From Minisyncoccota bacterium (GTDB taxonomy: Bacteria; Patescibacteriota; Minisyncoccia; Phycocordibacterales; DSPV01), in NCBI GenBank assembly GCA_041662545.1, contig JBAZSH010000004.1:1803-65802 (forward strand): a DNA stretch of 64,000 nt. Reading direction: 5' to 3'. Positions 1-64,000 of this stretch are shown here, one piece after another. The translations under genes were made by a program, and so were the position numbers. Under the pieces are notes generated by a model. It saw nothing but the letters and a program-made list of their open reading frames with translations. It did not search any database and had not been told where the DNA came from. The first letter of the stretch is position 1; the number at the start of each line of letters is the position of its first letter.

Positions 1-360
1 AATGACAATCGGTTTCAAACCAAGTTCCAAAGATTTTTTCAAAACGAAACGAGTTTGGGGCATCGGCCCTTCCTGGGCATCAACTAAAATAAGCACGGTA
101 TCGATGGCACGCAAAACTCGTTCCACTTCGGAACTAAAATCGGCGTGACCTGGCGTATCCACGATGTTGATTTTAGTGTCTTTCCAAAAAACAGAAGTGT
201 TCTTGGAATAGATGGTAATACCGCGTTCTTTTTCCAAATCATTAGAATCCATACTGGAAGAAGCATCAGAAAACATCCCTGTCTGACGCATCAAAGCGTC
301 GGTCAAAGTGGTCTTGCCGTGGTCCACATGGGCGATAATGGCTATGTTGCGAATTTCCAT
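1..360 (-). CDS. typA: GTP-binding protein TypA/BipA, N-terminal 120 codons; the gene continues beyond the window start
   Basis: The reverse translation from the ATG at 358-360 reads [24 protein letters not shown]...[16 protein letters not shown]...[20 protein letters not shown]. This carries translational-GTPase G1-G3 motifs that match BipA. The ORF track misses it because it runs off the window edge. Confidence 0.8.
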
Positions 361-455
361 CGCCACATTAAAACAAATTTAGTGGCACTTTGTCAAATGG
401 AAGAAGTGGACTTCGCCCTTGCTTTAAGAAAAAAATCGTGTAAAATATAGAAATT

Positions 456-773
456 ATGGAATTTGCAGTTATTCAAACAGGTGGCAAGCAATACAAGGTC
501 TCCGTTGGAGATACGGTTCGCATTGAGAAAATTCCCGGCGAACACAAAAAGGGTGACCAGATCACCTTTGATAAAGTGTTGCTGGTTGATAACGGCAAAG
601 ACACAACTATTGGCACGCCTTTTATCACTGGGGCGAAAGTAGAAGCAGAGTTGGTAGAAATCGGCCGGACAAAAAAAATCATAGTGGTCAAATACAAACC
701 AAAAAGCCGCTACATGATCCGCCAAGGCCACCGTCAGCATTTTTTTAAAGTCAAAATTCTAGCAATCAAATAA
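456..773 (+). CDS. rplU: 50S ribosomal protein L21
   Basis: MEFAVIQTGGKQYKVSVGDTVRIEKI... is a classic bL21 N-terminus. The size is 105 aa. Confidence 0.85.
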   Translation: MEFAVIQTGGKQYKVSVGDTVRIEKIPGEHKKGDQITFDKVLLVDNGKDTTIGTPFITGAKVEAELVEIGRTKKIIVVKYKPKSRYMIRQGHRQHFFKVKILAIK

Positions 774-913
774 TAGTCAAATTCTTTCTCGGCACAAGTT
801 TTTTGGGAGCACGGATATTTTTTTGCTAAAAAATTCCTCGTGCTCGCCCCAGTCGGGCTCGCAAGCCTCCCAAAAACTTGCGCCTTCAACGAATTTGACT
901 TTATGCTACAAAA

Positions 914-1531
914 TTAAGCTCGATTGCGCAGAGCATTTTTTAGAGTGTCAATGTCGGCGTATTCTAGTTCGGCACCGGTGGAAAGGCCGCGACCGAGTAG
1001 GGAAATTTTTATATTGTGTTTTTTCACCAACGGTTCCAGTAGTTTGTGAAGAAAATCAGAAGTGTTTTCGCCTTCGGGGTCAGTATTCGTCGCCAAAATA
1101 ATTTCTTTCAAATTTTCTTTGCTCATTTTTTCCACTGCTTTCAGAAACTCACGACTGCGCAACCGCCGCTCGGGATTTTTTTCTAAAATCGGCAAGGTGC
1201 CACCCAAGACAAAATAGTGGCCAGCGAAAGCGCCACTTTTTTCCATTATTTCTAAATCCACATCTCGACAGACAACCATCAGAACATCGCCGGCGCGATG
1301 TTGGTCACGACAAATATTACAATGGCTTTCTGCCATAGCGCCCCGGGCAAAATAGCGAAAACAAACAGGGCATTGTTTGATGTCCTTTTTTAAATTTTGC
1401 AAAAGCTTAATTAGCTCGTCTATATAGACACCGCCACGCAAAAGCAAGAAAAAAACAAACCGCTTTGCCTGCCGTGGGCCAATGCCGGGGAAACTGCCAA
1501 AAATTTCCGTAAGTTTTTCTATAATCGTCAT
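914..1531 (-). CDS. recR: recombination protein RecR
   Basis: It has a C4 zinc finger (CPVCFRY...CNICRD) followed by a Toprim domain. The length is 205 aa. Confidence 0.85.
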   Translation of the reverse strand: MTIIEKLTEIFGSFPGIGPRQAKRFVFFLLLRGGVYIDELIKLLQNLKKDIKQCPVCFRYFARGAMAESHCNICRDQHRAGDVLMVVCRDVDLEIMEKSGAFAGHYFVLGGTLPILEKNPERRLRSREFLKAVEKMSKENLKEIILATNTDPEGENTSDFLHKLLEPLVKKHNIKISLLGRGLSTGAELEYADIDTLKNALRNRA

Positions 1532-1533
1532 AA

Positions 1534-2925
1534 TTAAAAACTTTCATCCTTCGCCAAATCACCGAAGTCGCTTTTGTCCACACTCAAAAATGTCGCCTTC
1601 TTATCGTCAAAATAAAGTTCAACTTTGCCGGTAGGACCATTACGATGCTTCTCAATTAAAATTTCGGCGATATTCGGTTTTTCCGAATTTTCTTTATATT
1701 TATCCTCGCGATGAATAAACATTACCACATCGGCATCTTGTTCAATAGAACCCGAGTCCCTCAAATCAGACAAGCGCGGTTTGCCACCTCGCTGTTCTAC
1801 TGCCCGCGAAAGTTGTGACAAAGCCAAGACCGGCACATCCAATTCCCGCGCCAAGGTTTTCAACGAACGAGAAATTTCCGTCACCTGCTGAACCATATTA
1901 TCACTAGCTCGAGCATTGGTGGGAATCATCAATTGCAAATAATCAACAATAATCAAACTAAGATTTTTTTCCGATTTCAACCGCCGCGCCACTGAACGCA
2001 TTTTTAAAATATTACTACCCGGCTGGTCATCAATAAAAATCGGCGCTTTGGACAAACGATCCAGCGAATCGCGAATCTGTTCAAATTCTGTTTCCGCTGA
2101 CAAACGACCAGTACGCAATTTCCAAGCGTCCACCCTTGCCTCGGACGCCAACATTCGGTCAACCAATTGCTGGGAGCTCATTTCCAAAGAAAAAACGCCT
2201 ACGGTATTTTGGTGATTTATCGCCGTCTGCCGGGCGATATCCAAAGCCAAAGCGGTTTTGCCCATTGATGGTCGCGCCGCCAAAATTATCAAGTCGGATT
2301 TTTGCAAACCTGATAATTTATTATCCAACTCCGGAAAACCTGTCGGCAAACCGCGCAAATTATCTTTGGACTTATGAAGCCGATCCAATCTTTCCCAGGC
2401 CTCGCCCAACGCTTCTTTCAATTCAATAAATTTGTGAGTGAAAGAAGAATTACTAACTTCAAAAATCTGCTTCTCGGCCTTATCCAAAACTTCCGCGATA
2501 TCTTGCGCTTCGTCATAACCCAAAGAAGTGATATTTTCTGCCGCCATAATCAATTGGCGCATCATAAATTTTCTCTGGACAATTTCAGCATAATGCTTGG
2601 CATTGGCGGCAGAAGGCACACTACCCAAAAGTTCGGTTAGATAAAGATTGCCACCGGCTCGTTCCAATAATTCTTTTTCCTTGAGCCGTGAAGCCATAGA
2701 CAACAAATCAATCGGCTGACTTTTGCCGAACAATTCCAACATCGTCTCATAAATTATTTTATGCCGATCGGAATAAAATGATTTGCCACTTACCACATCC
2801 ACCACATCATAAATCACATCGGGACGCGTCATAATAGAACCGAGTAAAGCGCGCTCGGCATCAATATTTTGCGGCGGGATTTTACTAACCGCCGTCAAGA
2901 ATGCTCCGGTAGTCAAATTGTCCAT
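1534..2925 (-). CDS. dnaB: replicative DNA helicase DnaB
   Basis: The Walker A motif AARPSMGKTALALDIA and the DnaB C-terminal RecA-like domain are present. The length is 463 aa. Confidence 0.9.
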   Translation of the reverse strand: MDNLTTGAFLTAVSKIPPQNIDAERALLGSIMTRPDVIYDVVDVVSGKSFYSDRHKIIYETMLELFGKSQPIDLLSMASRLKEKELLERAGGNLYLTELLGSVPSAANAKHYAEIVQRKFMMRQLIMAAENITSLGYDEAQDIAEVLDKAEKQIFEVSNSSFTHKFIELKEALGEAWERLDRLHKSKDNLRGLPTGFPELDNKLSGLQKSDLIILAARPSMGKTALALDIARQTAINHQNTVGVFSLEMSSQQLVDRMLASEARVDAWKLRTGRLSAETEFEQIRDSLDRLSKAPIFIDDQPGSNILKMRSVARRLKSEKNLSLIIVDYLQLMIPTNARASDNMVQQVTEISRSLKTLARELDVPVLALSQLSRAVEQRGGKPRLSDLRDSGSIEQDADVVMFIHREDKYKENSEKPNIAEILIEKHRNGPTGKVELYFDDKKATFLSVDKSDFGDLAKDESF

Positions 2926-2994
2926 AATCGGATTCTAGCACGCCAATAAAATTGTCAAAAAGAAAATGTGGGTAGAGTGTGGAATTGATGGGGA

Positions 2995-4440
2995 TTATTT
3001 ATGGAGTTCGGGACCAGTCGGCGTGTCTTTAACTTGATAGCCCTTTTGAGCCAACTCTTTACGAATAGTGTCGGCCTTAGCAAAATTTTGTTCGCGCCGC
3101 GCTTCTTCTCGCTCGTCTATTAGCGTCTTAATCGCGCTGGGCCACTTTTCCGGCGAAAGTTGCGACATTTTCATTTCTTTGGAAAGCGCGGCGCGGTCAG
3201 CTAAACCTAAACCAAAAATCTTGTCAAAATAAAGAATGGTTGCTCGTTTATCTTCCTTGGCAAGATTTTTGTCTTTCACTACATCCCAGAGCAAAGCCAA
3301 AGCTTTCGGCGTATCCAGATCATCGCTGATGGCAGCTGAAAATTTTTCGGAATAGTCAGTGTTAATTTTACCAAGCTTGATGCCCCATTCTTCCACTAAA
3401 AGTTTTTTCAGCCGAAACAACGCCTTATCAGCACCTTCTAACACCTCCCAAGTAAAATTGACCGGCGAACGATAGTGGGCACTAAGCAACCATAACCGAT
3501 AGGCAAGTGGCGAGAAGCCGCGACCAGCAATATTTTTCAACGAAACAGTATTGCCCAACGACTTGGAAATTTTCCGGCCTTCAATGGTAATAAATTCATT
3601 GTGCAACCAATAATTGACGAATTTTTTATTGGTCGCCGCTTCCGATTGGGCAATCTCGTTTGGATGATGAGTCCCCAATAAATCAATACCACCGGTATGG
3701 ATATCAAAATGCTTGCCTAAATATTTCATACTCATAGCCGAACACTCAATGTGCCAGCCGGGGAAACCCTTGCCCCAAGGCGAGTTCCAACCAAGATCAT
3801 CGGAAAATTTCCAAAGAGCAAAATCGGCTGGATTAATCTTTTCTGTATTTTCTTCCACTCGCGCTCCCACTTCCAATTGCTGTTGTTTTTTATTACCCAA
3901 CTCACCGTAAGTAGAAAATTTTACCGTATCAAAATACAAACCATCGCTGATTTTGTAACCATAGCCTTTTTCCATCAGGGTTTGAATTAAAGCAATTTGT
4001 TCAGGAATGTGATCAGAGGCAAGCGGAAAAGTCGTGTCTTTAGTATTAACATTAAGGTCTGCCAAATCTTTTTTGAAAGCGCTCAAATAAAAACCACCGA
4101 GGTCGCGCATCGCTTCCAAAGTAATTGGTTTGTTTTCTCGCTTCAATGCTTTGGTCATCTTGTCTTCACCGGCATCACCATCGCTAACCAAATGGCCAAT
4201 ATCGGTAGCATTGATCACTTGTTTTATAATAAATCGGCGTTCTGTAAAAACTCTTTTTAATAAATCAGCAAGTAGAAAAGAACGCAAATTGCCAATATGG
4301 ACAAAATCATAAACCGTCGGACCGCAATGATACATATTTACTTCGCCTTCTTTTATCGGCTTGAAATCTTCTTTCTGCCCAGACAAAGTATTGAAAAACC
4401 TTACCGCGGATAATGGTTGCGGTTCTTTTGCTGTTTTCAT
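2995..4440 (-). CDS. cysS: cysteinyl-tRNA synthetase. The ORF track extends to 4470, but the likely start is the Met at 4440 (MKTAKEPQ...).
   Basis: It carries the HIGH-like motif MYHCGPTVYDFVHIGN, the Zn/Cys-binding motif GWHIECSAM and the KMSKS-like motif KISKSLGN. Confidence 0.85.
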   Translation of the reverse strand: MKTAKEPQPLSAVRFFNTLSGQKEDFKPIKEGEVNMYHCGPTVYDFVHIGNLRSFLLADLLKRVFTERRFIIKQVINATDIGHLVSDGDAGEDKMTKALKRENKPITLEAMRDLGGFYLSAFKKDLADLNVNTKDTTFPLASDHIPEQIALIQTLMEKGYGYKISDGLYFDTVKFSTYGELGNKKQQQLEVGARVEENTEKINPADFALWKFSDDLGWNSPWGKGFPGWHIECSAMSMKYLGKHFDIHTGGIDLLGTHHPNEIAQSEAATNKKFVNYWLHNEFITIEGRKISKSLGNTVSLKNIAGRGFSPLAYRLWLLSAHYRSPVNFTWEVLEGADKALFRLKKLLVEEWGIKLGKINTDYSEKFSAAISDDLDTPKALALLWDVVKDKNLAKEDKRATILYFDKIFGLGLADRAALSKEMKMSQLSPEKWPSAIKTLIDEREEARREQNFAKADTIRKELAQKGYQVKDTPTGPELHK

Positions 4441-4536
4441 AAAAATCTTCCCCCAAAATCCCATATCCATAGTATAGCGCGCCTTTTAAGAAAGGGGTAT
4501 AATTGGGAAACAATTTAATAATTAGCTAATTTTTCT

Positions 4537-5562
4537 ATGGCAAAAAAAATAAAGGTGGCGATTAATGGTTTTGGTCGGATTGGTCGAGCATTTTTTAAGA
4601 TAGCGGAAAAACGGCCAGAGTTAGAAGTGGTGGCGGTCAATGACTTAGGCGACATTGAAAACTTCGTTTATCTTCTGCGTCACGACACAGTTTATAAAAC
4701 CGAAGGTCTTGAAGTAAAAGCCAAATCGGACAAATCAGCTTTGGTTGTTAATGACCGCGAAATTTTATACTTCAGCGAAAAAGACCCCATAAATTTGCCA
4801 TGGAAAAAATTAGGCATTGATGTGGTGGTGGAAGCCACCGGCTTGTTTACCAGTTTTGAAAAAGCCAAAGTTCATCTAACTGCTGGCGCTAAAAAAGTTG
4901 TCATTTCGGCACCAGCCAAAGACATGCCGAAAGATGACAGCGAAGCCACAGTGCTACTCGGCATTAATGAAGAAAAATTAGCTAAATGTAAAATTTCTTC
5001 AAATGCTTCCTGCACCACCAATGCCGCCAGTCCGGTTATTGCCATTTTGCACGAAGCGCTGGGTATTGAAAAAGCCCTGCTCAACACCGTCCACGCTTAT
5101 ACTGCCAGCCAAGCAATTGTTGATGGCCCAAATAAAAAAGATTTCCGCGAAGGCCGAGCAGCAGCGCAAAATATCGTGCCGTCTTCAACTGGCGCCGCCA
5201 TCGCCGTAACCAAAGCTTTTCCTCAACTTACTGGTTTGTTTGATGGTATTTCGCTCCGCGTGCCAGTGGTAACTGGTTCCATTGCCGACATCACTTTTAT
5301 TTCCAAAAAACAAACTTCCACTGAGGAGGTAAATAAAATTTTGCGAAAGGCAGCTAAAGAAAAAAGGTGGCAGGGGATTTTTGCTGTTAATGAAGACGAG
5401 CCCGTTTCTTCCGACATTGTCGGCGACCAGCACGCTTCCATCGCCGATTTGAAAATGACTCGCGTCGTTGGTGGTAATTTGGTAAAAGTACTTGCCTGGT
5501 ATGACAACGAAATGGGCTACGCTTATACCTTAGTGGAACATGTTATAAAAATCAGCCTATGA
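4537..5562 (+). CDS. gap: glyceraldehyde-3-phosphate dehydrogenase
   Basis: INGFGRIGR is an NAD-binding motif and ASCTTNAASPVI is the catalytic Cys region. Confidence 0.9.
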   Translation: MAKKIKVAINGFGRIGRAFFKIAEKRPELEVVAVNDLGDIENFVYLLRHDTVYKTEGLEVKAKSDKSALVVNDREILYFSEKDPINLPWKKLGIDVVVEATGLFTSFEKAKVHLTAGAKKVVISAPAKDMPKDDSEATVLLGINEEKLAKCKISSNASCTTNAASPVIAILHEALGIEKALLNTVHAYTASQAIVDGPNKKDFREGRAAAQNIVPSSTGAAIAVTKAFPQLTGLFDGISLRVPVVTGSIADITFISKKQTSTEEVNKILRKAAKEKRWQGIFAVNEDEPVSSDIVGDQHASIADLKMTRVVGGNLVKVLAWYDNEMGYAYTLVEHVIKISL

Positions 5563-6044
5563 GAATTTTAATCGCCTCAGATCATGCCGGTTTTGAATTG
5601 AAAAATACTCTTTTCAATTTTTTGAAAGAGAAAAATTTTGAGGTGGTGGATTGCGGGCCGGATAAATTGGACAAGGAAGATGACTATCCTGATTTTGTCG
5701 CGCCAGTGGCGAAAGAAATTTCCACCGACGAAACGGGAAAAACTTTCGGCATTGTCATCGGCGGTTCTGGCCAAGGTGAAGCTATGTGTGCCAACCGTTT
5801 TCCGCGCGTCCGCGCGGTGGTTTTCTATGGGAATCCGGAGAGGTCAGACCTCTCTTCAGATTTGAGGTCTGACCTCATTAAACTCACGCGTCAGCACAAT
5901 AATGCCAATGTTCTAGCGATTGGCGCGAGGTTTGTATCCAAAGAAGAAGCGAAAAAGGCCGTGCTACTTTGGCTAGAAACACCTTTTGGCGGCGAGACAC
6001 GCCATCTCCGTCGGATTGAAAAAATTGATAAATCAGCACTATGA
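5559..6044 (+). CDS. rpiB: ribose-5-phosphate isomerase B (RpiB/LacAB family). It carries an in-frame REP-like insertion encoding ERSDLSSDLRSDL.
   Basis: MRILIASDHAGFELK...GIVIGGSGQGEAMCANR is RpiB-like. It overlaps the gap stop codon. Confidence 0.75.
   Translation: MRILIASDHAGFELKNTLFNFLKEKNFEVVDCGPDKLDKEDDYPDFVAPVAKEISTDETGKTFGIVIGGSGQGEAMCANRFPRVRAVVFYGNPERSDLSSDLRSDLIKLTRQHNNANVLAIGARFVSKEEAKKAVLLWLETPFGGETRHLRRIEKIDKSAL
5841..5875. repeat. in-frame REP-like inverted doublet in rpiB
   Basis: AGGTCAGACCT-ctcttcagatttg-AGGTCTGACCT. Confidence 0.85.
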
Positions 6045-6667
6045 TTGAAATTGTACCGGCAATTTTGCCAAAAAATTTTGAGGACTTTGAAGATTTGGAC
6101 AACAAATTGTCGCGACTTGAAAACCAAGTGGAATTAGCGCAAATTGATATTTGTAATCCAAAGATTTTTGAAAAAACTGGATTGCCCCATTGGCAAAATT
6201 TTGGTTTAGAAGTTGACTTAATGTTTAAAGAAGCGGAAAGAGAAGTTGGTTGGCTCATTGGTCTAAGAACTATCAGATTCATTATCCACCCAAACCTAAG
6301 CCGAATAGAAAAAGTAAAAGAGATGCTGGAAGACTTAAAAGGAGTAGTTTACTTCGGTATCGCTTTGGATTGGCAAAATTCTCTTAAAGATCTAGAACCT
6401 TTTATTGGACTAATTGACACCATACAAGTAATGGGCATAAAAAAAATCGGTTTTCAGGGCGAACCGTTCGAAGAATCAACTATTGACAAAGTGATGACAT
6501 TAAGAAAAAAATACCCCGAACTTGCGATTAGTGTTGATGGGGGAGTAAATTTGGAAAACGCACCACAACTAATTAAAGCTGGCGCAACTCGTTTAGTTAT
6601 TGGCTCAGCGATTTTTGGAAGCGGTGATTTGAAAGCAGTAATAGAAAAATTTAAAAAATTGGGATGA
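6041..6667 (+). CDS. rpe: ribulose-phosphate 3-epimerase-like TIM-barrel protein
   Basis: ISVDGGVNLENAPQLIKAGATRLVIGSAIF resembles the RPE C-terminal motif. It sits between rpiB and tkt, in pentose-phosphate context. Confidence 0.55.
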   Translation: MIEIVPAILPKNFEDFEDLDNKLSRLENQVELAQIDICNPKIFEKTGLPHWQNFGLEVDLMFKEAEREVGWLIGLRTIRFIIHPNLSRIEKVKEMLEDLKGVVYFGIALDWQNSLKDLEPFIGLIDTIQVMGIKKIGFQGEPFEESTIDKVMTLRKKYPELAISVDGGVNLENAPQLIKAGATRLVIGSAIFGSGDLKAVIEKFKKLG

Positions 6668-7536
6668 GTATCAGTCAAGAAAAAATTAAACAATTGGAAC
6701 GAAAGGCAAAGGAGATTCGCCGAACGGTGATTGAAGCACTGATGAATGCTGGTTCTGGACATACCGCCGGTCCGTTGGGTATGGCGGATATTTTTGCTTA
6801 TCTTTTTTTTCACGCCTTAAATCACGACCCAAAAAAACCAAACTGGCCCGAGCGCGATCGATTGATTGTTTCCAACGGCCATATTTGTCCGGTGCTTTAC
6901 GCGGCAATGGCTAACACCGGCTATTTTCCGGTAAAGGATTTAATCAACGGCTTGCGAAAATTCGGCTCACCATTTCAAGGCCATCCGCATCGCGATTTTT
7001 TACCAGCATTGGAAACCAGTTCTGGCCCACTCGGTGAAGGATTATCACAGGCGGCAGGCATGGCACTAGCAGAGAGAGCAGATTTCGGAATTCAAGGTCG
7101 AACCTTGGATCTGAAAAAAGGTTCGACCTTTATGTCCAAATTCTTCTTTTGTATTCTCTCCGACGCAGAATTACAAGAAGGTAATATCTGGGAAGCAGTG
7201 ATGCTGGCGGCAAAAGAAAAACTTGGCAATTTAATCGCTATTGTTGACCACAACAAAATTCAAATCGATGGTTGGACCGAAGAAATTATGCCCTTGGAAC
7301 CATTACGAGAAAAGTGGGAGGCCTTCGGCTGGCACACGGCAGAAATTAATGGCCACGATTTTCAAGAATTAGATACGGCAATTTCGGCAGCAAAAATTTT
7401 CCACACCAAACCATCGGTTATTATCGCCCACACCATTGCCGGCAAGGGTGTCAAAGAATTTGAAAATAAACCCGAATGGCACGGCCGCGCACCAAGCAAA
7501 GAGGAAGGGGAGAGGGCATTAAAAGAACTTCAATAG
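6664..7536 (+). CDS. tktA: transketolase N-terminal (TPP-binding) subunit of a split transketolase. It carries an in-frame REP-like insertion encoding QGRTLDLKKGSTF.
   Basis: It has GHTAGPLGMADIF and a TPP-binding fold. The length is 290 aa, and a separate C-terminal half lies at 8165. Confidence 0.8.
   Translation: MSISQEKIKQLERKAKEIRRTVIEALMNAGSGHTAGPLGMADIFAYLFFHALNHDPKKPNWPERDRLIVSNGHICPVLYAAMANTGYFPVKDLINGLRKFGSPFQGHPHRDFLPALETSSGPLGEGLSQAAGMALAERADFGIQGRTLDLKKGSTFMSKFFFCILSDAELQEGNIWEAVMLAAKEKLGNLIAIVDHNKIQIDGWTEEIMPLEPLREKWEAFGWHTAEINGHDFQELDTAISAAKIFHTKPSVIIAHTIAGKGVKEFENKPEWHGRAPSKEEGERALKELQ
7094..7131. repeat. in-frame REP-like inverted doublet in the transketolase N-terminal gene
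   Basis: AAGGTCGAACCTT-ggatctgaaaa-AAGGTTCGACCTT. Confidence 0.85.
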
Positions 7537-7537
7537 T

Positions 7538-7852
7538 ATGGAAATAACCTATCTTTACAAAGATATTCAAAAATTTTTTGATTTTCTTGACAGGGCCACA
7601 GCTTTAAAAACAGTTCGTCTTGTTCAACTGCTTTCAGTGAGAGAATACCATCTAACTATGCCGTATAGTAAAAAGATCGGGAAAAATCTTTATGAGCTTC
7701 GTGTGGTTAATACTCAAAATGTTAGGGTTTTCTATACTTTTCATCAAGAAAAAATTGTCCTTCTTCATGCGGTGTATAAGAAAACTCAAAAACTTAAAAA
7801 GAGAACTTTGGAAATAGTGGGACAGAGACTCCGAAACTTGCAATTAAGATAA
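7538..7852 (+). CDS. HigB-like toxin (Gp49/RelE-ParE superfamily)
   Basis: LGKNLYELRVVNTQNVRVFYTFHQEKIVLLHAVYKKTQKLKKRTLE matches the Gp49/HigB consensus. An XRE antitoxin gene lies immediately downstream. Confidence 0.65.
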   Translation: MEITYLYKDIQKFFDFLDRATALKTVRLVQLLSVREYHLTMPYSKKIGKNLYELRVVNTQNVRVFYTFHQEKIVLLHAVYKKTQKLKKRTLEIVGQRLRNLQLR

Positions 7853-7875
7853 CATATATGTTATCATAACCTTAT

Positions 7876-8163
7876 ATGAAAAAGACAAAAATAAAATTAA
7901 TACCGTTTAGCACTATTACACACCAACTTTTAAAAGACCCGGAGTTTAGAAAGGTGTATGAGGAGTCGGCATTTGAGTTTGAGATAATCAAAGCGATTAT
8001 TCGTATTCGGGCGCAGAAAAAATTTACCCAACGAGAACTCGCCAAAAATATCGGGGTCGCTCAATCGTCGCTGGCGCGGTTTGAATCCGGCAGAATTAAT
8101 CCTACTCTTTCATTCCTAAAAAAAGTGACAAGGGGATTGGGATTACGATTGATGGTGAAATAG
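7876..8163 (+). CDS. HigA-like antitoxin, an XRE-family HTH transcriptional regulator
   Basis: FTQRELAKNIGVAQSSLARFESGRINPTLSFLKKVTRGLGLRL is an HTH_XRE signature. Confidence 0.65.
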   Translation: MKKTKIKLIPFSTITHQLLKDPEFRKVYEESAFEFEIIKAIIRIRAQKKFTQRELAKNIGVAQSSLARFESGRINPTLSFLKKVTRGLGLRLMVK

Positions 8164-8164
8164 A

Positions 8165-9181
8165 ATGTTTGAATCAAAATCAAAACTAAAATCTACGCGC
8201 GCTGGGTTTGGTGAAGGATTAGTACTGGCTGGGGAAAAAGACGAGCGGGTGGTAGCGCTGACGGCGAATTTGAAAGAGTCGGTTTGTATGAGCGCCTTCG
8301 CCGAAAAATTTCCCGAGCGGTTTTTTGATGTCGGCGTGGCAGAACAAAATTTAGTTGGGGTAGCCAGCGGTTTAGCGGCAATGGATAAAATTCCATTCAT
8401 CGGTTCATTCGCGATTTTTTCACCAGGTAGAAATTGGGAGCAAATCCGCACAACTATTTGCTACAACAATCAGCCGGTAAAAATTGTTGGCTCGCACAGC
8501 GGACTTTCCGCTTCGCTGGACGGCGGCAGCCACCAAATGCTGGAAGACATCGCCTTGACGCGAGTTTTACCAAATATGATTGTCCTCTCGCCCTGCGATG
8601 CCATTGAAGCGAAAAAAATGGTGGTGGCTGCCGCCGAAATTGATAAACCGGTCTACATCCGCCTCTCGCGAGCCGAAACACCAATTATTACCAGCGAAGA
8701 GGCGCCGTTTGAAATTGGGGAGGCAGAAATCATATTTCAGAAAAAAAGGTCAGACCTTTCTGAAAAAAGGTTAAACCTTAAATCTGAAGAAAGGTTTAAC
8801 CTTGAGGAATCCGAAATCGGAATCATTGCCACCGGCACAATGGTTTATAGAGCATTGCTGGCAGCAAAAGAATTAAAAGAAACCGGCATAGGTGTTTCGG
8901 TAATAAATTTATCAACCATCAAACCGCTTGATGAAAAAGCCATCATAAAATTAGCGGGAGAAACGGGCGCGATTGTAACGGTAGAAGAACATCAAATTGC
9001 CGGTGGTATGGGTAGCGCGGTTGCCGAACTTTTAGCAGAAAAATTACCAACACCAATTGAATTCATTGGTGTCCGTGACCAATTTGGCCAAACGGGCAAG
9101 TATGAAGAATTGATAAATCTTTACGGCTTAAATATTTTGCAAATCAAACAAGCTGTCCGACGAGTGTTAAAAAGGAAATAA
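8165..9181 (+). CDS. tktB: transketolase C-terminal (pyrimidine-binding) subunit. It carries an in-frame REP-like insertion encoding KRSDLSEKRLNLKSEERFNLEE.
   Basis: It has the Transket_pyr and C-terminal domains (FDVGVAEQNLVGVASGLA). The length is 338 aa. Confidence 0.8.
   Translation: MFESKSKLKSTRAGFGEGLVLAGEKDERVVALTANLKESVCMSAFAEKFPERFFDVGVAEQNLVGVASGLAAMDKIPFIGSFAIFSPGRNWEQIRTTICYNNQPVKIVGSHSGLSASLDGGSHQMLEDIALTRVLPNMIVLSPCDAIEAKKMVVAAAEIDKPVYIRLSRAETPIITSEEAPFEIGEAEIIFQKKRSDLSEKRLNLKSEERFNLEESEIGIIATGTMVYRALLAAKELKETGIGVSVINLSTIKPLDEKAIIKLAGETGAIVTVEEHQIAGGMGSAVAELLAEKLPTPIEFIGVRDQFGQTGKYEELINLYGLNILQIKQAVRRVLKRK
8756..8813. repeat. in-frame REP-like triplet in the transketolase C-terminal gene
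   Basis: AAGGTCAGACCTT ... AAGGTTAAACCTT ... AAGGTTTAACCTT. Confidence 0.85.
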
Positions 9182-9194
9182 TTTTGTCTATATA

Positions 9195-9938
9195 TTATTC
9201 GTTAAATACATCAAGAAACTGGGTATCATGAATTTTTTTAACTAGTTTATATGTTTTACTTATTTTTGTTATAGCTTTGATTATGGCATCAACATCTTCT
9301 GAAACAGCCACTATCGCTTCCTCACACCTTTTGTTATCTGCTTCGGAATTTGCCATTTTACGACCTTCGGCCTTAACAGCAGAAGCAAGTTTAAGTAATT
9401 CACCTGTAAAAGCTGTGGAACCGCTCATATCTAGTTCAGTACTGAAACCGGTCTCTGGATCTTTAATTGCGTTTAGGATTGTTGATAGACCTAATGATTT
9501 TTGAGATTTTAATTCATAACTAATGCCGTTTTTAATTGTTGCTATTACAGCAGCGCGATCTCCTCGCATATATCCTTCAATTACTGATGTATTTCCCATT
9601 AAACCGGCTAATTTTTGCTGAATTTCTGTTGACAAATCATTGACTTGATCTTTTACTTCACCAATTAAGTCATAAAAAATTCTCTTTTCTTCATTAAACT
9701 TTCTGCCCCATTCTCTAATTTTTTCTAACTTTTCTTTATCTCCACCAGTTAATTTCTCTAATTCTTTCCATTGTTCCAACATCTGCTTTTTAAGTTTTTG
9801 TAGATGGGCCATATCAGTCACTTTTTTAATCTGTTCTGCTGTGTCTCTAAAATGACGAATGGCTGTTTCAAAAGCAATTTTCTTGGCTTCATCTGTCTCG
9901 CCAAAATCCTTTACAAGTTCAACAAAAATCGCGGTCAA
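9195..9938 (-). CDS. hypothetical protein of 247 aa, AT-rich
   Basis: It is a long ORF with no recognisable motif. Confidence 0.4.
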   Translation of the reverse strand: MTAIFVELVKDFGETDEAKKIAFETAIRHFRDTAEQIKKVTDMAHLQKLKKQMLEQWKELEKLTGGDKEKLEKIREWGRKFNEEKRIFYDLIGEVKDQVNDLSTEIQQKLAGLMGNTSVIEGYMRGDRAAVIATIKNGISYELKSQKSLGLSTILNAIKDPETGFSTELDMSGSTAFTGELLKLASAVKAEGRKMANSEADNKRCEEAIVAVSEDVDAIIKAITKISKTYKLVKKIHDTQFLDVFNE

Positions 9939-10094
9939 GAGTATCTCTAACCTCTTCTGTGGCTTCTTTTTTTTGGGGGGGCTTATAGCTTTCAGGTTTC
10001 ATATTTTCAAGTATACCACTCTTAATTTATAGCGCAAACACATCGGAGAGGTCAGGCGCTTGCATAAAAAAATAGGGCTTGTTAAAATGATTTT

Positions 10095-10725
10095 ATGATT
10101 AGGTACTATCAAAAAAAATGGCTTTACGCTCATTGAACTTCTGGTGGTAATTTCTATTATCTCGCTTTTGTCCAGTGTAGTTTTATCTTCTCTCTCTTCC
10201 GCCCGAGCAAAAGCGAGAGATGCGAAAAGATTATTTGAAATTAAACAAATACAAACTGCGCTACAATTATATGCAAGTAATAATGACGGTAATTATCCTT
10301 CTACAGGTTCACTTCACAATGTATATATGGATCCAGGTTGCGCACCACATAATTCTGGTGGAGATGTTGTTGGTACACAACAAAACTGGATTCCTGGATT
10401 AGTGCCAACTTATATATCTATTTTACCCAAAGACCCAATTGGTGTCTCTCAAGTTCCAGGCCAAACAGGCTTCAATGCATGTTACATGTATTCAAGTGAC
10501 GGCACCGGCTATCTCTTGAGCGCGTATGGCACAGTTGAAGGAAGTTCAAATGGTGGAAAGATGGATTCAAATTTTGGTTATCGAGAAATGTTTTATAATA
10601 GCAACGGTCAAGATCAGCAGTGTTATAACACAATCAACTATTCCGGGTTCATTCTTATTAGAAGAAAATCTTTTACACTAACAAACTTAACACCAAATGA
10701 TATGCATGGATGTTATACTCTTTGA
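10095..10725 (+). CDS. type IV pilin / pseudopilin-like protein. The prepilin leader MIRYYQK- at 10095 is out of frame with the body because of an A8 run.
   Basis: In frame with the 10144 ORF, the upstream sequence encodes ...NGFTLIELLVVISIISLL, a canonical prepilin cleavage/methylation motif. The ATG at 10095 reads MIRYYQKK in the -1 frame relative to the body. Removing one A from the run at 10111-10118 fuses them. Confidence 0.6.
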
Positions 10726-10782
10726 TAATTGGTATTCCTCTTCTATTGCATCAACAAATTATTGTTTATGTAATCCACCATA

Positions 10783-11787
10783 CTAACCACTAACTTTTTT
10801 TAGACCATAATCAGACGGCGCTTTGGCGAGTAATTCTTCCAGCGCCGGGCGGGTGAGCAATCCTTGATGCGCGCCGACGAATTGGATAACCGAACGGGCA
10901 TTGATGGGCGCCCAAAGCATTGCCTCACGCGGGGTTTTTCCTAAAATTAAAGCCGAAACGAAAGTAGCGGCATAGGCATCGCCAGCGCCGGTCCTTTCCA
11001 CCGGCGGTTTTGAATTAGGATAAGTCGGCATAAAAACAGCGCCTTCGCTATTGTGAATATAAGCGCCGTTTGCGCCGTTTGTAACAATGGCATTTTTCGC
11101 TCCCAAATTATGAAACTGCCGGACGGACTCCGCTCCATATTCATTAAGATTAAGTAATTTTCTAGCTTCTTCTCTATTACAAGCAAAAACATCAGAACGG
11201 CGAATAAACGGCAATAATTTTTCCAAGCCCAAAGAAAATTGAAAAGTGCCGGGCTGAAAAGCTAATCGGACATCGGGATTGGCTTCCAAATATTTTAAAA
11301 TTTCTTCTTGATATTTTTCCGAATCGGCCCCAATGGAACTTAAATAAATCCATTTTGGTTTTCCAAAAACTGGTAGGGCACGCTCGTAGGATTCGTGTCT
11401 AACCAAAATCGTCCGCTCGTCCTCATACCACAAAACATAATTAAGATTGGTCGGCGTATTTTTGTGGACAAATGCATAATCAATAGAAATCTTTTCTCTT
11501 TGAAGTGTCGCTAAACAATCTTTGCCATTTTTATCATCACCAAGATTAGTAACAACAGCGACAGAAAGTCCGAGCCGAGCCGCCGCAACGGCGGCATTAC
11601 TAGCGTTGCCAGTCGCGTAAATAATGTTGGCGGATTTATAGGGAATTTTTTGACCAAACGCCAAACACAACTCGCAACCTTCGCGATTCAAATTACAGTG
11701 AACCGAAGCATTTTCCAGACGAATAAAAGCGTCTATCGCGATATCGCCAATTGCTAAAAAGTCCACTGGTTTTTTATTGAAAAACAT
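10783..11787 (-). CDS. PfkB-family carbohydrate kinase (ribokinase-like)
   Basis: It has an N-terminal GG motif and the TGAGDAYAATFV anion-hole motif. Confidence 0.75.
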   Translation of the reverse strand: MFFNKKPVDFLAIGDIAIDAFIRLENASVHCNLNREGCELCLAFGQKIPYKSANIIYATGNASNAAVAAARLGLSVAVVTNLGDDKNGKDCLATLQREKISIDYAFVHKNTPTNLNYVLWYEDERTILVRHESYERALPVFGKPKWIYLSSIGADSEKYQEEILKYLEANPDVRLAFQPGTFQFSLGLEKLLPFIRRSDVFACNREEARKLLNLNEYGAESVRQFHNLGAKNAIVTNGANGAYIHNSEGAVFMPTYPNSKPPVERTGAGDAYAATFVSALILGKTPREAMLWAPINARSVIQFVGAHQGLLTRPALEELLAKAPSDYGLKKVSG

Positions 11788-11790
11788 TTT

Positions 11791-12000
11791 CTAAATTCTC
11801 ATAAACAAAATCACCGAAGCAATGAAAAAAATAATGGCGGCGGCGATTAAAACATAATTGGCAGTGGACTCGTTGGTAATGCCAAACCAGCGCATAACCA
11901 AACCAACTATACCTCGACTACCCGTTTGCCACCGTTGTGGTCGTTGTGGCGTAAAACGAGTGTTGTTTTCATTTTCTCCATAAAATTCTACATCTGACAT
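11791..12000 (-). CDS. small hypothetical membrane protein
   Basis: It is 69 aa with a C-terminal TM helix and is tightly packed between its neighbours. Confidence 0.3.
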   Translation of the reverse strand: MSDVEFYGENENNTRFTPQRPQRWQTGSRGIVGLVMRWFGITNESTANYVLIAAAIIFFIASVILFMRI

Positions 12001-12009
12001 ATTTTAAAA

Positions 12010-12981
12010 TTAATTAGTAATTTCATTCAACGGCTTTTGACCACCAAAAAAAGCTATTAGATTTTCTGCCGCTTTTTGTGCCATATCACTTCTGGTTTCC
12101 GCCGTCGCCGAAGCAATGTGTGGCGTTAAAACGACATTGGGCAAGTCCTTAAGACCAGCCGCCAAAACCGGCTCATTTTCAAAAACATCCAAAGCCGCTC
12201 CTTTAATAATACCTCTTTTCAAAGCGTCCACCAGCGCGACTTCGTCCACCACCGGCCCGCGGGAAGTATTGACAAGATAAGCGGTTTTTTTCATTAAGGC
12301 CAACCGTTCAGCATTGATTAAATGTTTGGTTTCTGGCAAAAGTGGCACATGTAAGCTGATCACATCAGCTTGTTGTAAAACCTCTTCAACACTCTTAAAT
12401 TCGGCACTAATCTCTTCTTCTAATTTTTCGTTGTGAACCACATCGTGATAAATAATTTTCATACCAAAACCCAAGGCCAGTTTTCTCGCCACTTCCGCGC
12501 CAATTCTGCCGGCGCCTAAAATACCCAAGGTTTTTCCTTGTAAATCGATACCCCAGAAAAGCATCGGGTCCCAACCGTCATATTTGCCGGCGCGAACAAA
12601 ATTATCGCCTTCCACAATTCGACAAGTCAAGGCCAGCAGCAAAGCCAGCGCGTGCTCGGCAACACTTTCGGTGGAAGCGCCGGGTGTATTGGTAATCACG
12701 ATGCCACGATTTTTGGCTTCAACAATATCAATATTATTAAAACCAACAGCGTAATTAGCGAAGATTTTTGTCGTCGGTGAGGCATTAAAAATTTCAGCGT
12801 CAATTTGATCGGTCAGCAAGCAAAGCACACCATCGTAGTTACCATCACCAAGAATTTTCACTAGTTCGGCTTTTGGCAATAGTTCACTTTTGTCGCGCAA
12901 TTCAACATTGTGCCCTTTGTCCTTGAGCATTTGAACACCAACTTCCGGAATTTTGTGAGTTATAAATATTTTTGCCATCAA
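12010..12981 (-). CDS. D-isomer-specific 2-hydroxyacid dehydrogenase (glyoxylate/hydroxypyruvate reductase-like)
   Basis: It has the NAD-binding motif GILGAGRIGAEVA and a catalytic R/E/H arrangement. The length is 323 aa. Confidence 0.7.
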   Translation of the reverse strand: MMAKIFITHKIPEVGVQMLKDKGHNVELRDKSELLPKAELVKILGDGNYDGVLCLLTDQIDAEIFNASPTTKIFANYAVGFNNIDIVEAKNRGIVITNTPGASTESVAEHALALLLALTCRIVEGDNFVRAGKYDGWDPMLFWGIDLQGKTLGILGAGRIGAEVARKLALGFGMKIIYHDVVHNEKLEEEISAEFKSVEEVLQQADVISLHVPLLPETKHLINAERLALMKKTAYLVNTSRGPVVDEVALVDALKRGIIKGAALDVFENEPVLAAGLKDLPNVVLTPHIASATAETRSDMAQKAAENLIAFFGGQKPLNEITN

Positions 12982-13844
12982 ACTTTATTAAAAATTTTTA
13001 ATTTTTCCTCTACAACCTTTTGTACCGCCTTCATTGGTTCTTTCAGATATTTATAGGGCGTGGTTTCTTCCAAATTTTCCTGAAGCGATTTTTGCAGCGC
13101 TTGGCGATAGGCAACGCGCAATTCGGTATTGATGTGAACAATCGCTACCCCTACATCAATCGCTTTCTGAAATTCTGCTGGTGAATTACCCGAACCACCG
13201 TGAAGAACCAAAGGAATTTTCGCGGTTTCGCTGATTTCTTTTATTCGCCCAATATTCAAAGATGGGTCTTTTCCACCACGAAGCATACCGTGAAAATTAC
13301 CTACAGCTGGTGCTAATAAATCTACACCGGTTTCTTCAACAAATTTTTGTGCTTCCTCTGGCTTGGTTAAATTTTCTGCCGAAAGTTGAACGCCAGCAGG
13401 TAGAACATCGTGAATTTTTGACGACTTGCCGATAAAACCGATTTCGCCTTCGGTGATAATTTCCGGATTTTTTGCCCGAGCATAGTCAACACATTGTTTG
13501 GTAATTTTAATATTTTCTGCCAAAGGTAATTCACTACCATCAAACATTGCCGCGTCAAAACCAGCATCCACAACTTCTTTGTAGCGCTCAAAACTAGAAG
13601 TATGGTCAGCGTTTATAAAAATCGGTAAATTATACTGATCACGCAAACTTTTCACTAGGGCCACCGCTTGTCGCACGCCAACGAAATCCCGCTCGCCATC
13701 GGACAAACCAATAATCACCGGCAATTCCAAACTTTTGGCCGCATTGAAAATTCCCCAAAGCGCCTCTAAGTTGGAAATATTAAAATGACCAATGGCAACT
13801 TTTTTCGCCCGCGCCTCCGCCAAACATTCCCGCAAAGTTTTCAT
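12978..13844 (-). CDS. fba: class II fructose-bisphosphate aldolase
   Basis: It has the motifs LHGGSG and NADHTSS and the class II FBA fold. Confidence 0.8.
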   Translation of the reverse strand: MKTLRECLAEARAKKVAIGHFNISNLEALWGIFNAAKSLELPVIIGLSDGERDFVGVRQAVALVKSLRDQYNLPIFINADHTSSFERYKEVVDAGFDAAMFDGSELPLAENIKITKQCVDYARAKNPEIITEGEIGFIGKSSKIHDVLPAGVQLSAENLTKPEEAQKFVEETGVDLLAPAVGNFHGMLRGGKDPSLNIGRIKEISETAKIPLVLHGGSGNSPAEFQKAIDVGVAIVHINTELRVAYRQALQKSLQENLEETTPYKYLKEPMKAVQKVVEEKLKIFNKV

Positions 13845-13899
13845 ATCAATATTGTAGCATATTCAGATTTCTCCACAAAAATGCTAGAATTAAAAATCT

Positions 13900-16800
13900 A
13901 TGGACAAATCGAAAACGGCCGAACGAGAGGAAAAAATTCTTAAGTTTTGGCGCGACAATAAAATTTTTGAAAAATCATTGGAAAAACCCGCGCCAAATGG
14001 GGAATTTACTTTTTATGATGGACCGCCTTTCGCTAGTGGTACACCTCATTTTGGTCATCTTCTGCCAACTTCTATCAAAGACGCGGTGCCGCGCTTTTGG
14101 ACAATGCGCGGTTTTCGAGTGGCACGCCGTTGGGGTTGGGATTGCCACGGTTTACCGGTAGAAAATTTAGTAGAAAAAGAATTGGGTCTGAAATCAAAAA
14201 AAGAAATAGAAAATTATGGGGTGGAAAAATTCAATGCGGTCGCGCGAGAGAGTGTCTTGCGCTATGCCGATATTTGGCGCGAGCAAATTCCGCGCTTCGG
14301 CCGGTTTGTGGATATGGATAACGATTACCGAACGATGGACGCTAATTACACCGAGAGTGTCTGGTGGGCCTTCAAAACACTTCACGGAAAAAATCTAATT
14401 TATGAGGGTTTCAAGCCAATGCATCTTTGCCCCCATTGCGGTACCACGCTTTCAAATTTTGAAGTGGCGCAGGGTTATAAAGATATCGCGGATATTTCAG
14501 TATATGCGAAGTTTAAAACTGATGATAAAACTTTCTTGCTGGCTTGGACCACTACACCGTGGACTTTACCGGGTAATGTCGCATTGGCGGTGGGAAAAGA
14601 TATTGATTATGTAAGGGTAGGAATAATGAATAAGGAATTAGGAATTAGGGAAGAATATATTTTGGCAAAAGCGCGGTTAGTTGTTTTGAAACAGGAATAT
14701 GAAATTTTAGAAGAATTCAAAGGAGAAAAATTGGTAGGTAAATCATATGAGCCAATTTTTGATTATTATAAAGGTCAGACCTTGGGGAATCGAGACCGGG
14801 GTTGGAAAATTTACGCCGCAGATTTTGTAACCACCGAAGACGGCACCGGCATTGTCCACATCGCGCCGGCTTTCGGCGAGGCCGATATGAAATTGGGCGA
14901 AAAAGAAAAATTGCCTTTTGTTCAGCATGTTGGTGTTGATGGAAAATTTAAGAGCGAAGTTTCTGATTTTGCTGGCCAAGATGTCAAACCAAAAGATGAC
15001 CCGACTCGTGCCGATGTCGCTGTGTTAAAATTTCTAGCCGCTAAAAATCTTTTATTCGCCAAAGAAAAAATTACTCACTCCTATCCGCATTGCTGGCGCT
15101 GCGAAACACCGCTTTTGAATTACGCCGCTTCTTCGTGGTTCGTAAAAGTGACGGCATTGAAAAATAAATTACTTGCCGAAAATGAAAAAATTCACTGGGT
15201 GCCGGAAACAATAGGGAAGTATCGTTTCGGTAATTGGCTGGCCGAAGCGCGAGATTGGGCAATTTCCCGCTCACGCTTCTGGGGCGCGCCATTGCCCGTT
15301 TGGCGTTGCGACAAATGCGGAAAATTGGAAATCATCGGCTCAATTGAAGATATAAAAAAACACCTGAAACCGCGCAATCGCTATATTGTAATGCGCCACG
15401 GCGAGTCGGAAAATAATGTAAAGGGAATTTTAAACACTGATTTAAAAAATAATGTTTTTCATCTGACTGAAAATGGAAAAGCTCAAACTAGAGAAAGTGC
15501 TGAAAAATTAGCGGTGGAAAAAATTGATTTGATTTTTGCTTCACCTTTTGCCCGAACAATCGATACCGCCGAGCTTGTCCGAGAAAAACTCGGTTTACCG
15601 AAAGAAAATTTGGTGATAGATGAGCGGCTAAAAGAAATTTCTGGCACTGAATTTGAGGGTTCGCCAGAAAGTGGTTATGGTAAATTTTACAAAAATTTTG
15701 AGGAAAGGTTTACAAAACGACCAAATGGCGGTGAAAATTATTTGGAGATAAAGAAGCGACTGGGAGATTTTCTTCAAGAAATTGACACTAAACACACTGG
15801 AAAAAACATTTTAATTGTTACTCACGGAGCGCCGGCTTGGCTCCTAGAACATACCGCCCTCGGTCTAACACCAAAACAAATGGCGCAGGTCTGGAAAAGA
15901 GAATCACTTTTACCAAACAGCCAATATCGAGAATTCTCCTTTCTTTCTTTGCCCCTTAACGAAAATCATGAATTAGATTTACATCGACCATTTATTGACT
16001 CCATCGAATTTGATTGCGCTTGTTCCGAAAAAATGCGACGAGTGCCGGAAGTTTTTGATTGCTGGTTTGAAAGCGGCTCAATGCCTTTTGCCGAATGGCA
16101 CTATCCCTTCGACTCCGCTCAGGGCAAGCCCTTTGAAAAAATTTTTAATCCTAAGCCCGGCTGGTTTCAAAAAGCAAAAAGATTTCCAGCCGACTTTATT
16201 GCTGAAGGATTGGATCAAACCCGCGGCTGGTTTTATTCCATGCTGGTGCTTGGTGTCGCTTTGTTCGGCAAATCACCTTACAAAAATGTAATCGTGAATG
16301 GTTTAGTTCTAGCCGAAGACGGCCGGAAAATGTCAAAAAGCTTAAAAAATTATCCGGACCTTATGCCGACCGTTGAAAAATATGGCGCCGACGCCATCCG
16401 TCTATATCTTTTGTCATCGCCAGCAGTGAGGGCTGAAGATGCTCGATTTTCCGAAAAGGGTGTGGATGAAGTGGCAAAAAAAGTCCTCGGCCGACTTGAT
16501 AATGTTTTGGCTTTTTATTTGCTTTACGCGGATAAAAATTTAACCAATGACCGTCAACCAACAACCAGCAACATTTTGGACCAATGGATACTGGCGCGAT
16601 TAAACCAACTTATCAGTGAGGTAACAAAGGCGATGGAAAATTATGAACTAGACAAGGCGGCGCGGCCGATCGGCGACTTCGTGGATGATTTGTCCACTTG
16701 GTATTTGCGCCGCTCCCGCGAGCGTATTAAAAACGGCGATGGGGACGGCCGCGCCGCGCTAGCAACTCTGCGTTTCGTATTGTTGGAACTTTCAAAAATA

Positions 16801-17379
16801 ATTGCGCCCTTTACGCCGTTTTTCTCGGAATATTTGTATAAAACAGTTGGCGGCGAAAAAGAAAGTGTGCATTTGGATAATTGGCCCGCCTGCAAGGCAG
16901 ACGGGCGAGGCGTTGCGGGCGGGCCCGAGACCAACTTACTTGAGGAAATGAAAGAGGTGCGACGGATAGTTTCATTGGCTTTGGAAGCACGAGCAAAAGC
17001 GAATATAAAAGTCCGACAACCGCTCGCTTCGCTTCGCATTAAATTTGGCATCAATTCACATATGGTTAATTTAATAAAAGATGAAGTGAATGTGAAGGAA
17101 ATTACTTTTAGCAACGAACTGAAAAATGAAGTGGAATTAGATACCACTATTACACCTGAGTTAAAAAGGGAAGGGAACTATCGGGAAGCGGTGCGACAAA
17201 TTCAAGAATTGCGAAAAGAAAAAGGCCTACGGCCCGGCCAATTGGCAACTCTCGCCACTTCAGCCCAAATTGCCTCCACTGGTTTGCTTCAAGAATTTGA
17301 GGATGATTTAAAACACTCCGCCTCGCTGGAAAGAATAAATCACGGTGTTTTAGCCGAGGGCGATTTTGAGTTGCGTTAA
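13900..17379 (+). CDS. ileS: isoleucyl-tRNA synthetase, with an internal ~200-aa histidine-phosphatase (PGM-like) domain insertion and one REP singlet
   Basis: It has PPFASGTPHFGHLL (a HIGH-type motif), the editing domain, a zinc knuckle WRCDKCG and KMSKSLKN. The segment RNRYIVMRHGESENN...IVTHGAPAWL is inserted before HRPFIDSIEF. Confidence 0.85.
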   Translation: MDKSKTAEREEKILKFWRDNKIFEKSLEKPAPNGEFTFYDGPPFASGTPHFGHLLPTSIKDAVPRFWTMRGFRVARRWGWDCHGLPVENLVEKELGLKSKKEIENYGVEKFNAVARESVLRYADIWREQIPRFGRFVDMDNDYRTMDANYTESVWWAFKTLHGKNLIYEGFKPMHLCPHCGTTLSNFEVAQGYKDIADISVYAKFKTDDKTFLLAWTTTPWTLPGNVALAVGKDIDYVRVGIMNKELGIREEYILAKARLVVLKQEYEILEEFKGEKLVGKSYEPIFDYYKGQTLGNRDRGWKIYAADFVTTEDGTGIVHIAPAFGEADMKLGEKEKLPFVQHVGVDGKFKSEVSDFAGQDVKPKDDPTRADVAVLKFLAAKNLLFAKEKITHSYPHCWRCETPLLNYAASSWFVKVTALKNKLLAENEKIHWVPETIGKYRFGNWLAEARDWAISRSRFWGAPLPVWRCDKCGKLEIIGSIEDIKKHLKPRNRYIVMRHGESENNVKGILNTDLKNNVFHLTENGKAQTRESAEKLAVEKIDLIFASPFARTIDTAELVREKLGLPKENLVIDERLKEISGTEFEGSPESGYGKFYKNFEERFTKRPNGGENYLEIKKRLGDFLQEIDTKHTGKNILIVTHGAPAWLLEHTALGLTPKQMAQVWKRESLLPNSQYREFSFLSLPLNENHELDLHRPFIDSIEFDCACSEKMRRVPEVFDCWFESGSMPFAEWHYPFDSAQGKPFEKIFNPKPGWFQKAKRFPADFIAEGLDQTRGWFYSMLVLGVALFGKSPYKNVIVNGLVLAEDGRKMSKSLKNYPDLMPTVEKYGADAIRLYLLSSPAVRAEDARFSEKGVDEVAKKVLGRLDNVLAFYLLYADKNLTNDRQPTTSNILDQWILARLNQLISEVTKAMENYELDKAARPIGDFVDDLSTWYLRRSRERIKNGDGDGRAALATLRFVLLELSKIIAPFTPFFSEYLYKTVGGEKESVHLDNWPACKADGRGVAGGPETNLLEEMKEVRRIVSLALEARAKANIKVRQPLASLRIKFGINSHMVNLIKDEVNVKEITFSNELKNEVELDTTITPELKREGNYREAVRQIQELRKEKGLRPGQLATLATSAQIASTGLLQEFEDDLKHSASLERINHGVLAEGDFELR
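14771..14783. repeat. REP-like singlet AAGGTCAGACCTT in ileS
   Basis: It is an exact 13-mer shared with the other copies. Confidence 0.5.
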
Positions 17380-17405
17380 GCCGTTTAGTATCCTATGATT
17401 GCCCA

Positions 17406-18419
17406 ATGAGTTTTTTTTCTCCCAAGTTAGGTATTGATTTAGGAACGACCAACACTCTGGTTTTTGTACCCGGGCGGGGCATTGTCTTAAATGAACCGTC
17501 GGTGGTAGCGATTAATGAAGATGACAAAAAAATTCTCGCCGTCGGCATTGAAGCAAAAAAAATGATTGGCCGAACGCCGGAATCCATCACTGCTTATCGA
17601 CCATTGAAAGACGGAGTGATTGCCGACTATCGCGTTACCGAAGCGATGCTCCGTTATTTCATAAACAAAGCACTCGGCAAATGGAGTTTTTTCAAACCGG
17701 AAGTTATGGTCTCGGTGCCAGCCGGCATCACTTCCACCGAACGCCGTGCGGTGGTGGAAGCGGCGATTAAAGCTGGCGCCCGCAGCGCCTATGTGGTTAA
17801 AGAACCAGTGCTGGCAGCCATCGGCGCCGGTATTCCTATTCACGAGCCAGTAGGCCATATGGTGGTGGACATCGGTGGCGGAACAATTGATGTGGCGGTA
17901 ATTTCGCTTGGGGGAATTGTTTCTTCCACTTCGGTAAAATGCGCCGGCGATCGCTTGGATGCCGCCATTGCCGATTACATTAAAAAAACTTTTAACTTGG
18001 TAATCGGCGACAAGATGGCGGAAAAAATAAAAATTGAAATTGGCTCAGCGGTAACAGTAGAAGAAGAATTGTCGATGGAAGTTAAGGGGCGAGATTTCGT
18101 TACCGGTTTGCCCAGAACGACAGAAATAAAAACCAATGAAATTGTTCGTGCAATTACCCGAGAACTGCGCGAGATGATTAAAGCCATTCGTGATGTCTTG
18201 CAAGAAACGCCGCCGGAATTGGCAGCTGATATTATTGATCATGGAGTAATTATGACCGGCGGTTCTTCGCAACTGCGAAATTTTCCGGAATTGGTTTTGC
18301 GTCGCACCGGAGTCAAGGCAGTTCTGGCCAAGGACCCGATTTTCTGCGTCGCCAAAGGCACTGGTATCGCCCTTGAACATTTGGGCACTTATAAGAAAAG
18401 CATTATCGCCAAAAGATAA
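17406..18419 (+). CDS. mreB: rod shape-determining protein MreB
   Basis: It has GIDLGTTNTLVFV and the actin-like ATPase fold. Confidence 0.9.
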   Translation: MSFFSPKLGIDLGTTNTLVFVPGRGIVLNEPSVVAINEDDKKILAVGIEAKKMIGRTPESITAYRPLKDGVIADYRVTEAMLRYFINKALGKWSFFKPEVMVSVPAGITSTERRAVVEAAIKAGARSAYVVKEPVLAAIGAGIPIHEPVGHMVVDIGGGTIDVAVISLGGIVSSTSVKCAGDRLDAAIADYIKKTFNLVIGDKMAEKIKIEIGSAVTVEEELSMEVKGRDFVTGLPRTTEIKTNEIVRAITRELREMIKAIRDVLQETPPELAADIIDHGVIMTGGSSQLRNFPELVLRRTGVKAVLAKDPIFCVAKGTGIALEHLGTYKKSIIAKR

Positions 18420-18420
18420 A

Positions 18421-19113
18421 ATGATTTCTTTTGGAAATGGTCCGCTCCATCACGCCTATTTAATAGAAGGGGAGCGGCGAAGCGCGCATCTGGCGTTAAA
18501 CCGGTTTTTTGAAAATGAATTGAAATTAAAAATCCGGGGTAATCCCGATTTACTTTTTGTTGAATACGATACTTTTACCATTGACGAAGCGCGGGCGCTC
18601 AAAGATTGGCAAAGCAAGCGGCCGGCGGTCGGCGAAAGAAAATTTTTCGTCTTGGCGCTAAACAGCGCCACCAGCGAAGCGCAAAATTCACTTTTGAAGG
18701 TGTTGGAAGAGCCGACCGCCGGCACTCATTTCTTTTTAATCGCGCCGGCGGCGGAAATTTTTCTGCTCACCGTCCAATCAAGATTATCTATTATAAAATT
18801 TACCAGCGAAAGTGTTGACGACAGAACAGGGGAAGCAGAAAAATTTTTGAAATTAAATATCGGCGAACGATTGGCTTTCGCCAAATCGTTTGCCGACGAA
18901 ATCACCGATGGCAAGAAAACCAAAACCGATGCCATAAAATTTTTGGATACCGTTGAACTGGTTCTGCGAGAAAAAAATTTCGCCGACCCGACGGTTTTTG
19001 AACAATTGCTCCAATCCAAAATTTTCCTGCGCAGTTCCGGAGCATCAGTAAAAATGCTCCTGGAAAATCTGGCTTTACATTTTAGAGATAACTCCTTTTT
19101 GACAAAAAAATAG
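18421..19113 (+). CDS. holB: DNA polymerase III delta-prime subunit-like protein
   Basis: HAYLIEG, FTIDEAR and NSLLKVLEEP are AAA+ clamp-loader motifs. The start at 18421 is preferred over the overlapping 18373. Confidence 0.65.
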   Translation: MISFGNGPLHHAYLIEGERRSAHLALNRFFENELKLKIRGNPDLLFVEYDTFTIDEARALKDWQSKRPAVGERKFFVLALNSATSEAQNSLLKVLEEPTAGTHFFLIAPAAEIFLLTVQSRLSIIKFTSESVDDRTGEAEKFLKLNIGERLAFAKSFADEITDGKKTKTDAIKFLDTVELVLREKNFADPTVFEQLLQSKIFLRSSGASVKMLLENLALHFRDNSFLTKK

Positions 19114-19185
19114 TTAGGACTATTGTATGAGACGGAATACCTGGTTTGGTCTTTAATCTTGACCCTCAACAACAAAGGAAAAAGG

Positions 19186-19395
19186 ATGAACGATAAGTAT
19201 CTGCGGAGCCTAGCGAAATCACTCAGTTACAGAATTTGTGGAACCATTGTAACTTCTACTCTCGTTTTCTTATTTACGGAGAAGTGGTTTCTCTCGCTTA
19301 CTGTGGGCGCGGCGGAATTCTTTTTAAAGATAGTTTTCTTCTATATCCATGAGCGAGTGTGGTGCATGGTTAAATGGGGAAAAGGTTACCCCTAA
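19186..19395 (+). CDS. small DUF2061-like membrane protein
   Basis: LRSLAKSLSYRICGTIVTSTLVFLFT...IVFFYIHERVW matches the DUF2061 pattern. Confidence 0.5.
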   Translation: MNDKYLRSLAKSLSYRICGTIVTSTLVFLFTEKWFLSLTVGAAEFFLKIVFFYIHERVWCMVKWGKGYP

Positions 19396-19504
19396 GCCAC
19401 CCTGGGCCGATTACACTTTGTAGTCGGCTCTATTTTAAAATGGATTCTAACCCAATTAAAGTTTTCTTTTACCATATCAAAAATTATATCACAACTTTCA
19501 AAAA

Positions 19505-19591
19505 CGGAGGAGGTGGGATTCGGACCCACGAGACCCTTTAAGAGGTCCACGGTTTAGCAAACCGTTCCGTTAACCGCTCCGGCACTCCTCC
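19505..19591 (-). tRNA. tRNA-Ser (anticodon GCT)
   Basis: It has the acceptor pair GGAGGAG/CTCCTCC, a long variable arm and an anticodon loop TTGCTAA. CCA is not encoded. Confidence 0.8.
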
Positions 19592-19680
19592 AAACAACCA
19601 GATACACGATATCATAAAAACCGAGTTTTTCCACTTTGCCCTTTACTTACAAAATAGTATACTATGTAAATAATAAGTGT

Positions 19681-20214
19681 ATGTTTAGCGACCCGGAAAA
19701 AAATTTGGACCAGTTTGACTTGCAGAAGGGAATGCGGGTAGCGGACTTCGGTGCCGGCAGCGGTTTTTATGTGCTCACCGCCGCTAAATTGGTAGGCGAC
19801 AAAGGCAAGGTCTATGCGGTAGATATTCAAAAAGATTTGTTAGTCCGTTTAAAAAAAGAAGCGGCGGTAAAAAAAATCCTAAACATTGAAATTGTCTGGG
19901 GCGATCTGGAAAAAGTAGGTGGAGCAAAACTAGAAGATAATTCGGTAGATCGGGTAATTGTCTCAAATCTGTTGTTTCAAATTAATGGCAAAGAAAATCT
20001 GGCAAAAGAAGCTATGCGAATTTTAAAACCCGGGGGAAAAATTTTAGCAATTGATTGGATTGAATCTTTCGGCAACCTCGGCCCGCGAACAGAAAATGTT
20101 TTCGGCAAAGAAACAGCGCGAACGCTTTTTGAAAATGCCGGCTTCTCTTTGGAAAAAACAATTGATGCCGGCGCCCATCATTACGGTTTAATATTTTCTA
20201 AAAAGAAAAAATGA
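19681..20214 (+). CDS. class I SAM-dependent methyltransferase
   Basis: VADFGAGSGFY is SAM-binding motif I, and ILKPGGKILAI is also present. Confidence 0.7.
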   Translation: MFSDPEKNLDQFDLQKGMRVADFGAGSGFYVLTAAKLVGDKGKVYAVDIQKDLLVRLKKEAAVKKILNIEIVWGDLEKVGGAKLEDNSVDRVIVSNLLFQINGKENLAKEAMRILKPGGKILAIDWIESFGNLGPRTENVFGKETARTLFENAGFSLEKTIDAGAHHYGLIFSKKKK

Positions 20215-21470
20215 AAAATGTTTCAATCTTCCAACTAGTCTTAATCGCTGTCTTTGTAGTAGCGGCCATTGGTGGTCTGATTTTATTCGCCAGTTATAAA
20301 GGCTCTTCGTCTGGGTTAAATGTCCCCACGGCCGAAGTTTGGGGCGTGATTCCAACCACACAATTTTCCGCCATCAAAACGGCCTTTGAAAAAGACAAAA
20401 CTTTCAAAATAAATTACACGGAAAAATCATCGACGGCCTTTTACGGCGACTTGATAGAAGCGCTGGCGGCTGGCATTGGCCCCGACCTGATTATTATTCC
20501 TGAAAATCTTTTGTCTAAACTAAACTCCAAAATTTTTGAAATTCCTTTTGCTAGTATGTCCGAAAGAACTTTCCGCGACACCTTCTTGGATGAAGGTGGC
20601 TTATTCGTAACTCCCACCGGCATTACCGCTTTGCCGTTCAGTGTTGACCCACTGATTATGTATTGGAATCGCGACACTTTCGCTTCAGCCGGCCTCGCTA
20701 AACCACCGGCCGTTTGGGATGAATTCATTCAATTGGCGCAAGTTTTAACCAACAAAGATTCAAACGGTAATGTTTTCCGTAGCGCCGTCGCTTTGGGTGA
20801 ATTTGATAATATTAATAATGCCAAAGAAATTCTGTCGGCCTTATTGATCCAAATTGGAGCGCCACCTTTTGTCGCCATAAATGATAGTGCCAGCGCCAAT
20901 GCGGTTACCACTCTAAATTTTTACACTCAATTCTCTAATCCACTCGGCTTAACTTATTCTTGGAATAAAAGTTTGCCTAATTCACGCGATATGTTTTTGG
21001 CCGGTGATTTGGCGATTTATTTCGGTTTTGCTTCGGAATTGGCTAATTTAAGAACAAAAAACCCCAATCTTTATTTTGATGTTGCTGTCTTTCCCCAACC
21101 AAAAAGTGCCAAGAATTCGGTTACTTTCGGCAAACTTTACGGAGTAGCAGTTCTAAAATCTGCTCGTGATATTGCCAATTCCGTTCGTATTGCTGGACTT
21201 TTAACTTCGGCGACAGCAGGTGGAGCAATGTATCAAGCCGGCGGATTACCGCCGGTACGCCGTGATTTGCTTTCAGTAAAACCAACCGATGCCTACGGCG
21301 CGCTGTTCTACAATGCGGCGCTGATGTCGCGTGGCTGGCTTGACCCTGATTACTATTCCACCTCGTCAGCTTTCAAAGAAATGGTTGAGTCGGTCTCGTC
21401 CGGCAAAGCCCGCCCCAGCGAAGCGGTAACGAGAATGGAGCAGGAGATAGGAAAACTTATAACAAAATAA
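20211..21470 (+). CDS. membrane-anchored extracellular solute-binding-protein-like (SBP_bac_1-like) protein. It is an orphan, with no adjacent permease genes.
   Basis: It has an N-terminal TM helix. ALPFSVDPLIMYWNRDTFASAGLAKPPAVWDEF resembles the family-1 SBP motif. Confidence 0.45.
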   Translation: MKNVSIFQLVLIAVFVVAAIGGLILFASYKGSSSGLNVPTAEVWGVIPTTQFSAIKTAFEKDKTFKINYTEKSSTAFYGDLIEALAAGIGPDLIIIPENLLSKLNSKIFEIPFASMSERTFRDTFLDEGGLFVTPTGITALPFSVDPLIMYWNRDTFASAGLAKPPAVWDEFIQLAQVLTNKDSNGNVFRSAVALGEFDNINNAKEILSALLIQIGAPPFVAINDSASANAVTTLNFYTQFSNPLGLTYSWNKSLPNSRDMFLAGDLAIYFGFASELANLRTKNPNLYFDVAVFPQPKSAKNSVTFGKLYGVAVLKSARDIANSVRIAGLLTSATAGGAMYQAGGLPPVRRDLLSVKPTDAYGALFYNAALMSRGWLDPDYYSTSSAFKEMVESVSSGKARPSEAVTRMEQEIGKLITK

Positions 21471-24092
21471 ATGCGTTTTTCACTTTCCATAATTATTTTC
21501 ACTTTATTATTTATTGCCATCGCGGCGCCGTTTTCGGCCCAAGCGGTTTGGACACCAGGCGATGCAATTGTGCCCTGTGATGGGAGTGTCACACATCCTT
21601 GTGATTTCAATGCATTAATAGTTCTCACCAACAACATTATTGACTTTCTTATTTATCTTTCAGTACTGATTGCCGTGGCAATGTTCGCTTATGCCGGTTT
21701 TCTTTACCTCACTTCTGTTGGCGACACCGGCAAAATGAAAGAAGCTCACACCATTTTTACCAATGCCGCTTACGGCTTCATCTTCGTCCTCGCCGCTTGG
21801 CTAATTGTGACTTTGATTTTGAGTGCTTTGGCCTCAAGGGCGTTTTGCGAATCAGCGGCGGCTAAAATTATTATGAGTCAGGAACAGATAGATAAATGTC
21901 GGCAGGGGAGTTCACCCGATGATACTATCCCTGTTGTTCCTCCGATAGTTCCTCCAATGGTGCCACCAGTCGTACCACCCATTGTTCCACCGGGCGCATC
22001 TGTCGCCCCCATCATTTCTTCTGTTTCTGCACCCGCATCATCAATTACTACTTCTAATGCAATTATTTCTTGGACAACCAACGAAGCGTCAAATTCAATT
22101 GTTGATTATGGTTTGACCACTTCATATGGCTCACAAACTTTATTGCCTAGTGATTCAGTAACTTCTCATTATGTTTCTCTCGTTGGATTATCACCGAACA
22201 CCACTTATCATTACCGCGTTAGTTCAAGAGGCGCGACCAGTAACAATCCGATAAATTCCCCCGATTACACTTTTACCACACAACCAGCCGCCATTGTAAT
22301 TGATGAGCCACCACCATCTCGTCCACCGCCCCCACCCCCAAACACCCCTCCTATTTTCGCCTCTATAGAGGCGAAAACTGTTAATGAAAATGCCCCCTTA
22401 CTCTTTACTCTTGTAGCTACTGATGTCAATGAAGACACACTGACATATTCAGCATCTGGTATTCCAACTGGCGCTTCGTTTAATACTTCAAATAAAACTT
22501 TTTCTTGGACACCAAGCTATTCACAATCGGGAAATTACACAGTTACATTTTCGGTCAGTGATGGAAAAGATGGCACGGATTCTAAAGCGGTAGATATTGC
22601 GGTTACAAACACACTCGCACCCTGCGAGGGTATCAATCCCGACTTCGCGACTCACGCCGGTGAGCAGATTGATAGTAGAATCAGACTAGCTTCTCCGTCA
22701 ACCGGGCTTGATCTTTTTTCAGATTTTTATTCAGCCGTTGGAATGACAGGCCGTAATTTTGTTGCCTTGGCTAATAAACCTGAATCGCTGACATGGAATA
22801 ACAATTCCTGGACAAAGAAGGGGACAACGCTTGATTTTACCGGAGTAGCCGCCTGGAATGACTGGGGTGGCTCATCTAATCCCACTTATCAAGGCGCGGC
22901 CACTCTTATTACTCCCAAACATTTCGTAACCGCTACCCACATTAAATTACCAGTTGGAGCAAAAGTAACATTTATTAAGCCCAATGGCGAAACTGTTACC
23001 AGAACAGTCACTAATTTAGTAGATATACCCAACAGCGATGTGACCGTGGAAATGCTTGACAGTGCCGTTGATTCTTCCATAAGACCTTTTCAAGTTATGG
23101 ACATTGCAACATTTTGGGGGCTCTTTGATGGTATTCCAGGATCATCGGGAGTGCCAATCGCCCTGTTCCATCAACTGCGTAAAACTTCTGTACACGCCTT
23201 GGGTGTAAACTATGAAAACCCGTATGGGTTTATTCCACATAATCCGAGTTCTTCTGGGACAAGGGCAAGTTTTTATTATTCTATAGAAAATGGCGATTCT
23301 GGCCAACCGGGATTTTTAATCGTTGAAGATGAGCCAGTACTTCTTTTTGTAAATTTTGATAGGGTGAAGGGGTCAAATATTGGCTCTCGCATCACACAAA
23401 TCAATCAGGCCATAAATTCTTTGGGAAGCGGTGGTTATAGCGCCGAATTATATGCTCCGTCTTCTTGTTTTACAAAACATCCAATTACTCCCGCTATCAC
23501 TTCTATTTATACAAATATTGGTTCCATCAGTTGTCTTCAAAATGCGCCGACCTGTTCTATGGAAATATTGGGCGTCGGTTTTACGCCTCAAAATAACACG
23601 GTAAGAGTCGGAACATTAAATATCGGTAATTTCTCTTCATATAATAGTGGAACCGCGATTAAGGATATTGATATTCCAACTGATATCGTTGCCGGCGCTT
23701 ACGATGTCGTGGTTTCCAATAGTAAAGGTACATCAAATGCCAAACCATTCATAATGCTGTCTTACTCCTCAATGCCGTTTGTCGCATCGGTCTCTCCTTC
23801 TTCCGGCCCAATGGGTTCAACCATCACTCTAATAGGCGCAAACTTTTCAGAGAAACACACAAACAATATCCGATTCTCGCCTACTACCGGTTTTGAGCCC
23901 GAAATTTCTATTCAATCTAAAAATGTAACTCAAAACGGGACACGGATTACCATTACTCTTCCAAACGATCCAAACGGCGATTACCCAGTCGGTAGAATCT
24001 TTAAGATCTGGGTTGATAACAATGAATTCGGCTACAGCGACGAAAATCCGGACTACGAAAGCAATCCGGCGACATTTACGGTGGCACAATAA
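21471..24092 (+). CDS. giant secreted multidomain protein: a VirB2/TrbC-like pilin N-terminus, then proline-rich linkers, FN3, an Ig-like (PIG) domain, a trypsin-like domain and IPT/TIG domains
   Basis: The N-terminal ~120 aa are homologous to the small pilin-like paralogs at 26355, 26974 and 27455. TATH...GDSGQPGF is an S1-protease-like His/Ser motif. WTTNEASNSIVDYGLTTSYGS is an FN3 motif. Confidence 0.6.
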   Translation: MRFSLSIIIFTLLFIAIAAPFSAQAVWTPGDAIVPCDGSVTHPCDFNALIVLTNNIIDFLIYLSVLIAVAMFAYAGFLYLTSVGDTGKMKEAHTIFTNAAYGFIFVLAAWLIVTLILSALASRAFCESAAAKIIMSQEQIDKCRQGSSPDDTIPVVPPIVPPMVPPVVPPIVPPGASVAPIISSVSAPASSITTSNAIISWTTNEASNSIVDYGLTTSYGSQTLLPSDSVTSHYVSLVGLSPNTTYHYRVSSRGATSNNPINSPDYTFTTQPAAIVIDEPPPSRPPPPPPNTPPIFASIEAKTVNENAPLLFTLVATDVNEDTLTYSASGIPTGASFNTSNKTFSWTPSYSQSGNYTVTFSVSDGKDGTDSKAVDIAVTNTLAPCEGINPDFATHAGEQIDSRIRLASPSTGLDLFSDFYSAVGMTGRNFVALANKPESLTWNNNSWTKKGTTLDFTGVAAWNDWGGSSNPTYQGAATLITPKHFVTATHIKLPVGAKVTFIKPNGETVTRTVTNLVDIPNSDVTVEMLDSAVDSSIRPFQVMDIATFWGLFDGIPGSSGVPIALFHQLRKTSVHALGVNYENPYGFIPHNPSSSGTRASFYYSIENGDSGQPGFLIVEDEPVLLFVNFDRVKGSNIGSRITQINQAINSLGSGGYSAELYAPSSCFTKHPITPAITSIYTNIGSISCLQNAPTCSMEILGVGFTPQNNTVRVGTLNIGNFSSYNSGTAIKDIDIPTDIVAGAYDVVVSNSKGTSNAKPFIMLSYSSMPFVASVSPSSGPMGSTITLIGANFSEKHTNNIRFSPTTGFEPEISIQSKNVTQNGTRITITLPNDPNGDYPVGRIFKIWVDNNEFGYSDENPDYESNPATFTVAQ

Positions 24093-24160
24093 ATATTCTT
24101 ACACTTATTATTCACTATAGGAAATTATAAGTGTATAGGGAAATCTATAATCTAGAAATA

Positions 24161-24175
24161 CCAGGTCTGACCTGG
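24161..24175. repeat. intergenic REP-like singlet CCAGGTCTGACCTGG
   Basis: It has the same GGTCTGACC core. It lies downstream of the 873-aa gene. Confidence 0.5.
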
Positions 24176-24204
24176 TAAATCAAAAAATAAATAAAAATTG
24201 GCAA

Positions 24205-24233
24205 GAAAAAACCCCCGGTGTTGCCATCGGGGG
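24205..24233 (-). terminator. intrinsic terminator for the minus-strand SPFH operon
   Basis: On the minus strand the stem CCCCCG...CGGGGG is followed by a T-run. Confidence 0.6.
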
Positions 24234-24263
24234 TGTGTTTGCGACTTTATGTCGCGAAGAACT

Positions 24264-25022
24264 TTAGTCAACAGCACGAAGCCAGATTGACACCTCCTCG
24301 CCATTTGGATACCGCTCGAACCCTTGAAAAAAGGTTGGATTGGTATCAGTTGACGGCACAGGACTCAGCCACCAATTTCCTTTCTGGAACGGTAGAGACA
24401 ATTGTTCGAAAGTTCCGTCACTGTAGTAATAAACCGTCACTTGGCTCTGTGGCAAATAAACCTCAAAGTCAATGCGCGCTTTATCATGAAATGAACCACC
24501 ATAGTAGGTAATTTTTGCCCCAAATAGATTGTTCCTTTGTGTTGGGTCCAATCCTTTCACCTTATCGGACTTCAAACAACCGTATCTCCACTTCTTATCT
24601 GTCACTGATTTGGTAATAGAGACCCCAGTTGCTTTCGGCAAAATCATTTCCTTACCTGCCGACACCATTGAAACCAAAAGGCAGGTGAGTGTTAGAAGTA
24701 ATGCTACTACCCCGACTATTTGTGGTTTGGCATATTTCAACAGGATTACACTAACAACGAATCCAAGTTGAATGAACCAGAACCCGTTCGTCTTTAGCCA
24801 GTGTCCGAAAAATTCCGGAAAGCACTGCCAGATGAGAATCAAGCAAAACACTTGTCCTCCGATGGCGAGTAGCCATCCGAGGTTTCCAGTAGTATTTTTA
24901 AACCACTGTCCGGCAGTGCCATTATTGAGTCCCGGTACTTTGATTTTTGTCATCACGCCACCCATGGTTTTAAAAGCGACGATGACAATGGCCACAGCCA
25001 GTCCAATTAGTAGGATTTTCAT
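24264..25022 (-). CDS. hypothetical polytopic membrane protein, co-oriented with and 1 nt after the SPFH gene
   Basis: It has four predicted TM helices followed by a soluble C-terminal domain. It may be an NfeD-like partner. Confidence 0.45.
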   Translation of the reverse strand: MKILLIGLAVAIVIVAFKTMGGVMTKIKVPGLNNGTAGQWFKNTTGNLGWLLAIGGQVFCLILIWQCFPEFFGHWLKTNGFWFIQLGFVVSVILLKYAKPQIVGVVALLLTLTCLLVSMVSAGKEMILPKATGVSITKSVTDKKWRYGCLKSDKVKGLDPTQRNNLFGAKITYYGGSFHDKARIDFEVYLPQSQVTVYYYSDGTFEQLSLPFQKGNWWLSPVPSTDTNPTFFQGFERYPNGEEVSIWLRAVD

Positions 25023-26210
25023 TTAGTTTCCTTTCGGTGTGTTGGGTGTGGAAATTCCAACTTTTTTGGCCATTTCCATGATACCGCCAATAGAACTGTA
25101 GAGCTCACTGCCCGGTATGATGCTGTAATTGGCACTTTGCAGGGCCGTTTGTATCACTTTGAGATGAAGCGCCAGTTGACCGGCTTTTGTGCCAGTTACT
25201 TTGCGCAAAGCGTCAATACCTGCCGCTTCTGCTTTCAACAGTGCCTCTCTTGCAGCAGCGTCGCCTAAACCCTTGTCTGTTAGGTATGATTTCTCGCCAG
25301 CTCCTTCAAGTTCTCGAGCTTGTCGTGCCCCTTCCGCTGTTGTGATGGTCTGTTGTTTTTCAAGTTTTTTGGCAATAACATTTCTCAACTGTTCATTGAC
25401 TGTTTTGCCAAAATCAACATCCACCAATTGGACATTGATGACATTGACACCCCAGCTTTCTTCTGGTTCAGAATTAGGTTTTTCTCCCACCAGAATTTCA
25501 ACAGAATCCTTAAGCGAATTGTTGATTTTGCCTCGGTCGCGGATGATTAATGGGGGAGTTCTCTTTGCAAACTCAATTCCCGTTACCGTTTCGGTTGTGT
25601 CGCGCATTTGTTTAATGGCGGAATCCAATGTTCCGATATTCGTTAGAAAACGCAGATATGAACCTTTCCTTATCTGGAATCTGACGATAATACTAACTTC
25701 CGGTGTCATCCGGTTGTTTATTGGTTCATCTTTGAATGCCGTCATGTCAGCTTTGAATTCATTGTCAACTGCCTCTGGTGAAGCGGTCGGGACTCGAATT
25801 GGTTGAACCATTCCCGATCTAGTGTTTTGGTCAGTGCTTGATTTATCTACTTCTTCCGGTTCACCTGGAAATTGCCTCTGTATGACTAAGCGTGTTTCTT
25901 TTTTGAGTTCACAGATAGCAAATGGCACGAGAACCAACCCTGACTCGACTTCACATCTTGGGTCACCGAACAAGAGTATCCCGCCCAATTCTGTTGGTCC
26001 GACAATCTTGATGCTGAGTGCAGCGTATAATAACTGCACCGCGATGATTATGTAGCCTGCATTCAATTCATTACGAGGGTCGATAACAATGGCGATTCCG
26101 GCCGCGATGATCGTTGCGAGGTTAGCAATGAGAAATGTCCAGAACATTTTATTTTTCCATTCTTTTTGGGTTTTCTCATTGAACTTGCCAGCGTTTGTTA
26201 CTCCATTCAT
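25023..26210 (-). CDS. SPFH / band-7 (stomatin/prohibitin/HflKC-like) membrane protein
   Basis: It has an N-terminal TM helix. The SPFH core has a coiled-coil alanine-rich stretch TAEGARQARELEGAGEK. Confidence 0.7.
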   Translation of the reverse strand: MNGVTNAGKFNEKTQKEWKNKMFWTFLIANLATIIAAGIAIVIDPRNELNAGYIIIAVQLLYAALSIKIVGPTELGGILLFGDPRCEVESGLVLVPFAICELKKETRLVIQRQFPGEPEEVDKSSTDQNTRSGMVQPIRVPTASPEAVDNEFKADMTAFKDEPINNRMTPEVSIIVRFQIRKGSYLRFLTNIGTLDSAIKQMRDTTETVTGIEFAKRTPPLIIRDRGKINNSLKDSVEILVGEKPNSEPEESWGVNVINVQLVDVDFGKTVNEQLRNVIAKKLEKQQTITTAEGARQARELEGAGEKSYLTDKGLGDAAAREALLKAEAAGIDALRKVTGTKAGQLALHLKVIQTALQSANYSIIPGSELYSSIGGIMEMAKKVGISTPNTPKGN

Positions 26211-26354
26211 AGTTTTCCTTTTGTTCCTGTTGTTTCAGTTGTTATTTAATTGTCAACGCCATGAAAATGGCTGACAAAATCTGCCCAAGATATTAGCATA
26301 ATATTTATTAGCTGTCAAATTTGCGGTAAAAACTGGCGGTGGTAAAATATTGGT

Positions 26355-26756
26355 ATGAAGTTTTTGAAAATAAAAGGGACAACAATTTTACTTTTCTTAT
26401 TTGCTATTGTATTAATGCCAGTTTTTTCTTTTGCGGTTGATGATGTAACTATCTCCGCCACAATCGACAACCCCCTGTCAGCAGGTTCGCTATTCTGTTT
26501 TCTGAAAGATATTTTGGATGTGTTTTTGACGGTTGGAATAATTATCGCTGTTTTGTTTATGGTCTATGCCGGCTTTTTGTTCGTGACGGCGCGAGGGGCC
26601 GAAGCTCAACTCACCACTGCCAAAAAAGCATTTCTCGGTGCCGTCATCGGCACCGCTATTATTATGGGAGTGTGGGTGATTGCCCAAGCGATTGTCGGCA
26701 CTATCAATGCTATTCGCGATCCAGGTGCGGCCATCAGCATATCAACTTGTCCGTAA
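26355..26756 (+). CDS. VirB2/TrbC-like pilin-family small membrane protein (paralog 1)
   Basis: It has a signal peptide and two TM helices (IIAVLFMVYAGFLFVT...AFLGAVIGTAIIMGVWVIAQ). It is homologous to the N-terminus of the 21471 protein. Confidence 0.55.
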   Translation: MKFLKIKGTTILLFLFAIVLMPVFSFAVDDVTISATIDNPLSAGSLFCFLKDILDVFLTVGIIIAVLFMVYAGFLFVTARGAEAQLTTAKKAFLGAVIGTAIIMGVWVIAQAIVGTINAIRDPGAAISISTCP

Positions 26757-26781
26757 TATAGAAAAGAATTAAAATATAATT

Positions 26782-26964
26782 ATGAAAAAAATCAGAAAAG
26801 AAAAAAAGACCGCCAGAGACCATTTTGTAATTTTGATTAGAGAAATTCGTCTACTGCGAGAAATATTGAGGAATAACACCAAAATGATTCGTTCAGTAAT
26901 AATCCCTTTGCTTGCCAAACGCAACAAAGAAATTGATTTTCTAAAAACCCAAGTCGGTGTTTAA
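26782..26964 (+). CDS. small basic hypothetical protein
   Basis: It is a 60-aa ORF between pilin paralogs. Coding status is uncertain. Confidence 0.2.
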   Translation: MKKIRKEKKTARDHFVILIREIRLLREILRNNTKMIRSVIIPLLAKRNKEIDFLKTQVGV

Positions 26965-26973
26965 TTAAAAATA

Positions 26974-27345
26974 ATGAACCTCACCAAAAACCAAAAACTC
27001 CAAAAACTTTTCTCCATCGTCGCCCTCGCCGTCGTTCTGCTTTTGCCAATAATGTCTTATGCCGCCACTACTGATTTTAAGACATTGGTAAGTGGAATTA
27101 CTACTGGAATTCTTGCGCCACTTGTCCCTCTTATAATCGGTTTAGCAGTAATAGTATTCCTTTGGGGGGTATTAAAATTTATTACCGCCGCGGGAGACGA
27201 AAAGAAGAGAAAAGAAGGGAAAGATTTTATAATCTGGGGGTTGGTAGGTATAACGATAATGTTTTCAATTTGGGGTCTAGTAAAAATATTGACTGGTACG
27301 CTTAACTTGGACAATACCATACCAACGATTCCTCAGTTATCTTAA
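26974..27345 (+). CDS. VirB2/TrbC-like pilin-family small membrane protein (paralog 2)
   Basis: GLAVIVFLWGVLKFITAAGDEKKRKEGKDFIIWGLVGI. It is a paralog of the 27455 protein. Confidence 0.55.
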   Translation: MNLTKNQKLQKLFSIVALAVVLLLPIMSYAATTDFKTLVSGITTGILAPLVPLIIGLAVIVFLWGVLKFITAAGDEKKRKEGKDFIIWGLVGITIMFSIWGLVKILTGTLNLDNTIPTIPQLS

Positions 27346-27454
27346 GTTTTCCACAGGTAGCTTGTTGTATGGTGTTTTATCTGGTAACCTTAAATGGTGT
27401 TAAAAACCAAAGGTCGTTGAAGGTTTTTTATTAATTTTACTAAAATTATAATAA

Positions 27455-27808
27455 ATGAAATCAAAACTTATTAAAATTACTTCGCTCGCAGCTTTGGCCT
27501 TACCACTTGTCGCATCGGCAGCGATTAGTACAGTTTGGTTTACTGACGCAATAACTAGTATTCAAAATGTTCTGGATGCATTGGTACCTTTACTAATTGG
27601 TTTGGCGGTAATTGTATTTCTTTGGGGTGTGGTCAAATTCGTTACTGCCGCCGGAGACGAAGAAAAACGGAAAGAGGGCCGTGGCTTTATAATTTGGGGA
27701 TTAGTTGGTATTGCTATAATGATTGCCCTTTGGAGTCTTGTGGGTTTATTAACCGGTTGGACAGGTACTGGAGTCGTTGCACCCCCCACACCTCCTTTAC
27801 TTCCTTAG
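27455..27808 (+). CDS. VirB2/TrbC-like pilin-family small membrane protein (paralog 3)
   Basis: GLAVIVFLWGVVKFVTAAGDEEKRKEGRGFIIWGLVGI. It is about 80% identical to paralog 2 in the core. Confidence 0.55.
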   Translation: MKSKLIKITSLAALALPLVASAAISTVWFTDAITSIQNVLDALVPLLIGLAVIVFLWGVVKFVTAAGDEEKRKEGRGFIIWGLVGIAIMIALWSLVGLLTGWTGTGVVAPPTPPLLP

Positions 27809-27840
27809 TTTTTTCCCAAACCGACTCTGAAATTCAACTT

Positions 27841-27875
27841 CCGCCCCGACTTTCGTCGGGGCGGTTTGGTTTTGT
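27841..27875 (+). terminator. intrinsic terminator
   Basis: CCGCCCCGAC-tttc-GTCGGGGCGG is followed by TTTGGTTTTG. Confidence 0.7.
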
Positions 27876-27879
27876 CAAC

Positions 27880-28194
27880 GGCGAGGTTGACAGCTCAATT
27901 GATGGCGCTATGATTATTCGAGATGACTGAACCGTGAAGATGTTCTTTGCGGAAGCACCTAAAACCAAACAGGAACCAAATATGTCAGCAAAACAACTGC
28001 CCATACCCAACGGGGGTTTACCCACCGCAACAATGATTCTTGGGCGAGACCCGAGGGGACCAGTTCCAACTTGCCGAGTAGTCAGGCGATCCGACGCGAT
28101 GTCAACTTGGGAAGAGTGGCGACAAGTTCCCATTTTGGAACAAAGCAACTCAAGGCCTCGGAGAACAAAGCCAATCGGCTGACAGTTTTCGCAA
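27880..28194 (+). ncRNA. candidate structured non-coding RNA. It is a GC-rich untranslated region between two terminators, and its identity is unknown.
   Basis: About 300 nt at roughly 50% GC sit in a genome of roughly 40% GC. No ORF in the region is credible. It contains local hairpins, for example GTCAACggcgagGTTGAC, and ends at the terminator at 28195. Confidence 0.25.
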
Positions 28195-28220
28195 GTCCCG
28201 CCCTGGCGGGACTTTTTTTA
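28195..28220 (+). terminator. intrinsic terminator
   Basis: GTCCCGCC-ctg-GCGGGAC is followed by TTTTTTTA. Confidence 0.7.
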
Positions 28221-28367
28221 TTCCCCCAATGCGATATAATTACGGAAACAGCGGAAAGAACAAATTTTAAAAATTCTAGGTGGGGGCGTGCCAAATTGTG
28301 ATGTCTGCGAACAATTTGGGGTTAAGGAATTTTTAAAATTTAGTTCTTGGAGCTGTTACCCAAATCA

Positions 28368-30005
28368 ATGGAAGACGATAATAAAATAACCTATTTCGCC
28401 GAAACTGACGCTCGAGGCAAACGAACGCCTTTTGGCATAAAAAATAAAGACCGCTCCCGCCACACTTATGTCATCGGAAAAACCGGCATGGGCAAATCCA
28501 CATTGCTGGAAAATATGGCAATTCAAGATATTAGAAACGGTGAAGGTTTAGCTTTCATTGACCCGCACGGCAAAAGCGCCGAAATGCTTTTGGATTATGT
28601 GCCAGCAGAAAGAACCAAAGATGTTCTCTATATCGCACCCTTTGATTTGGATTTCCCAATTTCTTTCAATGTAATGGAAGATGTCGGCGTAGACAGCAGA
28701 CATTTGGTGGTCTCTGGTTTAATGAGCGCTTTCAAAAAAATCTGGGTGGACGCCTGGAGCGCGCGGATGGAATACATTTTAACCAATACCTTGCTGGCCC
28801 TTTTAGAATATCCCGACGCCACTTTATTATCAGTCAATCGAGTTTTGGCTGATAAAGAATATCGCAAAAAAGTAGTGGAAAATATTACCGATCCGTCGGT
28901 AAAAGCTTTTTGGACCGAAGAATTCGCTAAATACACTGACCGCTTTGCCCAAGAAGCCACTCCGGCCATTCAAAACAAAGTCGGTCAGTTCACTTCTAAT
29001 CCACTCATCAGAAATATTATCGGCCAGCCGAAATCGTCTTTTGATTTGCGGAAAATAATGGACGAGCGAAAAATTTTAATCGTCAATCTTTCAAAAGGCC
29101 GGGTGGGCGAAGTCAATGCCGATTTACTGGGTAGTATGCTAATTACAAAAATTTATCTGGCGGCAATGTCACGCGCTGATTTGTCAGGCAGTAATTTGCG
29201 AAAATTGCCGCACTTCAATTTATATGTTGACGAATTCCAATCATTTGCCAATGAAAGTTTTGCTAACATTTTATCGGAAGCCAGAAAATACAAACTCAAT
29301 CTATTTTTGGCCCATCAATATATTGAACAAATGTCGGAAGAGGTGAGGGCGGCGGTCTTCGGCAATGTCGGAACAATGGTTTGCTTCCGGGTAGGCGCCT
29401 ACGACGCTGAAGTATTGGAAAAAGAATTCGCACCAGCTTTTACCGCTGAAGATTTGGTCAGTTTAGGTTTTACTCAAATTTATTTGAAATTAATGATTAA
29501 TGGCGTCAGCTCGCCACCGTTTTCCGCAACCACTCTAGCGCCACTGGAACAACCGTTAATTTCCTACAAAAACGACATTGTTACTAACTCGCGCAAAACT
29601 TACGCCAAATCACGGGTAGAAGTGGAAAACGCTATTCGCCTTTGGAGTCAGCCAATCACTCCACTCATTAAACCGAAAATTGCGCCAGTAGTAACACCAG
29701 CATCGCCATCCCGCCTCGTCCCGCCCGACCGGCGGGCAGGCGGCGGGCAAACACCAAAATCACCTCCAAAACCGGCACCGGTTATCCAAAAACCCGCTTT
29801 CCATAAACCTTTTCACTTAAATGAATTGCAGAAAACCCCACCAGTTATCAATACCGACAAAACTCAAAATCCAAAAAATGTTTCTGACCTACGCAAAGCG
29901 CTAAAAGTAGTTTTGGAAAAGAAAGAAGAAAAAGTCGAGAAAAAAGTAGATGAAGTGCCAGAGGAAGTTTTGAAAAAAACCTTGGGCTTGGATGAGAAAA
30001 AGTAA
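28368..30005 (+). CDS. type IV secretion coupling-protein-like ATPase (VirD4/TraG/TrwB family-like) with a Pro/Lys-rich C-terminal tail
   Basis: It has a Walker A motif VIGKTGMGKST, a DPHGK motif (as in DPKG of T4CPs) and a Walker B motif NLYVDEFQSF. An alternative TTG start lies at 28347. Confidence 0.5.
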   Translation: MEDDNKITYFAETDARGKRTPFGIKNKDRSRHTYVIGKTGMGKSTLLENMAIQDIRNGEGLAFIDPHGKSAEMLLDYVPAERTKDVLYIAPFDLDFPISFNVMEDVGVDSRHLVVSGLMSAFKKIWVDAWSARMEYILTNTLLALLEYPDATLLSVNRVLADKEYRKKVVENITDPSVKAFWTEEFAKYTDRFAQEATPAIQNKVGQFTSNPLIRNIIGQPKSSFDLRKIMDERKILIVNLSKGRVGEVNADLLGSMLITKIYLAAMSRADLSGSNLRKLPHFNLYVDEFQSFANESFANILSEARKYKLNLFLAHQYIEQMSEEVRAAVFGNVGTMVCFRVGAYDAEVLEKEFAPAFTAEDLVSLGFTQIYLKLMINGVSSPPFSATTLAPLEQPLISYKNDIVTNSRKTYAKSRVEVENAIRLWSQPITPLIKPKIAPVVTPASPSRLVPPDRRAGGGQTPKSPPKPAPVIQKPAFHKPFHLNELQKTPPVINTDKTQNPKNVSDLRKALKVVLEKKEEKVEKKVDEVPEEVLKKTLGLDEKK

Positions 30006-31491
30006 CACAATAAAATTTTTGCTGATAATATTTTTTTTGGTACTGATGCCACGATTGGTTTTGCCTGCCCGCCATTGCCAAGCTCAGGCTTTGGCAGGCG
30101 GGGCAGTAGTGGAAATTAGTGAGATTATGTATGATCCAAAAGACACTGACACCAATGCTGGCGGGGAATGGATTGAAATTCACAACACTGATTCTCAAAT
30201 TATTGACTTAACTCAATGGATTTTTTTTGATAATGATACCAATCACAAAATCACTGCCGACAATAGTATCGAAGTGCCAGCTGGTGGCTACGCTGTGATT
30301 TCTAGCAATCTGGAATATTTCAAAAGTTTTTTCGCCAATTATTCCGGGCTTTTGTTTAAGACCTCGTTTTCATTAAACGATGGGGAACCTCTGGCGATAA
30401 AAAGTAATAAGGATGCGGCACCTTCAGATTCAGTAACTTATTCTTCCGACTGGGGGGCCAAAAATGACGGCAATTCTTTGCAAAAAATTAGTGGTCAATG
30501 GAAAGTCGGAGCACCGACACCTGGTGTTGCCAATGTTGCCAGTTCAAACACCTCCAACGACAATCCGCCGACCGATACGCCAACCGGAGAACAAAGCTCC
30601 AACACTAGCCAAACCTCTTCAACCGGCGCCGGCGAAAAACCACCGGAAATGAAAATAGAAATCGTTGCCAATAAAACGGTGGTGGTTGGCGCAGACGCCT
30701 TGTTAGCTGGCAAAGCCTTGGGCGCCGATGGCAAGCCCTTGGATAATGTTCGTTTTCTTTGGAATTTTGGCGATGGCGAAACAAGAGAAGGACAAAATGT
30801 TTTGCATCGTTTTCGTTTCCCCAGCGAATATATTGTTACTTTGGATATCGCCTACGGCAAATGGAGCTCAACGGCTCGCGCTACAATCACAGCCGTCAAA
30901 TCACCATTAACCATATCGCGGATAGAAGAAGGTCCAGCTGGTTTTGTAGAAATTGCCAATGGCGGCAACACTGAATTAGATTTGTTCGGTTGGTATTTAA
31001 AATCTGGAAATACTTCTTTTTTAATTCCAAAAAACACCATCATCGGCGGGGGCAAAAAAATAATTTTTCCCAGTGAAGTGACGAAACTTGATGCTGTCAA
31101 TGTTCTACTTTTATACCCCAATGGAGTAACGGCCGTTGGTTATGAAAAACCCGCTCCAGATCCTGCTCCGCCTCCAGAAAAAATTATTGAAACGAAAATA
31201 ATAACACCGCCTGCGAAACCGGTGAGTTTCCCCGAGTCAGACTCGGGAAATTCGCAGGTCAAACCTGCGAAAACAGAAATAAAAGAAGAAATAGCGGCGG
31301 TTTACAAAGCGGTAGAGGGTGCAGAAATAACAAAGATTGCAGAAGCGACACCAGAAAATAGCGGCGGTTTGGGAATTTGGCTTCTTGCCTTAGGTGGCTT
31401 AATTGTGTTATCACTGGGGGCACTTGCTTTCACCAAACATAAGCCGAGCTTGATTCCAAACGAGACAGAAGAATACAAAATTATTGAATAA
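29992..31491 (+). CDS. cell-surface protein with two lamin-tail domains (LTD), a PKD-like domain and a C-terminal membrane anchor
   Basis: EISEIMYDPKDTD..GEWIEIHN...GGYAVI...NDGEPLAIK is the LTD signature, and it is repeated as FVEIANGGNTELDLFGWYL. FLWNFGDGETREGQNVLHRF is PKD-like. It has a C-terminal TM helix. Confidence 0.7.
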   Translation: MRKSNTIKFLLIIFFLVLMPRLVLPARHCQAQALAGGAVVEISEIMYDPKDTDTNAGGEWIEIHNTDSQIIDLTQWIFFDNDTNHKITADNSIEVPAGGYAVISSNLEYFKSFFANYSGLLFKTSFSLNDGEPLAIKSNKDAAPSDSVTYSSDWGAKNDGNSLQKISGQWKVGAPTPGVANVASSNTSNDNPPTDTPTGEQSSNTSQTSSTGAGEKPPEMKIEIVANKTVVVGADALLAGKALGADGKPLDNVRFLWNFGDGETREGQNVLHRFRFPSEYIVTLDIAYGKWSSTARATITAVKSPLTISRIEEGPAGFVEIANGGNTELDLFGWYLKSGNTSFLIPKNTIIGGGKKIIFPSEVTKLDAVNVLLLYPNGVTAVGYEKPAPDPAPPPEKIIETKIITPPAKPVSFPESDSGNSQVKPAKTEIKEEIAAVYKAVEGAEITKIAEATPENSGGLGIWLLALGGLIVLSLGALAFTKHKPSLIPNETEEYKIIE

Positions 31492-31494
31492 AAA

Positions 31495-32625
31495 ATGGCA
31501 AAAAAAATCCTAATTTTCTCTGTCGCTTATCGGCCATTTATCGGCGGAGCGGAAGTGGCGATAGAAGAAATCACCAAACGATTGGCGAGTGATTTTTCTT
31601 TTGACTTAATCACGGTTAATTTGGACGGCCGCCAAAAACGCGAGGAAAATATTGGTAATGTTAATATCTTCAGAGTCGGCTCCAGCGCTCTGGGTAAATT
31701 TTTGTTTCCGTTTAGGGCGCTTTTGGCGGCAGGCAAACTTCACCGACAAAATCATTACGACAGCACTTGGGCAATTATGGCCAATTATGCCGGCTTTGCC
31801 GCTTTATTTTTCAAAATTTTTCATCCAGCTGTGCCTTTTGTTCTAACTTTACAAGAAGGCGACCCGATTCCAGAAATCAGGCGCAAGGTTTGGTTCGTTT
31901 GGCCGATTTTTAAAATGATTTTCCAACGCGCCGATAAGGTAACGGCAATTTCCAATTATCTGGCACAATGGGGTAAAACAATGGGCGCGAAAAATGTGGA
32001 AGTAATACCGAACGGGGTAGATATAGAGAAGTTTAATCCCGATTTTGCGACGCAAAATCGAGGAAATAAAATCCTGATAACTACCTCGCGGCTGGTGAAA
32101 AAGAATGGGGTGGGAGATATTATTGAGGCCTTAAAACTTTTGCCAGAAAATTTAAAACTGATAATTGTCGGTTCTGGCGAATTGGAGAAAAGTTTAAAGT
32201 TTAAAGTCAAAAGTCTAAAGTTGGAAGAGAGAGTAAGATTTCTAGGTTTTGTAGAACCTGAAAAAATTCCCGAATATCTCTGGACTTCTGATATTTTTAT
32301 CCGCCCTTCACTATCCGAGGGTTTGGGTAATTCGTTCATTGAAGCGATGACAGCTGGTTTACCGATTATTGGCACATCAGTTGGCGGTATTCCGGATTTT
32401 CTTTTTCCTCCCGAAAGGTCAGACCTTAAATCTGGAGAAAGGTCTGACCTTATTCCCACAGGGCTCTTCTGCGAACCAAACAATCCCCAAAGCATTGCCG
32501 AAAAAGTGAAATTACTTTTGGCTGATAATTCACTCCGGCAAAAAATTATCGCCAATGGCCAAAAATTGGTTGCTGAAAAATATGATTGGAATCTTATCGC
32601 CAACCAAATGCGCCAGGTGTTGTAA
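31495..32625 (+). CDS. family-4 glycosyltransferase (GT4). It carries an in-frame REP-like insertion encoding PERSDLKSGERSDLIP.
   Basis: EGLGNSFIEAMTAGLPIIGTSVGGIPDF is the EX7E motif region. Confidence 0.75.
   Translation: MAKKILIFSVAYRPFIGGAEVAIEEITKRLASDFSFDLITVNLDGRQKREENIGNVNIFRVGSSALGKFLFPFRALLAAGKLHRQNHYDSTWAIMANYAGFAALFFKIFHPAVPFVLTLQEGDPIPEIRRKVWFVWPIFKMIFQRADKVTAISNYLAQWGKTMGAKNVEVIPNGVDIEKFNPDFATQNRGNKILITTSRLVKKNGVGDIIEALKLLPENLKLIIVGSGELEKSLKFKVKSLKLEERVRFLGFVEPEKIPEYLWTSDIFIRPSLSEGLGNSFIEAMTAGLPIIGTSVGGIPDFLFPPERSDLKSGERSDLIPTGLFCEPNNPQSIAEKVKLLLADNSLRQKIIANGQKLVAEKYDWNLIANQMRQVL
32415..32451. repeat. in-frame REP-like inverted doublet in the GT4 gene
   Basis: AAGGTCAGACCTT-aaatctggaga-AAGGTCTGACCTT. 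Confidence 0.85.
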
Positions 32626-32846
32626 CCAGTTAAATAGAGCCGTATTTTGGCATATTTTGACATTGGATAAAAGAAAATTAAAATAGGGTTGACAGAAATA
32701 CTTATCTATGCTAACCTATTGGCATCAATAAGCCAAAAGCTTGTTGGGTCATTAGTGAGTTCTTCTCGAACTTACATCACAGCTTCCGAATGACTCGGTC
32801 GCGTGATCCATAAAGGTAATGGGAAATCTCTTGAAAGGAGATAAAC

Positions 32847-33347
32847 ATGAGAAATCCAGACCCCCAGTACATCGTCAACCTCATCAACAACTTCGTCGGC
32901 CAAGCCCAAATTGGTCGGCTCACTAACTATCCAGACAAATACACAAGTGTGTGGAGTCTGTACCCAGTGATCGGGTGCACAATCGAAGCTCGGCTGAAGT
33001 CGTCGAATGCGGAAACGCTCGGACGAATCATCGAGTACAGCGATTGGAACGTCTGGGTGGGAAAACCGCGTCTTGAGCGGAAGCAATGCATGGGAACAGT
33101 TGTGAATGACCTGAAAACAGGTTTTCCAACTCCGTTGTTCCCCCTGCTTCCCAACGGACTCTGCCACGGGCTCTGCGGTCGCGAGTTGCTTGAAAGAGCA
33201 GCGCTTGTCACCATCCTGATGATCATCGTGGATATGATTCAACAGGAATGGTACAAGATGGACCGAGAACTTGAAGCCGACGAGAAGGAGCAGGAGCATC
33301 GGCGTCAGTACCATCGCTACCAGGCCGGCCAAGATTATGTGGCCTGA
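32847..33347 (+). CDS. hypothetical protein encoded on a GC-rich islet
   Basis: There is a strong SD site AAAGGAG 7 nt upstream of the ATG, and the GC content is about 52% against roughly 40% nearby. It is chosen over the overlapping minus-strand ORF 32772..33332. Confidence 0.5.
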   Translation: MRNPDPQYIVNLINNFVGQAQIGRLTNYPDKYTSVWSLYPVIGCTIEARLKSSNAETLGRIIEYSDWNVWVGKPRLERKQCMGTVVNDLKTGFPTPLFPLLPNGLCHGLCGRELLERAALVTILMIIVDMIQQEWYKMDRELEADEKEQEHRRQYHRYQAGQDYVA

Positions 33348-33368
33348 CCACTTTCATCCACACAACAA

Positions 33369-33399
33369 GCCCAACACTCCGGTGTCGGGCTTTTCTTTT
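33369..33399 (+). terminator. intrinsic terminator of the GC-rich islet gene
   Basis: AGCCCAACAC-tccg-GTGTCGGGCT is followed by TTTTCTTTT. Confidence 0.55.
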
Positions 33400-33597
33400 A
33401 CTTTGAGCGTAGCCCTCGCCTTTGAGGATAGCCCGGAGGCGAGCTTGCTTGGTACGATGTGGCGTAATTTTGTTTTAGAAAATTATGCCACAGCGGAAGC
33501 CGCCGAGGATTAAGGAAACCGGCCGCAGGAGCCGGTTTCCGCTATCCGAAAAGGCGAAGGGCGAGCGATGGTTGCCTTTTTGGAGAATTCCCGTATA

Positions 33598-34338
33598 ATG
33601 CCTTTTATGATTTTATTGAAGGCAAAAAAGCGCGAGCCGAAGGTAAGTTTGGCTAAAATGAGAAAAAGCGGCGAATTGCCAGCGGTTTTTTATGGCAAAA
33701 AAGAAAAAACCACATCAATCAGCGTGGCTCTTAAGGATTTTGTCAAGGTTTGGGAAGAAGCCGGCGAGAGCTCGGTGGTTAGTTTGAAAATTGAAGGCAG
33801 CGAAGATTTGGAGGCGTTGATTCAAGATGTGGATTCTGATCCTGTTCGTTCCACCCCCCGCCATGCCGATTTTTATGTTTTTGAAAAAGGTAAAAAACTA
33901 CAAATCAAAACCCCGATTGAATTTACCGGCGTTTCGCCGGCAGTTAAAGATTTGGGTGCGGTTTTGTTAAAAGTTTTGCACGAACTTTCCATTGAAGCCC
34001 TACCAAAAGACCTGCCTAAGAAAATTGAAGTGGACATCAGCACACTTAAAAATTTCGGCGACACCATCGTGGCTAAAGATCTCAAATTGCCAGCCGGCGT
34101 TTCGTTGGAAGAAAATCCGGAAGAAGTAGTTGCTTCCGTTTTTGAACCGAAAGAAGAAAAAGAAGAAGAAATACCGACTCCTGATTTGTCTGCAATTGAA
34201 GTAGAAAAGAAAGGCAAGGAGGCCAAAGAAGGTGAAGGAGTTGAGCCCGCCGCCGCCCCGTCAGAACAGGGCTCTGGCGTGGCAAAGCCTGCTGCCGGCA
34301 AAGAAACAAAAGTTGGCAAGGAACCAAAAGGGAAATGA
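33598..34338 (+). CDS. rplY: 50S ribosomal protein L25 / general stress protein Ctc, with a long Lys/Glu-rich C-terminal tail
   Basis: It has LPAVFYGKKEK and the bL25 beta-barrel domain. Confidence 0.7.
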   Translation: MPFMILLKAKKREPKVSLAKMRKSGELPAVFYGKKEKTTSISVALKDFVKVWEEAGESSVVSLKIEGSEDLEALIQDVDSDPVRSTPRHADFYVFEKGKKLQIKTPIEFTGVSPAVKDLGAVLLKVLHELSIEALPKDLPKKIEVDISTLKNFGDTIVAKDLKLPAGVSLEENPEEVVASVFEPKEEKEEEIPTPDLSAIEVEKKGKEAKEGEGVEPAAAPSEQGSGVAKPAAGKETKVGKEPKGK

Positions 34339-35630
34339 AGTTCTTATTAAAAAACTCTTTCGTTATTGTCAGCTTTCTCTTGCTGACTAGTTTTGCTTTC
34401 GCCCAAAATATTTCCGAGGTGGTGACCAACCGCCGAGCAGAGTTAGAAAGTCAACTGGTTGGTTTGCAAAAAGAAATTGACGCCCAGCAACAAATTTTAA
34501 AAGACAAACAGCGCGAAAGCGTTTCTTTAGAGCGAGACATCGCCATCTTAACCGCCAAAATTGACTCCGCCAAACTTTCCATCCGAGCCCGAGCTTTGGA
34601 AATAGAAAAACTGAATCAGGATATCAACGGCAAGGAAAAAACCATCACCAACCTATCGGCAAAAATTGACCGTGAGTTGGCTTCATTGGCGGACCTGCTT
34701 CGCAAAACCCGCGAATTGGATAATTTCTCCATCGCTGAATTTGCCCTAAGCGGTAATGACCTCTCAGCTTTTTTCGGCGATTTGGACACCTTCCAAACCA
34801 TTAAGGCGTCACTGGCGCAATCCTTTGACACCTTGCGTTCCACCAAAACAACCACCGAGGGAGAAAAAAATTCACTGGAAGGTAAAGTCAAAGAAGAAAC
34901 CGACCTAAAAAAAATCCAGGAATTGGAACGAAAAAAAATAGAACAACGGGAAGCGGAGAAAAAAGAAATTTTGAAAGTTTCTCGTGGCGTAGAATCGGTC
35001 TATCAGCAGATAATCAAAGATAAAGAAAAAACCGCTGCCCAAATCAGAGCAGAATTATTCGCCTTGCGTGGATCGGCGGCAATTCCTTTTGAAAAAGCTT
35101 ATGAATACGCAGCTCATGTTTCGCAAAAGACCGGCGTTCGGGCAGCATTAATTCTTGGAATCATCGCCGAAGAATCCAATCTCGGTGAAAATGTCGGCAC
35201 GGGCAATTGGAAAGTAGATATGAAAGCGCCACGCGATACTGTGCCATTTTTGGACATTACCTCTCGACTTGGCTTAAACCCAGACGCTATGCCAGTTTCT
35301 AAAAAACCCTGGTATGGTTATGGAGGGGCTATGGGGCCAGCACAATTTATTCCTTCCACTTGGATTTTATATGAAGACCGCATCGCCTCGGCGACTGGCC
35401 ATAATCCTCCCAATCCTTGGTTGCCGGAGGACGCTTTTATGGCCACGGGTTTACTGATGGCGGATAATGGCGCCGATAAAAAAACTTATGCCGCCGAACG
35501 CCTTGCCGCTCTTCGTTATCTTGCTGGTTGGACAAATGCCACCAAATCGGCTTACGCTTTTTATGGTAATGATGTGATGGACCTAGCCGACAAATACCAA
35601 CGCCAAATTGACATTCTGAATGCGAATTGA
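34335..35630 (+). CDS. secreted coiled-coil protein with a C-terminal lytic transglycosylase (SLT_2/MltB-like) domain
   Basis: It has a signal peptide and long coiled coils. GAMGPAQFIPSTW is a lytic transglycosylase motif. Confidence 0.6.
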   Translation: MKFLLKNSFVIVSFLLLTSFAFAQNISEVVTNRRAELESQLVGLQKEIDAQQQILKDKQRESVSLERDIAILTAKIDSAKLSIRARALEIEKLNQDINGKEKTITNLSAKIDRELASLADLLRKTRELDNFSIAEFALSGNDLSAFFGDLDTFQTIKASLAQSFDTLRSTKTTTEGEKNSLEGKVKEETDLKKIQELERKKIEQREAEKKEILKVSRGVESVYQQIIKDKEKTAAQIRAELFALRGSAAIPFEKAYEYAAHVSQKTGVRAALILGIIAEESNLGENVGTGNWKVDMKAPRDTVPFLDITSRLGLNPDAMPVSKKPWYGYGGAMGPAQFIPSTWILYEDRIASATGHNPPNPWLPEDAFMATGLLMADNGADKKTYAAERLAALRYLAGWTNATKSAYAFYGNDVMDLADKYQRQIDILNAN

Positions 35631-35642
35631 TAATGTGTTTTT

Positions 35643-35873
35643 ATGAAAAAAGAGATTCATCCAAAATATTTTGATAAAGCCGAAGTGACTTGCGCTTGTG
35701 GCAATAAGTTCACCGTTGGCTCCACTATGGAAAAAATTCATGTGGAAATTTGTAGCGCCTGCCATCCATTCTATACTGGTGGCGATAAAAGCATTGACGC
35801 GGCTGGCCGAGTCCATAAATTCAAAGCCAGACAGGCGAAAGCGGTTTCAAAAAAACCGAAAGCCAAATCTTAA
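35643..35873 (+). CDS. rpmE: 50S ribosomal protein L31
   Basis: MKKEIHPKY...CACGNKF...[10 protein letters not shown]. Confidence 0.85.
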
Positions 35874-36812
35874 ATGGACTACAAAACCAATCCCAAAACG
35901 GCTTATCTTGCCGAGACCTTAGACAAACTCGCTAAAGAAGAAGAGGAAGTTTTAGCATTGGCAAAAACTGATAAAGGAATGGGCGACCTGGCAACAGAAG
36001 AATTAAAAAATATCCAAATCCAAAAAGAAGCACTTGAAAAACAAATTGCCGAAATTGTTGCCGTTGAAAAAACTGAGGAAGAATTCCCAAACGAAATGAT
36101 TATGGAAATCCGAGCCGGCGTCGGTGGGGAAGAGGCGGCATTGTTCGCCGAAGAATTGGCAATAATGTATCAAAAATTCGCCGCCAAAAATAATTGGCAA
36201 TGGACACCGGTTTACAAATCAGAAAGCGCCTTAGGTGGTTTTAAAGAGGCAGTCTTTGAAATTCGTGGCAAAGACACTTTCAAAAATTTACGCTGGGAAA
36301 CCGGCGTCCATCGCATTCAACGGGTGCCAGCAACGGAAAAAACTGGCCGGGTCCACACTTCTACTGCTTCAGTGGCGGTCTTGCCATTGCGAAAAAAAAA
36401 TAATTTTTCTATCAATCCTGCTGATTTGGAAATGGAATTTTCCCGAGCCGGTGGTAAAGGTGGCCAAAATGTCAACAAAGTGGAGACCGCTGTTCGCTTA
36501 ATTCACAAACCGACTGGCCTTGATGTGCGTTCCACTTCGGAAAGAAGTCAAGCGCGAAACCGCGAAAAAGCATTGGTAATTTTATCGGCTAAACTGGAAA
36601 ACTTAAAGGAAAGGGAAGATGCGGCAAAATTTGCCAAAAACCGCAAAGACCAAATCGGCACGGCTGACCGCTCGGAAAAAATTCGCACCTATAATGTCCT
36701 TCAGGATCGCGTTACCGACCACCGCCTAAAAGAAAGCTGGCACAACATTGCAGCAATTTTAAACGGTGGCTTAGAATCAATCGTAGAACAACTTGCCGCT
36801 TCGCTAGCTTAA
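35874..36812 (+). CDS. prfA: peptide chain release factor 1
   Basis: It has the PAT tripeptide region [14 protein letters not shown] and the GGQ motif ([11 protein letters not shown]). Confidence 0.85.
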
Positions 36813-36829
36813 TGTTAAACTGCTCGACT

Positions 36830-37561
36830 ATGAAGCCAGTAAAAGAAAAATCAGTAAAAATAAACGACCCGCTAATTGAAGCGATGTTTGAGGCCGGCGC
36901 TCATTTCGCCTTGTCCAAAACCCGTCGTCACCCTTCGGCCAAACCCTATATTTTCGGCGCTAAAAACACGGTAGAAATTTTTGACTTGGAGAAAACCAAA
37001 ACCTGTTTAGAAAATGTTAAAAATTTTATATCGGAAATGGCCAGTCGGGGTGAAATGCTCCTGTTGGTCAGTGGTAAATTTGAGGCGAGAGACGCCATAA
37101 AAAATGCTGCCAGCTCAATCGGCCAACCGTTTGTCGCCGGCCGCTGGATTGGTGGTGCAATCACAAACTTTGGTGAAATCCGCAAAAGAGTGGATAAACT
37201 TTTGGAAATGAGAACCAAAAGAGCAAGTGGTGAATTCGCTAAATACACAAAAAAAGAACAATTGCTTTTGGACAGAGAATTAGATGATCTAGAGAAACTT
37301 TTTGGTGGTTTGACCACAATGACTACCATACCTAAAGCGGTGTTCGTTGTTGATCCAGCCAAAGAAAAGACCGTCGTAGCTGAAGCCCATCGTAAAAAAA
37401 TCCCCGTGGTTGCTCTAGCAAATTCCGACTGCGACTTCTCCGAAATTGATTATCCCATTCCCGCCAATGATAGTTCCATCAAAAGTGTCTCGTTTTTTGT
37501 CAATGAAATTGCTAACGCCTATAGGCAAGGAAAAAACAAAAAAACTGATGCCAATAACTAA
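36830..37561 (+). CDS. rpsB: 30S ribosomal protein S2
   Basis: FEAGAHFALSKTRRHPSAKPYIFGAKN...VDPAKEKTVVAEAHRKKIPVVALANSD. Confidence 0.85.
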   Translation: MKPVKEKSVKINDPLIEAMFEAGAHFALSKTRRHPSAKPYIFGAKNTVEIFDLEKTKTCLENVKNFISEMASRGEMLLLVSGKFEARDAIKNAASSIGQPFVAGRWIGGAITNFGEIRKRVDKLLEMRTKRASGEFAKYTKKEQLLLDRELDDLEKLFGGLTTMTTIPKAVFVVDPAKEKTVVAEAHRKKIPVVALANSDCDFSEIDYPIPANDSSIKSVSFFVNEIANAYRQGKNKKTDANN

Positions 37562-38132
37562 TGAACAAATAAAAAACCTGCGCGACACGACTGGTGTTTC
37601 GGTAATGCAATGTAAAAAAGCGCTGGAAGAGGCTAAGGGCGACGACGAAAAAGCCCTATTGATTCTCCGCAAAAAAAGTGGAGACATCGCCGCTAAAAAG
37701 AAAGATCGCACCCTAGGCGCTGGTGCCGTAGCCGCTTATGTTCACAATAATGCCGCCGTCGGAGCAATGGTAGAATTGCTTTCGGAAACCGATTTCGTTT
37801 CCAATAATGAAGAATTTCGAAAAATCGCTTACGATATTGCCATGCACATAACTGCCTCTAATCCAGAATTCTTGAAACGCGCCGATGTGCCTGAAAGCGA
37901 ACTTAAAAAAGTGGAGGAATTGTTTGCTGATGAAATCAAAGACAAACCAACAGCAATCCACAGCAAAATTCTGGAAGGTAAATTAAACGCCCACTTTAAA
38001 GAACGGGTGTTATTGGAACAGTCATTCATTAAAAATCAGGACATAACAATCCAAGAATTAATTGATGCGGCAATCCAAAAATTTGGCGAAAAAATAGCAA
38101 TTGGCCGTTTTGCCCGATTTTCGGTAAAATAA
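37548..38132 (+). CDS. tsf: elongation factor Ts
   Basis: It has an N-terminal UBA-like segment IKNLRDTTGVSVMQCKKALEEA. It lies immediately after rpsB in the conserved order. Confidence 0.85.
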   Translation: MPITNEQIKNLRDTTGVSVMQCKKALEEAKGDDEKALLILRKKSGDIAAKKKDRTLGAGAVAAYVHNNAAVGAMVELLSETDFVSNNEEFRKIAYDIAMHITASNPEFLKRADVPESELKKVEELFADEIKDKPTAIHSKILEGKLNAHFKERVLLEQSFIKNQDITIQELIDAAIQKFGEKIAIGRFARFSVK

Positions 38133-38138
38133 GTCAAT

Positions 38139-38534
38139 ATGATTACTATCCTAATAGTTTTCTACAGCTCTTTTGCCTTAATCGCTTTGATGGTGGCATT
38201 AAAGTTAATAGAACAAAACAGTAGTGTAAAAATATTGGCACGATTCAGCGCCACCGCCGAACCAGTCGTCAAAAAAATTGCTGACGGCACAAAACACAAT
38301 TTGACTGGCCACCTGAATATCCGCCGCCTCGGACTTTTGACTATTTTAACCCTGCGAACAATAGAGAAGTTTTTGCTCTCGGCTCAAATAAAAATCCGCC
38401 GACTAAATGAAATCTTGACAAGAAAGGTTCGTTATCACAATCTAAATAAGCCGAGGGGCACGGCCTCATTTTTCCTCAAAGACATCACTGATTACAAAAA
38501 TCATCTGCCTCACAAGGAAACTCCTGATTTTTAA
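38139..38534 (+). CDS. hypothetical membrane protein
   Basis: It is a 131-aa ORF with an N-terminal TM helix. Confidence 0.35.
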   Translation: MITILIVFYSSFALIALMVALKLIEQNSSVKILARFSATAEPVVKKIADGTKHNLTGHLNIRRLGLLTILTLRTIEKFLLSAQIKIRRLNEILTRKVRYHNLNKPRGTASFFLKDITDYKNHLPHKETPDF

Positions 38535-38535
38535 T

Positions 38536-38608
38536 GCCACCTTAGCTCAGTTGGTAGAGCAACGCTTTTGTAAAGCGAAGGTCCTCGGTTCGAGTCCGAG
38601 AGGTGGCT
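38536..38608 (+). tRNA. tRNA-Thr (anticodon TGT)
   Basis: It has the acceptor pair GCCACCT/AGGTGGC, an anticodon loop TTTGTAA and the T-loop GGTTCGAGTCC. Confidence 0.85.
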
Positions 38609-38638
38609 AACAATAAAATTTTCTGATATATTTTCTGT

Positions 38639-39340
38639 ATGGATAAAAAGCAACCGAACGGCCATATTCACCCGATTTCTGGTGCAATTTTGCAAATCAG
38701 CGAAATCTTTAACGAGCTCGGTTTTGCTGTGGCCGAAGGGCCAGAACTGGAAGACGAGTGGCATAATTTTGACGCCTTGAATGTACCAAAAGATCACCCT
38801 TCGCGCGATATGCAGGACACCTTTTGGTTAAAGGATGGGGGATTGCTTCGCACTCACACAAGCCCGGTACAAATCCGCTATATGGAACAAAAAATCAAAG
38901 AGGGTATAAAGCCACCCTATCGCATCATCGTGCCCGGTAAAGTTTTCCGCAATGAAGCCACCGACGCCACTCACGAAGCCCAATTCTTTCAATGCGAGGG
39001 ATTATATGTTGACAAGGAAGTATCGCTGGCGCAACTCAAATGGACTCTGCTTTATTTTTTCAAAAAATATCTTGGCCAAAACGCGGAAATTAGATTACGG
39101 CCAAGTTTTTTTCCTTTCACCGAACCGTCGGTAGAAGTGGATGTGAAATACGGCGACAAATGGTTAGAGATGGCTGGCGCTGGTTTAGTTCATCCAAATG
39201 TTTTCAAGTCGGTCGGCTTGGAAGGTTATACCGGTTTCGCTTTTGGCAGCACTATTGACCGATTGATTATGGTCAAATATGGTGTCCCCGACATCCGCCA
39301 GCTTTACTCCGGTGATTTGCGATTAGTAAATCAGTTTTAG
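38639..39340 (+). CDS. pheS: phenylalanyl-tRNA synthetase alpha subunit (catalytic core only, 233 aa)
   Basis: It has class II motifs 1 to 3 (HPSRDMQDTFW, FRNEATDATH and GFAFGSTIDRLIM). Confidence 0.85.
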   Translation: MDKKQPNGHIHPISGAILQISEIFNELGFAVAEGPELEDEWHNFDALNVPKDHPSRDMQDTFWLKDGGLLRTHTSPVQIRYMEQKIKEGIKPPYRIIVPGKVFRNEATDATHEAQFFQCEGLYVDKEVSLAQLKWTLLYFFKKYLGQNAEIRLRPSFFPFTEPSVEVDVKYGDKWLEMAGAGLVHPNVFKSVGLEGYTGFAFGSTIDRLIMVKYGVPDIRQLYSGDLRLVNQF

Positions 39341-39349
39341 AATAAATCT

Positions 39350-41206
39350 ATGCTTATTTCCTATAACTGGCTTCAGAGATATTTTGAAAAAAAACTACCA
39401 ACAGCAGAAAAGGTGGCTGAAATTTTAACATTCAGTGCTTTTGAAATTGAGAGCGTTGAATCCCTCGACAAACTAGGGACAGAAGAAAAAGATTTTGTTC
39501 TGGATGTGAAAGTCCTGCCCGACCGCGCCCATTACGCGCTTTGCCATCGTGGCATCGCTAGAGAATTGGCGGCGGCAAAACCAGATTTACGGATGTCAGA
39601 CATCCGTCATTTACAGACATCTGACATCTGTAAATTGAAGCTTTTGAAAATAGAAATTGATAACCTCACTGACTGTCGCCGTTACATCGGCCGCCAGATA
39701 GAGGGTGTGAAGGTTGAACCTTCACCAGATTGGATAAAAAAACTGTTGGCTTCCGTTGGTCAGCGTTCAATAAATAACATCGTAGACGCGGGAAATTTCG
39801 TAATGTTTGATATGAATCAACCACTTCACGCTTTTGATGCTGACAAAGTAAAAGGCACCATTCAAATTCGTAGGGCAAAAAAAGGCGAAAAAATTATCAC
39901 TTTGGATGATAAAGAAATTGTCCTTGACCCAGAAATTTTAATTATCGCAGATGACGAAGGGCCACTAGCAATCGCCGGTATCAAGGGTGGTAAAAAAACC
40001 CAAGTAACAGAAAAAACGAAAAATATAATCTTGGAATCAGCTAATTTCAATCCAACACTCATCAGAAAAACCGCCCAAAAATTGAATCTCCAAACTGATG
40101 CCTCCAAGCGTTTTGAAAATGACCTTTCGCCAGCCATTGCCGAGACAGCAATAAACGAATTGTCGACATTAATTGCTGAAGTTTCGCCCAACGCCAAATT
40201 CGGTGAATTAGTAGATGAATATCCCAAACCGGTAAAACAGAAAATCGTTAAAGTTTCTCCTGATTTTGTCGCCCAAAAACTTGGTGTAAAAATTTCCGAA
40301 AAAGAAATCGCGGATATTCTAGCGCGACTTAATATTGTCAACAGTATTATTCCAGCTGAAAGAATGGATCTACAAATTCCCGAGGACTTGGTGGAAGAAA
40401 TCGGCCGGCTTTATGGCTATGATAAAATTCCAGCGGAAAAATTGCCACCCGGTAAAACAAAACCAGAAATTAATAAAAATTTTTACTGGGAAAATCGCAT
40501 CCGACAAATTTTAATGGAATTGGGCTTCTCCGAAATTATGACTTCTTCTTTTCGGCCGAAAGGGGATTTAGAAATAGAAAAACCGCTAGCTTCCGATAAA
40601 GCTTTTTTGCGAACCCAACTCGCCGACCAACTAGCTATCAATTTAAAATTAAATACGCTCAATGCGCCACTCTTGGGTTTGAAAAAGGTAAAAATTTTTG
40701 AAATCGGTAGAGTGTTCCCAAAAAATGGCGAGGGGACCCATCTGGCACTCAACGATTTTGCCGAAGCCAAAACTGCTTTGGAAAAAATTCTCGGCGAAAA
40801 GATTACCACCTCGAGTCGCGATGACATTTTGGAAATCAATCTTGGCGCGCTGATAGAAAACCTTCCTGAACCAAAGACAACAAGGTTAAACCTTGAAGAG
40901 CAGAAAGGTTCAACCTTTAAATCTTTCTCACTCTATCCTTTTATCGTTCGCGATATCGCGGTTTTTGTGCCAACAGATGTTACAGCCGAAAAACTCTGGA
41001 TGACAATTGAAAAGGGAATTGGCAAAGAAAAAAATTTACTAATTAATCATTATCTTTTTGACGAATATCAAAAAGCCGACAAAAAATCTCTAGCTTTTCG
41101 ATTAATTTTTCAAGCGCCAGACCGCACCCTAACCGATACTGAAGCCAATAAAATTATGGGAAAAGTTACCGCCACCGTCTCTCAAAATAACTGGCAAGTA
41201 AGATAG
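39350..41206 (+). CDS. pheT: phenylalanyl-tRNA synthetase beta subunit (shortened, 618 aa). It carries two different in-frame palindromic insertions.
   Basis: MLISYNWLQRYF and the B3/4, B5 and FDX-ACB-like domains are present. One insertion encodes DIRHLQTSDICKL and the other PKTTRLNLEEQKGSTFKS. Confidence 0.8.
   Translation: MLISYNWLQRYFEKKLPTAEKVAEILTFSAFEIESVESLDKLGTEEKDFVLDVKVLPDRAHYALCHRGIARELAAAKPDLRMSDIRHLQTSDICKLKLLKIEIDNLTDCRRYIGRQIEGVKVEPSPDWIKKLLASVGQRSINNIVDAGNFVMFDMNQPLHAFDADKVKGTIQIRRAKKGEKIITLDDKEIVLDPEILIIADDEGPLAIAGIKGGKKTQVTEKTKNIILESANFNPTLIRKTAQKLNLQTDASKRFENDLSPAIAETAINELSTLIAEVSPNAKFGELVDEYPKPVKQKIVKVSPDFVAQKLGVKISEKEIADILARLNIVNSIIPAERMDLQIPEDLVEEIGRLYGYDKIPAEKLPPGKTKPEINKNFYWENRIRQILMELGFSEIMTSSFRPKGDLEIEKPLASDKAFLRTQLADQLAINLKLNTLNAPLLGLKKVKIFEIGRVFPKNGEGTHLALNDFAEAKTALEKILGEKITTSSRDDILEINLGALIENLPEPKTTRLNLEEQKGSTFKSFSLYPFIVRDIAVFVPTDVTAEKLWMTIEKGIGKEKNLLINHYLFDEYQKADKKSLAFRLIFQAPDRTLTDTEANKIMGKVTATVSQNNWQVR
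39586..39634. repeat. second-family in-frame palindromic insertion in pheT
   Basis: The sequence is TTACGGATGTCAGACATCCGTCA followed by TTTACAGACATCTGACATCTGTAAA. It shares the GTCAGAC core. Confidence 0.6.
40883..40919. repeat. in-frame REP-like inverted doublet in pheT
   Basis: AAGGTTAAACCTT-gaagagcaga-AAGGTTCAACCTT. Confidence 0.85.
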
Positions 41207-41207
41207 T

Positions 41208-43016
41208 ATGAACAACATCCGCAATTTTTGTATTATCGCTCACATTGATCACGGCAAAAGCACACTGGCTGATCGGTTTTTGGAGTTGACCGGTACCATT
41301 GAAAAAAGAAAAATGACTGATCAGGTTTTAGACCGAATGGAGTTGGAACAAGAAAGGGGAATTACGATAAAAATGAAACCGGTCCGGATGATCTATGGTA
41401 ATTATATTTTGAATTTAGTTGATACGCCGGGGCACATTGATTTTTCCTATGAAGTATCGCGGGCCTTGCGGGCAGTGGAAGGCGCGATTTTGTTGGTGGA
41501 CGCTACTCAAGGCGTGCAAGCGCAAACTCTAACTACTTTGGAAATGGCGCGCGAAGCGGGGCTCAAAATTATTCCCGTTGTCACTAAAATTGATTCTCCT
41601 CTCGCTCTAATTGAAGAAACTAAAACGGAGTTGGCAAAAGTTTTAGATTGTTCTGTGGAAGAAATTTTGGAAGTATCAGGTAAAACAGGAGAAGGAGTAG
41701 AACAGTTGCTGAAAGTTATCATTGAAAAAGTGCCCTGCCCGTCCGATAGGCGGGCTCCGCCAAAAACCCTAAAAACCGACGACTCTGGAAATTTCCGCGG
41801 TCTAATTTTTGACTTCAAATATTCAAACCACACCGGCGTTACTGTTTATCTGCGGGTTTTTGGTGGCGCAATTTCCAAAAAAGATAAGCTGGCTTTCGTT
41901 GCCAGCAAAAGAAAATTTTTACCGATTGAGATCGGGATTTTTTCACCATTGGAAATACCAACTGAAACACTGACGGCTGGAGAAATCGGCTATATCACCA
42001 CCGGCATCAAAGAACCGGGCATAGCTTTAGTCGGAGACACGGTTGTATCTGCCGATAAAAATTTGCTGGCGCTCGAAGGTTACCTTGCGCCCAAACCGGT
42101 CGTCTGGGCTTCCATCTATCCAGAAAGCCAAAACAATTGGAATGATTTACGCCAAGCATTGGGGCGACTGAGTTTATCGGACTCTTCCTTTTCTTATGAA
42201 GAAGAATCTTCGGGAACTTTAGGGCGAGGTTTTCGTTGCGGTTTTCTTGGTATGCTCCATTTGGAAATTGTTGCCGAGCGCCTTCGTCGAGAATTTAATT
42301 TGTCATTGGTGGTCACTCTGCCTTCCATTACCTATGAAATTTTGGACAAGAAAAATAAAAAGCGAACCATTTACTCGCCTAGCCAATTTCCCAACGACGG
42401 CGAAATTCTAAAAATTTATGAGCCCTGGGCAAAAGTTAAAATCATCACACCGGCTGATTATCTTGGTGAAATTATTCAATTGGTTCATCGCCACGAGGCG
42501 ATAGTCATACAAACCGAAACCTTCGGCGGCAATCGCAATTCTTTGGAATTGGATATGCCTTTGCGAGAATTAATGCGCGACTTTTTTGATGAAATTAAAA
42601 GTGCCACGGCTGGCTTTGCTTCATTGTCATATAAAATCACCGAGCCAAAAGAGGCCGATGTTGTCAAAATGGAAATCTTAGTTGCCGAAGAACCAGTGCC
42701 AGCTTTCGCTCGTATCATTTCTCGTCTCCGACTTCAAGAAGAAGCTGACGCGGCGGTGGAAAAACTTTACAAAATTCTGCCGAGACAAATGTTCACCACC
42801 AAAATCCAAGCCAAAGCCCTCGGCCGAATTATCGCCTCACGAACTTTGAAGGCCCTGCGTAAAGATGTTACCGGCTACCTTTATGGTGGCGACATCACTC
42901 GCAAAAGAAAACTTTGGGAGCAACAAAAAGAAGGCAAAAAGCGCCTGAAGGAGCAGGGTAGAGGCAGAGTAAACATCCCGCCCTCGGTTTTTCTGAAGAT
43001 GATAAAGAAGGATTAA
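41208..43016 (+). CDS. lepA: elongation factor 4 (LepA)
   Basis: IRNFCIIAHIDHGKSTLADR, DTPGHIDF and the LepA C-terminal domain are present. Confidence 0.9.
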   Translation: MNNIRNFCIIAHIDHGKSTLADRFLELTGTIEKRKMTDQVLDRMELEQERGITIKMKPVRMIYGNYILNLVDTPGHIDFSYEVSRALRAVEGAILLVDATQGVQAQTLTTLEMAREAGLKIIPVVTKIDSPLALIEETKTELAKVLDCSVEEILEVSGKTGEGVEQLLKVIIEKVPCPSDRRAPPKTLKTDDSGNFRGLIFDFKYSNHTGVTVYLRVFGGAISKKDKLAFVASKRKFLPIEIGIFSPLEIPTETLTAGEIGYITTGIKEPGIALVGDTVVSADKNLLALEGYLAPKPVVWASIYPESQNNWNDLRQALGRLSLSDSSFSYEEESSGTLGRGFRCGFLGMLHLEIVAERLRREFNLSLVVTLPSITYEILDKKNKKRTIYSPSQFPNDGEILKIYEPWAKVKIITPADYLGEIIQLVHRHEAIVIQTETFGGNRNSLELDMPLRELMRDFFDEIKSATAGFASLSYKITEPKEADVVKMEILVAEEPVPAFARIISRLRLQEEADAAVEKLYKILPRQMFTTKIQAKALGRIIASRTLKALRKDVTGYLYGGDITRKRKLWEQQKEGKKRLKEQGRGRVNIPPSVFLKMIKKD

Positions 43017-43178
43017 CCACTATTAAAAAATCGGGGTGTAAAGCAAAACCATACTGACTGAAACAAGAATACCAAGCACTATCCAAACCATCCTGATTCT
43101 TTTTTTATTCTGTTGGGAAAAAAGCATCGTCATTTTTTTATGATATCATATTATCTTGGATTACAAAATATCAATAAT

Positions 43179-43553
43179 ATGTTACCAAAAATCAAAAAAA
43201 TCTTTTTTGCCCAATGGAAAACCGCGATTATGATAATTTTGGTGATATTCGCCGGTCGAGCAGCCTTCAATATTTATGGCCGATATCAAGACAGCCGAGC
43301 CAGTTTAGCGTTGATAGAAAAAGAATTGACGACAATAGAAAATAAAAAAACGACCTTGGAAAAAACCACGACAGCATTAAAAACCGAAGAGGGGATTAAG
43401 GAAGAAATTCGACAAAAATATCAAGTTGCCCAAGACGGCGAGCAGTTAATAGTAATTATTGATGATGAACAAAAAAAACCAACTGAAACTCCGGAAAAAC
43501 GGACGGGAATTTGGCAACCGATCTTAAAGTTTTTCGGCCTAGAGCGGAATTAG
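43179..43553 (+). CDS. septum formation initiator (FtsB/DivIC-like) protein
   Basis: It has a TM helix, a coiled coil and EEIRQKYQVAQDGEQLIVII (the DivIC motif). Confidence 0.55.
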   Translation: MLPKIKKIFFAQWKTAIMIILVIFAGRAAFNIYGRYQDSRASLALIEKELTTIENKKTTLEKTTTALKTEEGIKEEIRQKYQVAQDGEQLIVIIDDEQKKPTETPEKRTGIWQPILKFFGLERN

Positions 43554-43615
43554 TTTAGTGGCAGAACGAGTGCTTCCCAAGCATTAGACGCGAGTCCGAT
43601 TCTCGCATTCCGCAA
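43545..43615 (+). tRNA. tRNA-Gly (anticodon CCC)
   Basis: It has the acceptor pair GCGGAAT/ATTCCGC and an anticodon loop TTCCCAA. It overlaps the last 9 nt of the upstream ORF. Confidence 0.8.
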
Positions 43616-43640
43616 AATAATTTGCTATAATCTCCGCATT

Positions 43641-43877
43641 ATGAAAAAAGTAACAATTTACTCCACCGCCTCGTGTATGTATTGCAAACTGGCGAAAGAT
43701 TTTTTTAATGAGCATAACATCAAATATGAAGAATTTGATGTGGGCAATGATTTGGAAAAAAGGCGAGAGATGGTAGAAAAAAGCGACCAAATGGGCGTGC
43801 CGGTAATTCAAGTGGGTGATGAAATTATCGTCGGTTTCAACAAAGCTCTCCTTTTGGACTTATTAAAAATTAAATAG
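43641..43877 (+). CDS. glutaredoxin-like protein (NrdH/Grx family)
   Basis: It has a CMYC redox motif and a thioredoxin fold (VPVIQVGDEIIVGF). Confidence 0.75.
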   Translation: MKKVTIYSTASCMYCKLAKDFFNEHNIKYEEFDVGNDLEKRREMVEKSDQMGVPVIQVGDEIIVGFNKALLLDLLKIK

Positions 43878-43883
43878 TGACTA

Positions 43884-43955
43884 GCTCTCATAGTTCAACG
43901 GATAGAACGGCGCACTCCTAACGCGCAGATCCAAGTTCAATTCTTGGTGAGGGCA
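43884..43955 (+). tRNA. tRNA-Arg (anticodon CCT)
   Basis: It has the acceptor pair GCTCTCA/TGAGGGC, an anticodon loop CTCCTAA and the T-loop GTTCAATTC. Confidence 0.75.
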
Positions 43956-44035
43956 CTTGACAGATAAATCACACTATGCTAGGATATTAGGTAGTAAACA
44001 AAAGGCCTTTTAGGGCCTATTCCGTTCATTGACAT

Positions 44036-44251
44036 ATGATAGAAAAACACAAAATCGTCACAACGGTAGTGTTGGGGCTGGCGGTAGTTATACTACTGCT
44101 TTGCCGCTCCATTGCTCCAAAAGAAAGGGCAGCGGAACAACAGGTCGTTGAGACCAATGCAGTTTCTTCCGCGCAGGCGGAGAAAGTCATCAGTAATGCT
44201 GATGGTTCAGTCATTGTGCGAGACAAAGGTGCCTCGTTCAAGATTCGGTAG
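44036..44251 (+). CDS. small membrane-anchored hypothetical protein, the first gene of a GC-rich islet
   Basis: It is 71 aa with one TM helix. The GC content is about 55%. Confidence 0.35.
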   Translation: MIEKHKIVTTVVLGLAVVILLLCRSIAPKERAAEQQVVETNAVSSAQAEKVISNADGSVIVRDKGASFKIR

Positions 44252-44311
44252 TCGGTCAGTCAGTAAACAACAAAAAAACAGAAACGCAGACAAACAGAAA
44301 GAAACAGCAGT

Positions 44312-45397
44312 ATGAAAAAAACAGCAATCAAGTCAATCGTGGCAATGTTCATTGCCTTCACCATCATCGCCTTCAGCGCCTACGCTCAAGATCCGCCCAA
44401 TCCGCCCACCAGTGGTGGTAGCGGAGGAGGTGGAAGCAGTCCGGTCATCACCGCCCTGCCGATGATCCAATCCCAAGATGCCCTGCGCAACTATGCGCTC
44501 GACATCGCCAGGTTCGGCACGAGGAGCGTCAATGCTCCGACGCTGGACTGGAACTGGGTTGGGAACATCAACTACACCAACGCAACCGGCGCCTACGGCG
44601 AGCAAATATTGGACAAGTTGTTCAACGCAGAGTTCGTCTATCGACTGACAAATCCCGAGGACAAAATCTCCGGTTATGTCTATCTTTACGACGCCAAATT
44701 CGGCAACGACAACAATCCAAATATGTTGTTCTTCGGCAATGCCAGCTACACGCTGGCTGACCTCAAAGTCAGCAAGCCACAGTACAACATTTGGATGCAG
44801 AGCATTCCGCTCCCTCTCTCCAATGTGAGTTCCGCAGAGGTTCTCGCTTTGGATGAAGATGGCAAGACGGCACGGCGCGAGTCATTGGACATCAACAATG
44901 GACAACCCAAGCTCAATCCCTGGTTTGCAGGAGCGCCAAATGGCATCCTGGCTGTGAAATTCCAGGACGGTTCGTTGGTTACCTATGACCTCGCCAGTCC
45001 GACCGGCGAAGTGCCAGTCGGTTCTCACGAGTCGGCGGCGTGGAAAGTGGACGGCCACTATGTCTACAAAACCGGCGAGAAGCCGACTAGGGTGAAAATC
45101 ATTGAGACATGGCAACGGCCTTCGGTTCTTCTGGAAGCCACCGCCCCTCAGTACATCGTCATTGATGTCCTCGGGATTGTCCAAATGGATGGGAAAACCA
45201 TCTTTGAGCGACCTGTGTCAATGGAAGTAACTCGCCAGGACAGTGGAGAAACGGCGACAGTCGTCTTGAACAATGAGATGACCGACCCGCCGAAGGTGTT
45301 GTTCCCAGCCGGACAATTCCGAATCCGGTTCAACTGGACCAACTTCGGAAAGCCCAACAATATCTACACCGGCCCCACCGACGGCGGCAAGGGCTAA
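44312..45397 (+). CDS. secreted hypothetical protein on a GC-rich islet
   Basis: It has a signal peptide followed by a Gly-rich linker. The GC content is about 57%. A terminator follows at 45422. Confidence 0.55.
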   Translation: MKKTAIKSIVAMFIAFTIIAFSAYAQDPPNPPTSGGSGGGGSSPVITALPMIQSQDALRNYALDIARFGTRSVNAPTLDWNWVGNINYTNATGAYGEQILDKLFNAEFVYRLTNPEDKISGYVYLYDAKFGNDNNPNMLFFGNASYTLADLKVSKPQYNIWMQSIPLPLSNVSSAEVLALDEDGKTARRESLDINNGQPKLNPWFAGAPNGILAVKFQDGSLVTYDLASPTGEVPVGSHESAAWKVDGHYVYKTGEKPTRVKIIETWQRPSVLLEATAPQYIVIDVLGIVQMDGKTIFERPVSMEVTRQDSGETATVVLNNEMTDPPKVLFPAGQFRIRFNWTNFGKPNNIYTGPTDGGKG

Positions 45398-45421
45398 AGC
45401 CCAACTGACAAGTGCGATTCA

Positions 45422-45453
45422 AGCCCCGATGTAAACATCGGGGCTTTTCTTTT
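45422..45453 (+). terminator. intrinsic terminator
   Basis: AGCCCCGATG-taaa-CATCGGGGCT is followed by TTTTCTTTT. Confidence 0.7.
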
Positions 45454-45488
45454 ACAAATTATCATAATATACTTTAGATTATGAAATG

Positions 45489-45596
45489 TCGTTGAAGGCG
45501 TATATTGAGCGGGGGCTTGCGAGCGCGACTGGCGCGAGCACGAGGAAAATTTTAGTAAAAATTTATCCGTGCCCCGCGAGACATATGCCGAAAAAG
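45489..45596. repeat. copy 1 of a duplicated ~108-bp non-coding element (the other copy is at 54527..54634)
   Basis: It shares TCGTTGAAGG...GGCTTGCGAGCGCGACTGGCGCGAGCACGAGGAAAATTT...AAATTTATCCGTGC...ATATG.GCCGAAAAAG with copy 2. The central 39 nt are identical. Confidence 0.6.
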
Positions 45597-45612
45597 GCAT
45601 TTCATAAACAAT

Positions 45613-45873
45613 ATGACCGACGAAGAAAAAGAAATTTTGGAAAGAACTTACGAATTGGCAAAAGACACCAACGACAAAGTGTCCCGCCTTTACCGCAGTC
45701 ACCGATGGGGGAGAGCGATCAAAATTATTTATTGGGTGGCAATTATTGGTATGTCCCTCGGCGCCTACTGGCTCATTCAACCCTATGTAGACCAACTCAA
45801 AGAAGTTTACAGCGGCGTCGGCGACACCGTTGACACCATTCGCACCACCAGCCAAAACTTGCTAGGTTTTTAA
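45613..45873 (+). CDS. small hypothetical membrane protein
   Basis: It is 86 aa with one TM helix. Confidence 0.35.
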   Translation: MTDEEKEILERTYELAKDTNDKVSRLYRSHRWGRAIKIIYWVAIIGMSLGAYWLIQPYVDQLKEVYSGVGDTVDTIRTTSQNLLGF

Positions 45874-45879
45874 AAAGCA

Positions 45880-46215
45880 TTGAGATATAATATAATTAAA
45901 TTAATGGAACCAACATCAACTGAACAAAAAACTGACAAGCCGGTTTCGCTTGTTGTCGGAATCATCGTTTTGATTCTGACCGTTGCCATTGTCATATATT
46001 TTTTCACCAGCACCAATGTTAGCAAAAATCCTCAGGTAATAATGGAAAACAATAGAACATCGTTATTGGCAAGAATAAACACCGTCAACCAGGCACCCTT
46101 GACCCGCGAAGAAAAAATAAATATTCTTGAAAAGTATGGCGGGGCTCAAACCTCTCAATATAATTTTACCGACGAGGAAAAAGTAAAAATTTTAAAAGCG
46201 TTGAATGGGAAATAG
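45880..46215 (+). CDS. hypothetical membrane-anchored protein
   Basis: It is 111 aa with an N-terminal TM helix. Confidence 0.35.
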   Translation: MRYNIIKLMEPTSTEQKTDKPVSLVVGIIVLILTVAIVIYFFTSTNVSKNPQVIMENNRTSLLARINTVNQAPLTREEKINILEKYGGAQTSQYNFTDEEKVKILKALNGK

Positions 46216-46271
46216 ATATCCCCAAATGGTAGGTCTTGACATTGATTATCCGTTTGTATATACTTTTAGAT

Positions 46272-46499
46272 ATGGATACGACAATGTTAATAAAAACTAA
46301 AAAAAATCTTAAATTACAAGCGCAGGAACTGGCCAGCGACCTCGGTTTTTCTTTGACAGATATTATCAATGCGTCTTTAAGGCAATTCATTATTAATCAA
46401 GGTATGACAATTTCTAAAATACCTACGGAGAACTTAGATATATATACCAATAAAAATAATATACTTTCTGCGTATCAAGCGTCCTTGAAAGAATTTTAA
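46272..46499 (+). CDS. RelB/DinJ-family antitoxin
   Basis: NLKLQAQELASDLGFSLTDIINASLRQFI aligns with DinJ DLKNQAADVLAGMGLTISDLVR. A RelE/YafQ-like gene follows 7 nt downstream. Confidence 0.55.
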   Translation: MDTTMLIKTKKNLKLQAQELASDLGFSLTDIINASLRQFIINQGMTISKIPTENLDIYTNKNNILSAYQASLKEF

Positions 46500-46505
46500 A
46501 ACGAT

Positions 46506-46775
46506 ATGATTCTTTTAAAAACAAAGAATTACAAAAAAAGTGCGGCTTCTTTGCCAAAAAAAGATCAGAATTTGCTCTCTTCTCGAGAGAAGTTGTTGGC
46601 AGAGAATATATTTCATCCAAAACTTCACACTAAAAAATTAAAAGGATTTCCGACCGACAAAGTTTTTTCTTTTAGAATTACGCGTGTATGTAGAGGAATA
46701 TTTCGTTTAAGGGAACAAGATGTTGTCTTGTTTGCAATTGGTCATCGTAAAGATATTTATCAGTCCTTAAAATGA
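46506..46775 (+). CDS. RelE/YafQ-family toxin (mRNA interferase-like)
   Basis: FSFRITRVCRGIFRLREQDVVLFAIGHRKDIY is the RelE/ParE C-terminal signature. Confidence 0.55.
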   Translation: MILLKTKNYKKSAASLPKKDQNLLSSREKLLAENIFHPKLHTKKLKGFPTDKVFSFRITRVCRGIFRLREQDVVLFAIGHRKDIYQSLK

Positions 46776-46853
46776 TTCAAGGTTATCCACAGGACGATTC
46801 ACGACATCGTCTACCCCCTAAATAATCTAAATAATGTATGATATAATAAAATT

Positions 46854-47519
46854 ATGGAAGATATAAAAAAAATTCACCCGGCTTTGCTCTCAATAATTTC
46901 CATTGCTGTTTTTGTGGTAAGTTTTATCGGCGCTCCCTATATTTTTGCGCAAACCGCATTTGACTTTTCGCTTTCAAGTGGAGATAAAAGTGTAGTTCAG
47001 GGTAGTTCGGTTTCAAATACAATAACTACCACCCCAACCCCAACATCGGGAACTCCAACTCCAGTTTCTTTTAATGTTTCTGGATTGCCACCAAATAGCT
47101 CGGCATCTTTTTCACCTGCTTCCTGCACTCCGCCTTGCGCGCCAACAATAACTATCTCAACAGACCCCTCAACTCCCGCTGGCGTATATCCTATTACCGT
47201 CGTCGGAATATCTAATGCTCTCGCCCCATCTGGCGCAGGGATATGGAATCTAATCAGTGGTAGTTCGTTCAATGGTGATGGAATTTGTCGATATGAATTC
47301 TCGTGTGACGATATTCTGAATAGTCCGGTAGAACCAGAATATAATGGCACTTCTAATTCAGTAATTCGAAATGGCGTTAGTTGTTCAAACATTGGTGTAA
47401 ATTCAACCTGCATATACAGCTACTTCGAGACACCCTGTGGTGGCGGGTCGGGTGAAAATAAAGGGGTAAGTATTGGTTCTATGGGGTATAAACGGGTCTA
47501 TAAATGTGTTGCCAATTAA
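46854..47519 (+). CDS. secreted Thr/Pro/Ser-rich hypothetical protein
   Basis: It has a signal peptide and TM helix, a low-complexity TTTPTPTSGTPTP stretch and a Cys-rich C-terminus. Confidence 0.45.
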   Translation: MEDIKKIHPALLSIISIAVFVVSFIGAPYIFAQTAFDFSLSSGDKSVVQGSSVSNTITTTPTPTSGTPTPVSFNVSGLPPNSSASFSPASCTPPCAPTITISTDPSTPAGVYPITVVGISNALAPSGAGIWNLISGSSFNGDGICRYEFSCDDILNSPVEPEYNGTSNSVIRNGVSCSNIGVNSTCIYSYFETPCGGGSGENKGVSIGSMGYKRVYKCVAN

Positions 47520-50500
47520 TTATGTTCACAAACAGAAAAAACTTTTTTATCATCCTTTACGTCATTACATTTATATTTGTGGGGCTGATTACTTTTGCTG
47601 TTCCGGTGAATAGTCAAACGGGGACAAATCTTATTACTTTTTTTGTCAATGGTAGTCCCCATTCTTACAATACATTAAATTCGAGTGGTAATAATATCAT
47701 TCAAGCAGTTGAAACTTCAGGACCGCCAAATACAGCAGGTGGCGCTGTTTCAAACCCTATTATATATCTTAACGAGGGCCAACCATACACACTTACCTAT
47801 ACACTTACTCTCAATTCAGGCACTGCTCCTAATATTCGATTGGTTAGTGGTCGAGATGGCAGAAGCAATTATACATATCCACAAAATTCTGGATTGAATA
47901 TTGTTGCGCAAACCGGAACTCGTTCTTATGTATTTACACCAACATTTGCAAGTGGATATTTAGAAGTTTCAGTTACCAGTGGTGCAAAAACAAACTTCTC
48001 TATGACAAATATCAGTGTTGTCTATTCGGGAACTATCAAGGAATATACAGGTAAGTATGTGATCGAGAGTCCGAGTTCGAGCCCTTTTGTTTCGTCAACT
48101 TGCCTAGATGGTTCGGCTCTAGTTGGTTTCAATCTTGACAATATGGGTGATAATTATAAAAAAATTGGCAGTTTGTATTGTTGGGGAACATCTGCAAATT
48201 TAGGAGATTTGGGACCCGTGACTCAACACTCAAATAAGTTTGTGGTTGAAAGTCCAAATCAGATTGATTTATCAACTTGTCCAAGCGGTTCGGTTTTAGT
48301 TGGATTCAATCTTGATGATATGGGTGACGATTATAAAAAAACCGGTAGTTTATATTGTCGTGAGTTTCAAGGTGGAACAGTAAATTTGGAAACTGTCACG
48401 AAGTACCCGAATAAATATGTAATTGAAAGTCCCTATCAAATGACTTGGGGGACTTGTCCAAATGAATCGGTTTTAGTTGGATTCAATCTTGATAATGTTG
48501 GTATAAATTTTTCCAGAACTGGTAGTTTGTATTGTCGTAAAATCACATTAGCTCCTCCTCCACCAACCAGCATCCCCCACTCCACCACTTTTAATTTGAC
48601 GGTAACGGAATCAACAAAGCCCGCGCCGACGAATGTTACTGTTGTACAAGGGCCTTGTAATGGAACAAGTGCGACAAGCGCATCGCTGGAAATCTCGTGG
48701 GATAAGATTCAAACAGCAAAAGAGTATAAATTATATAGAATACCGACAACTCCAGCCGAAAAAACTTCACCTGTTACCGTTGAACAGCCGACTTCTGGAG
48801 CAACAAAGGTGGTGTATCTTGATAAAGGTTTAGTCAGCAAAAGTGATCTTGGTTACGGCTATGAAATTTCAGCGGTGTATCCTAATGGAGAAAGCATAAA
48901 AGTAAAAAGTGTTCCTTGGGCTAATCCAACTAAAGAATGTCTGTCTAACGAGTCATCTGTATCTTTGTCTTGTTCCGGTATATCAGACTATCTTCCTGCT
49001 TGTGTGGTGGAATACAACAGTAGCTTGGTTGATGGTTTGGTAAGTTTAACTCCCATTGGTAGTGGTTGGAATTCCTGTACGCCAAGTTCAATTCCAACGC
49101 ACTCCGGCTGGAATGGGGGAATTGGAACATGGCTTGTCAGTACGCCTATTATTAACCCAGCTTATGTCTATCCAACATCCTCGAATCTTTTAGCTTATTA
49201 CAAATTTGACGACGGCACAGCGCCCGACTTTTCTGGTAGTGACAATAATGGAACAGTAAATGGCGCGACTGCCACAGCAGGGGAGTTTGATGGCGCCTTG
49301 TCTTTCAACGGAACGACTAATTATGTTGATACAAAAGATTTTAGTTTTAGCAAAGATGAAAGTTTTACTTTTAGTGTCTGGGCAAAGACCCCATCATTTA
49401 CGGCATCTAAAGTTATATTCGGTAAACCAAACCCCAATTGGGAATATACTTTTATGACAGACGGGACAAATGCTGTCCGGTTTGTGTATTGGAATACTAC
49501 TGGGAGCAGGGGGGCAATAGAAATGTATTCCCCTTCTAATTCATTCCCAAACAATACTTGGACTCATTTTGTAATTTCGTATAATGGCCCAGCAAAACAG
49601 GCAAAAATGTATATAAATGGAATTGAAAAAGCCAGTCATAGTAGTGTTAGTGATGCATTTCAAAATAGAACAAACAATCTATGGATTGGGGCTGGTTATT
49701 ACGCTTGGGCGCAAAGATATTTCAACGGAAGTATTGATGATTTCCGCATATACAATAGAGCACTAACGGCAAATGAAGTCCAAGCACTTTATTATAATGA
49801 CTTTAAAGCTTCGGGTGATAAATATGCTGCAGGCTCGCTAATTAAAAACCAATACGAGTTTAAATTCAGTTGTGAAAAGGATGGGGGATTGTCGTATGAC
49901 TTTGAAAAAGTAAATGTCTGCGTCAAACCACCCGTCGTGCCAATCACCGCAACGGCGCAAGATTCTTCCTCCATTAAAGTAGAATGGACCAAACCTAATA
50001 TTGACCCTGTTTTTGATTTAACTTATACCCTTAAGCGATGGAGCACTAATCCCAACGATAAATTCACTGTTTGTAGCGACAAAAACATAAACAAATGCAC
50101 TGATGATAATTTAAGTGCCAACACTAATTATACATACCAATTAGAAACCTCCACAACCAATTTATGCGGAACGGGATTGTTAACATCACTTTCAGCGACA
50201 AAAAATGTTACAACTCCTGTTCTTGTAATTCCTGATTTTAGCTTATCGGCCACTGGTCCAATCAAAATAACTTCCATTGGTAGCACTGCTGGTAAAAGTT
50301 CCACAGCTACAACTATAACAATCAACCCAAGTGATGGTTTTGACAAAAATGTCCAATTATCTCTTGAGTCTGTCACAAAAAACGGCGCGACAATTGAAAT
50401 AGCAAAATTTATTCCTAACTTTTCATACGACAATCTTGATAAGAATAAATATCTAACTGGCTCCACACTGACTATTAAATCTAATGAGATTAGTCCTATT

Positions 50501-50614
50501 GATGGCGGAAAATATATTCTAAAAATCAAGGGGGTGGGGGATGGGGTAGTGCCTAAATACGCGACAGTAGAGCTAACAGTCAACGCTTTCTCATTCTTCT
50601 ACCGAGAATATTGA
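47504..50614 (+). CDS. giant secreted protein (1036 aa). It has a threefold LVGFNLDxMGDxYKKxGSLYC repeat, FN3-like domains and a LamG/concanavalin-A-like lectin domain.
   Basis: It has an N-terminal TM/signal segment, three tandem ~60-aa repeats, and AYYKFDDG...FNGSIDDFRIYNRALTANEV (the Laminin_G_3 signature). Confidence 0.6.
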   Translation: MCCQLIMFTNRKNFFIILYVITFIFVGLITFAVPVNSQTGTNLITFFVNGSPHSYNTLNSSGNNIIQAVETSGPPNTAGGAVSNPIIYLNEGQPYTLTYTLTLNSGTAPNIRLVSGRDGRSNYTYPQNSGLNIVAQTGTRSYVFTPTFASGYLEVSVTSGAKTNFSMTNISVVYSGTIKEYTGKYVIESPSSSPFVSSTCLDGSALVGFNLDNMGDNYKKIGSLYCWGTSANLGDLGPVTQHSNKFVVESPNQIDLSTCPSGSVLVGFNLDDMGDDYKKTGSLYCREFQGGTVNLETVTKYPNKYVIESPYQMTWGTCPNESVLVGFNLDNVGINFSRTGSLYCRKITLAPPPPTSIPHSTTFNLTVTESTKPAPTNVTVVQGPCNGTSATSASLEISWDKIQTAKEYKLYRIPTTPAEKTSPVTVEQPTSGATKVVYLDKGLVSKSDLGYGYEISAVYPNGESIKVKSVPWANPTKECLSNESSVSLSCSGISDYLPACVVEYNSSLVDGLVSLTPIGSGWNSCTPSSIPTHSGWNGGIGTWLVSTPIINPAYVYPTSSNLLAYYKFDDGTAPDFSGSDNNGTVNGATATAGEFDGALSFNGTTNYVDTKDFSFSKDESFTFSVWAKTPSFTASKVIFGKPNPNWEYTFMTDGTNAVRFVYWNTTGSRGAIEMYSPSNSFPNNTWTHFVISYNGPAKQAKMYINGIEKASHSSVSDAFQNRTNNLWIGAGYYAWAQRYFNGSIDDFRIYNRALTANEVQALYYNDFKASGDKYAAGSLIKNQYEFKFSCEKDGGLSYDFEKVNVCVKPPVVPITATAQDSSSIKVEWTKPNIDPVFDLTYTLKRWSTNPNDKFTVCSDKNINKCTDDNLSANTNYTYQLETSTTNLCGTGLLTSLSATKNVTTPVLVIPDFSLSATGPIKITSIGSTAGKSSTATTITINPSDGFDKNVQLSLESVTKNGATIEIAKFIPNFSYDNLDKNKYLTGSTLTIKSNEISPIDGGKYILKIKGVGDGVVPKYATVELTVNAFSFFYREY

Positions 50615-50718
50615 CTTTTGTCTTAAAAAATGTTCTGTTGTTGCTTTAGCTTTCTTTTTGTTGTATCATTACGATAGAAGATGCTTGTCAACAACAAACA
50701 ATGGGAGGAGAGTAAGCT

Positions 50719-51762
50719 ATGAAAAGATTAGTGTTTTTTGCCTTTATTTTAGTGGCAGGGGCGCTCTTCGCTTCCGCCGCTATTTACCCAAATCGGGTTA
50801 ACTGGCTTCCAACAACGGAAGTGGACATCGTGTCCTACAAACGCGCGGAGATCAACAAAATCCGGATCAATCTCTATGTGTTGAATGTTAACGGAAATTA
50901 CAACCCTGTTGATGTTTCCGCCAACACTGGATTATACAGATGGAAGGTAGCAAGTTGGGATCTTGAAGGGGTAACTTCCAACAAGATTTCGTCCTACTTG
51001 AACAGTTTTCTTGCGGGCGATGACCCTGGAACCAATTCCTACTATGTGATGATTACGTGGGAGGCGTGGTATGACTCCGATGGGATTTCCTGCACTTTTG
51101 CTCCGAATGGTTTTTGGGGCATAAACCAAGTTCTTGGAACCCAAGTGATAGCCAAGTCCCCGATGTTCTATTTTCCGAGATTGAACGGCAAACCGGTTAT
51201 TCCGGCAGAAGCGTTTAACTTGTCGGCAAACTGGACTTCAGGATACGCTGGAATTCCAGCAATCGGTAAAGGAATCAAGTGGGTGGATTACTTGGGACCA
51301 GTGTGTGGATACATTCCAACAAAAAATGGTGGCAATCCGACTGGTTTCCCAGGAAATCAAAACAATGGGTTCATCTATGTAAGCACCCAGACAATCTTAG
51401 ATGCCGCCAAGGTTGCCAAAGAGACGGGAGAGAAAGCCACCTTTACCGTCTGGTACGACGAAAGTCGGACCGACGGCACCGAGTGGAATCTCGCCAACAG
51501 TGTGAAGCGGGAGATTATCCCGCCACAACTCTCCATCAGCGGTCCTGAAAACGGACTGCTGAAAATCGCGTTTTCCGGCATTTTGTCCGGAAGCGCTTAC
51601 ACATTGGAGCGTTCTCCGATGCCAAGCTTTCCGACGACAAACATCGTTGGAACAGTTATCTCGGACACAAACGGGATTGCGGTTTGGTACTACAATCTAG
51701 TTCTCGCTCCGAGAATGTTCTTTAGAGCTCGTCCCGCGACAAGCGGAGAAACGGCTCGCTAA
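50719..51762 (+). CDS. secreted hypothetical protein on a GC-rich islet
   Basis: There is a strong SD site GGGAGGAG upstream. It has a signal peptide. The GC content is about 52%. A terminator follows at 51792. Confidence 0.55.
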   Translation: MKRLVFFAFILVAGALFASAAIYPNRVNWLPTTEVDIVSYKRAEINKIRINLYVLNVNGNYNPVDVSANTGLYRWKVASWDLEGVTSNKISSYLNSFLAGDDPGTNSYYVMITWEAWYDSDGISCTFAPNGFWGINQVLGTQVIAKSPMFYFPRLNGKPVIPAEAFNLSANWTSGYAGIPAIGKGIKWVDYLGPVCGYIPTKNGGNPTGFPGNQNNGFIYVSTQTILDAAKVAKETGEKATFTVWYDESRTDGTEWNLANSVKREIIPPQLSISGPENGLLKIAFSGILSGSAYTLERSPMPSFPTTNIVGTVISDTNGIAVWYYNLVLAPRMFFRARPATSGETAR

Positions 51763-51791
51763 GTCAAGGCCTTACCTTGACCTAACTATCA

Positions 51792-51821
51792 CCCCCCGAT
51801 GCTCATCGGGGGGATTTTTTA
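51792..51821 (+). terminator. intrinsic terminator
   Basis: CCCCCCGATG-ct-CATCGGGGGG is followed by ATTTTTT. Confidence 0.7.
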
Positions 51822-51847
51822 TTAATTTTTTGGTCTAATGGTAAATA

Positions 51848-53449
51848 CTATTTCTTTCCACTCAAACCAAACCTTACATCCCACATTTCTGGTAGATTAT
51901 GTTTTTTGTGCCATTCCAAGTACAAATCATCAGCGCTCATTGTGATGTAATCACCTTGCGAATAGCCAAGACCAGAAGCAATCTTATGAATATCTTCAGG
52001 TTTACCCTCTATTTCAATCCAGCAACCAAATGGGTATAAATCAAGAGTTATTTCAGAAGAAGTTTTATCTATAAACAATACCCTGATCTTCTCGTAAGAA
52101 TTTTCTTCCACAAAATCTCCTTGAAGAGATATCATGGCAAGTGCTTCATCAAAACAATTTCCCTTATATACTATTTCCTCAATTTCCTTTTTTACCCCAT
52201 TTTCAATAGAAACTCGATACTTGTTGGTAGCGTCGATACTCTGAAACTCAAAATTATCTAGAATCCGAAGACGAATTTTCTTTTTATCTTCTTTTCTGCC
52301 ATAAACGATATCGCGAATATATTCAGTTCTGGAATAAGAGGTAATTTTTCTAATCTTTTTCAAAACTGAAGAAATGTCTGATACGGGAAGTTTTATTTCT
52401 TGTTCCGTGTGAGAATGGTCGCGTTGCACAACATAAGTCACTTTCTTGCCATCTTCCAAAACTGGAAGTGGATGTAAACTGGGGGGAGTTATAGTCCTGA
52501 AAACCTCCACAACCAACATAGTGGGGAAATTGGGATGAGTTTTGATAATATCAACTTCGTGATGATCTTCAGGTATTGTTGTTACATGTTGGTAGTAGAT
52601 TTTTTCTTTAATTTTTATGGGAATAAATTTATGTCTTAAATCTTTTACTAAGAGTGGCTTATTAATTCCACCAGCAATAGTAGTACTTTTCGTCTTTGAA
52701 TACATTGGCATGGTTGTTGTAAAAAGAGCTTCTATCCCTTTTGATTTATAGTGTTTGGCGACCAAACCATCCATTAAAGAGATGGCATTAGTGGGAGAGC
52801 CCGGTAAAGTATAAAATCGGGTCAGTTCAATGGCCTTATTTGGATCAATTCCATTCGCAAGTAAAGCGTCTCTTTTGTATTGTTTTGCTATGGCCGATGG
52901 CTCAGTGGTTTCAATAGCCCACGGCATGTCATCACCCGAAAAGTAAAAACCGAAAGTCTCTCCTCTGGGACGGTCTCGGTGTATATAATGTAAGTCACTT
53001 GAAAATAACGAAATAATTCTCTCATCGTGAACAATTCTAAACTCAACATTGAAAGACCTGTTCGCATTTTTTGCAACCAACTTTTCGTTTTCCCAACATA
53101 ATTCCAGTCGATCTTTTACATTAAGATCATGATATTTTCCTTTTAATCCTCGGAAAAGATACTCCAAATCGAAATTTGATTTTTCAAGGCGATTTTCAAT
53201 TAATTTCAGTTGTTCTTCAATAATAAACTGAATCACCTCGTCGGTAATATCTTTAGGGTCAAAAGTTGTTAATCTGAATAAGGTTTGATGTTCCAAATCT
53301 TGAGGGTCATATAATTTATCTTTTGGTAAAAACAAATTAACCTTTTTTCTTAATTCAGAAATAGTCGAATTTGATCCCCACATCTTTTCCAAATCATAGT
53401 TAATGACATTTAAGGAGAGTCTTTTCTGCTGTTCTTTAAGAGATGCCAT
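51848..53449 (-). CDS. hypothetical 533-aa protein with a C-terminal CYTH (triphosphate tunnel metalloenzyme / CyaB-like) domain, AT-rich
   Basis: In the C-terminal ~170 aa, EYIRDIVYGRKEDKKKIRLRIL...EITLDLYPFGCWIEIEG resembles the CYTH pattern. The N-terminal 350 aa are unassigned. Confidence 0.4.
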   Translation of the reverse strand: MASLKEQQKRLSLNVINYDLEKMWGSNSTISELRKKVNLFLPKDKLYDPQDLEHQTLFRLTTFDPKDITDEVIQFIIEEQLKLIENRLEKSNFDLEYLFRGLKGKYHDLNVKDRLELCWENEKLVAKNANRSFNVEFRIVHDERIISLFSSDLHYIHRDRPRGETFGFYFSGDDMPWAIETTEPSAIAKQYKRDALLANGIDPNKAIELTRFYTLPGSPTNAISLMDGLVAKHYKSKGIEALFTTTMPMYSKTKSTTIAGGINKPLLVKDLRHKFIPIKIKEKIYYQHVTTIPEDHHEVDIIKTHPNFPTMLVVEVFRTITPPSLHPLPVLEDGKKVTYVVQRDHSHTEQEIKLPVSDISSVLKKIRKITSYSRTEYIRDIVYGRKEDKKKIRLRILDNFEFQSIDATNKYRVSIENGVKKEIEEIVYKGNCFDEALAMISLQGDFVEENSYEKIRVLFIDKTSSEITLDLYPFGCWIEIEGKPEDIHKIASGLGYSQGDYITMSADDLYLEWHKKHNLPEMWDVRFGLSGKK

Positions 53450-53455
53450 GATAGA

Positions 53456-53974
53456 ATGTTTAATAATAACTCAATAACCTCAATGACAACTATATCACAC
53501 AGAGATAATGCCGAAAAGTATGAAGATGACCTAAAACGAACAGCAGGCGACGCTTTATTTGCTATTTCAAAAATGCCAAAGCCTGTTATTTTGTTTTCTG
53601 GACCGATATCGACTGGTGGTTTTGGTTCTGTCGCAAACAACATAGAATGTCTATTATCTTTTATTTCTGAAAGCTCAAAAAGGGAAATTTCGGTATTCAA
53701 TCAAATCGTATATGAAAGACGGCTTGATTGTATTTTGAAAGACCATAAAGATTACGACTATCCTTTACTAAATTATTTTTATAAACCAATTCTAGAATCT
53801 AGAAAAATAAATGGGTTAGTTTTTTTACCTCTTTGGCAATCAAGTGTTGGAAGCACATGGGAACATAATTTTGCGACATCGATTGGAATCCCAATATTTT
53901 ATTCGGAACACATGCTTGTTGAAGAAGTTGAAAAATTTTACTCGGACTTGAAAAATAAAATTAAACCTTTTTAA
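53456..53974 (+). CDS. nucleoside 2-deoxyribosyltransferase-like / DUF4406-like Rossmann protein, transcribed divergently from the CYTH protein
   Basis: PVILFSGPISTGG...VFLPLWQSSVGSTWEHNFATSIGIPIFY resembles the NDT/DUF4406 pattern (a glycine-rich start and a conserved E). Confidence 0.35.
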   Translation: MFNNNSITSMTTISHRDNAEKYEDDLKRTAGDALFAISKMPKPVILFSGPISTGGFGSVANNIECLLSFISESSKREISVFNQIVYERRLDCILKDHKDYDYPLLNYFYKPILESRKINGLVFLPLWQSSVGSTWEHNFATSIGIPIFYSEHMLVEEVEKFYSDLKNKIKPF

Positions 53975-54089
53975 CAGATACTGGCGATAGCAAATTTAGG
54001 TTAGATTTTATTTTCATAAATAATTTTAAAAATCTTGCTTAAAAAGGAAAAAAGAGATAAAGTTTATAAAGTAAAAAATTTATTTATAC

Positions 54090-54165
54090 GCTGGGATAGC
54101 TCAGTTAGTAGAGCATTCGCCTGAAGAGCGAAGGGTCCCCGGTGCAAACCCGGGTCCCAGCACCA
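54090..54165 (+). tRNA. tRNA-Phe (anticodon GAA), with the 3' CCA encoded
   Basis: It has the acceptor pair GCTGGGA/TCCCAGC, an anticodon loop CTGAAGA and the T-arm CCCGGTGCAAACCCGGG. Confidence 0.85.
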
Positions 54166-54283
54166 AAAAAGTTAGTTTCAAAAAAATTCTAGCGCAAGGG
54201 TAGGGGTGCGCGATTGATGGCTGTCTCGTCTCAAAATGTATATTGTGCGACACGACTATATATTATTCCTGCGCCGCCATATC

Positions 54284-54490
54284 CTACTTATCTTTGCCAA
54301 TTAAACCACTTGCCTTCTCCCAAACCCAACCCAAACCGGCTTTGGTGACACTCCAGGCATAACCTAAATTTTTCTGAATCAGCGGCGATTTTATCCGCTC
54401 CTCAATGTCCACACCAAACAAACTCAAAATCACGAGAGAAATAACTATAGCCAAAATCATTTTTACAAACCCTCCCCTATTTTTATTCAT
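54284..54490 (-). CDS. small hypothetical membrane protein
   Basis: It is 68 aa with one TM helix and a Trp-rich C-terminus. Confidence 0.3.
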   Translation of the reverse strand: MNKNRGGFVKMILAIVISLVILSLFGVDIEERIKSPLIQKNLGYAWSVTKAGLGWVWEKASGLIGKDK

Positions 54491-54526
54491 ATTTTTTAAC
54501 TACATACTAATAATACTGAGACAAAT

Positions 54527-54634
54527 TCGTTGAAGGTGCATATTTTTTGGAGGCTTGCGAGCGCGACTGGCGCGAGCACGAGGAAAATTTCAGTAGAAAT
54601 TTATCCGTGCTCCAGAAAAATATGTGCCGAAAAA
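54527..54634. repeat. copy 2 of the duplicated ~108-bp non-coding element
   Basis: See copy 1 at 45489..45596. The two copies are about 88% identical. Confidence 0.6.
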
Positions 54635-54644
54635 GAATTTGTCC

Positions 54645-55910
54645 TCATAAATACCTCAGTGGATCCAAATACGCCTTCGGATCGGCAATCGGCATATGAT
54701 AAACACCACCGCACACCTTACTCTTCCTATCCATCACCTGCACACCTTGAGTTGCGTAAACCGTAAAGTGAAGGTGAGGTCCCGTCGAGTAACCAGTCGC
54801 CCCGCTGTAACCGATAACCGCCCCCGTCGCCACCGGCTCTCCTTCACTGACTTTTATTAATGAGAAGTGAGCATATAAAGTTGACAGGCCATTGTTGTGT
54901 TCAATCAAAACCCATTTGCCATAGGAAGCGTTGGGGCAAACTTGATCGGTGTCGCCAGCACCCTTCACTACCCCATCCAGCGCCGCTTTGACTGGCGTGC
55001 CAACCGAAGCCCGAAAATCCACGCCGTTATGTCCATAACCATTATACACCCCAGGATTAGCGCTGGAAAACGGCGTCGTGCCAAATTTTTGAGTGATATA
55101 AACATTATCCAACGGCCAATGTAAAACACCTGAACCGTAAGCCGGCAATCTCGTCGAGTCAATGGCAATATTAAGAGCAAATTCAAAATCTGCCAATTCT
55201 TTTTCAAAAGCATCCTTAAGCGCCTGTTTTTCCGCCAAAGTTTTCTGATAATTAGCTTCTTTACTTTTAGTTACCGAAAGCAAAGTGTTGGTTTGATTTT
55301 TATTGTATTCAATAATTGATTTCTGGTCGGTTAAATTGCTACGGAAAGTTACCAAATTTTTCTTCTTCGCTTCCTCCGATCTTTTGTCCATTTCTAAACC
55401 GGCTTTAAGTATCTTAATCGCTTCCAACGCTTCGCCCACACCAGTCTTAAGCTGACTCATCGCCTCCAAATCATTCCAAAGTGTTGAAAAATTTCCACTA
55501 AGGGCAGCTTCCACAAGGGTGTTACCTTCCAATTGATAAATCTGGCGAATGGTACTGGCAATTTCTTGCCGCCGAGTCACAATATCCGCTTCTTTGTGAT
55601 GAATAGCCAAACCCAATTCTTCAATACTCAAAGACGCAGAGGCAATTTGATTTTCTGTCACCTTAAGCTCGGCGGCGAGTTTTTTCCTGGTATTTTCCAA
55701 CTCATTAATTTTCGTCTGTAGGGTCTGTTTTTCTGCCCCAGCCACCAAAAGTTTTTCTTGGTAAACGGCAATTTCCTTTTCCAAATCAGCAATAGCATTA
55801 CTTCGTTCAAAAATTTTTGCTTGTAATTCATCAATAGTCGCCGCCCTACCCACCAACGGCACCACAAAGAAAAAAACTGCCAAGAAAAAAATTACGAAAT
55901 TCTTTGTCAT
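54645..55910 (-). CDS. M23-family peptidoglycan metalloendopeptidase with an N-terminal coiled-coil domain
   Basis: HNGVDFRASVGTPVKAALDG...GYSGATGYSTGPHLHFTVY is the LytM/M23 signature. It has a signal peptide. Confidence 0.8.
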   Translation of the reverse strand: MTKNFVIFFLAVFFFVVPLVGRAATIDELQAKIFERSNAIADLEKEIAVYQEKLLVAGAEKQTLQTKINELENTRKKLAAELKVTENQIASASLSIEELGLAIHHKEADIVTRRQEIASTIRQIYQLEGNTLVEAALSGNFSTLWNDLEAMSQLKTGVGEALEAIKILKAGLEMDKRSEEAKKKNLVTFRSNLTDQKSIIEYNKNQTNTLLSVTKSKEANYQKTLAEKQALKDAFEKELADFEFALNIAIDSTRLPAYGSGVLHWPLDNVYITQKFGTTPFSSANPGVYNGYGHNGVDFRASVGTPVKAALDGVVKGAGDTDQVCPNASYGKWVLIEHNNGLSTLYAHFSLIKVSEGEPVATGAVIGYSGATGYSTGPHLHFTVYATQGVQVMDRKSKVCGGVYHMPIADPKAYLDPLRYL

Positions 55911-57286
55911 AACATTTTTATTGCTTTGTCAAGACGAGCCAAGGATTCTTCTTTGCCAAAGATTTCCAATAAAGTAAACGGGTCAGGCGATTTTTCCAAA
56001 CCAGACAAAGCCACCCGCAAAGGCCATAGAACCTCCCCTTTCCCCTCTTTTTCCGCCAGTGTCATCAATTCTGTAAGGTTGAACCTTAAGGTTGAACCTT
56101 GCGCTGCCAGAATTTCCCGCGCCCGCCCAAGGCGGGCGCGCGTTTTTCCCTCATCTTTATCTTTCTTCCACAAAAGTAGTTCCTTGGGGTATTCCGGCAT
56201 TTGGAAAAAATATGCCAGCTCTCCCCTTTCCGCCATAATTTTGATGTCGCTAAATTTACTAATTCGTTCCAACACCAATGGCGCGATTTTTTCCAAAATC
56301 TTTTCTGTTTCTGTGTCTTCCCCCAATCCCAAAACTTCTTTGATTTTTTTGATAATTGGTAATTGGTAATTAGGCATTTTCTTGATGTGTTCCCTATTCA
56401 TCCAATCCAATTTTTCCACATCAAAAATCGCGCCACTCTGCTGAACTTTTGCCAAATCAAAATTTTCTATCAATTCTTTCACAGAAAAAATCTCTTGCTC
56501 ATTGCCCGGATTCCAACCAAGCAAAGCCAAATAATTTATCAATGCTTCGGGCAAATATTCTTGCTGCCGATAAAAAGCCACCGAGACGCTTTCGCCGTGT
56601 TTCCGTTTGGAAAGTTTAGAACGATCCGGCGCGAGTATTAGTGGAATGTGAGCGTAAAACGGCTGCTTGCCCGCCGATGAGGCGGGCTCGCCATCTCCCA
56701 GCGCCCGCCAAATCAGAATTTGGCGGGGCGTATTAGAAATATGGTCCTCGCCGCGAATAATGTGCGTGATTCCCATTTCCCTATCATCCACCACATTGGC
56801 AAAATGAAAAATCGGCTCGTCCAAACTTTTGGCAATTACAAAATCGCCAAGCTCTTTGGTGTCAAAAGCAATCTCGCCTTTTATCAAATCGTTGAAAACA
56901 ATTTTTTGGCCGGGATTTTTGAAACGAATCACTTCATCGCGCTTCCCCTCCCCGCCCTCTTCTTTGGACACATAGGCCACGCCGGAATCCAAAAGTTGTC
57001 GCAAATATTTTTTATAAATCTCCAGCCGATCCGACTGGCGAAAAAATTCATCATGCTCAATCCCCAACCATTCCAAATTTTCCAAAATATCTTTTTCGTA
57101 TTCCGGCTTACCGCGTTCTTTGTCGGTATCTTCCACCCGCAAAATAAACTTCCCACCGTGTTTGCGGACAAACAAAAAATTAAACAATGCTGTTCGCGCG
57201 CCACCCAAATGTAGCCACCCCGTCGGTGACGGCGCGAAGCGCGCCCTTACTTCTTTTTCTCCTTTCTCCATTTTTTTCTCCATCAT
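55907..57286 (-). CDS. gltX: glutamyl-tRNA synthetase. It carries an in-frame REP-like tandem encoding GSTLRFNLT.
   Basis: RFAPSPTGWLHLGGARTALFNF is a HIGH-class motif, and LSKRKHG is KMSKS-like. Confidence 0.85.
   Translation of the reverse strand: MMEKKMEKGEKEVRARFAPSPTGWLHLGGARTALFNFLFVRKHGGKFILRVEDTDKERGKPEYEKDILENLEWLGIEHDEFFRQSDRLEIYKKYLRQLLDSGVAYVSKEEGGEGKRDEVIRFKNPGQKIVFNDLIKGEIAFDTKELGDFVIAKSLDEPIFHFANVVDDREMGITHIIRGEDHISNTPRQILIWRALGDGEPASSAGKQPFYAHIPLILAPDRSKLSKRKHGESVSVAFYRQQEYLPEALINYLALLGWNPGNEQEIFSVKELIENFDLAKVQQSGAIFDVEKLDWMNREHIKKMPNYQLPIIKKIKEVLGLGEDTETEKILEKIAPLVLERISKFSDIKIMAERGELAYFFQMPEYPKELLLWKKDKDEGKTRARLGRAREILAAQGSTLRFNLTELMTLAEKEGKGEVLWPLRVALSGLEKSPDPFTLLEIFGKEESLARLDKAIKML
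56075..56100. repeat. in-frame REP-like tandem in gltX
   Basis: AAGGTTGAACCTT AAGGTTGAACCTT. Confidence 0.8.
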
Positions 57287-57305
57287 TGCCCCATTTTAGC
57301 ACAAA

Positions 57306-58049
57306 TCAGCTTTTAACAGGTTTTGTCTTGATTTCGCAGGTCAAACCTGCGAAATTGTCATCTTTTTCAATATCGGCTCTTCCTAAAATAAAATCTTTCG
57401 CAAAATTCTTAAAATCTTTTGGCGAAGAAAAAACCTCGCCTAGCAACCCTTTTTCTAAAATTAGTGAATATTCTCTATTGCCAGTATAATCAGCCAAACT
57501 ACAAAAAGGATAATTTATTGCCCACCGAAAGGCGTCTTCAAAATTATCACGGGCATTTTTTAAACCTCCTGGATATAACTCCATTGGATTTTTAACCATA
57601 ATATAAACCGCCAGATAACGAAAATATTTGTCATCTTGGATAGTTCTTGCTTTATATGAACCTTGAAAAATACTTCCTGCTTCGCCATATTTCAGATTAA
57701 AATGACCAGTCATACTATTGCCGAGCTTTTGCATAAACTTTGCTATCCCACCATTGATAGTTTCTTTAGCTAATATATGAAAATGATTAGGCATTAATGT
57801 GTAAGAAAGGATGGATGTTAGAGGCTTCTGTTTTGGCCAATTAATTGGTCGATCAAATATCTTCGCACCCCTTTTTACATTTTCCTCAAGTTCTTCTTCC
57901 CAACGCTCAGAAATATATTCATCATTTAAATGACGAAGAATTTTTAAAAAACGCCAATGATCACTCTCGTCTTTTACAATCGGCAATTTTTTGGCACCTC
58001 TTTTTAAAATGTGAACATAATTTCCAACTGTGAATGGTTCTTTTCGCAT
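57306..58049 (-). mobile_element. REP-associated tyrosine transposase (RAYT)-like IS200-family HUH transposase, flanked by REP/REPIN hairpins
   Basis: YTLMPNHFHILAKE is the HuH motif and YLAVYIMVKNP is the catalytic Tyr-x4-NP motif. The length is 247 aa. A REP singlet overlaps the 3' end (57331-57355) and a REPIN doublet sits at 58078-58126 just upstream. Confidence 0.6.
57331..57355. repeat. REP-like palindrome ATTTCGCAGGTCAAACCTGCGAAAT. It encodes the RAYT C-terminus.
   Basis: It is a perfect palindrome apart from the CAAA centre. Confidence 0.8.
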
Positions 58050-58077
58050 AAAAAATGTACTTATATTATCTCGCCTA

Positions 58078-58126
58078 TTTCTGCGCAGGTCAAACCTGCG
58101 AAATTCGCAGGTTTGACCTGCGCAGA
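58078..58126. repeat. REPIN-like doublet, a 49-bp perfect palindrome made of two inverted REPs
   Basis: TTCTGCGCAGGTCAAACCTGCGAA|ATTCGCAGGTTTGACCTGCGCAGAA. Confidence 0.85.
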
Positions 58127-58146
58127 ATGCAGATTTGCTAAATTAG

Positions 58147-58578
58147 CTATTTCTTGAACTTGGAGATCTGGGCATCTGCCTGCCGAAATTTTTGCCAAGA
58201 TTTTTCTAACCGAAACATTTTACCGCGCACATCCATATAACGCCGAGACAGGTCTTCAATCAAGTCCGAAGAAAGTTTTGCCCCATAAATGCCGGCCACC
58301 TGCTCAAGATAGACGATCATTTTATTACAACCAAGCATAGCTTTTTCAAGTGTAACAACCGCCACCTTGAAATCCGAAAAACGCATACCGTGCGACTCGG
58401 CGATAAAAAGCGGAATTGAGAGAGCGCAATTGGTCATCCCTTCCAGTAAATCGTATTTAAGTTTTACCAACTCTGGCCTAATATCTTTGTAAAAAATCAC
58501 CGCGCCTTCAAGCGTCTTTTGATACACCTCTAAATCGCGAAAACTGCGAATTGGTTTTTTGGGTTTAAAAGTGTACAT
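58147..58578 (-). CDS. four-helix-bundle protein (23S rRNA intervening-sequence protein family)
   Basis: FRDLEVYQKTLEGA... matches the typical LEVWQ-type N-terminus. The length is 143 aa. Confidence 0.55.
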   Translation of the reverse strand: MYTFKPKKPIRSFRDLEVYQKTLEGAVIFYKDIRPELVKLKYDLLEGMTNCALSIPLFIAESHGMRFSDFKVAVVTLEKAMLGCNKMIVYLEQVAGIYGAKLSSDLIEDLSRRYMDVRGKMFRLEKSWQKFRQADAQISKFKK

Positions 58579-58587
58579 TTTATTAAT

Positions 58588-59853
58588 CTACACGATAATC
58601 GCTTTCCTCTCAATATTCTCTCTCGGCACCTCTACTTTTAAACCATCTTTAAATCTTACGAATCTTTTCTTTTTTCCACTTAATTTTTTCACCACATGGA
58701 GCGGATAAAATTCAAAATAATCTTTTTCGTCAAACCAACCGCATTTAAATTCAAAAAGTCGCAATCCAGTCAACCGACTCATCGCCATAGCATACCAGGT
58801 CAATTGCTCAATCGGCTGTTCTTTGGCGGCATTTGGTTTGTAATCCAGCAAATGAACGCAACCGTTACGAATCTGTATAAAGTCAATATGACCAGTCAAT
58901 AATTTCGGCATCGGGACCGGCCGTCCCGATGCCGATTTTGACTTGACTCCTGTGGTATTATTTCTTTTTAGTTCGATTAATCCATTATCAGTCACTTTAA
59001 ACTTCAACACATTTTCCATATGCTCCACATCTTCGCGCCGAATATATACCGGCACTTCAGTGGCGACAGTACAAGAATCATTGGCAATAAAAAATCTTTG
59101 CAATTCTTCATGCCGCGCTTTATTCTCCGTAACCGCTTTCAAAACAAAATTGGCAAGCAGATTGGCAAAATTTTCTTTGCTTCTAACAATCATATCGGCT
59201 TTGTCAAATTTGCTTTTTATTTCCGACATCCGCGCCCCTTCTTGGAAATATTGATGCGGGGTTTCCGAGGAAACGCTGTCAAGATATTCTTTTAGTGGCT
59301 TCAAATTCCGATTCCTAAATTCCTCCAACATCAAATAGGTTTTTGCCCTGTGATAACGAAATCGGTAAAGTTGGCGATGCGCCATTGTTACCACCTCAAC
59401 CGTCTCCTCTGGTTTACAATACTTAACCGCCCACGGCCGTAATCTTTCATAACGGCAAAGTGGCTTGTATTCCTCTATCCACCCAGAAAGCGTTTGCGGG
59501 TCCGGCGCCGAACCAAATTTTTTCTTTACCAAGGCGCAAGCGTATTCAAGAGTAAAGCCGAGATTGTAATAGCTCATACTATCAATAATTATTCTCAGTG
59601 GAAATTTTTTACCTTTGATATCTCGCGCCGTAAATGTCCGACCGCAAACGGGATTACGGCAAAGATATAATTGCGCTTCGCCAAATTTATTTTTTCTTAC
59701 GCCTCTTTTTACAAAATCCACGGACTCACAATAAGGACAAAATTCAGCAGGTTTTTGAACAATTATTTCCGTATCACGCGTAGATTTTACCGCCGTATCA
59801 CGACTTTCTTGAGTTTTTGCCACTAACCCCGTCATTCGTGATATTTTTTTCAT
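58588..59853 (-). CDS. hypothetical protein with an N-terminal transposase-type C4 zinc ribbon and a C-terminal PD-(D/E)xK-like nuclease motif
   Basis: The zinc ribbon is CPYCES...GEAQLYLCRNPVCGRTFTARD. The C-terminal motif is HIDFIQIRNGCVHLLDYKP (a D...D.K pattern). Confidence 0.35.
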   Translation of the reverse strand: MKKISRMTGLVAKTQESRDTAVKSTRDTEIIVQKPAEFCPYCESVDFVKRGVRKNKFGEAQLYLCRNPVCGRTFTARDIKGKKFPLRIIIDSMSYYNLGFTLEYACALVKKKFGSAPDPQTLSGWIEEYKPLCRYERLRPWAVKYCKPEETVEVVTMAHRQLYRFRYHRAKTYLMLEEFRNRNLKPLKEYLDSVSSETPHQYFQEGARMSEIKSKFDKADMIVRSKENFANLLANFVLKAVTENKARHEELQRFFIANDSCTVATEVPVYIRREDVEHMENVLKFKVTDNGLIELKRNNTTGVKSKSASGRPVPMPKLLTGHIDFIQIRNGCVHLLDYKPNAAKEQPIEQLTWYAMAMSRLTGLRLFEFKCGWFDEKDYFEFYPLHVVKKLSGKKKRFVRFKDGLKVEVPRENIERKAIIV

Positions 59854-59868
59854 TATTTTTTCATCAAA

Positions 59869-62800
59869 TTATTCTATTATTGGAGGTGTCGTGGACGCCA
59901 CATCAGGAGTGGTCGTAGCTGTCTCCACCGGAATTTCTATCGTTGGTGGCGGTTCTATTGGTGGAATAATTGGCGGAGTAGTCGTCCCCGTGCCTGATGT
60001 TGTCGTGGCTCCTGCGGTATCGGTCCCGGAACCCACATTCACCACCCGCGTGCTCGTCGCCGTTAAATTATTATTATCCGTCGCCGAGTAATCAATGGTG
60101 TATGAAGTGCTGGTGGAAGTGTCCAGAGAAATCGTGCTTACTTGCGCGCCATTCACAAAGTAATGCACGCTCAAATCAAGTCCATTGCTGTCTCGGGCAA
60201 TCACCCCCAAATCAACATAGGTCGCCCCAACAGAAATTTCGGCTGGATTGTTTCCTTGAATCAAAATCGTCGGGACACCAACCACCCCTTCATCCACTCC
60301 TTGATAAGGAGGGGTGCCGTCAGGCGGGGTGATGCCCCCGCCCGCCTGCACCAACATCGCTTTCAGTTGGTCTTTACTAACACAAACATCATCAACACAC
60401 AGCTGATTTTCCACCCGCACAGTGCCCACAACCAGATTAGCGATCCGTGTAAGGGTTTGACTGATGGCCACTCCCCAATCGGCAAATTTCGCTAAAATCG
60501 CCTCCGTAACCCGCGAGATAAAACTTTGGTCAGCAATAACATTGGCCGTGCTACTGGCGATAATTTGGTCAATGCTTGTTGAAGCAAAAGCTCGGGCAAG
60601 CTCGGCAGTGGAACTAGCAATTTCATTTATCCGTGTGTTCAGTTCCTGCACCCCCTTAATCACCTTCCACGAACTAACCTCCGACACGCCGTAATATCCA
60701 TCCGAACCCATTGAAACCAAATCATCATAACCAGCGGCAAGAAGTTCTTGCGCGACTACACCAGTTTTCTTGTCTCCAGAAGCGATAACTTTGTAATCTT
60801 TAATAGGCAAACCCAAGAGGTATGGTAATTCAGGCATAGCGGCAACGATGTCGGTCTTTAATCTAGCGTCTGATGAGCAGGTTGGCGTCACTCCGCCCGA
60901 CTCGGGATTCCAGGTGCAGTTGCCGTCGGTGTCAAGAAGTTGGAACATATCTCCATCACTAGTATACTCAACTGACAATTTGTAAAGGGGACTCGTCGTC
61001 CCGATGCCGACGTTGCCGGAATCCAGTAACTTAAATAAGACCGACGTCCCAGCCCCATTCCAAATTTCGTAATTCTCGCCCGTGGCAGGCAGGTATGTTT
61101 GAAGCGTGTCATCGGGTGTTATCCTAAAAATTGTCGATAAGCCACCTGCTGCCCTACGCGCTTTATATCCAGAATTGTTTCCAATGATTATAGACCCGCC
61201 AACAATTTCAAGCTTGTCGCCTGGCCCATTCGTTCCAATGCCGATGTTGCCGGTTGTTGCTTGGACTACGACAGCACTTGCAACACCCGCAGTATTTAAT
61301 TTCAAATCTCCAGTCAGAGCACTACTTCCGACAGTTACATTTTCCGAAGCATCAGCCCCTAGAACATTTCGTGCCGCTCCAGCCACGTTTTGGACTTGAT
61401 AATAGAAGGCGTTATCTATTTGAATATTTCCAACAGCCACATCCAGTTTTGCCTGTGGGTCCGTCGTCCCGATGCCGACGTTGCCGCCGTTTGGTGCTAA
61501 CAAAGTTTGTCCACTAATGTTGTCAACTTGAAATCTTGATGTTGTTTGGTCAGCACTAGTAATAATAAAACCTTGAGTTCCTACACCACCACCCGTGTTT
61601 GTTGTCGGATAAAGATATAGAAACTCATTAGCATTTAGACCAAAATTCCAATTTCCCCTGTTCCCGACAGTATCGCTAATTCTTAACGCACTGGTTGCAC
61701 CACTGACAGTTGCCGTAACTTGTAATTTAGACGCTGGACTCGTCGTCCCGATGCCGACGTTGCCGCTTGCCGTAGCGAAATATGCCGAACCAGTGGAACC
61801 AATCTGCGTGGTGGAAGCATTACCAAAAGTCTGTAAAGCAGTCCAAACATTTGCGTTTGCCATATTCAAATCAAGAGCCGACGAACCACCGAGAGAGATT
61901 GGTGAGGTGCCGACGGTAACGCTTCCGCTACTTGTCAGACCGATGGTGGAGTTGGCAAGGTAGGAATTGATGACGGAACTAGCGGGCAAGATGACGCCTC
62001 CCGAAATTGTCAGACCGTTGGTGCTGGAGAGACCAGCTGTCGCCACTCCGCCGGCGAAAGTTGAGGTAGCAGTGGAGGTAGAGGTAATCTTGGAAACCTC
62101 CAGACCATTCCAGAAGGAAGCGAATCGGGAAAGAATATCGCCTGCGAATGTTGTTGTCCCCGTGCCGGTGTAAGTGGTATTGCCCGCGACCGACAGATTG
62201 CCCGAAAGCGTAGCGTCGCCGAGGTAAGTATTATGAGCGACGATACCATTGCCAATAAAGTTATGCGTCCCTTCCACTTCTATGTCATAGACCTGCTCGG
62301 CGGGCAGTTTTTCTATCTTTACGATTTTATCCCAACGAGTAGTGTCTCTTTGTCCTTCAATAGCGATTTCCTGACCTTCTTTAATATCTATCACCTTGCG
62401 CCACATACCGTTTTTGCTGTCCACAGGGGGAGCGCTTGACAAGTAACCTCTATGGGTATAAGCTACAGGCACTATCCCCGAGGCGGAGACGTTCGTAGTC
62501 TCCGCCTCATTGTTTTTATCACTGGCGCCAACATACTCCACCAAATGACGCACAGAATTGAGGTGTATAAATTTAGAACCAAATAAACTGCGTAAATCCC
62601 CGGCGGAACTTTCTGTTGTGCTTACGAGTCGGACTGATTGTTTTTTCTCAAGCAAGTGCTTCAATACATCGTAATAATCTCCGTCACCAGTCATTACTAT
62701 CGCGGCATCATATTCGCCAATCCGACGCATCATCTCAAAAGTCATGGCGGAATCAACATCCGCTTTCGCCTCGCGTCTCGCAATGAGACGAGTTAGTACA

Positions 62801-64000
62801 AGAACCAACTCATATCCAACACGGAGTAAGGTGTCATACAAATTCGCCCTTTTCTTATTGTGAGTAGTACCACAAAAGAAAAACACACGAGAGACCCCAT
62901 AGCGACTAGTCAGATATGTATAAAGTTTTTCATAATCAACCTCCCACCCCTCACGCAAGGTAGCGTGATAAACATTGGAAGCGTCAATAAAAGCAAAAAC
63001 ACGACTATGGCTATTAACCATTGACGTGTTTTTGTCAGAGTTAAATACATTACCATCGTTGGCACATGTGATTCTCTTTAGAGAATTGATGGATGTATTT
63101 CGATTAAGTTGTCCTCCAACCCCTGTATTGGAGTGAGCGAGGGCTTGGTGCCATACCTCGCTAGCTGGCTTTATTTTATCAAAAGCAATATTTTTTGACA
63201 ACACAAAATACGGATGCTCAGCTGTGGTGCGAATGGTTTTGCCACTGGAGGTAGTAAGTTTGAAAATCGGTCTTGTTCCCATCTCCATCATAACTTTGAC
63301 TTTGCGATAAACAATTTTGCCTGTAGTTTCGTCTAAAGTTGCGATTTCGTCGCCTGGTTGAATATCCTTAATGGCGACTTCATCGTAGATGAAGTCGGAT
63401 TCCTCAAGGTCAGACCTTTCTTTAGATCCAAGGTCTGACCTTTTCCCTCCGACTTTCCCTTTCTTACGCCGTCTGCGGCGAAGTTTCGTATCTCCCGTCA
63501 CACAATGACCCATTAGATTGGTAATACCTGAAATCAATGCTCCGCCTTGAACGGCGAAGTCCGTCCCCGGCGTGCTCGTCCCCACCCCCACCTTGCCGTT
63601 AGAATCAATAATAAAAGCGGTGGAGGTGGCGGAGGCGGTGGAAGAAGAAATTGTGAACAAAGGCGTAGTGCCGAGTGAAGCGCCGGCCACCGAAAACCGA
63701 GCCCAAGGGGAAGTCGTCCCGATACCGATATTGCCTGCTGTTTCCACGCCAGAAACTGCCGAGCCGTTATACATTCCCGTCCCATACAAAACATTGCCGA
63801 TATTTAGTTGTTGCGAGCCGGTGTTGGATGGCAAGTCCACATTTTGACCAATGGCGATATTATATGCTCCGGTAGTTAGAGAAAATCCAGATTGATAACC
63901 CAAGAGAGTATTGTAATCGCTTCCAGTAGACGCAGAATATCCAGATTGATAACCGATATAAGTGCCACCTTGATTGTTGTAATTCGCAGTACCAGCTCCA
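59869..64000 (-). CDS. giant tail-fibre-like surface protein (more than 1376 aa; the 5' end lies beyond the window). It has GIGTTSP repeat modules, an S74 intramolecular-chaperone domain and an inserted intein.
   Basis: Repeats include NVGIGTTSP, NIGIGTN and GKVGVGTST. GVVAQELLAAGYDDLVSMGSDGYYGVSEV..IKGVQEL resembles the endosialidase chaperone domain. The reading frame stays open upstream of the TTG at 63903. Confidence 0.65.
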   Translation of the reverse strand, partial: GAGTANYNNQGGTYIGYQSGYSASTGSDYNTLLGYQSGFSLTTGAYNIAIGQNVDLPSNTGSQQLNIGNVLYGTGMYNGSAVSGVETAGNIGIGTTSPWARFSVAGASLGTTPLFTISSSTASATSTAFIIDSNGKVGVGTSTPGTDFAVQGGALISGITNLMGHCVTGDTKLRRRRRKKGKVGGKRSDLGSKERSDLEESDFIYDEVAIKDIQPGDEIATLDETTGKIVYRKVKVMMEMGTRPIFKLTTSSGKTIRTTAEHPYFVLSKNIAFDKIKPASEVWHQALAHSNTGVGGQLNRNTSINSLKRITCANDGNVFNSDKNTSMVNSHSRVFAFIDASNVYHATLREGWEVDYEKLYTYLTSRYGVSRVFFFCGTTHNKKRANLYDTLLRVGYELVLVLTRLIARREAKADVDSAMTFEMMRRIGEYDAAIVMTGDGDYYDVLKHLLEKKQSVRLVSTTESSAGDLRSLFGSKFIHLNSVRHLVEYVGASDKNNEAETTNVSASGIVPVAYTHRGYLSSAPPVDSKNGMWRKVIDIKEGQEIAIEGQRDTTRWDKIVKIEKLPAEQVYDIEVEGTHNFIGNGIVAHNTYLGDATLSGNLSVAGNTTYTGTGTTTFAGDILSRFASFWNGLEVSKITSTSTATSTFAGGVATAGLSSTNGLTISGGVILPASSVINSYLANSTIGLTSSGSVTVGTSPISLGGSSALDLNMANANVWTALQTFGNASTTQIGSTGSAYFATASGNVGIGTTSPASKLQVTATVSGATSALRISDTVGNRGNWNFGLNANEFLYLYPTTNTGGGVGTQGFIITSADQTTSRFQVDNISGQTLLAPNGGNVGIGTTDPQAKLDVAVGNIQIDNAFYYQVQNVAGAARNVLGADASENVTVGSSALTGDLKLNTAGVASAVVVQATTGNIGIGTNGPGDKLEIVGGSIIIGNNSGYKARRAAGGLSTIFRITPDDTLQTYLPATGENYEIWNGAGTSVLFKLLDSGNVGIGTTSPLYKLSVEYTSDGDMFQLLDTDGNCTWNPESGGVTPTCSSDARLKTDIVAAMPELPYLLGLPIKDYKVIASGDKKTGVVAQELLAAGYDDLVSMGSDGYYGVSEVSSWKVIKGVQELNTRINEIASSTAELARAFASTSIDQIIASSTANVIADQSFISRVTEAILAKFADWGVAISQTLTRIANLVVGTVRVENQLCVDDVCVSKDQLKAMLVQAGGGITPPDGTPPYQGVDEGVVGVPTILIQGNNPAEISVGATYVDLGVIARDSNGLDLSVHYFVNGAQVSTISLDTSTSTSYTIDYSATDNNNLTATSTRVVNVGSGTDTAGATTTSGTGTTTPPIIPPIEPPPTIEIPVETATTTPDVASTTPPIIE
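62230..63504 (-). mobile_element. intein (425 aa) whose central domain is a NYN/PIN-like nuclease rather than a LAGLIDADG/HNH homing endonuclease
   Basis: The splicing blocks are present: block A CVTGDTKL after the extein ...NLMGH, block B TTAEHPYF, blocks F and G VYDIEVEGTHNFIGNGIVAHN, and a +1 Thr. The central domain is the NYN domain FIDASNVYH...FFFCGT...DVDSAMTFEMM...IVMTGDGDYYDV. Confidence 0.65.
63406..63443. repeat. in-frame REP-like inverted doublet inside the intein of the giant protein
   Basis: AAGGTCAGACCTT-tctttagatcc-AAGGTCTGACCTT encodes KRSDLGSKERSDLEE. Confidence 0.85.

Follow-up and report, generated by a model that had tools for sequence, protein, structure and literature searches.

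The window (the whole 64-kb stretch of DNA that was analysed) carries a 13-nt palindromic unit, AAGGTYNRACCTT, in numbers far above expectation: exact matches occur 15 times against 0.01 expected from 100 shuffles, all 15 within intact ORFs, and the core GGTYNRACC occurs 27 times against 3.2 expected. In the commonest layout, an 11-nt purine-rich spacer separates two 13-nt arms in inverted orientation, giving an element of ~37 bp (36–39 nt) that forms a 13-bp hairpin, with folding z-scores of −4.4 to −5.4 for the doublet DNA hairpins. Both the recurrence of the unit and its usual arrangement as an inverted doublet had been put forward in an earlier note on this DNA, and both hold: the spacer measures 11 nt in five genes (rpiB, the two transketolase halves, the GT4 glycosyltransferase and the intein-bearing giant surface protein) and 10 nt in pheT. 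Copies in gltX form a tandem with no spacer, while ileS and position 39710 of pheT have single units. Four centre variants were found inside 64 kb, with the arms of a pair matched to one another.

Copies with AAGGT-type stems are hosted by rpiB, Transketolase_N (tktN), Transket_pyr/C (tktC), ileS, the GT4 gene, pheT, gltX and the surface-protein gene (Table 1); all lie in intact ORFs, as expected from the earlier claim that genic copies keep the reading frame. The positions first reported were accurate apart from the tktC cluster, which begins at 8746 rather than 8756 and comprises three units (starting at 8746, 8767 and 8791). The rpiB pair has outer bases G..C rather than A..T, making it a two-mismatch variant rather than an exact match, and its spacer runs in the opposite orientation to those of the other copies. 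In the surface protein the doublet directly follows intein block A; the intein extends from C134 to N558 (nt 63504–62230), and the Pfam Intein_splicing match picks up again at residue 175 (HMM position 9).

A second flavour, (C)GCAGGTCAAACCTGC(G), is present at about 31255, at 57337 and at 58079–58127, and CAGGTCTGACCTG at 24162 (in a hairpin neighboured by ORFs 21471–24092(+) and 24264–25022(−)) was grouped with it. Of the four sites, two lie between genes; members of the family are not exclusively genic. This flavour, the pheT unit at 39710, the decayed pheT copy at 39585–39635 and a transposase gene at 57306–58049(−) had escaped the earlier note.

Table 1 Repeat copies and associated features in the window, in order of position.
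Feature	Position	Strand	DNA form	Translation or motif	Hairpin dG (kcal/mol); z
rpiB doublet	5840..5876		GAGGTCAGACCTC-11 nt-GAGGTCTGACCTC	ERSDLSSDLRSDL	−14.4; −5.2
Transketolase_N (tktN) doublet	7094..7130		CGA/TCG centres	QGRTLDLKKGSTF	−13.7; −4.5
Transketolase C-terminal-half gene (tktC), three units	8746..8803		CAG/TAA/TTA centres	KRSDLSEKRLNLKSEERFNL	
ileS single unit	14771..14783			KGQTL	
Intergenic hairpin	24159..24177		TACCAGGTCTGACCTGGTA, with GGTCTGACC core common to family		
LTD/PKD surface-protein ORF, in-frame	31231..31271		Adjacent self-complementary hairpins CCCGAGTCAGACTCGGG + CGCAGGTCAAACCTGCG		
GT4 glycosyltransferase doublet	32415..32451		CAG/CTG centres	ERSDLKSGERSDL	−13.1; −4.4
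pheT N-terminal region, decayed doublet	39585..39635		RMSDIRHLQTSDI		
pheT, one exact unit	39710..39722			KVEP	
pheT C-terminal part, doublet	40882..40917		10-nt spacer, imperfect arms TAA/TCA	TRLNLEEQKGSTF	
gltX, two units	56075..56100		Direct tandem, no spacer	QGSTLRFNL	
RAYT-like HUH Y1 transposase, 247-aa ORF	57306..58049	−		HxH (NHFH), Tyr in YIMVKNP	
Hairpin at 3' end of transposase ORF	57331..57355		ATTTCGCAGGT-CAA-ACCTGCGAAAT		−11.8; −5.6
Perfect 24+24 nt inverted repeat, intergenic	58079..58127		Two CGCAGGTYNRACCTGCG units		−31.2; −10.4
Surface protein (1344-aa) doublet, within intein	63406..63442		CAG/CTG centres	KRSDLGSKERSDL	

Filled and empty sites

In rpiB, both transketolase halves, the GT4 gene and the C-terminus of pheT, orthologues from related metagenomes (loci designated by L numbers) lack the segment, which amounts to about 9–20 aa, and these copies are therefore true in-frame insertions. 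Empty rpiB orthologues are ~9–10 aa shorter, with a loop of 23 aa against 32–33 aa where the doublet is present. The tktN site is empty in L123–L141 (11–12 aa shorter) and filled in L121 and L122; the unit DNA is identical between the window and L122, with host proteins just 68% identical. Relatives thus vary in the presence of the element at a given site, and such filled and empty sites are indirect evidence of movement; no transposition event was seen. The tktC protein is 20 aa longer than its orthologue in L121 (empty site, 72% identical) and than other orthologues, and L122 has a doublet of its own in the same loop. Gains of 14 aa in GT4 (relative to L071) and 12 aa at the pheT C-terminus (relative to L020 and L108) complete the series; in the N-terminal region of pheT, L020 and L108 each have an intact doublet at the aligned position of the decayed copy in the window.

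The claim that every copy adds a loop stands only in part. By alignment, net peptide gain is found in five genes, not eight: rpiB, tktN, tktC, GT4 and pheT at its C-terminal doublet. The copy in the intein probably adds a loop as well; those in ileS, gltX and at pheT 39710 do not. For ileS, L016 has a full doublet at the matching alignment column and L088 is motif-free with a length equal to that of the window protein; the single unit is probably a collapsed doublet. Relatives of gltX at 72–83% identity have RLNLFEDSRFNL at the place of the tandem, and there is zero net length change relative either to relatives at ≤62% identity or to PDB homologues. The tandem is a rearranged doublet remnant, and the ileS and gltX copies are collapsed or length-neutral. 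At pheT 39710, orthologues read GVKVGPSP or NIKVGASP with length unchanged, and the unit there is probably native conserved sequence ('GVKVxPSP') with no insertion.

Length-neutral motifs of this kind (gltX and the single units of ileS and pheT 39710) are unpredicted by a pure insertion model. Native residues at empty sites at times resemble a partial unit, namely G(R/K)TS in tktN and EDI/SDL in rpiB. Distant genomes also have hits in the same loops over and over; this applies to rpiB, tktC, ileS, the N-terminus of pheT and the transposase gene, and reflects either ancient retention or insertion hot-spots.

The earlier note had proposed orthologue alignment, which yielded the empty sites described above, and placement of the peptides on structures. 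In the AF2 model of rpiB, pLDDT values of 58–76 are confined to residues 91–110, the insert loop, against ≥90 across the remaining fold, apart from the last few C-terminal residues, which are also lower. For this protein, the insert is predicted to occupy a tolerant surface region.

Arm pairing, reading frame and phylogenetic spread

At least 117 stretches from species-representative genomes contain the doublet. Nearly all belong to Patescibacteria, where its distribution is phylum-wide; a scan of viral contigs found it in 1 of 2.9 million. The arms were exactly reverse-complementary in 116 of 129 doublets, compared to an expectation of 1/16. Five genomes each have a different arm sequence at the orthologous rpiB site, every pair being perfectly inter-complementary, and in two of them (L119 and L121) the palindrome within the unit is broken while pairing between units is intact. 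At this one site, compensatory changes have preserved arm complementarity. Single units, doublets and triplets interconvert.

Long ORFs contained 87 of 134 doublets (~65%). Reading-frame use among these (12/25/50) was consistent with that expected from stop avoidance (17.8/25.7/43.5, p = 0.23). This fits a filter that admits any stop-free frame, which argues that the peptides are by-products. The purine-rich spacer sequence showed a modest bias to the coding strand (49 vs 28, p = 0.02), and the spacer, semi-conserved and oriented (RRRWMTKNARA), is common to hundreds of unrelated sites and genomes. Flank profiles contained no GTAG/CGTC tag; a weak CC...GG stem extension was all that they revealed.

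A RAYT-like transposase and its hairpins

The transposase gene lies beside gltX, a weak 23S-IVP-like ORF and a weak PD-(D/E)XK ORF. Its product matches Pfam Y1_Tnp (PF01797) at 29.5 bits, over the cut-off of 23, and NCBIfam NF047646 (REP_Tyr_transpos) at 28 bits, under the cut-off of 80. Residues H88, H90 and Y148 are invariant among 44 homologues. The AF2 model has a pLDDT of 92, and its top PDB fold match is 4ER8, the E. coli REP-associated tyrosine transposase with REP hairpin (E = 2.4e-6), followed by the IS608 and ISDra2 TnpA proteins.

Hairpins with the GGTYNRACC core occur on both sides of the gene in the window (57331–57355 and 58079–58127, the latter beginning 30 nt upstream of the start codon). 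Hairpins on both sides were also found in L079, L031, L014 and L036, and likewise in L198, L200 and L201, loci picked solely by protein similarity. Conversely, among 117 8-kb loci picked solely for the doublet, 11 contained a transposase homologue, where our own estimate of the chance expectation for a single-copy gene in a ~1-Mb genome is about 1 in 117. Transposase and repeat are thus physically associated. The hairpin type flanking the transposase recurs within the same locus in L198 (a doublet inside gatB) and in L017, and the flank and dispersed types are the same in L079, L031, L014 and L036. The window has one further copy of the flank type, at about 31254 (the second hairpin of the pair in the LTD/PKD ORF), and this type has only a 9-nt core in common with the abundant AAGGT type, the stems being CGCAGGT...ACCTGCG beside the transposase and AAGGT...ACCTT elsewhere. 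The order SecA...tnp...Obg-GatB is common to L198 and L201, whose transposases are merely 46% identical, a conserved position that apparently reflects vertical inheritance. The REP/REPIN reading of the earlier note is strengthened by this hairpin-flanked enzyme, together with the arm pairing, the compensatory rpiB changes and the empty sites.

The system resembles the REP/REPIN-RAYT systems of Proteobacteria (E. coli TnpA-REP, 4ER8; Pseudomonas REPINs) in having single units and inverted doublets that form a longer hairpin, a solo HUH Y1 transposase flanked by repeats whose type, in several loci, is also the dispersed one, an apparently vertical, syntenic location and a best fold match to 4ER8. 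It differs in that ~65% of sampled doublets are translated within long ORFs, whereas classical REPs are extragenic; in its enzyme (~230–250 aa with an extra C-terminal helical part, scoring under the NCBIfam RAYT cut-off); and in a unit consensus that spans a phylum-level group rather than one genus. The system also lacks the conserved GTAG or CGTC tetranucleotide found at the hairpin foot of classical REPs (PMC3733652).

IS200/IS605 elements (IS608, ISDra2) share the Y1 HUH fold and the hairpins at both gene ends; here, however, the position is syntenic between distant genomes and it is the bare hairpins that are abundant, not the gene. Given that no TnpB adjoins the window gene, that the 64 kb contain a single copy and that no locus examined contained two, we rejected its identification as a multicopy autonomous IS200/IS605 unit.

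Rickettsia palindromic elements (RPEs) and the intragenic REPs of R. conorii and Opitutus offer a second likeness: in-frame palindromes in the housekeeping genes of a small, gene-dense genome, short peptides at tolerated positions, and single units and dimers, sometimes two per gene. The present element (~37 bp, 12–13 aa) is far below RPE-1 in size (roughly 100–150 bp) and presumably differs in sequence, and it has a likely cognate transposase, whereas classical RPEs are not known to have a clear mobilising enzyme. The RPE-like behaviour that the earlier note described is upheld as regards in-frame insertion; since in-frame intragenic GTAG/CGTC REPs are found in Opitutus terrae and R. conorii (Di Nocera et al. 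2013, PMC3733652), it is not unique to Rickettsia RPEs. Our literature search found no paper describing such in-frame elements in Patescibacteria.

Persistence of the elements and alternative explanations

We consider it probable that these repeats constitute a REPIN/RAYT-type system whose copies survive in gene-dense CPR genomes chiefly as RPE-like insertions that are translated. The elements would be non-autonomous ~37-bp hairpins, two inverted 13-nt REP units around a purine-rich spacer of ~11 nt, and the partner of the family would be the solo RAYT-like HUH Y1 transposase, bracketed by hairpins with a GGTYNRACC apex. Most likely, this enzyme recognises the hairpin in its folded, single-stranded form and then cuts and joins it in the manner of E. 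coli TnpA-REP and IS608 TnpA, and this activity may copy the element to new sites during replication. CPR genomes have hardly any intergenic space, and persisting copies would therefore be mostly those that are in-frame, stop-free and in tolerant surface loops. Such copies would be translated as 12–13 aa reading RSDL, G(Q/R/S)T(L/F) or KVxP depending on frame, presumably neutral by-products. A doublet may then be reduced to a single unit by 24-nt in-frame slippage between its near-identical arms, or may expand to a triplet or decay. A more far-reaching proposal, which we advance tentatively and regard as doubtful, is that RAYT and REPIN form an ancient, vertically co-inherited partnership that resides mainly inside coding sequence and predates the major Paceibacteria divergence, with hairpins actively maintained by selection or by the enzyme.

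An explanation that overlaps with this one, differing on why copies persist, is that selection retains the hairpins as structural elements that benefit the host, with the Y1 enzyme domesticated for their maintenance instead of mobilising them selfishly; whether formed in DNA or RNA, the hairpins might influence replication, mRNA stability, translation pausing or the organisation of the nucleoid. We think this unlikely. The sharing of one 13-nt unit by many Patescibacteria lineages, the identical tktN unit DNA in the window and L122, the compensatory arm changes, the synteny of the transposase and the coding-strand bias of the spacer all accord with host benefit, but many relatives thrive with empty sites or decayed copies and the frame preference is limited to stop-codon avoidance. 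Arm complementarity, moreover, could be restored mechanically, without selection, by intrastrand template switching, for which quasipalindrome correction is an established basis.

We give very little credence to the idea that local template switching or slippage at short half-sites produced the repeats with no transposase, the Y1 gene being an IS200-type element that is unrelated to them and has end hairpins of its own. Such a process could account for the length-neutral copies in gltX and at pheT 39710, the unit-like native residues at empty tktN and rpiB sites and the interconversion of single, double and triple units, but it leaves unexplained the unit and oriented spacer shared by hundreds of sites, the enrichment of transposases near doublets (11/117) and the flank-type hairpin inside other genes of the same genome.

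In Neisseria and Pasteurellaceae, DUS and USS accumulate through biased uptake, and Patescibacteria depend on imported DNA. That the 13-mer is likewise an uptake signal (or another protein-binding site) gained by biased uptake and recombination is the least probable of the alternatives, for although it is strongly over-represented, chiefly within coding sequence and in every frame, with frequent inverted pairs, some length-neutral occurrences and a core common to the whole phylum, a single genome can have several centre triplets that are nevertheless matched between paired arms, copies are mostly net insertions (in five genes, with gltX, ileS and pheT 39710 alone length-neutral), and stems vary by genome and track the transposase flanks. 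The four centre variants in 64 kb and the five genes with net insertions led us to reject a DUS-type invariant core without length change, and we know of no receptor for the 13-mer as an uptake signal.

REPs are defined as extragenic, and in-frame copies had been known mainly as an oddity of Rickettsia and a handful of others. The repeats described here bring RPE-like behaviour together with a likely enzyme across a very large uncultured group with ~1-Mb genomes, and provide a natural system for studying how a hairpin transposon survives where almost every site codes. The many filled and empty protein pairs can indicate which loops of core enzymes tolerate insertions of 12–20 aa, and the AAGGTYNRACCTT doublet offers a simple DNA marker for Patescibacteria contigs. 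Annotation and phylogenomics should be alert to these segments, which will look like lineage-specific 'RSDL' insertions in CPR proteins. If the ancient partnership is real, the elements would serve their hosts, or at least keep remodelling the surface loops of core enzymes, and the view of REPINs as persistent intragenomic replicators would come to include translated DNA and a group of phylum level.

The repeat unit and its coding context

Matches to AAGGTYNRACCTT numbered 15 in the window against 0.01 expected from dinucleotide-preserving shuffles, and matches to the 9-nt core GGTYNRACC numbered 27 against 3.2. Allowing two mismatches recovered the rpiB pair (GAGGTC[A/T]GACCTC) and a second flavour of the unit, CAGGTYNRACCTG. 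The usual arrangement is a 13-nt palindromic unit, an 11-nt spacer and the reverse-complement unit, and this AAGGTCAGACCTT doublet, folded as single-stranded DNA, forms a 13-bp stem with an 11-nt loop (-13 to -14 kcal/mol; z -4.4 to -5.4). By Pfam, the host ORFs encode RpiB, Transketolase_N (tktN), Transket_pyr + Transketolase_C (tktC), a GT4 glycosyltransferase, PheT, GluRS and an intein-bearing surface protein; the name IleS is taken from an earlier, sequence-only note, and IleS orthologues align along its length. That note had placed REPIN-like palindromes in frame within at least eight genes. The ORF map and frames bear out the genic location, with every AAGGT-type unit of the window inside an intact ORF, and the coordinates hold except for one start, which moves from 8756 to 8746. 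Since the doublet of the surface protein lies inside its intein, the encoded peptide would be removed along with the intein during protein splicing. An Rfam scan of the window brought only five tRNAs, and no other RNA family, to threshold.

Scanning a single genome of each species for the exact pattern located the doublet in at least 117 stretches, a lower bound that gives no genome-wide density. Nearly all of the matches listed are Patescibacteria MAGs, with Kaiser-, Zambryski-, Nomura-, Taylor-, Adler-, Lipton-, Vogel- and Moranbacteria and Paceibacterota represented. Among these matches, 116 of 129 doublets have arms that are exact reverse complements of each other (chance, 1/16), which, together with the shuffles, rules out chance or codon bias as the origin of the repeats. 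Long open frames hold 87 of 134 listed doublets, the remainder lying in short ORFs or intergenic DNA. The centre triplet varies among listed doublets (CAG, CGA, CGG, CCG, TAA, TGA and others), the 11-nt spacer has a fixed orientation and a partly conserved sequence (roughly RRRWMTKNARA), and the stem is often 1-2 bp longer than the 13-mer.

A few listed matches carry labels from outside the Patescibacteria (Phocaeicola, Tenacibaculum, Bacteroides, Pacearchaeota and Verrucomicrobia; loci L005, L055, L074, L034, L080, L086 and L105). Where spacers were checked (all of these loci except L034) they were 9-nt; some of the repeats at the checked loci were direct, not inverted, and most lay outside long ORFs. 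These matches may reflect chance, another repeat family or mis-binned contigs. Carriage of the doublet by phages was rejected, as it occurs in 1 of 2.9 million viral contigs; that contig (L202, IMGVR_UViG_3300039239_000044) may be either a piece of CPR DNA that was classified as viral or a phage with an acquired element.

Filled and empty sites

Matched filled and empty sites were drawn from metagenome loci syntenic for rpiB-rpe-tktN-tktC. The Ga0172379 and Ga0209542 samples yielded L118, L120-L122 and L128. The tktN element is present in the window, L121 (78% identity) and L122 (68%), and absent in L123-L141, which are 11-12 aa shorter. The nearest relatives of the window after L118, a near-identical copy, are L119 and L120; in their tktN genes (88% and 86% identical) the element is missing together with about eight flanking native residues, a gap that looks like imprecise loss of an earlier insertion. 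The rpiB doublet occupies one site in the window, L119, L120, L121 and L124 and is absent from L130, L125, L096 and L123; across 120 database homologues, empty rpiB loops are 23 aa long, loops holding a single unit 24 aa, those holding a doublet 32-33 aa and expanded ones 37-38 aa. Window tktC is 20 aa longer than that of L121, which is empty here (a separate doublet occupies this loop in L122), GT4 is 14 aa longer than in L071, and the pheT C-terminus is 12 aa longer than in L020 and L108. These filled and empty orthologues thus identify genuine in-frame insertions in five genes. Repeated occupation of the same loops may stem from ancient retention or from insertion hot-spots.

The proposal that loops were added by insertion therefore stands for tktN, rpiB, tktC, GT4 and the pheT C-terminus, and orthologue lengths speak against it for ileS, gltX and the pheT unit at 39710. 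The single ileS unit occupies the position of a complete doublet in L016 but does not lengthen the protein compared with L088. At the gltX position, relatives with 72-83% identity have RLNLFEDSRFNL and equal more distant relatives in length; the window version, a spacer-less tandem, is shorter than these by 4 aa. The 39710 unit consists of codons for the conserved native GVKVxPSP. Insertion ends and target sequence, sought from the filled/empty pairs, could not be derived because the nearest empty sites are too diverged.

In an AlphaFold (AF2) model of rpiB, computed from an alignment of database homologues, the inserted residues lie between a strand and a helix and have pLDDT 58-76 versus at least 90 in other blocks; they form the sole low segment within the fold, the last few C-terminal residues also being low. 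Many CPR RpiB proteins (P0261, P0263, P0274 and others) have a loop 8 aa longer, NGQYEPKDGR(K/T)VPNE. Its DNA in L122 includes GGTCGAAC, so the longer loop may be a very old decayed unit.

Several observations indicate that the constraint acts on the nucleic acid and not on the protein. The orthologous rpiB site has five different arm sequences in five genomes, each pair perfectly inter-complementary (AAGGCTAAACCTT / AAGGTTTAGCCTT in L119; AAGTCTAAACCTT / AAGGTTTAGACTT in L121), and in L119 and L121 the palindrome within units is broken while pairing between units is intact. The tktN unit DNA is identical in the window and L122 despite their protein divergence. A motif selected at the protein level was rejected, since a single DNA unit is translated in each of three frames and in both orientations, as RSDL, GxT(L/F) or KVxP, and frame use follows stop avoidance (50/25/12 versus 43.5/25.7/17.8 expected under equal stop-free frames and orientations; p=0.23). 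The purine-rich spacer modestly favours the coding strand (49 versus 28, p=0.02). Slippage between near-identical palindromic arms 24 nt apart would remove or add a unit plus spacer in frame and could thereby produce single units and triplets, as comparisons of tktC, ileS and rpiB suggest.

A Y1 transposase and its hairpins

A 247-aa ORF that the earlier note overlooked matches Pfam Y1_Tnp (IS200-like HUH transposase) above the gathering score; the NCBIfam model of REP-associated tyrosine transposases (RAYTs) also matches, but below its own cut-off. All organism-named proteins among 361 homologues are labelled Patescibacteria/CPR or plain 'bacterium', and the database entry identical to the window protein, from a Candidatus Paceibacterota MAG, carries the annotation transposase. 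An alignment of 44 homologues shows no variation at H88 and H90 (NHFH) or at Y148 (YIMVKNP). Searching the PDB by sequence, with the protein alone and as a profile, gave no significant match, and a fold search was needed: the best solved match to the AlphaFold model (mean pLDDT 92) is 4ER8 (E 2.4e-6), the E. coli RAYT bound to a REP hairpin, followed by IS608, ISDra2 and IS200 TnpA. An IS605-type tnpA-tnpB unit was rejected, as no TnpB adjoins the gene.

Features of the window and of related loci
Feature	Position	Remarks
Y1 transposase ORF	57306-58049(-)	
Perfect 24+24 nt inverted repeat, two CGCAGGTYNRACCTGCG units	58079-58127	30 nt upstream of transposase start codon; -31 kcal/mol
11-bp-stem hairpin, CGCAGGTYNRACCTGCG type	57331-57355	In 3' end of transposase gene
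Flank-type hairpin	31254	In frame in LTD/PKD ORF
Two ORFs upstream of transposase	58147-58578(-), 58588-59853(-)	Weak sub-threshold Pfam matches only: 23S rRNA intervening-sequence protein, PD-(D/E)XK nuclease
Perfect 21-nt palindrome CGATTTTGCGACGCAAAATCG	32040-32060	Unrelated; in GT4 gene, 355 nt upstream of doublet
Decayed copy, pheT N-terminus	39585-39635	Aligned with intact doublets of L020 and L108
Intein, in giant surface protein ORF 59869-63903	62230-63504(-)	Canonical C134...HN558/T; NYN domain at place expected for homing endonuclease
Gp49-like ORF (DUF891, toxin-like)	7538-7852(+)	Wedged between tktN and tktC; in most loci with both genes tktC follows almost directly
Gp49-like homologue	L120:1970-2251	Elsewhere in L120
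tktN without element	L119:3179-3991, L120:4001-4813	
rpiB with longer loop	L122:2621-3079	
Two doublet types in gatB	L198:16490-16549, 16944-16999	
Two doublets 10 nt apart	L202:11324-11405	Sole viral-collection contig with motif

Of the 117 8-kb loci among the matches listed, which were picked solely for the doublet, 11 contain a homologue of the window transposase; for a gene present once per 1-Mb genome, we estimate that about one such locus would be expected. Immediately upstream of the gene, doublets or units are present in 5 of 12 homologue-bearing sequences (the window and four loci), and 3 of these 5 have them downstream as well. Loci chosen purely by protein similarity (L198, L200 and L201) have hairpins on both sides of the gene, with stems that vary by genome and an apex of GTCAGAC or ATCAGAT. 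The flank type also recurs elsewhere in its own locus, as a doublet inside gatB of L198 and as copies in L017. Conservation of the order SecA...tnp...Obg-GatB in L198 and L201, whose enzymes are only 46% identical, points to vertical inheritance of the transposase, not IS-like hopping.

The L198 gatB gene contains two doublet types, GAAGTC[T/A]GACTTC, which is the type at the L198 transposase flanks, and AGAGGTC[A/T]GACCTCT; several subfamilies of the repeat are thus present side by side, with only one transposase seen in the locus. Seven independent homologues (L079, L062, L031, L036, L029, L091 and L006) have a hairpin or doublet inside the transposase gene at a similar place (~nt +145 to +210), a helix-and-loop region corresponding to residues ~49-76 of the window protein, and the gene appears to have been hit repeatedly by its own elements.

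Relation to known repeat systems

The elements resemble REP/REPIN-RAYT systems in mode of working and Rickettsia RPEs at the protein level. They depart from classical REPs in three criteria: extragenic location, the GTAG/CGTC tag (absent from doublet flank profiles) and the NCBIfam equivalog score. Di Nocera et al. (PMC3733652) described REP monomers and dimers lying in frame within genes of several species, with the largest numbers in Opitutus terrae and R. conorii, as well as REP-flanked tyrosine transposases, and the principle is therefore already known; our literature search found no paper on this motif or phenomenon in Patescibacteria.

Elements selected by the host for their structure, palindromes formed locally and independently of a transposase, and an uptake signal each fit less of the evidence than the REP/REPIN reading of the earlier note, which is best supported through arm pairing, empty sites and a Y1 transposase with flanking hairpins. 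We consider it fairly probable that this is a REPIN/RAYT-type system whose hairpins survive in gene-dense CPR genomes chiefly as in-frame insertions that are translated.

What the first reader, a model, noticed from the sequence alone, without database searches (positions are those of the whole stretch)
15370..15960. Isoleucyl-tRNA synthetase with an internal histidine-phosphatase (PGM-like) domain
IleS is 1159 aa. About 197 aa (YIVMRHGESENN...ASPFARTIDTA...ILIVTHGAPAWL) are inserted between the zinc-knuckle WRCDKCG and the conserved HRPFID...DCWFESGS segment. The inserted stretch carries both the catalytic RHG His and the second His of branch-1 histidine phosphatases. The flanking IleS motifs are intact, so this looks like a functional fusion.

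A phosphatase domain embedded in the catalytic core of an aaRS is unusual. It could hydrolyse a phosphorylated small molecule, a nucleotide or an aminoacyl-adenylate-related product, or it could be a recently nested mobile domain.
Basis: partly seen in the sequence, partly recalled or inferred. Interest (0 to 1): 0.62.

Follow-up and report, generated by a model that had tools for sequence, protein, structure and literature searches.

The report
Phosphatase domain nested inside isoleucyl-tRNA synthetase
An essential translation enzyme (isoleucyl-tRNA synthetase) of an ultra-small "CPR" bacterium carries a complete, apparently active phosphatase domain inside one of its surface loops; the arrangement is conserved across a large part of this bacterial radiation, recurs at three different loops, and I found no description of it in the searchable literature.

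Summary
ORF 13900-17379 (+) encodes an intact 1159-aa type-2 IleRS. A ~200-aa insert (aa 490-690) contains a branch-1 histidine-phosphatase domain (Pfam PF00300, aa 496-663, E=2.6e-33). It sits in the loop of the CP3 zinc knuckle, not in the Rossmann core proper.

It is not an assembly artefact. All 120 nearest homologues and about 105 of the 150 best 50%-identity cluster representatives carry a His_Phos domain. The catalytic residues (R499, H500, N506, R552, E579, H642) are invariant or nearly so. AlphaFold models are confident (pLDDT 92 for the whole protein, 97 for the insert). The closest solved folds are small-metabolite phosphatases (GpgP, PspA, PhoE), not mutases.

- Other CPR lineages carry the same domain type at two other IleRS loops: site B in Peregrinibacteria and site C in Peribacteria. 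Some proteins have two copies.
- The same and other IleRS loops host NUDIX, GNAT, P-loop-kinase-like and α/β-hydrolase domains in other members.
- About 78 non-CPR IleRS2 loci have no nested His_Phos.

The substrate is unknown. I favour an independently acting phosphomonoesterase tethered to IleRS. A tRNA-end or aminoacylation-coupled role remains possible. I found no literature description.

The parts
13900..17379 (+). Complete ileS gene (1159 aa plus stop) encoding type-2 IleRS with a nested His_Phos domain
   Evidence: ORF. TIGR00392 885 bits against cut-off 621. Best PDB matches are IleRS2 8c8u and related entries. Foldseek TM 0.82-0.93 normalised by target to IleRS2, ScIleRS and TtIleRS. 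Identical protein P0001 is in NCBI and JGI.
13900..15366 (+). N-terminal IleRS part (aa 1-489): first half of the Rossmann/HUP fold with HIGH (HFGH, nt 14047-14058), CP1 editing domain (Thr-rich WTTTPWT, nt 14545-14565), CP2, and the CP2-3 linker RDWAISRSRFWG (nt 15250-15285)
   Evidence: Pfam tRNA-synt_1 stretch 12-506. Motif positions. Invariant columns in the 77-sequence alignment. The linker is equivalent to ScIleRS 453-465, part of the tRNA-CCA/reveromycin pocket.
15307..15321 (+). CxxC half of the CP3 zinc knuckle (C470, C473)
   Evidence: Both cysteines are 93% conserved in 120 homologues.
15367..15969 (+). Whole insert relative to insert-less IleRS2 (aa 490-690): short N-linker, His_Phos domain, and a structured C-linker of about 27 aa
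   Evidence: Alignment break against 8c8u. Insert-less relatives have 0-13 residues here. pLDDT 85-98 across the insert in the full-length model.
15385..15888 (+). Histidine phosphatase branch-1 domain (Pfam PF00300, aa 496-663)
   Evidence: E=2.6e-33. Insert-only AlphaFold model has pLDDT 96.9. Foldseek to GpgP 6s2q/4qih, PspA 4ij5, PhoE 1h2e and HFP 9mmh gives TM about 0.75, E 1e-12 to 1e-14.
15394..15402 (+). RHG motif: R499 and H500 (predicted phospho-acceptor nucleophile)
   Evidence: R499 and H500 are 100% conserved in 120 homologues, invariant in the 77-sequence alignment, and present at all three insertion sites.
15541..15555 (+). SPxxR motif: S548 and R552 (phosphate-pocket arginine)
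   Evidence: S548 and R552 are 100% conserved.
15634..15636 (+). E579, predicted general acid/base (equivalent to Glu83 of PhoE)
   Evidence: 100% in 120 homologues. 95-100% across sites A, B and C. Aligned to the conserved Glu of PspA and PhoE.
15823..15825 (+). H642, the second catalytic histidine (THG motif)
   Evidence: 100% conserved.
16012..16026 (+). CxC half of the CP3 zinc knuckle (C706, C708)
   Evidence: 92-93% conserved.
15970..17379 (+). C-terminal IleRS part (aa 691-1159): rest of CP3, second half of the Rossmann fold (WFESGS, DQTRGWFY), KMSKS (nt 16327-16341), anticodon-binding domain, and type-2 C-terminal domain (DUF5915)
   Evidence: Pfam Anticodon_1 894-1042 and DUF5915 1072-1138. 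Motifs.
16120..16179 (+). Loop aa 741-760 ('site B'): empty here, but it hosts a His_Phos, GNAT, P-loop-kinase-like or Ser_hydrolase domain in other CPR IleRS
   Evidence: This loop has the lower-confidence pLDDT of 79-86 in the model.
16531..16560 (+). Loop aa 878-887 ('site C'): empty here, but it hosts a His_Phos domain in Peribacteria-type IleRS
   Evidence: The pLDDT block is about 76.

Best explanation
The gene encodes one polypeptide with two catalytic activities. The host is a complete type-2 IleRS with its HIGH and KMSKS motifs, CP1 editing site, both zinc knuckles and anticodon-binding domains intact. It presumably acts as the cell's IleRS. A complete ~170-aa branch-1 histidine phosphatase of the small PhoE/PspA/GpgP type is nested in the loop of the CP3 zinc knuckle, held by a short N-linker and a conserved, structured C-linker of about 27 aa.

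Shown here: the fold, the intact and invariant catalytic set, the age of the insertion and its lineage-wide retention.

Inferred: the domain works as other family members do. His500 attacks a phosphomonoester to form a phospho-histidine intermediate, stabilised by R499, N506, R552 and H642. E579 protonates the leaving group and then activates water.

The same domain type is found at three different IleRS surface loops in different CPR lineages, sometimes in two copies. The same and other IleRS loops carry NUDIX, GNAT, kinase-like or hydrolase domains in other members. I therefore think the phosphatase acts chemically independently of aminoacylation, on a small phosphorylated metabolite or nucleotide. 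On this view IleRS serves as a permissive, constitutively expressed scaffold that gives co-expression and tethering in these gene-poor cells. The substrate is not identified.
For: Domain identity.

Catalytic residues: R499, H500, S548, R552, E579, E612, R620 and H642 are 100% conserved and G501 and N506 99% in 120 homologues. They are invariant or at least 90% conserved in a 77-sequence alignment reaching down to 38% identity. They are intact at sites A, B and C and in both copies of most double-domain proteins.

IleRS intact.

Not an artefact: 120/120 neighbours carry PF00300, and about 105 of the 150 best 50%-identity representatives do.

Confident integration: full-length model pLDDT 92 and pTM 0.87, with the insert and linkers at 85-98.

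Three insertion sites and double copies.

Lineage assignment: site A in Paceibacteria/Parcubacteria-type MAGs, site B in Peregrinibacteria, site C in Peribacteria.

Other nested enzymes in the same IleRS clade: NUDIX, GNAT, AAA_18/AAA_33, Ser_hydrolase and Y1_Tnp.

Small-molecule preference: the closest solved relatives by sequence and fold are all metabolite phosphatases, and the domain is not basic, with median pI about 7 and net charge 0.
Against: No enzymatic data and no substrate.

Independence of the two activities is inferred only from the variable insertion position and the diversity of nested domains. It was not tested.

The repeated choice of IleRS as host suggests some functional link with IleRS or tRNA(Ile). 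Other aaRS genes seen in this window and in fetched loci are of ordinary size or domain content (CysRS, GluRS, PheRS and ArgRS among them). ValRS, LeuRS and MetRS could not be surveyed.

Site A lies only about 30 residues after the CP2-3 linker that lines the tRNA CCA pocket. The conserved linkers and high pTM suggest a fixed orientation, which a mere passenger domain would not need.

Confidence: 0.5

Rival explanations
1. tRNA- or aminoacylation-coupled phosphatase. The nested domain acts in cis on what IleRS binds. It could remove a 3'-phosphate, a 2',3'-cyclic-phosphate-derived phosphate, or (after Nudix action) a pyrophosphate from the CCA end of tRNA(Ile) before charging. It could also hydrolyse a nucleotide by-product of the synthetase reaction.
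For: Site A is in CP3, directly after the CP2-3 linker that forms part of the tRNA-CCA/reveromycin pocket. A His_Phos domain has been fixed in IleRS at three separate loops. Some relatives combine His_Phos with an AAA_18/AAA_33 P-loop-kinase-like domain (P0185) or with NUDIX (P0214) in the same IleRS. From my own knowledge, that combination resembles kinase-plus-phosphatase RNA end-healing enzymes such as T4 Pnkp. From my own knowledge, toxSAS toxins block tRNAs by pyrophosphorylating the CCA end. The conserved linkers and pTM of 0.87 suggest a defined orientation.
Against: Three different attachment points and double copies argue against a precise geometric relation to one active site. The domain is not basic. 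All of the closest solved relatives act on small metabolites. I know of no branch-1 histidine phosphatase acting on RNA ends. The other nested domains (MutT-like NUDIX, GNAT, α/β hydrolase, Y1_Tnp) have no obvious common tRNA theme.
Confidence: 0.2
2. The domain is the organism's glycolytic cofactor-dependent phosphoglycerate mutase (3PG to 2PG), hidden inside ileS.
For: The best NCBIfam subfamily hit for the insert is archaeal short dPGM (NF038349, E=2.6e-23). In this window ileS lies next to a carbohydrate-metabolism cluster: GAPDH, RpiB, an Rpe-like gene, split transketolase, PfkB kinase, 2-hydroxyacid dehydrogenase and class II aldolase. No PGM gene was seen among the window ORFs I examined.
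Against: The score of 78-83 bits is far below the 225-bit equivalog cut-off, and all other dPGM models are missed by much more. The segment after the catalytic Glu reads E-I-S-G-T-E-F-E-G, like PhoE and unlike the dPGM ERHYG motif; the motif assignment is from my own knowledge, and the sequence is. The closest solved structures are phosphatases, with mutases lower. The sugar-gene synteny is not conserved in other genomes. Only 64 kb of the genome was visible, so absence of another PGM is not established.
Confidence: 0.08
3. Regulatory module. The domain senses or removes a phosphate signal, either by binding a phosphometabolite or by acting as a SixA/PGAM5-like protein phosphatase. This would tune IleRS activity and couple translation to metabolic state.
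For: Domain insertion into a loop next to the active-site region is a typical architecture for allosteric control. The predicted orientation is rigid. There is a weak match to SixA over the first ~70 residues.
Against: The SixA score of 26-30 bits is below its 74.5-bit cut-off. A full catalytic set is retained at three unrelated sites, which is hard to reconcile with one allosteric mechanism. No partner kinase is conserved nearby.
Confidence: 0.07
4. Artefact or relic: an assembly chimera, a frameshifted fusion of two genes, an intein-like selfish insert, or a decaying domain.
For: GC content is slightly lower in the insert (0.37-0.40) than in the flanks (0.41-0.47). The insert evolves faster than the core, with 38% against about 55% mean identity.
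Against: It is a single ORF. The same architecture occurs in hundreds of independent assemblies from NCBI, JGI, ENA and Logan. The catalytic residues are invariant. Pfam found no intein or Hint match and there are no flanking repeats. The fold is confident.
Confidence: 0.01

Closest known systems
Type-2 isoleucyl-tRNA synthetase (IleRS2; P. megaterium 8C8U/8C8V, T. thermophilus 1ILE, yeast 7D5C/8WND)
   Same: Same domain order, signature motifs, editing domain, CP3 zinc knuckle and type-2 C-terminal domains. TIGR00392 is above its cut-off. Foldseek TM is 0.82-0.93 normalised by target.
   Different: The solved enzymes have about 7 residues where this protein has a ~200-aa phosphatase insert. 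None of about 78 non-CPR IleRS2 loci sampled has a nested His_Phos.
Small stand-alone branch-1 histidine phosphatases: PhoE (1H2E/1EBB), PspA phosphoserine phosphatase (4IJ5), GpgP Rv2419c (4PZ9/4QIH), riboflavin-pathway HFP (9MMH), CobC
   Same: Same fold (TM about 0.75) and size class. Same catalytic residues: RHG, Asn, Arg, Glu and His.
   Different: Only 21-26% identity. No equivalog cut-off is reached: PspA 61-65 bits against 350, CobC 63-68 against 162.9. This domain is nested inside another enzyme rather than free-standing, and its substrate is unknown.
NCBIfam NF040702 'isoleucine--tRNA ligase, N-acetyltransferase domain-containing' (ileS_w_GNAT)
   Same: A database-level precedent for an IleRS family named for an additional catalytic domain in the same polypeptide.
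   Different: A different accessory domain (GNAT). The window protein and the CPR GNAT-bearing IleRS score only about 240-315 bits against a cut-off of 1999, so they are not members. I found no paper on either architecture.
Other bifunctional proteins containing a His_Phos domain: Rv2228c RNase H/acid phosphatase (PRK07238), PFK-2/FBPase-2
   Same: A branch-1 phosphatase fused to an unrelated enzyme. PRK07238 is the second-best NCBIfam match, and PFKFB structures appear among the PDB hits.
   Different: Those are end-to-end fusions with different partners. Here the domain is inserted within a loop of the partner, and the partner is an aminoacyl-tRNA synthetase.
Canonical nested domains of class Ia synthetases (CP1 editing domain; INS in ARD2 of IleRS2)
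   Same: Class Ia synthetases are built by nested insertions into connective peptides (bioRxiv 10.64898/2026.02.03.703510). The new insert uses the same kind of permissive loop.
   Different: CP1 and INS serve tRNA charging and editing and are near-universal. The His_Phos insert is lineage-restricted (CPR), comes from an unrelated metabolic enzyme superfamily, and is not mentioned in that survey of 96,219 sequences.

Membership tests
Isoleucyl-tRNA synthetase, type 2 | Curated equivalog model TIGR00392 above its cut-off | tested here: met
   885.2 bits against cut-off 621.4, in two stretches split by the insert.
Isoleucyl-tRNA synthetase, type 2 | Class I signature motifs HIGH and KMSKS | tested here: met
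   HFGH at aa 50-53 and KMSKS at aa 810-814. P49, H53, K810 and S812 are at least 90% conserved and K813 is invariant in the 77-sequence alignment.
Isoleucyl-tRNA synthetase, type 2 | CP1 editing domain with the Thr-rich motif and conserved His/Asp | tested here: met
   WTTTPWT at aa 216-222. T217-T219, P220, T222, H320 and D329 are invariant.
Isoleucyl-tRNA synthetase, type 2 | Type-2 C-terminal organisation (no treble-clef zinc-binding domain) and overall fold | tested here: met
   DUF5915 at the C-terminus. The best sequence and fold matches are IleRS2 and eukaryotic IleRS, with IleRS1 much weaker.
Isoleucyl-tRNA synthetase, type 2 | Aminoacylation of tRNA(Ile) | not testable with these tools
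   Requires biochemistry. Whether the genome has a second ileS could not be checked from 64 kb.
Histidine phosphatase superfamily, branch 1 (PF00300) | Pfam model above its gathering threshold | tested here: met
   115.8 bits against 21.7, E=2.6e-33, aa 496-663 covering profile positions 2-168 of 194.
Histidine phosphatase superfamily, branch 1 (PF00300) | RHG motif with nucleophilic His, plus a second Arg, a proton-donor Glu and a second His | tested here: met
   R499, H500, G501, R552, E579 and H642 are present and 99-100% conserved.
Histidine phosphatase superfamily, branch 1 (PF00300) | α/β fold of the superfamily | tested here: met
   The insert-only model has pLDDT 96.9. Foldseek TM is about 0.75 and E 1e-12 to 1e-14 to GpgP, PspA and PhoE.
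Histidine phosphatase superfamily, branch 1 (PF00300) | Phosphatase or mutase activity via a phospho-histidine intermediate | not testable with these tools
   Inferred from the conserved residues only.
Cofactor-dependent phosphoglycerate mutase (dPGM) | Equivalog or subfamily model above its cut-off | tested here: not met
   dPGM_arch 78-83 bits against 225. pgm_1 23 bits against 81.7. The other GpmA/GpmB models score 18-39 bits against cut-offs of 261-409.
PspA-type phosphoserine phosphatase / CobC α-ribazole phosphatase | Equivalog model above its cut-off | tested here: not met
   PspA 61-65 bits against 350. PRK13463 59-64 against 277. CobC TIGR03162 63-68 against 162.9.
Intein / mobile nested element | Hint/intein splicing motifs, a homing endonuclease, or flanking repeats | tested here: not met
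   No intein, Hint or endonuclease family appears among the Pfam hits for the protein. Only short chance repeats flank the insert. By contrast, a true intein was detected by the same scan in ORF 59869-63903.
NCBIfam NF040702 ileS_w_GNAT | Model above its cut-off | tested here: not met
   314.9 bits against 1999.

The most novel reading that the evidence does not exclude
In CPR bacteria IleRS has become a platform for in-cis accessory enzymes: histidine phosphatase, Nudix hydrolase, GNAT acetyltransferase, PNK-like P-loop kinase and esterase. Together these would protect or repair what IleRS handles. One version is healing of damaged or toxin-blocked tRNA(Ile) 3' ends, by removing phosphate or pyrophosphate. 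Another is detoxifying aminoacyl-adenylate-mimicking antibiotics at their target. On this reading the phosphatase in this window would be the commonest module of a previously unrecognised synthetase-embedded tRNA or translation quality-control system.
Probability: 0.12. Interest if true: 0.85.

Novelty: new variant of a known kind. Interest (0 to 1): 0.62.

Why it matters
Aminoacyl-tRNA synthetases are among the most conserved and best-studied enzymes. A second, apparently active catalytic domain from an unrelated superfamily, nested in the connective peptide and retained across a large part of the Candidate Phyla Radiation, is unexpected. It occurs at three separate loops, sometimes twice in one protein. 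It gives a concrete experimental question in organisms that are otherwise hard to study: what is the substrate, and is it coupled to charging?

There are also practical consequences. NCBI names the site-A proteins only 'class I tRNA ligase family protein', whereas insert-less relatives are named 'isoleucine--tRNA ligase'. Automated reconstructions may therefore miss IleRS and will certainly miss the hidden phosphatase. That matters for claims about missing metabolic steps in CPR genomes.

The same IleRS clade also hosts Nudix, GNAT, kinase-like and hydrolase domains. This suggests a more general way of packing accessory enzymes into essential proteins in minimal cells.

Tried and rejected
1. 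Sugar-metabolism synteny as a clue to function. The window has GAPDH, RpiB, Rpe, Tkt, PfkB and aldolase next to ileS. Four other genomes show unrelated housekeeping neighbours. Rejected as a functional signal.

2. A stand-alone His_Phos gene next to insert-less ileS. None was found in the one short contig available.

3. Flanking repeats or mobile-element scars. Only short chance matches.

4. Phylogeny of the His_Phos domains, to decide between one capture with relocation and several captures. The NJ tree at about 30-35% identity is unresolved. Sites B and C mostly cluster by site, and the PDB outgroups are no more distant than the sites are from each other. Left open.

5. Parsimony count of gains and losses on an IleRS core NJ tree (28 changes). 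I distrust it because the tree is deep and star-like. The uniform neighbourhoods indicate that the trait follows lineage.

6. Search for stand-alone relatives using a site-C domain as query. The word prefilter found nothing.

7. GTDB genome scan with the His_Phos alignment failed for lack of a conserved stretch. It was still useful as a negative control and for locating Peribacteria locus L032.

9. A basic surface as a sign of tRNA binding. Not seen.

10. A CYTH assignment for the 184-aa insert of P0267. No Pfam hit even at E=10.
Full report
**Observation.** The window contains one uninterrupted ORF, 13900..17379 on the + strand, encoding 1159 aa. Pfam places His_Phos_1 (PF00300) at aa 496-663 with E=2.6e-33. 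It splits the class I synthetase domain into two stretches and finds Anticodon_1 and DUF5915 downstream. NCBIfam scores the protein as IleS (TIGR00392, 885 bits against cut-off 621). Alignment to the nearest solved enzyme, P. megaterium IleRS2 (8c8u), stops at query 489 / chain 478 and resumes at query 691 / chain 485. About 200 residues therefore replace a loop of about 7 residues.

**Where the insert sits.** It lies between CDKCG (aa 470-474) and DCACS (aa 705-709), the two halves of a zinc knuckle. In the yeast enzyme, CP3 is residues 459-526. It follows the CP2-3 linker ARDWNVSRNRYWG, which lines the tRNA-CCA/reveromycin pocket (PMC7955072). The query's RDWAISRSRFWG is at aa 451-462. In PmIleRS2 the HUP core is residues 40-168 plus 513-632 (PMC10485003). 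The phosphatase is therefore nested in the peripheral CP3 zinc knuckle of the connective peptide, just before the second half of the Rossmann fold. It is not in the catalytic core proper.

**What the insert is.**
- By sequence, the closest solved proteins are the PspA phosphoserine phosphatase (4ij5, E=5e-12), PhoE (1ebb/1h2e) and a riboflavin-pathway histidine phosphatase (9mmh).
- An AlphaFold model of aa 486-695 has pLDDT 96.9.
- By Foldseek that model matches GpgP (6s2q, 4qih), PspA, PhoE, HFP, EhPSP and CobC at TM about 0.75. True mutases rank lower.
- No curated subfamily cut-off is reached: dPGM_arch 78-83 bits against 225, PspA 61-65 against 350, CobC 63-68 against 162.9.
- It is therefore a branch-1 histidine phosphatase of the small metabolite-phosphatase type, with unassigned specificity.
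- All catalytic residues are present: R499, H500, N506, R552, E579 and H642, plus E612 and R620.

**Is it real and is it functional?**
- The identical protein is in NCBI and JGI. All 120 best homologues (55-81% identity), from many independent assemblies of Paceibacterota, Parcubacteria, Magasanikbacteria and Taylorbacteria MAGs, carry PF00300 as well.
- In those 120, R499, H500, S548, R552, E579, E612, R620 and H642 are 100% conserved, and G501 and N506 are 99%.
- They remain invariant or at least 90% conserved in a 77-sequence alignment reaching down to 38% identity, alongside the IleRS motifs.
- The insert evolves faster than the core (38% against about 55% mean identity) but keeps its catalytic set. 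This is the pattern of a functional domain under its own constraints.
- The full-length model is confident: pLDDT 92, pTM 0.87, with the insert and both linkers at 85-98. Its IleRS part superposes on solved IleRS2 structures.
- There is no intein signature and there are no flanking repeats. An assembly chimera or frameshift is excluded by recurrence, although read depth itself could not be examined.

**Distribution.**
- An exhaustive search of 1.84 billion cluster representatives returned 150 best IleRS representatives. About 105 contain a His_Phos domain and about 45 do not. The insert-less ones have 0-13 residues at the site.
- The insert-less relative P0132 is surrounded by 120 of 120 insert-less neighbours from Kuenen-, Portnoy-, Komeili- and Falkowbacteria.
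- Presence or absence therefore follows lineage and is old. It is not in rapid flux. The 28 changes on my NJ tree mostly reflect a poorly resolved deep tree.
- Among 80 loci from a GTDB species scan, about 78 non-CPR IleRS2 loci (Clostridia, Chloroflexi and others) have no nested His_Phos. The Peribacteria locus does.

**Main new result: several insertion sites.** I mapped every His_Phos domain with a local HMM and projected the flanks onto the query.

| Site | Position in query | Where found |
|---|---|---|
| A | about aa 490/691 | This window; the majority of carriers |
| B | about aa 740/761, after WFESGS and before FPADF | P0165, P0177, P0244, P0259, P0265; the named ones are Ca. Peregrinibacteria |
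| C | about aa 877/887, between the catalytic body and the anticodon-binding domain | P0211, P0235, P0237, P0246, and Ca. Peribacteria locus L032 |

These assignments rest.
- Some proteins have two copies: A+C (P0168), B+C (P0212, P0221) and tandem A+A (P0149).
- Catalytic residues are intact at every site and in both copies of these doubles.
- In the window protein, sites B and C are ordinary surface loops with the lowest local pLDDT.

**Second new result: other nested enzymes.** The same IleRS clade also carries other nested domains:
- MutT-like NUDIX, at site A in P0258 and near aa 205-250 in P0214, P0220, P0238 and P0262.
- GNAT, in P0239, P0244 and P0259.
- An AAA_18/AAA_33 P-loop-kinase-like domain, at site B in P0185.
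- An α/β Ser_hydrolase, at site B in P0246.
- IS200-like Y1_Tnp domains inside CP1, in P0217 and P0251.

In most of these proteins a His_Phos domain is also present (exceptions: P0258, P0217, P0220 and P0262).

**Context.** In this window ileS is flanked by a carbohydrate-metabolism cluster and by mreB. Neighbourhoods in four other genomes are unrelated housekeeping genes. Only ArgRS-ileS-RecO recurs, and only within Paceibacteria. Synteny gives no clue to the substrate.

**Mechanism.**
- Shown: an intact IleRS2 with a nested, structurally complete histidine phosphatase that is conserved at its catalytic residues.
- Inferred: the phosphatase uses the family mechanism. H500 forms a phospho-enzyme and E579 acts as general acid/base.
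- I favour, at about 0.5, that it acts on a small phosphorylated metabolite or nucleotide, chemically independently of aminoacylation. IleRS would serve as a permissive, constitutively expressed scaffold.
- My reasons are as follows. The attachment point varies between three loops and copies can be doubled. Unrelated enzyme types use the same loops. The closest relatives are all metabolite phosphatases. The domain is not basic.
- The main rival, at about 0.2, is action in cis on tRNA(Ile) 3' ends or on synthetase by-products. Supporting it, IleRS is chosen as host repeatedly, site A follows the CCA-pocket linker, the linkers are conserved with an apparently fixed orientation, and a PNK-like kinase or Nudix domain co-occurs in some relatives.
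- A hidden glycolytic dPGM (about 0.08) and a regulatory module (about 0.07) are less likely. An artefact is effectively excluded.

**Comparison with what is known.** Full-text searches found no paper that describes an IleRS, or any aaRS, with a nested histidine phosphatase, or that places the Pfam names together. A 2026 survey of 96,219 IleRS sequences and their domain architectures mentions neither a phosphatase nor Patescibacteria. The nearest database precedent is NCBIfam NF040702, an IleRS with a GNAT domain. This protein does not belong to it (315 bits against 1999). The sequences themselves are public and carry precomputed Pfam hits. What is new is recognising the architecture, its extent and the multiple insertion sites, not the sequence data. 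I rate it a new variant of a known kind.

**Limits.**
- There is no biochemistry.
- Two fold libraries were unavailable.
- My last large protein search returned nothing.
- I could not survey ValRS, LeuRS or MetRS, or whole genomes for other PGMs or stand-alone phosphatases.
- I could not resolve whether sites A, B and C arose from one capture or several.

Noticed in passing
window 59869-63903 (-): A 1344-aa surface-type protein (Bact_surface_Ig-like, Peptidase_S74) is interrupted by an intein (Intein_splicing, aa 175-558). The intein's internal domain is a NYN nuclease-like domain (aa 302-446) rather than a classical homing endonuclease.
   Followed up: partly
Related proteins P0258, P0214, P0220, P0238, P0262, P0239, P0244, P0259, P0185, P0246 (not in the window): IleRS of the same clade carry other nested enzyme domains: MutT-like NUDIX, GNAT, an AAA_18/AAA_33 P-loop-kinase-like domain and an α/β Ser_hydrolase. 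Most of these proteins also contain a His_Phos domain.
   Followed up: partly
window 57306-58049 (-); related proteins P0217, P0251: The window has a stand-alone IS200-like Y1_Tnp gene. Y1_Tnp-like domains are found nested in-frame in the CP1 region of two related IleRS representatives.
   Followed up: no
Related protein P0267, aa 259-442: A 184-aa insert at about query aa 246-251 has no Pfam match even at E=10. It looked CYTH-like by eye, but this is unsupported.
   Followed up: partly
window 4537-13844: A compact carbohydrate-metabolism cluster lies upstream of ileS: GAPDH, RpiB, an Rpe-like gene, transketolase split into N-terminal (6664-7536) and C-terminal (8165-9181) genes with a gap of about 630 nt between them, a PfkB kinase, a 2-hydroxyacid dehydrogenase and a class II aldolase. 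The gap between the transketolase halves was not examined.
   Followed up: no
window 28347-30005 (+): A type IV secretion coupling-protein-like ATPase (TrwB/TraG/HerA-type hits), next to small membrane proteins at 26355-27808.
   Followed up: no
L084 13971-15083 and L002 4295-4969 (related loci): Stand-alone GNAT and CYTH genes lie a few kb from ileS in a Peregrinibacteria contig, and a CYTH gene lies near ileS in a Paceibacteria contig. GNAT is one of the enzyme types found nested in other IleRS. This may be coincidence.
   Followed up: no
Annotation of P0001 and its homologues: NCBI names the site-A fused proteins 'class I tRNA ligase family protein', whereas insert-less relatives are named 'isoleucine--tRNA ligase'. 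The insert appears to degrade automated naming.
   Followed up: no
Related protein P0257 (1087 aa): It has two His_Phos domains. The first copy has E612Q and R620Q substitutions, so it may be a decaying duplicate.
   Followed up: no

Follow-up and report, generated by a model that had tools for sequence, protein, structure and literature searches.

Do the small pilin-like genes, the 873-aa protein and the VirD4-like ATPase encoded side by side in a Paceibacterota (CPR/Paceibacteria) genome form a single secretion apparatus? The stretch of DNA analysed here (64 kb, hereafter the window) had been read in a first-pass annotation as carrying one T4SS-like locus that unites the pilins and the ATPase, and the ORF list returns the three small genes, the 873-aa ORF and the ATPase ORF exactly at the coordinates then claimed. 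Their union into one locus did not hold: we conclude that the locus, a known pilin array that contains a new fusion variant, does not amount to a T4SS complete in itself. The array and its immediate surroundings are the following.

20211..21470, + strand: membrane-anchored solute-binding protein (SBP), SBP_bac_1 (Pfam 68.3 bits)
21471..24092, + strand: fusion protein of 873 aa, with an extracellular multidomain cassette appended to a PF18895 pilin module (ORF, Pfam domains)
24264..25022, - strand: 252-aa polytopic membrane protein, convergent with the fusion gene (TM scan)
25023..26210, - strand: SPFH/Band_7 membrane-scaffold protein (Band_7 34.7 bits)
26355..26756, + strand: pilin paralog 1, 133 aa, divergent (PF18895 26.1 bits, cut-off 26.6)
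26974..27345, + strand: pilin paralog 2, 123 aa (PF18895 38.6 bits)
27455..27808, + strand: pilin paralog 3, 117 aa (PF18895 46.3 bits; NCBI name 'pilin')
27841..27864, + strand: intrinsic terminator closing the pilin array (10-bp stem, 9 GC pairs, then a T-run)
27887..28214, + strand: separate small transcription unit of promoter-like site, 66-aa ORF and terminator (sequence signals)
27887-27914, + strand: its promoter-like site (11/12 consensus positions)
27982-28182, + strand: its 66-aa ORF, with the conserved peptide motif ILGRDxxxPxPxCRVV
28193-28214, + strand: its terminator (sequence)

The small proteins are supported as VirB2-like T4SS-type pilins by profile matches. PF18895 (T4SS_pilin, Pfam) recognizes all four pilin modules, the N-terminus of the 873-aa protein included, at 26.1-46.3 bits, above or at the gathering score, and the family HMMs built here recover them with E values from 1e-30 to 1e-49; paralog 1, whose DNA is ~81% identical to pilins of two related lineages (L092 and L001), is found at E 1e-41. 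The NCBIfam model NF045849 (Mycoplasma-ICE pilin-like) matches the window pilins (41.7 bits for paralog 2, cut-off 40) as well as 68/73 members of a family that counts 8,692 representatives at 50% identity. The proposed VirB2/TrbC-like character was therefore borne out through PF18895 and NF045849, but not through TrbC/VirB2 itself (PF04956, Pfam), which scored under its cut-off (18.4 bits for paralog 2). The core motif quoted for all copies, AVIVFLWGV.KF.TAAGDE.KRKEG..FIIWGLVGI, is common to the 26974 and 27455 proteins (55% identical to each other), but the 26355 protein and the N-terminus of the 873-aa protein diverge, being only 20-25% identical to these two. The topology had been described correctly: in each of the four modules two hydrophobic helices come after a signal-peptide-like helix (TM scan), with a Sec-type signal peptide carrying an AxA cleavage motif and a short K/R-rich loop joining the hydrophobic helices. 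An AlphaFold model of paralog 3 (pLDDT 75.5) likewise comprises a signal helix and a helical hairpin (H26-64, H69-103). Because of the K/R-rich loop and the positive-inside rule, we directly infer that both termini of the mature pilin would lie outside the cell.

Gene order places the array in a conserved methyltransferase-SBP-pilin(s) module: the order is kept in six lineages (window, L001-4, L005-8, L089, L090-91 and L092) that differ in their outer flanks, and in the window the SBP stop codon is immediately followed by the first pilin gene, which starts at 21471. The 252-aa membrane protein, for which Pfam gave no match, and the SPFH gene form a conserved pair, with homologues of the membrane protein at the same position in L001-8 and a Band_7 gene at the same place in L001-4 and L090-91. 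Promoter and peptide motif of the small unit are conserved in L001, with synonymous changes, and L092 has a similar motif, ILGRRWGAPAIP, that lacks CRVV. The wider context is chromosomal housekeeping (aminoacyl-tRNA synthetases, MreB, ribosomal proteins).

Could the PF18895 modules be two-helix membrane anchors or partners of the co-transcribed SBP rather than polymerising pilins, and the 873-aa protein an ordinary membrane-anchored enzyme or adhesin of the cell surface that has nothing to do with any T4SS? The conserved order just described, with SBP and pilin genes directly abutting, speaks for this possibility, as does the lack of T4SS machinery in the window (see below). Of the 150 closest representatives of the family, 29 (about 19%) exceed 200 aa, with 9 C-terminal extensions, 14 N-terminal extensions and 3 sets of tandem modules, the added domains including PKD, TIG, FN3, SH3 and Peptidase_M15; such bulky extensions, or 5-6 tandem modules, would be hard to pack in a pilus. 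Neither sequence nor structure links the modules to solved VirB2/TraA pilins, the PDB profile search being empty and Foldseek returning non-specific helical hairpins only. However, the family is homologous to a conjugation pilin-like protein (see below), several divergent tandem paralogs are typical of described pilin arrays, and such genes lie near virB4 in 1,135/1,948 Patescibacteria assemblies and those in the T4SS cluster of S. epibionticum are essential (PMC12102498; PMC10633639). We therefore consider the anchor explanation unlikely, and treat the modules as pilins in what follows.

The ATPase, in turn, opens a different group of genes.

28368..30005, + strand: coupling-protein-family ATPase without membrane domain (Pfam, NCBIfam, PDB profile)
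29992-31491, + strand: LTD+PKD surface protein (LTD 74 bits, PKD_4 36.7 bits), overlapping the ATPase stop by 14 nt
31495-32625, + strand: GT4 glycosyltransferase, conserved downstream partner of the ATPase

The ATPase ORF opens at TTG 28347 (28347-30005, 552 aa), with ATG 28368 as the likely true start. Its Walker A (GKTGMGKS, aa 44-51), DPHGK (72-76) and Walker B (VDEF, 294-297) motifs and its disordered, variable, Pro/Lys-rich C-terminal tail confirm the first-pass description. DUF87 (HerA central domain, 26.7 bits), TrwB_AAD_bind, T4SS-DNA_transf and TraG-D_C each match barely above cut-off; among NCBIfam models those of TraD/VirD4 are best (SXT_TraD, 54 bits), and a PDB profile search gives TrwB as best match (E 4.5e-4), returns DotL and yields no HerA or FtsK chain at E <= 1, FtsK_SpoIIIE scoring just 12.6 bits. 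In PHROGs the protein matches phrog_5156 of SPO1-like phages (E 1e-55), and homologues at ~30% identity adjoin relaxase and T4SS genes on pLS20-like plasmids. These profile comparisons support a closer relationship to the coupling proteins (TrwB/VirD4-like) than to HerA/FtsK, as had been proposed. Orthologues 58-90% identical occur in 80 other genomes, and among 84 ATPase loci GT4 lies downstream in 58 and LTD in 30, while the upstream neighbours elsewhere are DUF4015, RsmI-like and Mur-ligase genes.

The first-pass reading, in which the pilins, the pilin-anchored protein and the ATPase make up one contact-dependent secretion or adhesion apparatus, with the ATPase energising the pilus or coupling substrates to it, draws on the adjacency of the genes on the same strand in the window, in L001-3 and in L092, and on the family of the ATPase. 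Against it, the ATPase has no TM helix (TM scan), unlike coupling proteins, which possess an N-terminal membrane domain; some T4CPs of Gram-positive plasmids, such as TraJ of pIP501, are reported to do without this domain too, which favours the single apparatus. We nonetheless judge it quite improbable, for several reasons: (i), two terminators, a promoter and an unrelated small gene intervene between array and ATPase, which has its own conserved -10 element. (ii), no pilin ORF was found at E <= 1 within the fetched flanks of any of the 80 other ATPase loci, 61 of which have at least 3 kb of upstream sequence. (iii), the genes conserved around the ATPase are others: LTD and GT4 follow it, and cell-wall genes precede it. 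(iv), the lineages that share the adjacency are close kin. (v), neither VirB4 nor VirB6 was found in the window and, (vi), in a published survey of 5,713 T4CP genes from Patescibacteria only 148 were close to virB4, and in S. epibionticum the T4CP was non-essential (PMC12102498). Judging from these signals and neighbourhoods, the ATPase shares with the LTD protein and glycosyltransferases another unit, which is transcribed on its own and conserved far more widely, and the ATPase probably does not serve these pilins as a dedicated partner. A lineage-specific functional link may exist, because in the window, L001-3 and L092, three related lineages, the array immediately precedes the ATPase gene, but the adjacency may also be merely inherited, because these lineages are closely related (ATPases 88-93% identical; 93% to the window's in L092, 88% in L001-4).

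A Pfam scan of 42 other window ORFs, which included every ORF of at least 190 aa, found no VirB4, VirB3, VirB6, VirB8 or TrsD in the 64 kb and no other T4SS component, in agreement with the annotation as regards VirB4, B6 and B8. A small component, e.g. VirB3-like, may be encoded among about 15 further ORFs of 70-160 aa. Since VirB4, VirB3, VirB6 and TrsD were not found in the window, pilus assembly is assumed.

The novelty of the locus is the 873-aa protein, recorded identically in NCBI (MFA6273175.1), JGI and Logan.

21471..21899, + strand: pilin module, aa 1-143 (PF18895 38.9 bits)
21927..21998, + strand: Pro-rich linker 1, IPVVPPIVPPMVPPVVPPIVPPGA, aa 153-176 (read from sequence)
22035..22280, + strand: FN3-like domain, aa 189-270 (Pur_ac_phosph_N 35.8 bits, cut-off 30; fn3 24.3 bits)
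aa 279-295, + strand: Pro-rich linker 2, preceding the He_PIG/Big_9 domain (read from sequence)
22341..22610, + strand: He_PIG/Big_9 Ig-like domain, aa 291-380 (He_PIG 54.6 bits, Big_9 45.6 bits)
22605..23465, + strand: rare domain with a chymotrypsin-like motif set (motifs; candidate fold)
22938-22940, + strand: candidate triad His, H490, in TATH (motif)
23037-23039, + strand: candidate triad Asp, D523, in PNSDVTV (motif)
23298-23300, + strand: candidate triad Ser, S610, in GDSGQPGF (motif)
23538..24089, + strand: two IPT/TIG-like beta-sandwich domains, aa ~690-765 and 769-873 (Pfam; sequence pattern)
21899..24097, + strand: in-frame insertion of ~2.2 kb relative to close relatives (blastn)
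24100..24135, no strand: 36-nt hairpin/palindrome TACACTTAT-N18-ATAAGTGTA, ancestral 3' flank of the pilin gene

The protein opens with a complete pilin module (~143 residues, where ~120 had been claimed): a signal peptide ending ...AQA before VW, an N-terminal Cys pair (C36/C44), TM1, the cytoplasmic loop TSVGDTGKMKEAH, TM2 and a C-terminal Cys pair (C126/C143). The Pro-rich linkers, FN3 and Ig-like domains seen at first pass are all there, the FN3-like and He_PIG/Big_9 domains exceeding Pfam cut-offs; of the two IPT domains, Pfam recognizes the second (TIG PF01833, 27.0 bits on aa 769-840, cut-off 20.9) and the first is assigned from its sequence pattern. The trypsin-like domain stood in part: TATH (H490) and GDSGQ (S610) are present, but the fold did not find support, the AlphaFold model having a pLDDT of 38 and protease profiles giving no significant match (hhalign probabilities 2-9%). 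The weak top PDB matches are PA-clan proteases aligned at the triad motifs (E 0.6-2), and in the only five family members found among 5.8 billion proteins H and D are invariant (5/5) and GDSGQPG is kept in 4/5. On its motifs, the domain is a candidate chymotrypsin-like protease.

DNA alignments with relatives show that the first, SBP-linked pilin gene recently gained an in-frame cassette of ~2.2 kb at its 3' end, which supplants the end of the ancestral gene, from its final few codons through the stop. Homology to L001 and L005 ends at 21898 (blastn) and resumes at 24100 with the 36-nt element, which is 100% identical in L001-4 whereas the adjoining coding DNA is only 72-79% identical; the element directly follows the stop of a standalone pilin in L001-4 and that of the 873-aa gene here. 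At the syntenic position, after the solute-binding-protein gene, L001-4 and L092 have a standalone pilin of 147-153 aa (153 aa in L092), and standalone pilins of 145-175 aa are 62-72% identical to the full module and end just past ...QI.KC. The distal ~495 residues of the cassette, IPT/TIG region included, are 68% identical to aa 23-515 of P0003, a secreted surface protein of another Paceibacterota genome whose C-terminus is a peptidoglycan-binding domain, and were drawn from the same pool as that protein; the cassette also shares 72% DNA identity with L093.

It might be objected that the fusion is an assembly or sequencing artefact, a chimeric join or lost stop uniting a standalone pilin with an unrelated surface-protein gene, since the source is a metagenome-assembled genome, the pilin stands alone in all examined relatives and the 873-aa protein occurs on only one contig. 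This is very unlikely: the junction falls exactly at the natural pilin C-terminus, beyond which a Pro-rich linker and 730 more codons follow in frame, the frame being open throughout 2.6 kb; both flanks are syntenic with relatives, down to the ancestral 3' element after the new stop, so that a chimeric join would require two precise in-frame breakpoints; and the independently assembled Logan set contains the same protein. The fused topology is moreover biologically coherent because the pilin C-terminus faces outward. Finally, a reading of the small proteins as phage holins or as some other two-TM family, and of the ATPase as a HerA/FtsK-type translocase or terminase-like phage protein, which the two TMs of the former and the DUF87 and phrog_5156 matches of the latter might suggest, is scarcely credible and disfavoured, given that no holin or other two-TM family in Pfam or PHROGs matches the four modules, that PF18895 is their best Pfam match and TrwB the best match of the ATPase, and that the surroundings are chromosomal.

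We thus favour, with moderate confidence, a Patescibacteria pilin array in which a stalk was recently fused to the outward C-terminus of one pilin, the ATPase forming a separate unit. The two-helix hairpin of the 873-aa protein could serve as membrane anchor for the stalk or, alternatively, insert it as a rare adhesin- or enzyme-bearing subunit of a VirB2-type filament made up of the other pilins; a VirB4-type machine with its genes in another part of the genome would assemble this filament. Spanning the cell wall, the Pro-rich rods would present the Ig, protease-like and IPT domains at a host-cell surface, where these may act in binding or proteolysis. To our knowledge, a ~720-aa appendage on a VirB2-like subunit is without experimental precedent, and it may be incompatible with polymerisation.

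Compared with known systems, the array itself is of a familiar kind, chromosomal and made of VirB2-like pilins of the Patescibacteria type: PF18895 is a VirB2-like pilin family whose arrays in Patescibacteria have already been described (Wang 2023; Quiñonero-Coronel 2025), and coupling-protein genes are mostly distant from virB4 in these bacteria (PMC12102498; PMC10633639; PMC12857230). Beyond them, the Mycoplasma ICE conjugation systems possess a pilin-like protein homologous to this family. What the window adds to this known array is a fusion variant, the 873-aa protein.

All the open reading frames listed in the first-pass annotation were found where it had placed them, and the VirB2/TrbC-pilin-like topology that it had seen in the small genes at 26355, 26974 and 27455 agrees with both the family matches and the layout of their products. 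PF18895 (T4SS_pilin) matches the protein from 27455 with 46.3 bits, that from 26974 with 38.6 bits and the N-terminus of the 873-aa protein (gene 21471-24092, plus strand) with 38.9 bits, the gathering score being 26.6. The protein from 26355 falls marginally short of this score (26.1 bits) and matches a purpose-built family HMM at E 1e-41, all four pilin modules reaching E 1e-30 to 1e-49 against the family HMMs built in this analysis. The layout looked for was that of the PF18895 type, a signal peptide, two helices and a basic loop within about 100-150 aa. In each of the three small proteins and in residues 1-143 of the 873-aa protein, the only part of the latter that fits, hydropathy scans revealed a signal-peptide-like helix with a terminal AxA motif, and the scans and alignments placed two hydrophobic helices behind it with a short K/R-rich loop between them. 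An AlphaFold model of a PF18895-family pilin is a helical hairpin (pLDDT 75.5), and the 117-aa protein is named "pilin" by NCBI. The conserved core quoted at first is common to 26974 and 27455, which are 55% identical; 26355 and the 873-aa N-terminus are only 20-25% identical to these two. The NCBIfam model NF045849 (Mycoplasma ICE pilin-like protein) matches 68 of 73 PF18895 family members at E <= 1e-3; 26974 exceeds its cut-off of 40 with 41.7 bits, the other window pilins staying below this equivalog cut-off. TrbC/VirB2 itself (PF04956), the comparison initially proposed, gives a sub-threshold match to 26974 only (18.4 bits, gathering score 27.9). A PDB profile search with the 73 family members recovered no solved pilin, and Foldseek of the hairpin model against the PDB returned no significant match and no pilin among the top 50; a helical hairpin is too generic for such searches. 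Taken together, the PF18895, NF045849 and PF04956 results argue that the small proteins are members of the Patescibacteria "VirB2-like" pilin family and not demonstrable members of PF04956. A holin or another two-TM family had been considered as the alternative; none matches better in Pfam or PHROGs, and the context is one of chromosomal housekeeping genes with no lysis cassette.

The 873-aa protein opens with the pilin module, as the first-pass annotation had it, and continues into two Pro-rich linkers, an FN3-like domain (aa 189-270) and a He_PIG/Big_9 Ig domain (aa 291-380), both of which had been anticipated and were found by Pfam, and then a domain of about 290 aa with no Pfam match. Where IPT domains had been proposed, one TIG domain of the C-terminal region scores above cut-off (aa 769-840, 27.0 bits) and the repeat preceding it is recognised by sequence pattern only. 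The N-terminal module shows 62-72% identity with standalone pilins of 145-175 aa, and these end a few residues past the last conserved cysteine (...QI.KC), the point at which the Pro-rich linker starts in the 873-aa protein. In related genomes, the syntenic position directly after the solute-binding protein (SBP) gene is occupied by a 147-aa pilin (loci L001-4) or a 153-aa pilin (locus L092); the ATPases of these loci are 88% and 93% identical to the window ATPase, yet a bare pilin stands where the window has the fusion. DNA homology to L001 and to the related locus L005 ends at 21898. A 36-nt hairpin element (TACACTTAT-N18-ATAAGTGTA, 24100-24135) directly follows the 873-aa stop codon and is found 100% identical in L001-L004 (10477-10512 in L001), there after the stop codon of the standalone pilin, in a setting where neighbouring coding DNA is only 72-79% identical. 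The break of homology at 21898 and the presence of the same element after the new stop codon indicate that the gene gained about 2.2 kb in frame, and the 873-aa gene is thus best understood, from these alignments, as a recent in-frame fusion. As to its role, a conserved terminator, an operator and a recombination site are all conceivable; L001 also carries a second copy of the element (16363-16401, 97% identity) after an unrelated gene. An assembly artefact that joined a pilin gene to a foreign cassette is a very improbable source of this architecture, since a chimera would need two precise in-frame joins, and the identical 873-aa protein is on record from NCBI (MFA6273175.1, from a Candidatus Paceibacterota (Parcubacteria, CPR) MAG), JGI and Logan.

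A relative of the acquired module can be named. The last ~495 residues of the 873-aa protein are 68% identical (72% for the DNA) to the region directly behind the signal peptide of P0003, an 896-aa Paceibacterota surface protein whose gene immediately precedes a complete operon for a type IV pilus (PilM, PilB, response regulator, PilT, PilC and prepilin; locus L093, 8001-18651). P0003 and a second Paceibacterota surface protein, P0006, have the domain bearing the H/D/S motifs and two IPT-like domains in common with the 873-aa protein, the identities over ~495 residues being 68% and 51-56%. In both, the module directly follows the signal peptide; both possess a PG_binding_1 domain at the C-terminus together with a hydrophobic tail, and in place of these the 873-aa protein has its N-terminal pilin hairpin. 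Recent as it appears and with an identifiable donor module, the fusion would illustrate cassette shuffling among surface anchors in nature.

The ~290-aa domain had been described as trypsin-like. The motif set underlying this description stands: H490 (ATLITP.HFVTATH) and D523 (PNSDVTV) are invariant in 5 of 5 homologues, the family counting five members among 5.8 billion proteins, and the S610 motif, GDSGQPGF in the 873-aa protein, reads GDSGQPG in 4 of the 5. His, Asp and Ser thus follow each other in the clan PA order, with spacings of 33 (H490-D523) and 87 residues (D523-S610) that resemble those of bacterial S1 proteases. At the level of folds the description is less secure. Pfam returned no match for the domain, and a PDB profile search gave four weak matches at E 0.6-2, three of them to the PA clan (two 3C-like proteases and TMPRSS11A), which align at the His motif and, for the 3C-like proteases, also at the nucleophile motif. 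With hhalign, the His and Asp motifs align with those of V8 protease and SGPB at probabilities of 9% and 2%, TATH and PNSDV being paired with TAGH and PNNDY of SGPB; these alignments are a motif-level hint only. The AlphaFold2 model from the 5-sequence alignment is unusable (pLDDT 38). On balance, we regard a PA-clan serine protease fold as fairly likely for this putative protease domain.

The pilins have the features needed for Sec export, signal-peptide cleavage and insertion as a hairpin with both termini outside. Because the inter-helix loop is basic, both termini of the mature hairpin should face outward, and the appended domains should therefore be extracellular, a placement that would suit their domain types; the fusion is thus predicted to put a stalk of ~730 aa outside the cell. 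The combination of a pilin with a large extension is not unique to the window protein. The PF18895 family has 8,692 representatives at 50% identity, and of the 150 closest, 29 exceed 200 aa; nine of these have a C-terminal extension, 14 an N-terminal one, and three (P0246, P0338 and P0343) consist of 5-6 pilin modules in tandem within a single polypeptide. PKD, TIG, FN3, SH3 and Peptidase_M15 are among the added domains. A pilin of this family may bear a large enzyme- or adhesin-like stalk on its outward C-terminus, and extension of some kind occurs in about one fifth of the close representatives. This matters for the question whether every PF18895 "pilin" polymerises, and for the ways in which domains that bind or degrade a host might be displayed by CPR cells.

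The stalk might either be simply anchored in the membrane or be a rare subunit of a VirB2-type filament, whose assembly would then fall to a VirB4 machine with genes elsewhere in the genome. Under both alternatives, the Pro-rich rods would reach across the wall, leaving the Ig, IPT and protease-like domains to engage a host surface. It is tempting to go one step further and to speculate, tentatively and against what we would ourselves expect, that the PF18895 hairpin is a general, exchangeable surface-display anchor of CPR bacteria and not a filament subunit only. Ig, TIG and FN3 domains and peptidases may be the cassettes swapped onto its outward-facing termini, and such swaps could give rise to minor pilins with an adhesin or an enzyme attached, displayed on a T4SS-type pilus where it meets the host. 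If the hairpin were such an anchor, the window would capture a swap very soon after the event, a relative whose ATPase is 93% identical keeping the bare pilin and the donor module being found also on a peptidoglycan-binding surface protein beside a type IV pilus operon.

The genes upstream of the pilins form a recurrent arrangement. A methyltransferase gene, a gene for a membrane-anchored SBP_bac_1 protein and one or more pilin genes follow each other in this order in six lineages (window 19636-21470, and the related loci L001-L008 and L089-L092) with differing outer flanks, namely IleRS-MreB, RecJ or GyrA. The SBP stop codon abuts the pilin start, seven consecutive pilin genes are present in L089, and a convergent pair of membrane-protein and SPFH genes usually comes after the pilins. 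No ABC permease gene was found near the module. From this linkage, one may suppose that the pilin subfamily functions together with an orphan solute-binding protein.

The second element of the region is the ATPase encoded at 28368-30005 (plus strand), first annotated as VirD4/TraG-like on account of its Walker A (GKTGMGKS), DPHGK and Walker B (VDEF) motifs, which proved invariant in the orthologues, and described as having a Pro/Lys-rich tail, which is C-terminal and variable. Three coupling-protein models of Pfam match it, all just above cut-off: TrwB_AAD_bind (25.0 bits, cut-off 20.5), T4SS-DNA_transf (23.0, cut-off 20.1) and TraG-D_C (23.3, cut-off 22). DUF87 scores comparably, also just above its cut-off (26.7 bits). 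Among NCBIfam models, those of TraD/VirD4 rank first, yet far below their cut-offs (SXT_TraD, the best, reaches 54.2 bits against 366). A single-sequence phmmer search of the PDB gave no match, and a profile of 37 orthologues reached TrwB as its best match (E 4.5e-4), followed by DotL (E 0.33). The DUF87 protein of pLS20-like plasmids, whose gene adjoins those for a relaxase, TcpE and a VirB4-like ATPase, is one of the homologues with ~30% identity; 338 of the 425 plasmid records with a homologue are typed as non-mobilizable. The Pfam coupling-protein models, the TrwB and DotL matches and the pLS20-like homologues together place the ATPase, as far as profiles can tell, in the coupling-protein branch, in agreement with its initial annotation. 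The rival assignment to HerA/FtsK is disfavoured by a score of only 12.6 bits against FtsK_SpoIIIE and by a PDB profile search in which no HerA/FtsK chain appeared at E <= 1. The ATPase also matches phrog_5156, with members in SPO1-like Bacillus phages, at E 1e-55 over the C-terminal half of the 824-position profile; a phage origin of the region as a whole is at odds with its chromosomal housekeeping context and with pilins that match no PHROG holin. The hydropathy scan detected no hydrophobic segment that could form an N-terminal transmembrane domain, the open reading frame cannot extend upstream, and the orthologues, 58-90% identical across Taylor-, Zambryski-, Yonath-, Nomura- and Wolfebacteria, begin at an equivalent point.

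The first-pass annotation had combined pilins and ATPase into one secretion or adhesion apparatus, a proposal that we do not favour. Between the array and the ATPase gene lie the following features:

27841-27864: strong terminator, which closes the pilin array
27887-28214: small transcription unit with a promoter-like site (11 of 12 consensus positions), a 66-aa open reading frame (27982-28182) and a second terminator

The ATPase gene has its own conserved TGCGATATAAT element downstream of this second terminator. The motif ILGRDxxxPxPxCRVV of the 66-aa open reading frame is conserved in L001 with synonymous codon changes, a related motif, ILGRRWGAPAIP, being present in L092; the region has no Pfam or Rfam match. 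A structured RNA was considered for the gap at 27865-28346 and abandoned: Rfam gave sub-threshold noise only, and the conserved stretch carries synonymous substitutions and is therefore read as a small protein gene. On the downstream side, the ATPase is accompanied by GT4 glycosyltransferases in 58 of 84 loci and by an LTD/PKD surface protein in 30 of 84; in the window, the LTD/PKD gene (29992-31491) overlaps the ATPase stop codon by 14 nt and encodes a product with a signal peptide and a C-terminal TM anchor. Upstream, among 80 genome loci, the neighbours are DUF4015 (53 loci), RsmI-like methylase (34) and Mur-ligase genes (33), and a pilin open reading frame at E <= 1 was found in none of the 80 (61 of which have at least 3 kb of upstream sequence). 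Adjacency of pilins and ATPase is confined to close relatives (the window, L001-3 and L092) and is best read as an inherited neighbourhood. The ATPase does not appear to be a dedicated partner of the window pilins, because it has no membrane domain, is unusually conserved, keeps its own neighbours, has no pilins at the 80 loci and is separated from the array by terminators and promoters. ATPase, LTD protein and GT4 glycosyltransferase would instead constitute a separate envelope-related module.

As the first-pass annotation had remarked of VirB4, VirB6 and VirB8-11, the remainder of a T4SS was not found in the window: among the open reading frames scanned with Pfam across the 64 kb there is no VirB4, VirB3/PrgI, VirB6/PrgH, VirB8/PrgL or TrsD, and no relaxase gene was detected there. 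The window spans nearly all of a 66,330-bp contig, on which the neighbours are chromosomal housekeeping genes (DnaB, RecR, CysRS, pentose-phosphate enzymes, IleRS, MreB, PheST, LepA, GluRS, RF and S2) together with five tRNAs, and the pilin/fusion region has no plasmid-, ICE- or phage-like surroundings. Some other genes of the window deserve a mention in their own right. The IleRS (13900-17379, 1,159 aa) has a His_Phos_1 domain (aa 496-663) inserted in its catalytic domain, as does its L001 orthologue. A 1,344-aa protein (59869-63903, minus strand) carries, besides a Peptidase_S74 (endosialidase chaperone) and a bacterial surface Ig-like domain, an intein that a NYN nuclease domain interrupts. 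At 57306-58049 (minus strand) lies an IS200-like Y1 transposase gene, and the product of the open reading frame at 10144-10725 (plus strand) has an N-terminal helix like that of type IV pilins or pseudopilins (T2SSG, E 0.046), the prepilin cleavage motif being apparently absent at the called start.

How far does this region depart from known systems? VirB2-like pilin arrays of 2-11 divergent genes each are on record from Patescibacteria (441 arrays in 383 assemblies), about 40% of the pilin-bearing assemblies lack pilin-virB4 proximity, and of 5,713 VirD4-like genes only 148 are near virB4, for which exaptation was proposed (survey of Quiñonero-Coronel et al. 2025, PMC12102498). In Paceibacteria, virB4 is mostly close to dnaA/dnaN (PMC12102498; PMC10633639; PMC12857230). 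The window array and its orphan coupling-protein-like ATPase are thus of known kinds; what is new is the recently formed pilin-stalk fusion, and neither the fusion nor the SBP linkage constitutes a categorically new system. The finding that a coupling-protein-like ATPase widespread in Paceibacteria is tied genomically to envelope glycan genes and not to pilins supports the published suspicion of exaptation. Its layout (Walker A - DPxG - all-alpha region - Walker B - Q) is that of TrwB (R388), VirD4, TraD, DotL and the pLS20-like DUF87 protein. The window ATPase differs in that it has no N-terminal transmembrane domain, the part that anchors the T4CP hexamer in the membrane, is conserved to an unusual degree across candidate orders and is found among LTD, glycosyltransferase and cell-wall genes, not beside T4SS or relaxase genes.

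For the pilins, the closest comparison is with the Patescibacteria arrays themselves, one of which forms an essential part of the T4SS cluster in Southlakia epibionticum (SEML1_0006-0019; Wang et al. 2023, PMC10633639). Few envelope features have been shown to be indispensable for the epibiotic life of a cultivated patescibacterium, and T4SS-type pilins are among them. The arrays of S. epibionticum and of the survey are, like the window array, of the PF18895 family and chromosomal. The window array differs in that it adjoins no virB4 or other T4SS gene within 64 kb, comes after a methyltransferase-SBP pair and has one member with a 730-aa extracellular extension; the literature that we found on Patescibacteria T4SS pilin arrays does not mention large pilin fusions or extensions. 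Canonical VirB2/TrbC/TraA pilins (F-, T- and pKM101-type) resemble the window pilins in their small size, in the signal peptide, in the two hydrophobic helices with a short basic loop between them and in having both termini outside the membrane; sequence similarity between the two groups is only sub-threshold. They belong to diderm systems with VirB5 at the pilus tip, and we know of no natural fusion of a large domain to their C-terminus. The pilin-like conjugal transfer protein of the Mycoplasma ICE Mbov_0395 family (NF045849) is homologous to the window pilins over the two-helix core and shares with them a monoderm, MPF-FATA-type setting; it lies within a mobile element beside a VirB4-type ATPase (judged from NCBIfam model names), whereas the window pilins are chromosomal and surrounded by no ICE genes. 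This homology bears on where Patescibacteria obtained their VirB2-like pilins: the CPR pilins could derive from a monoderm system of the MPF-FATA type, in which case co-option from diderm T4SSs would not have to be assumed.
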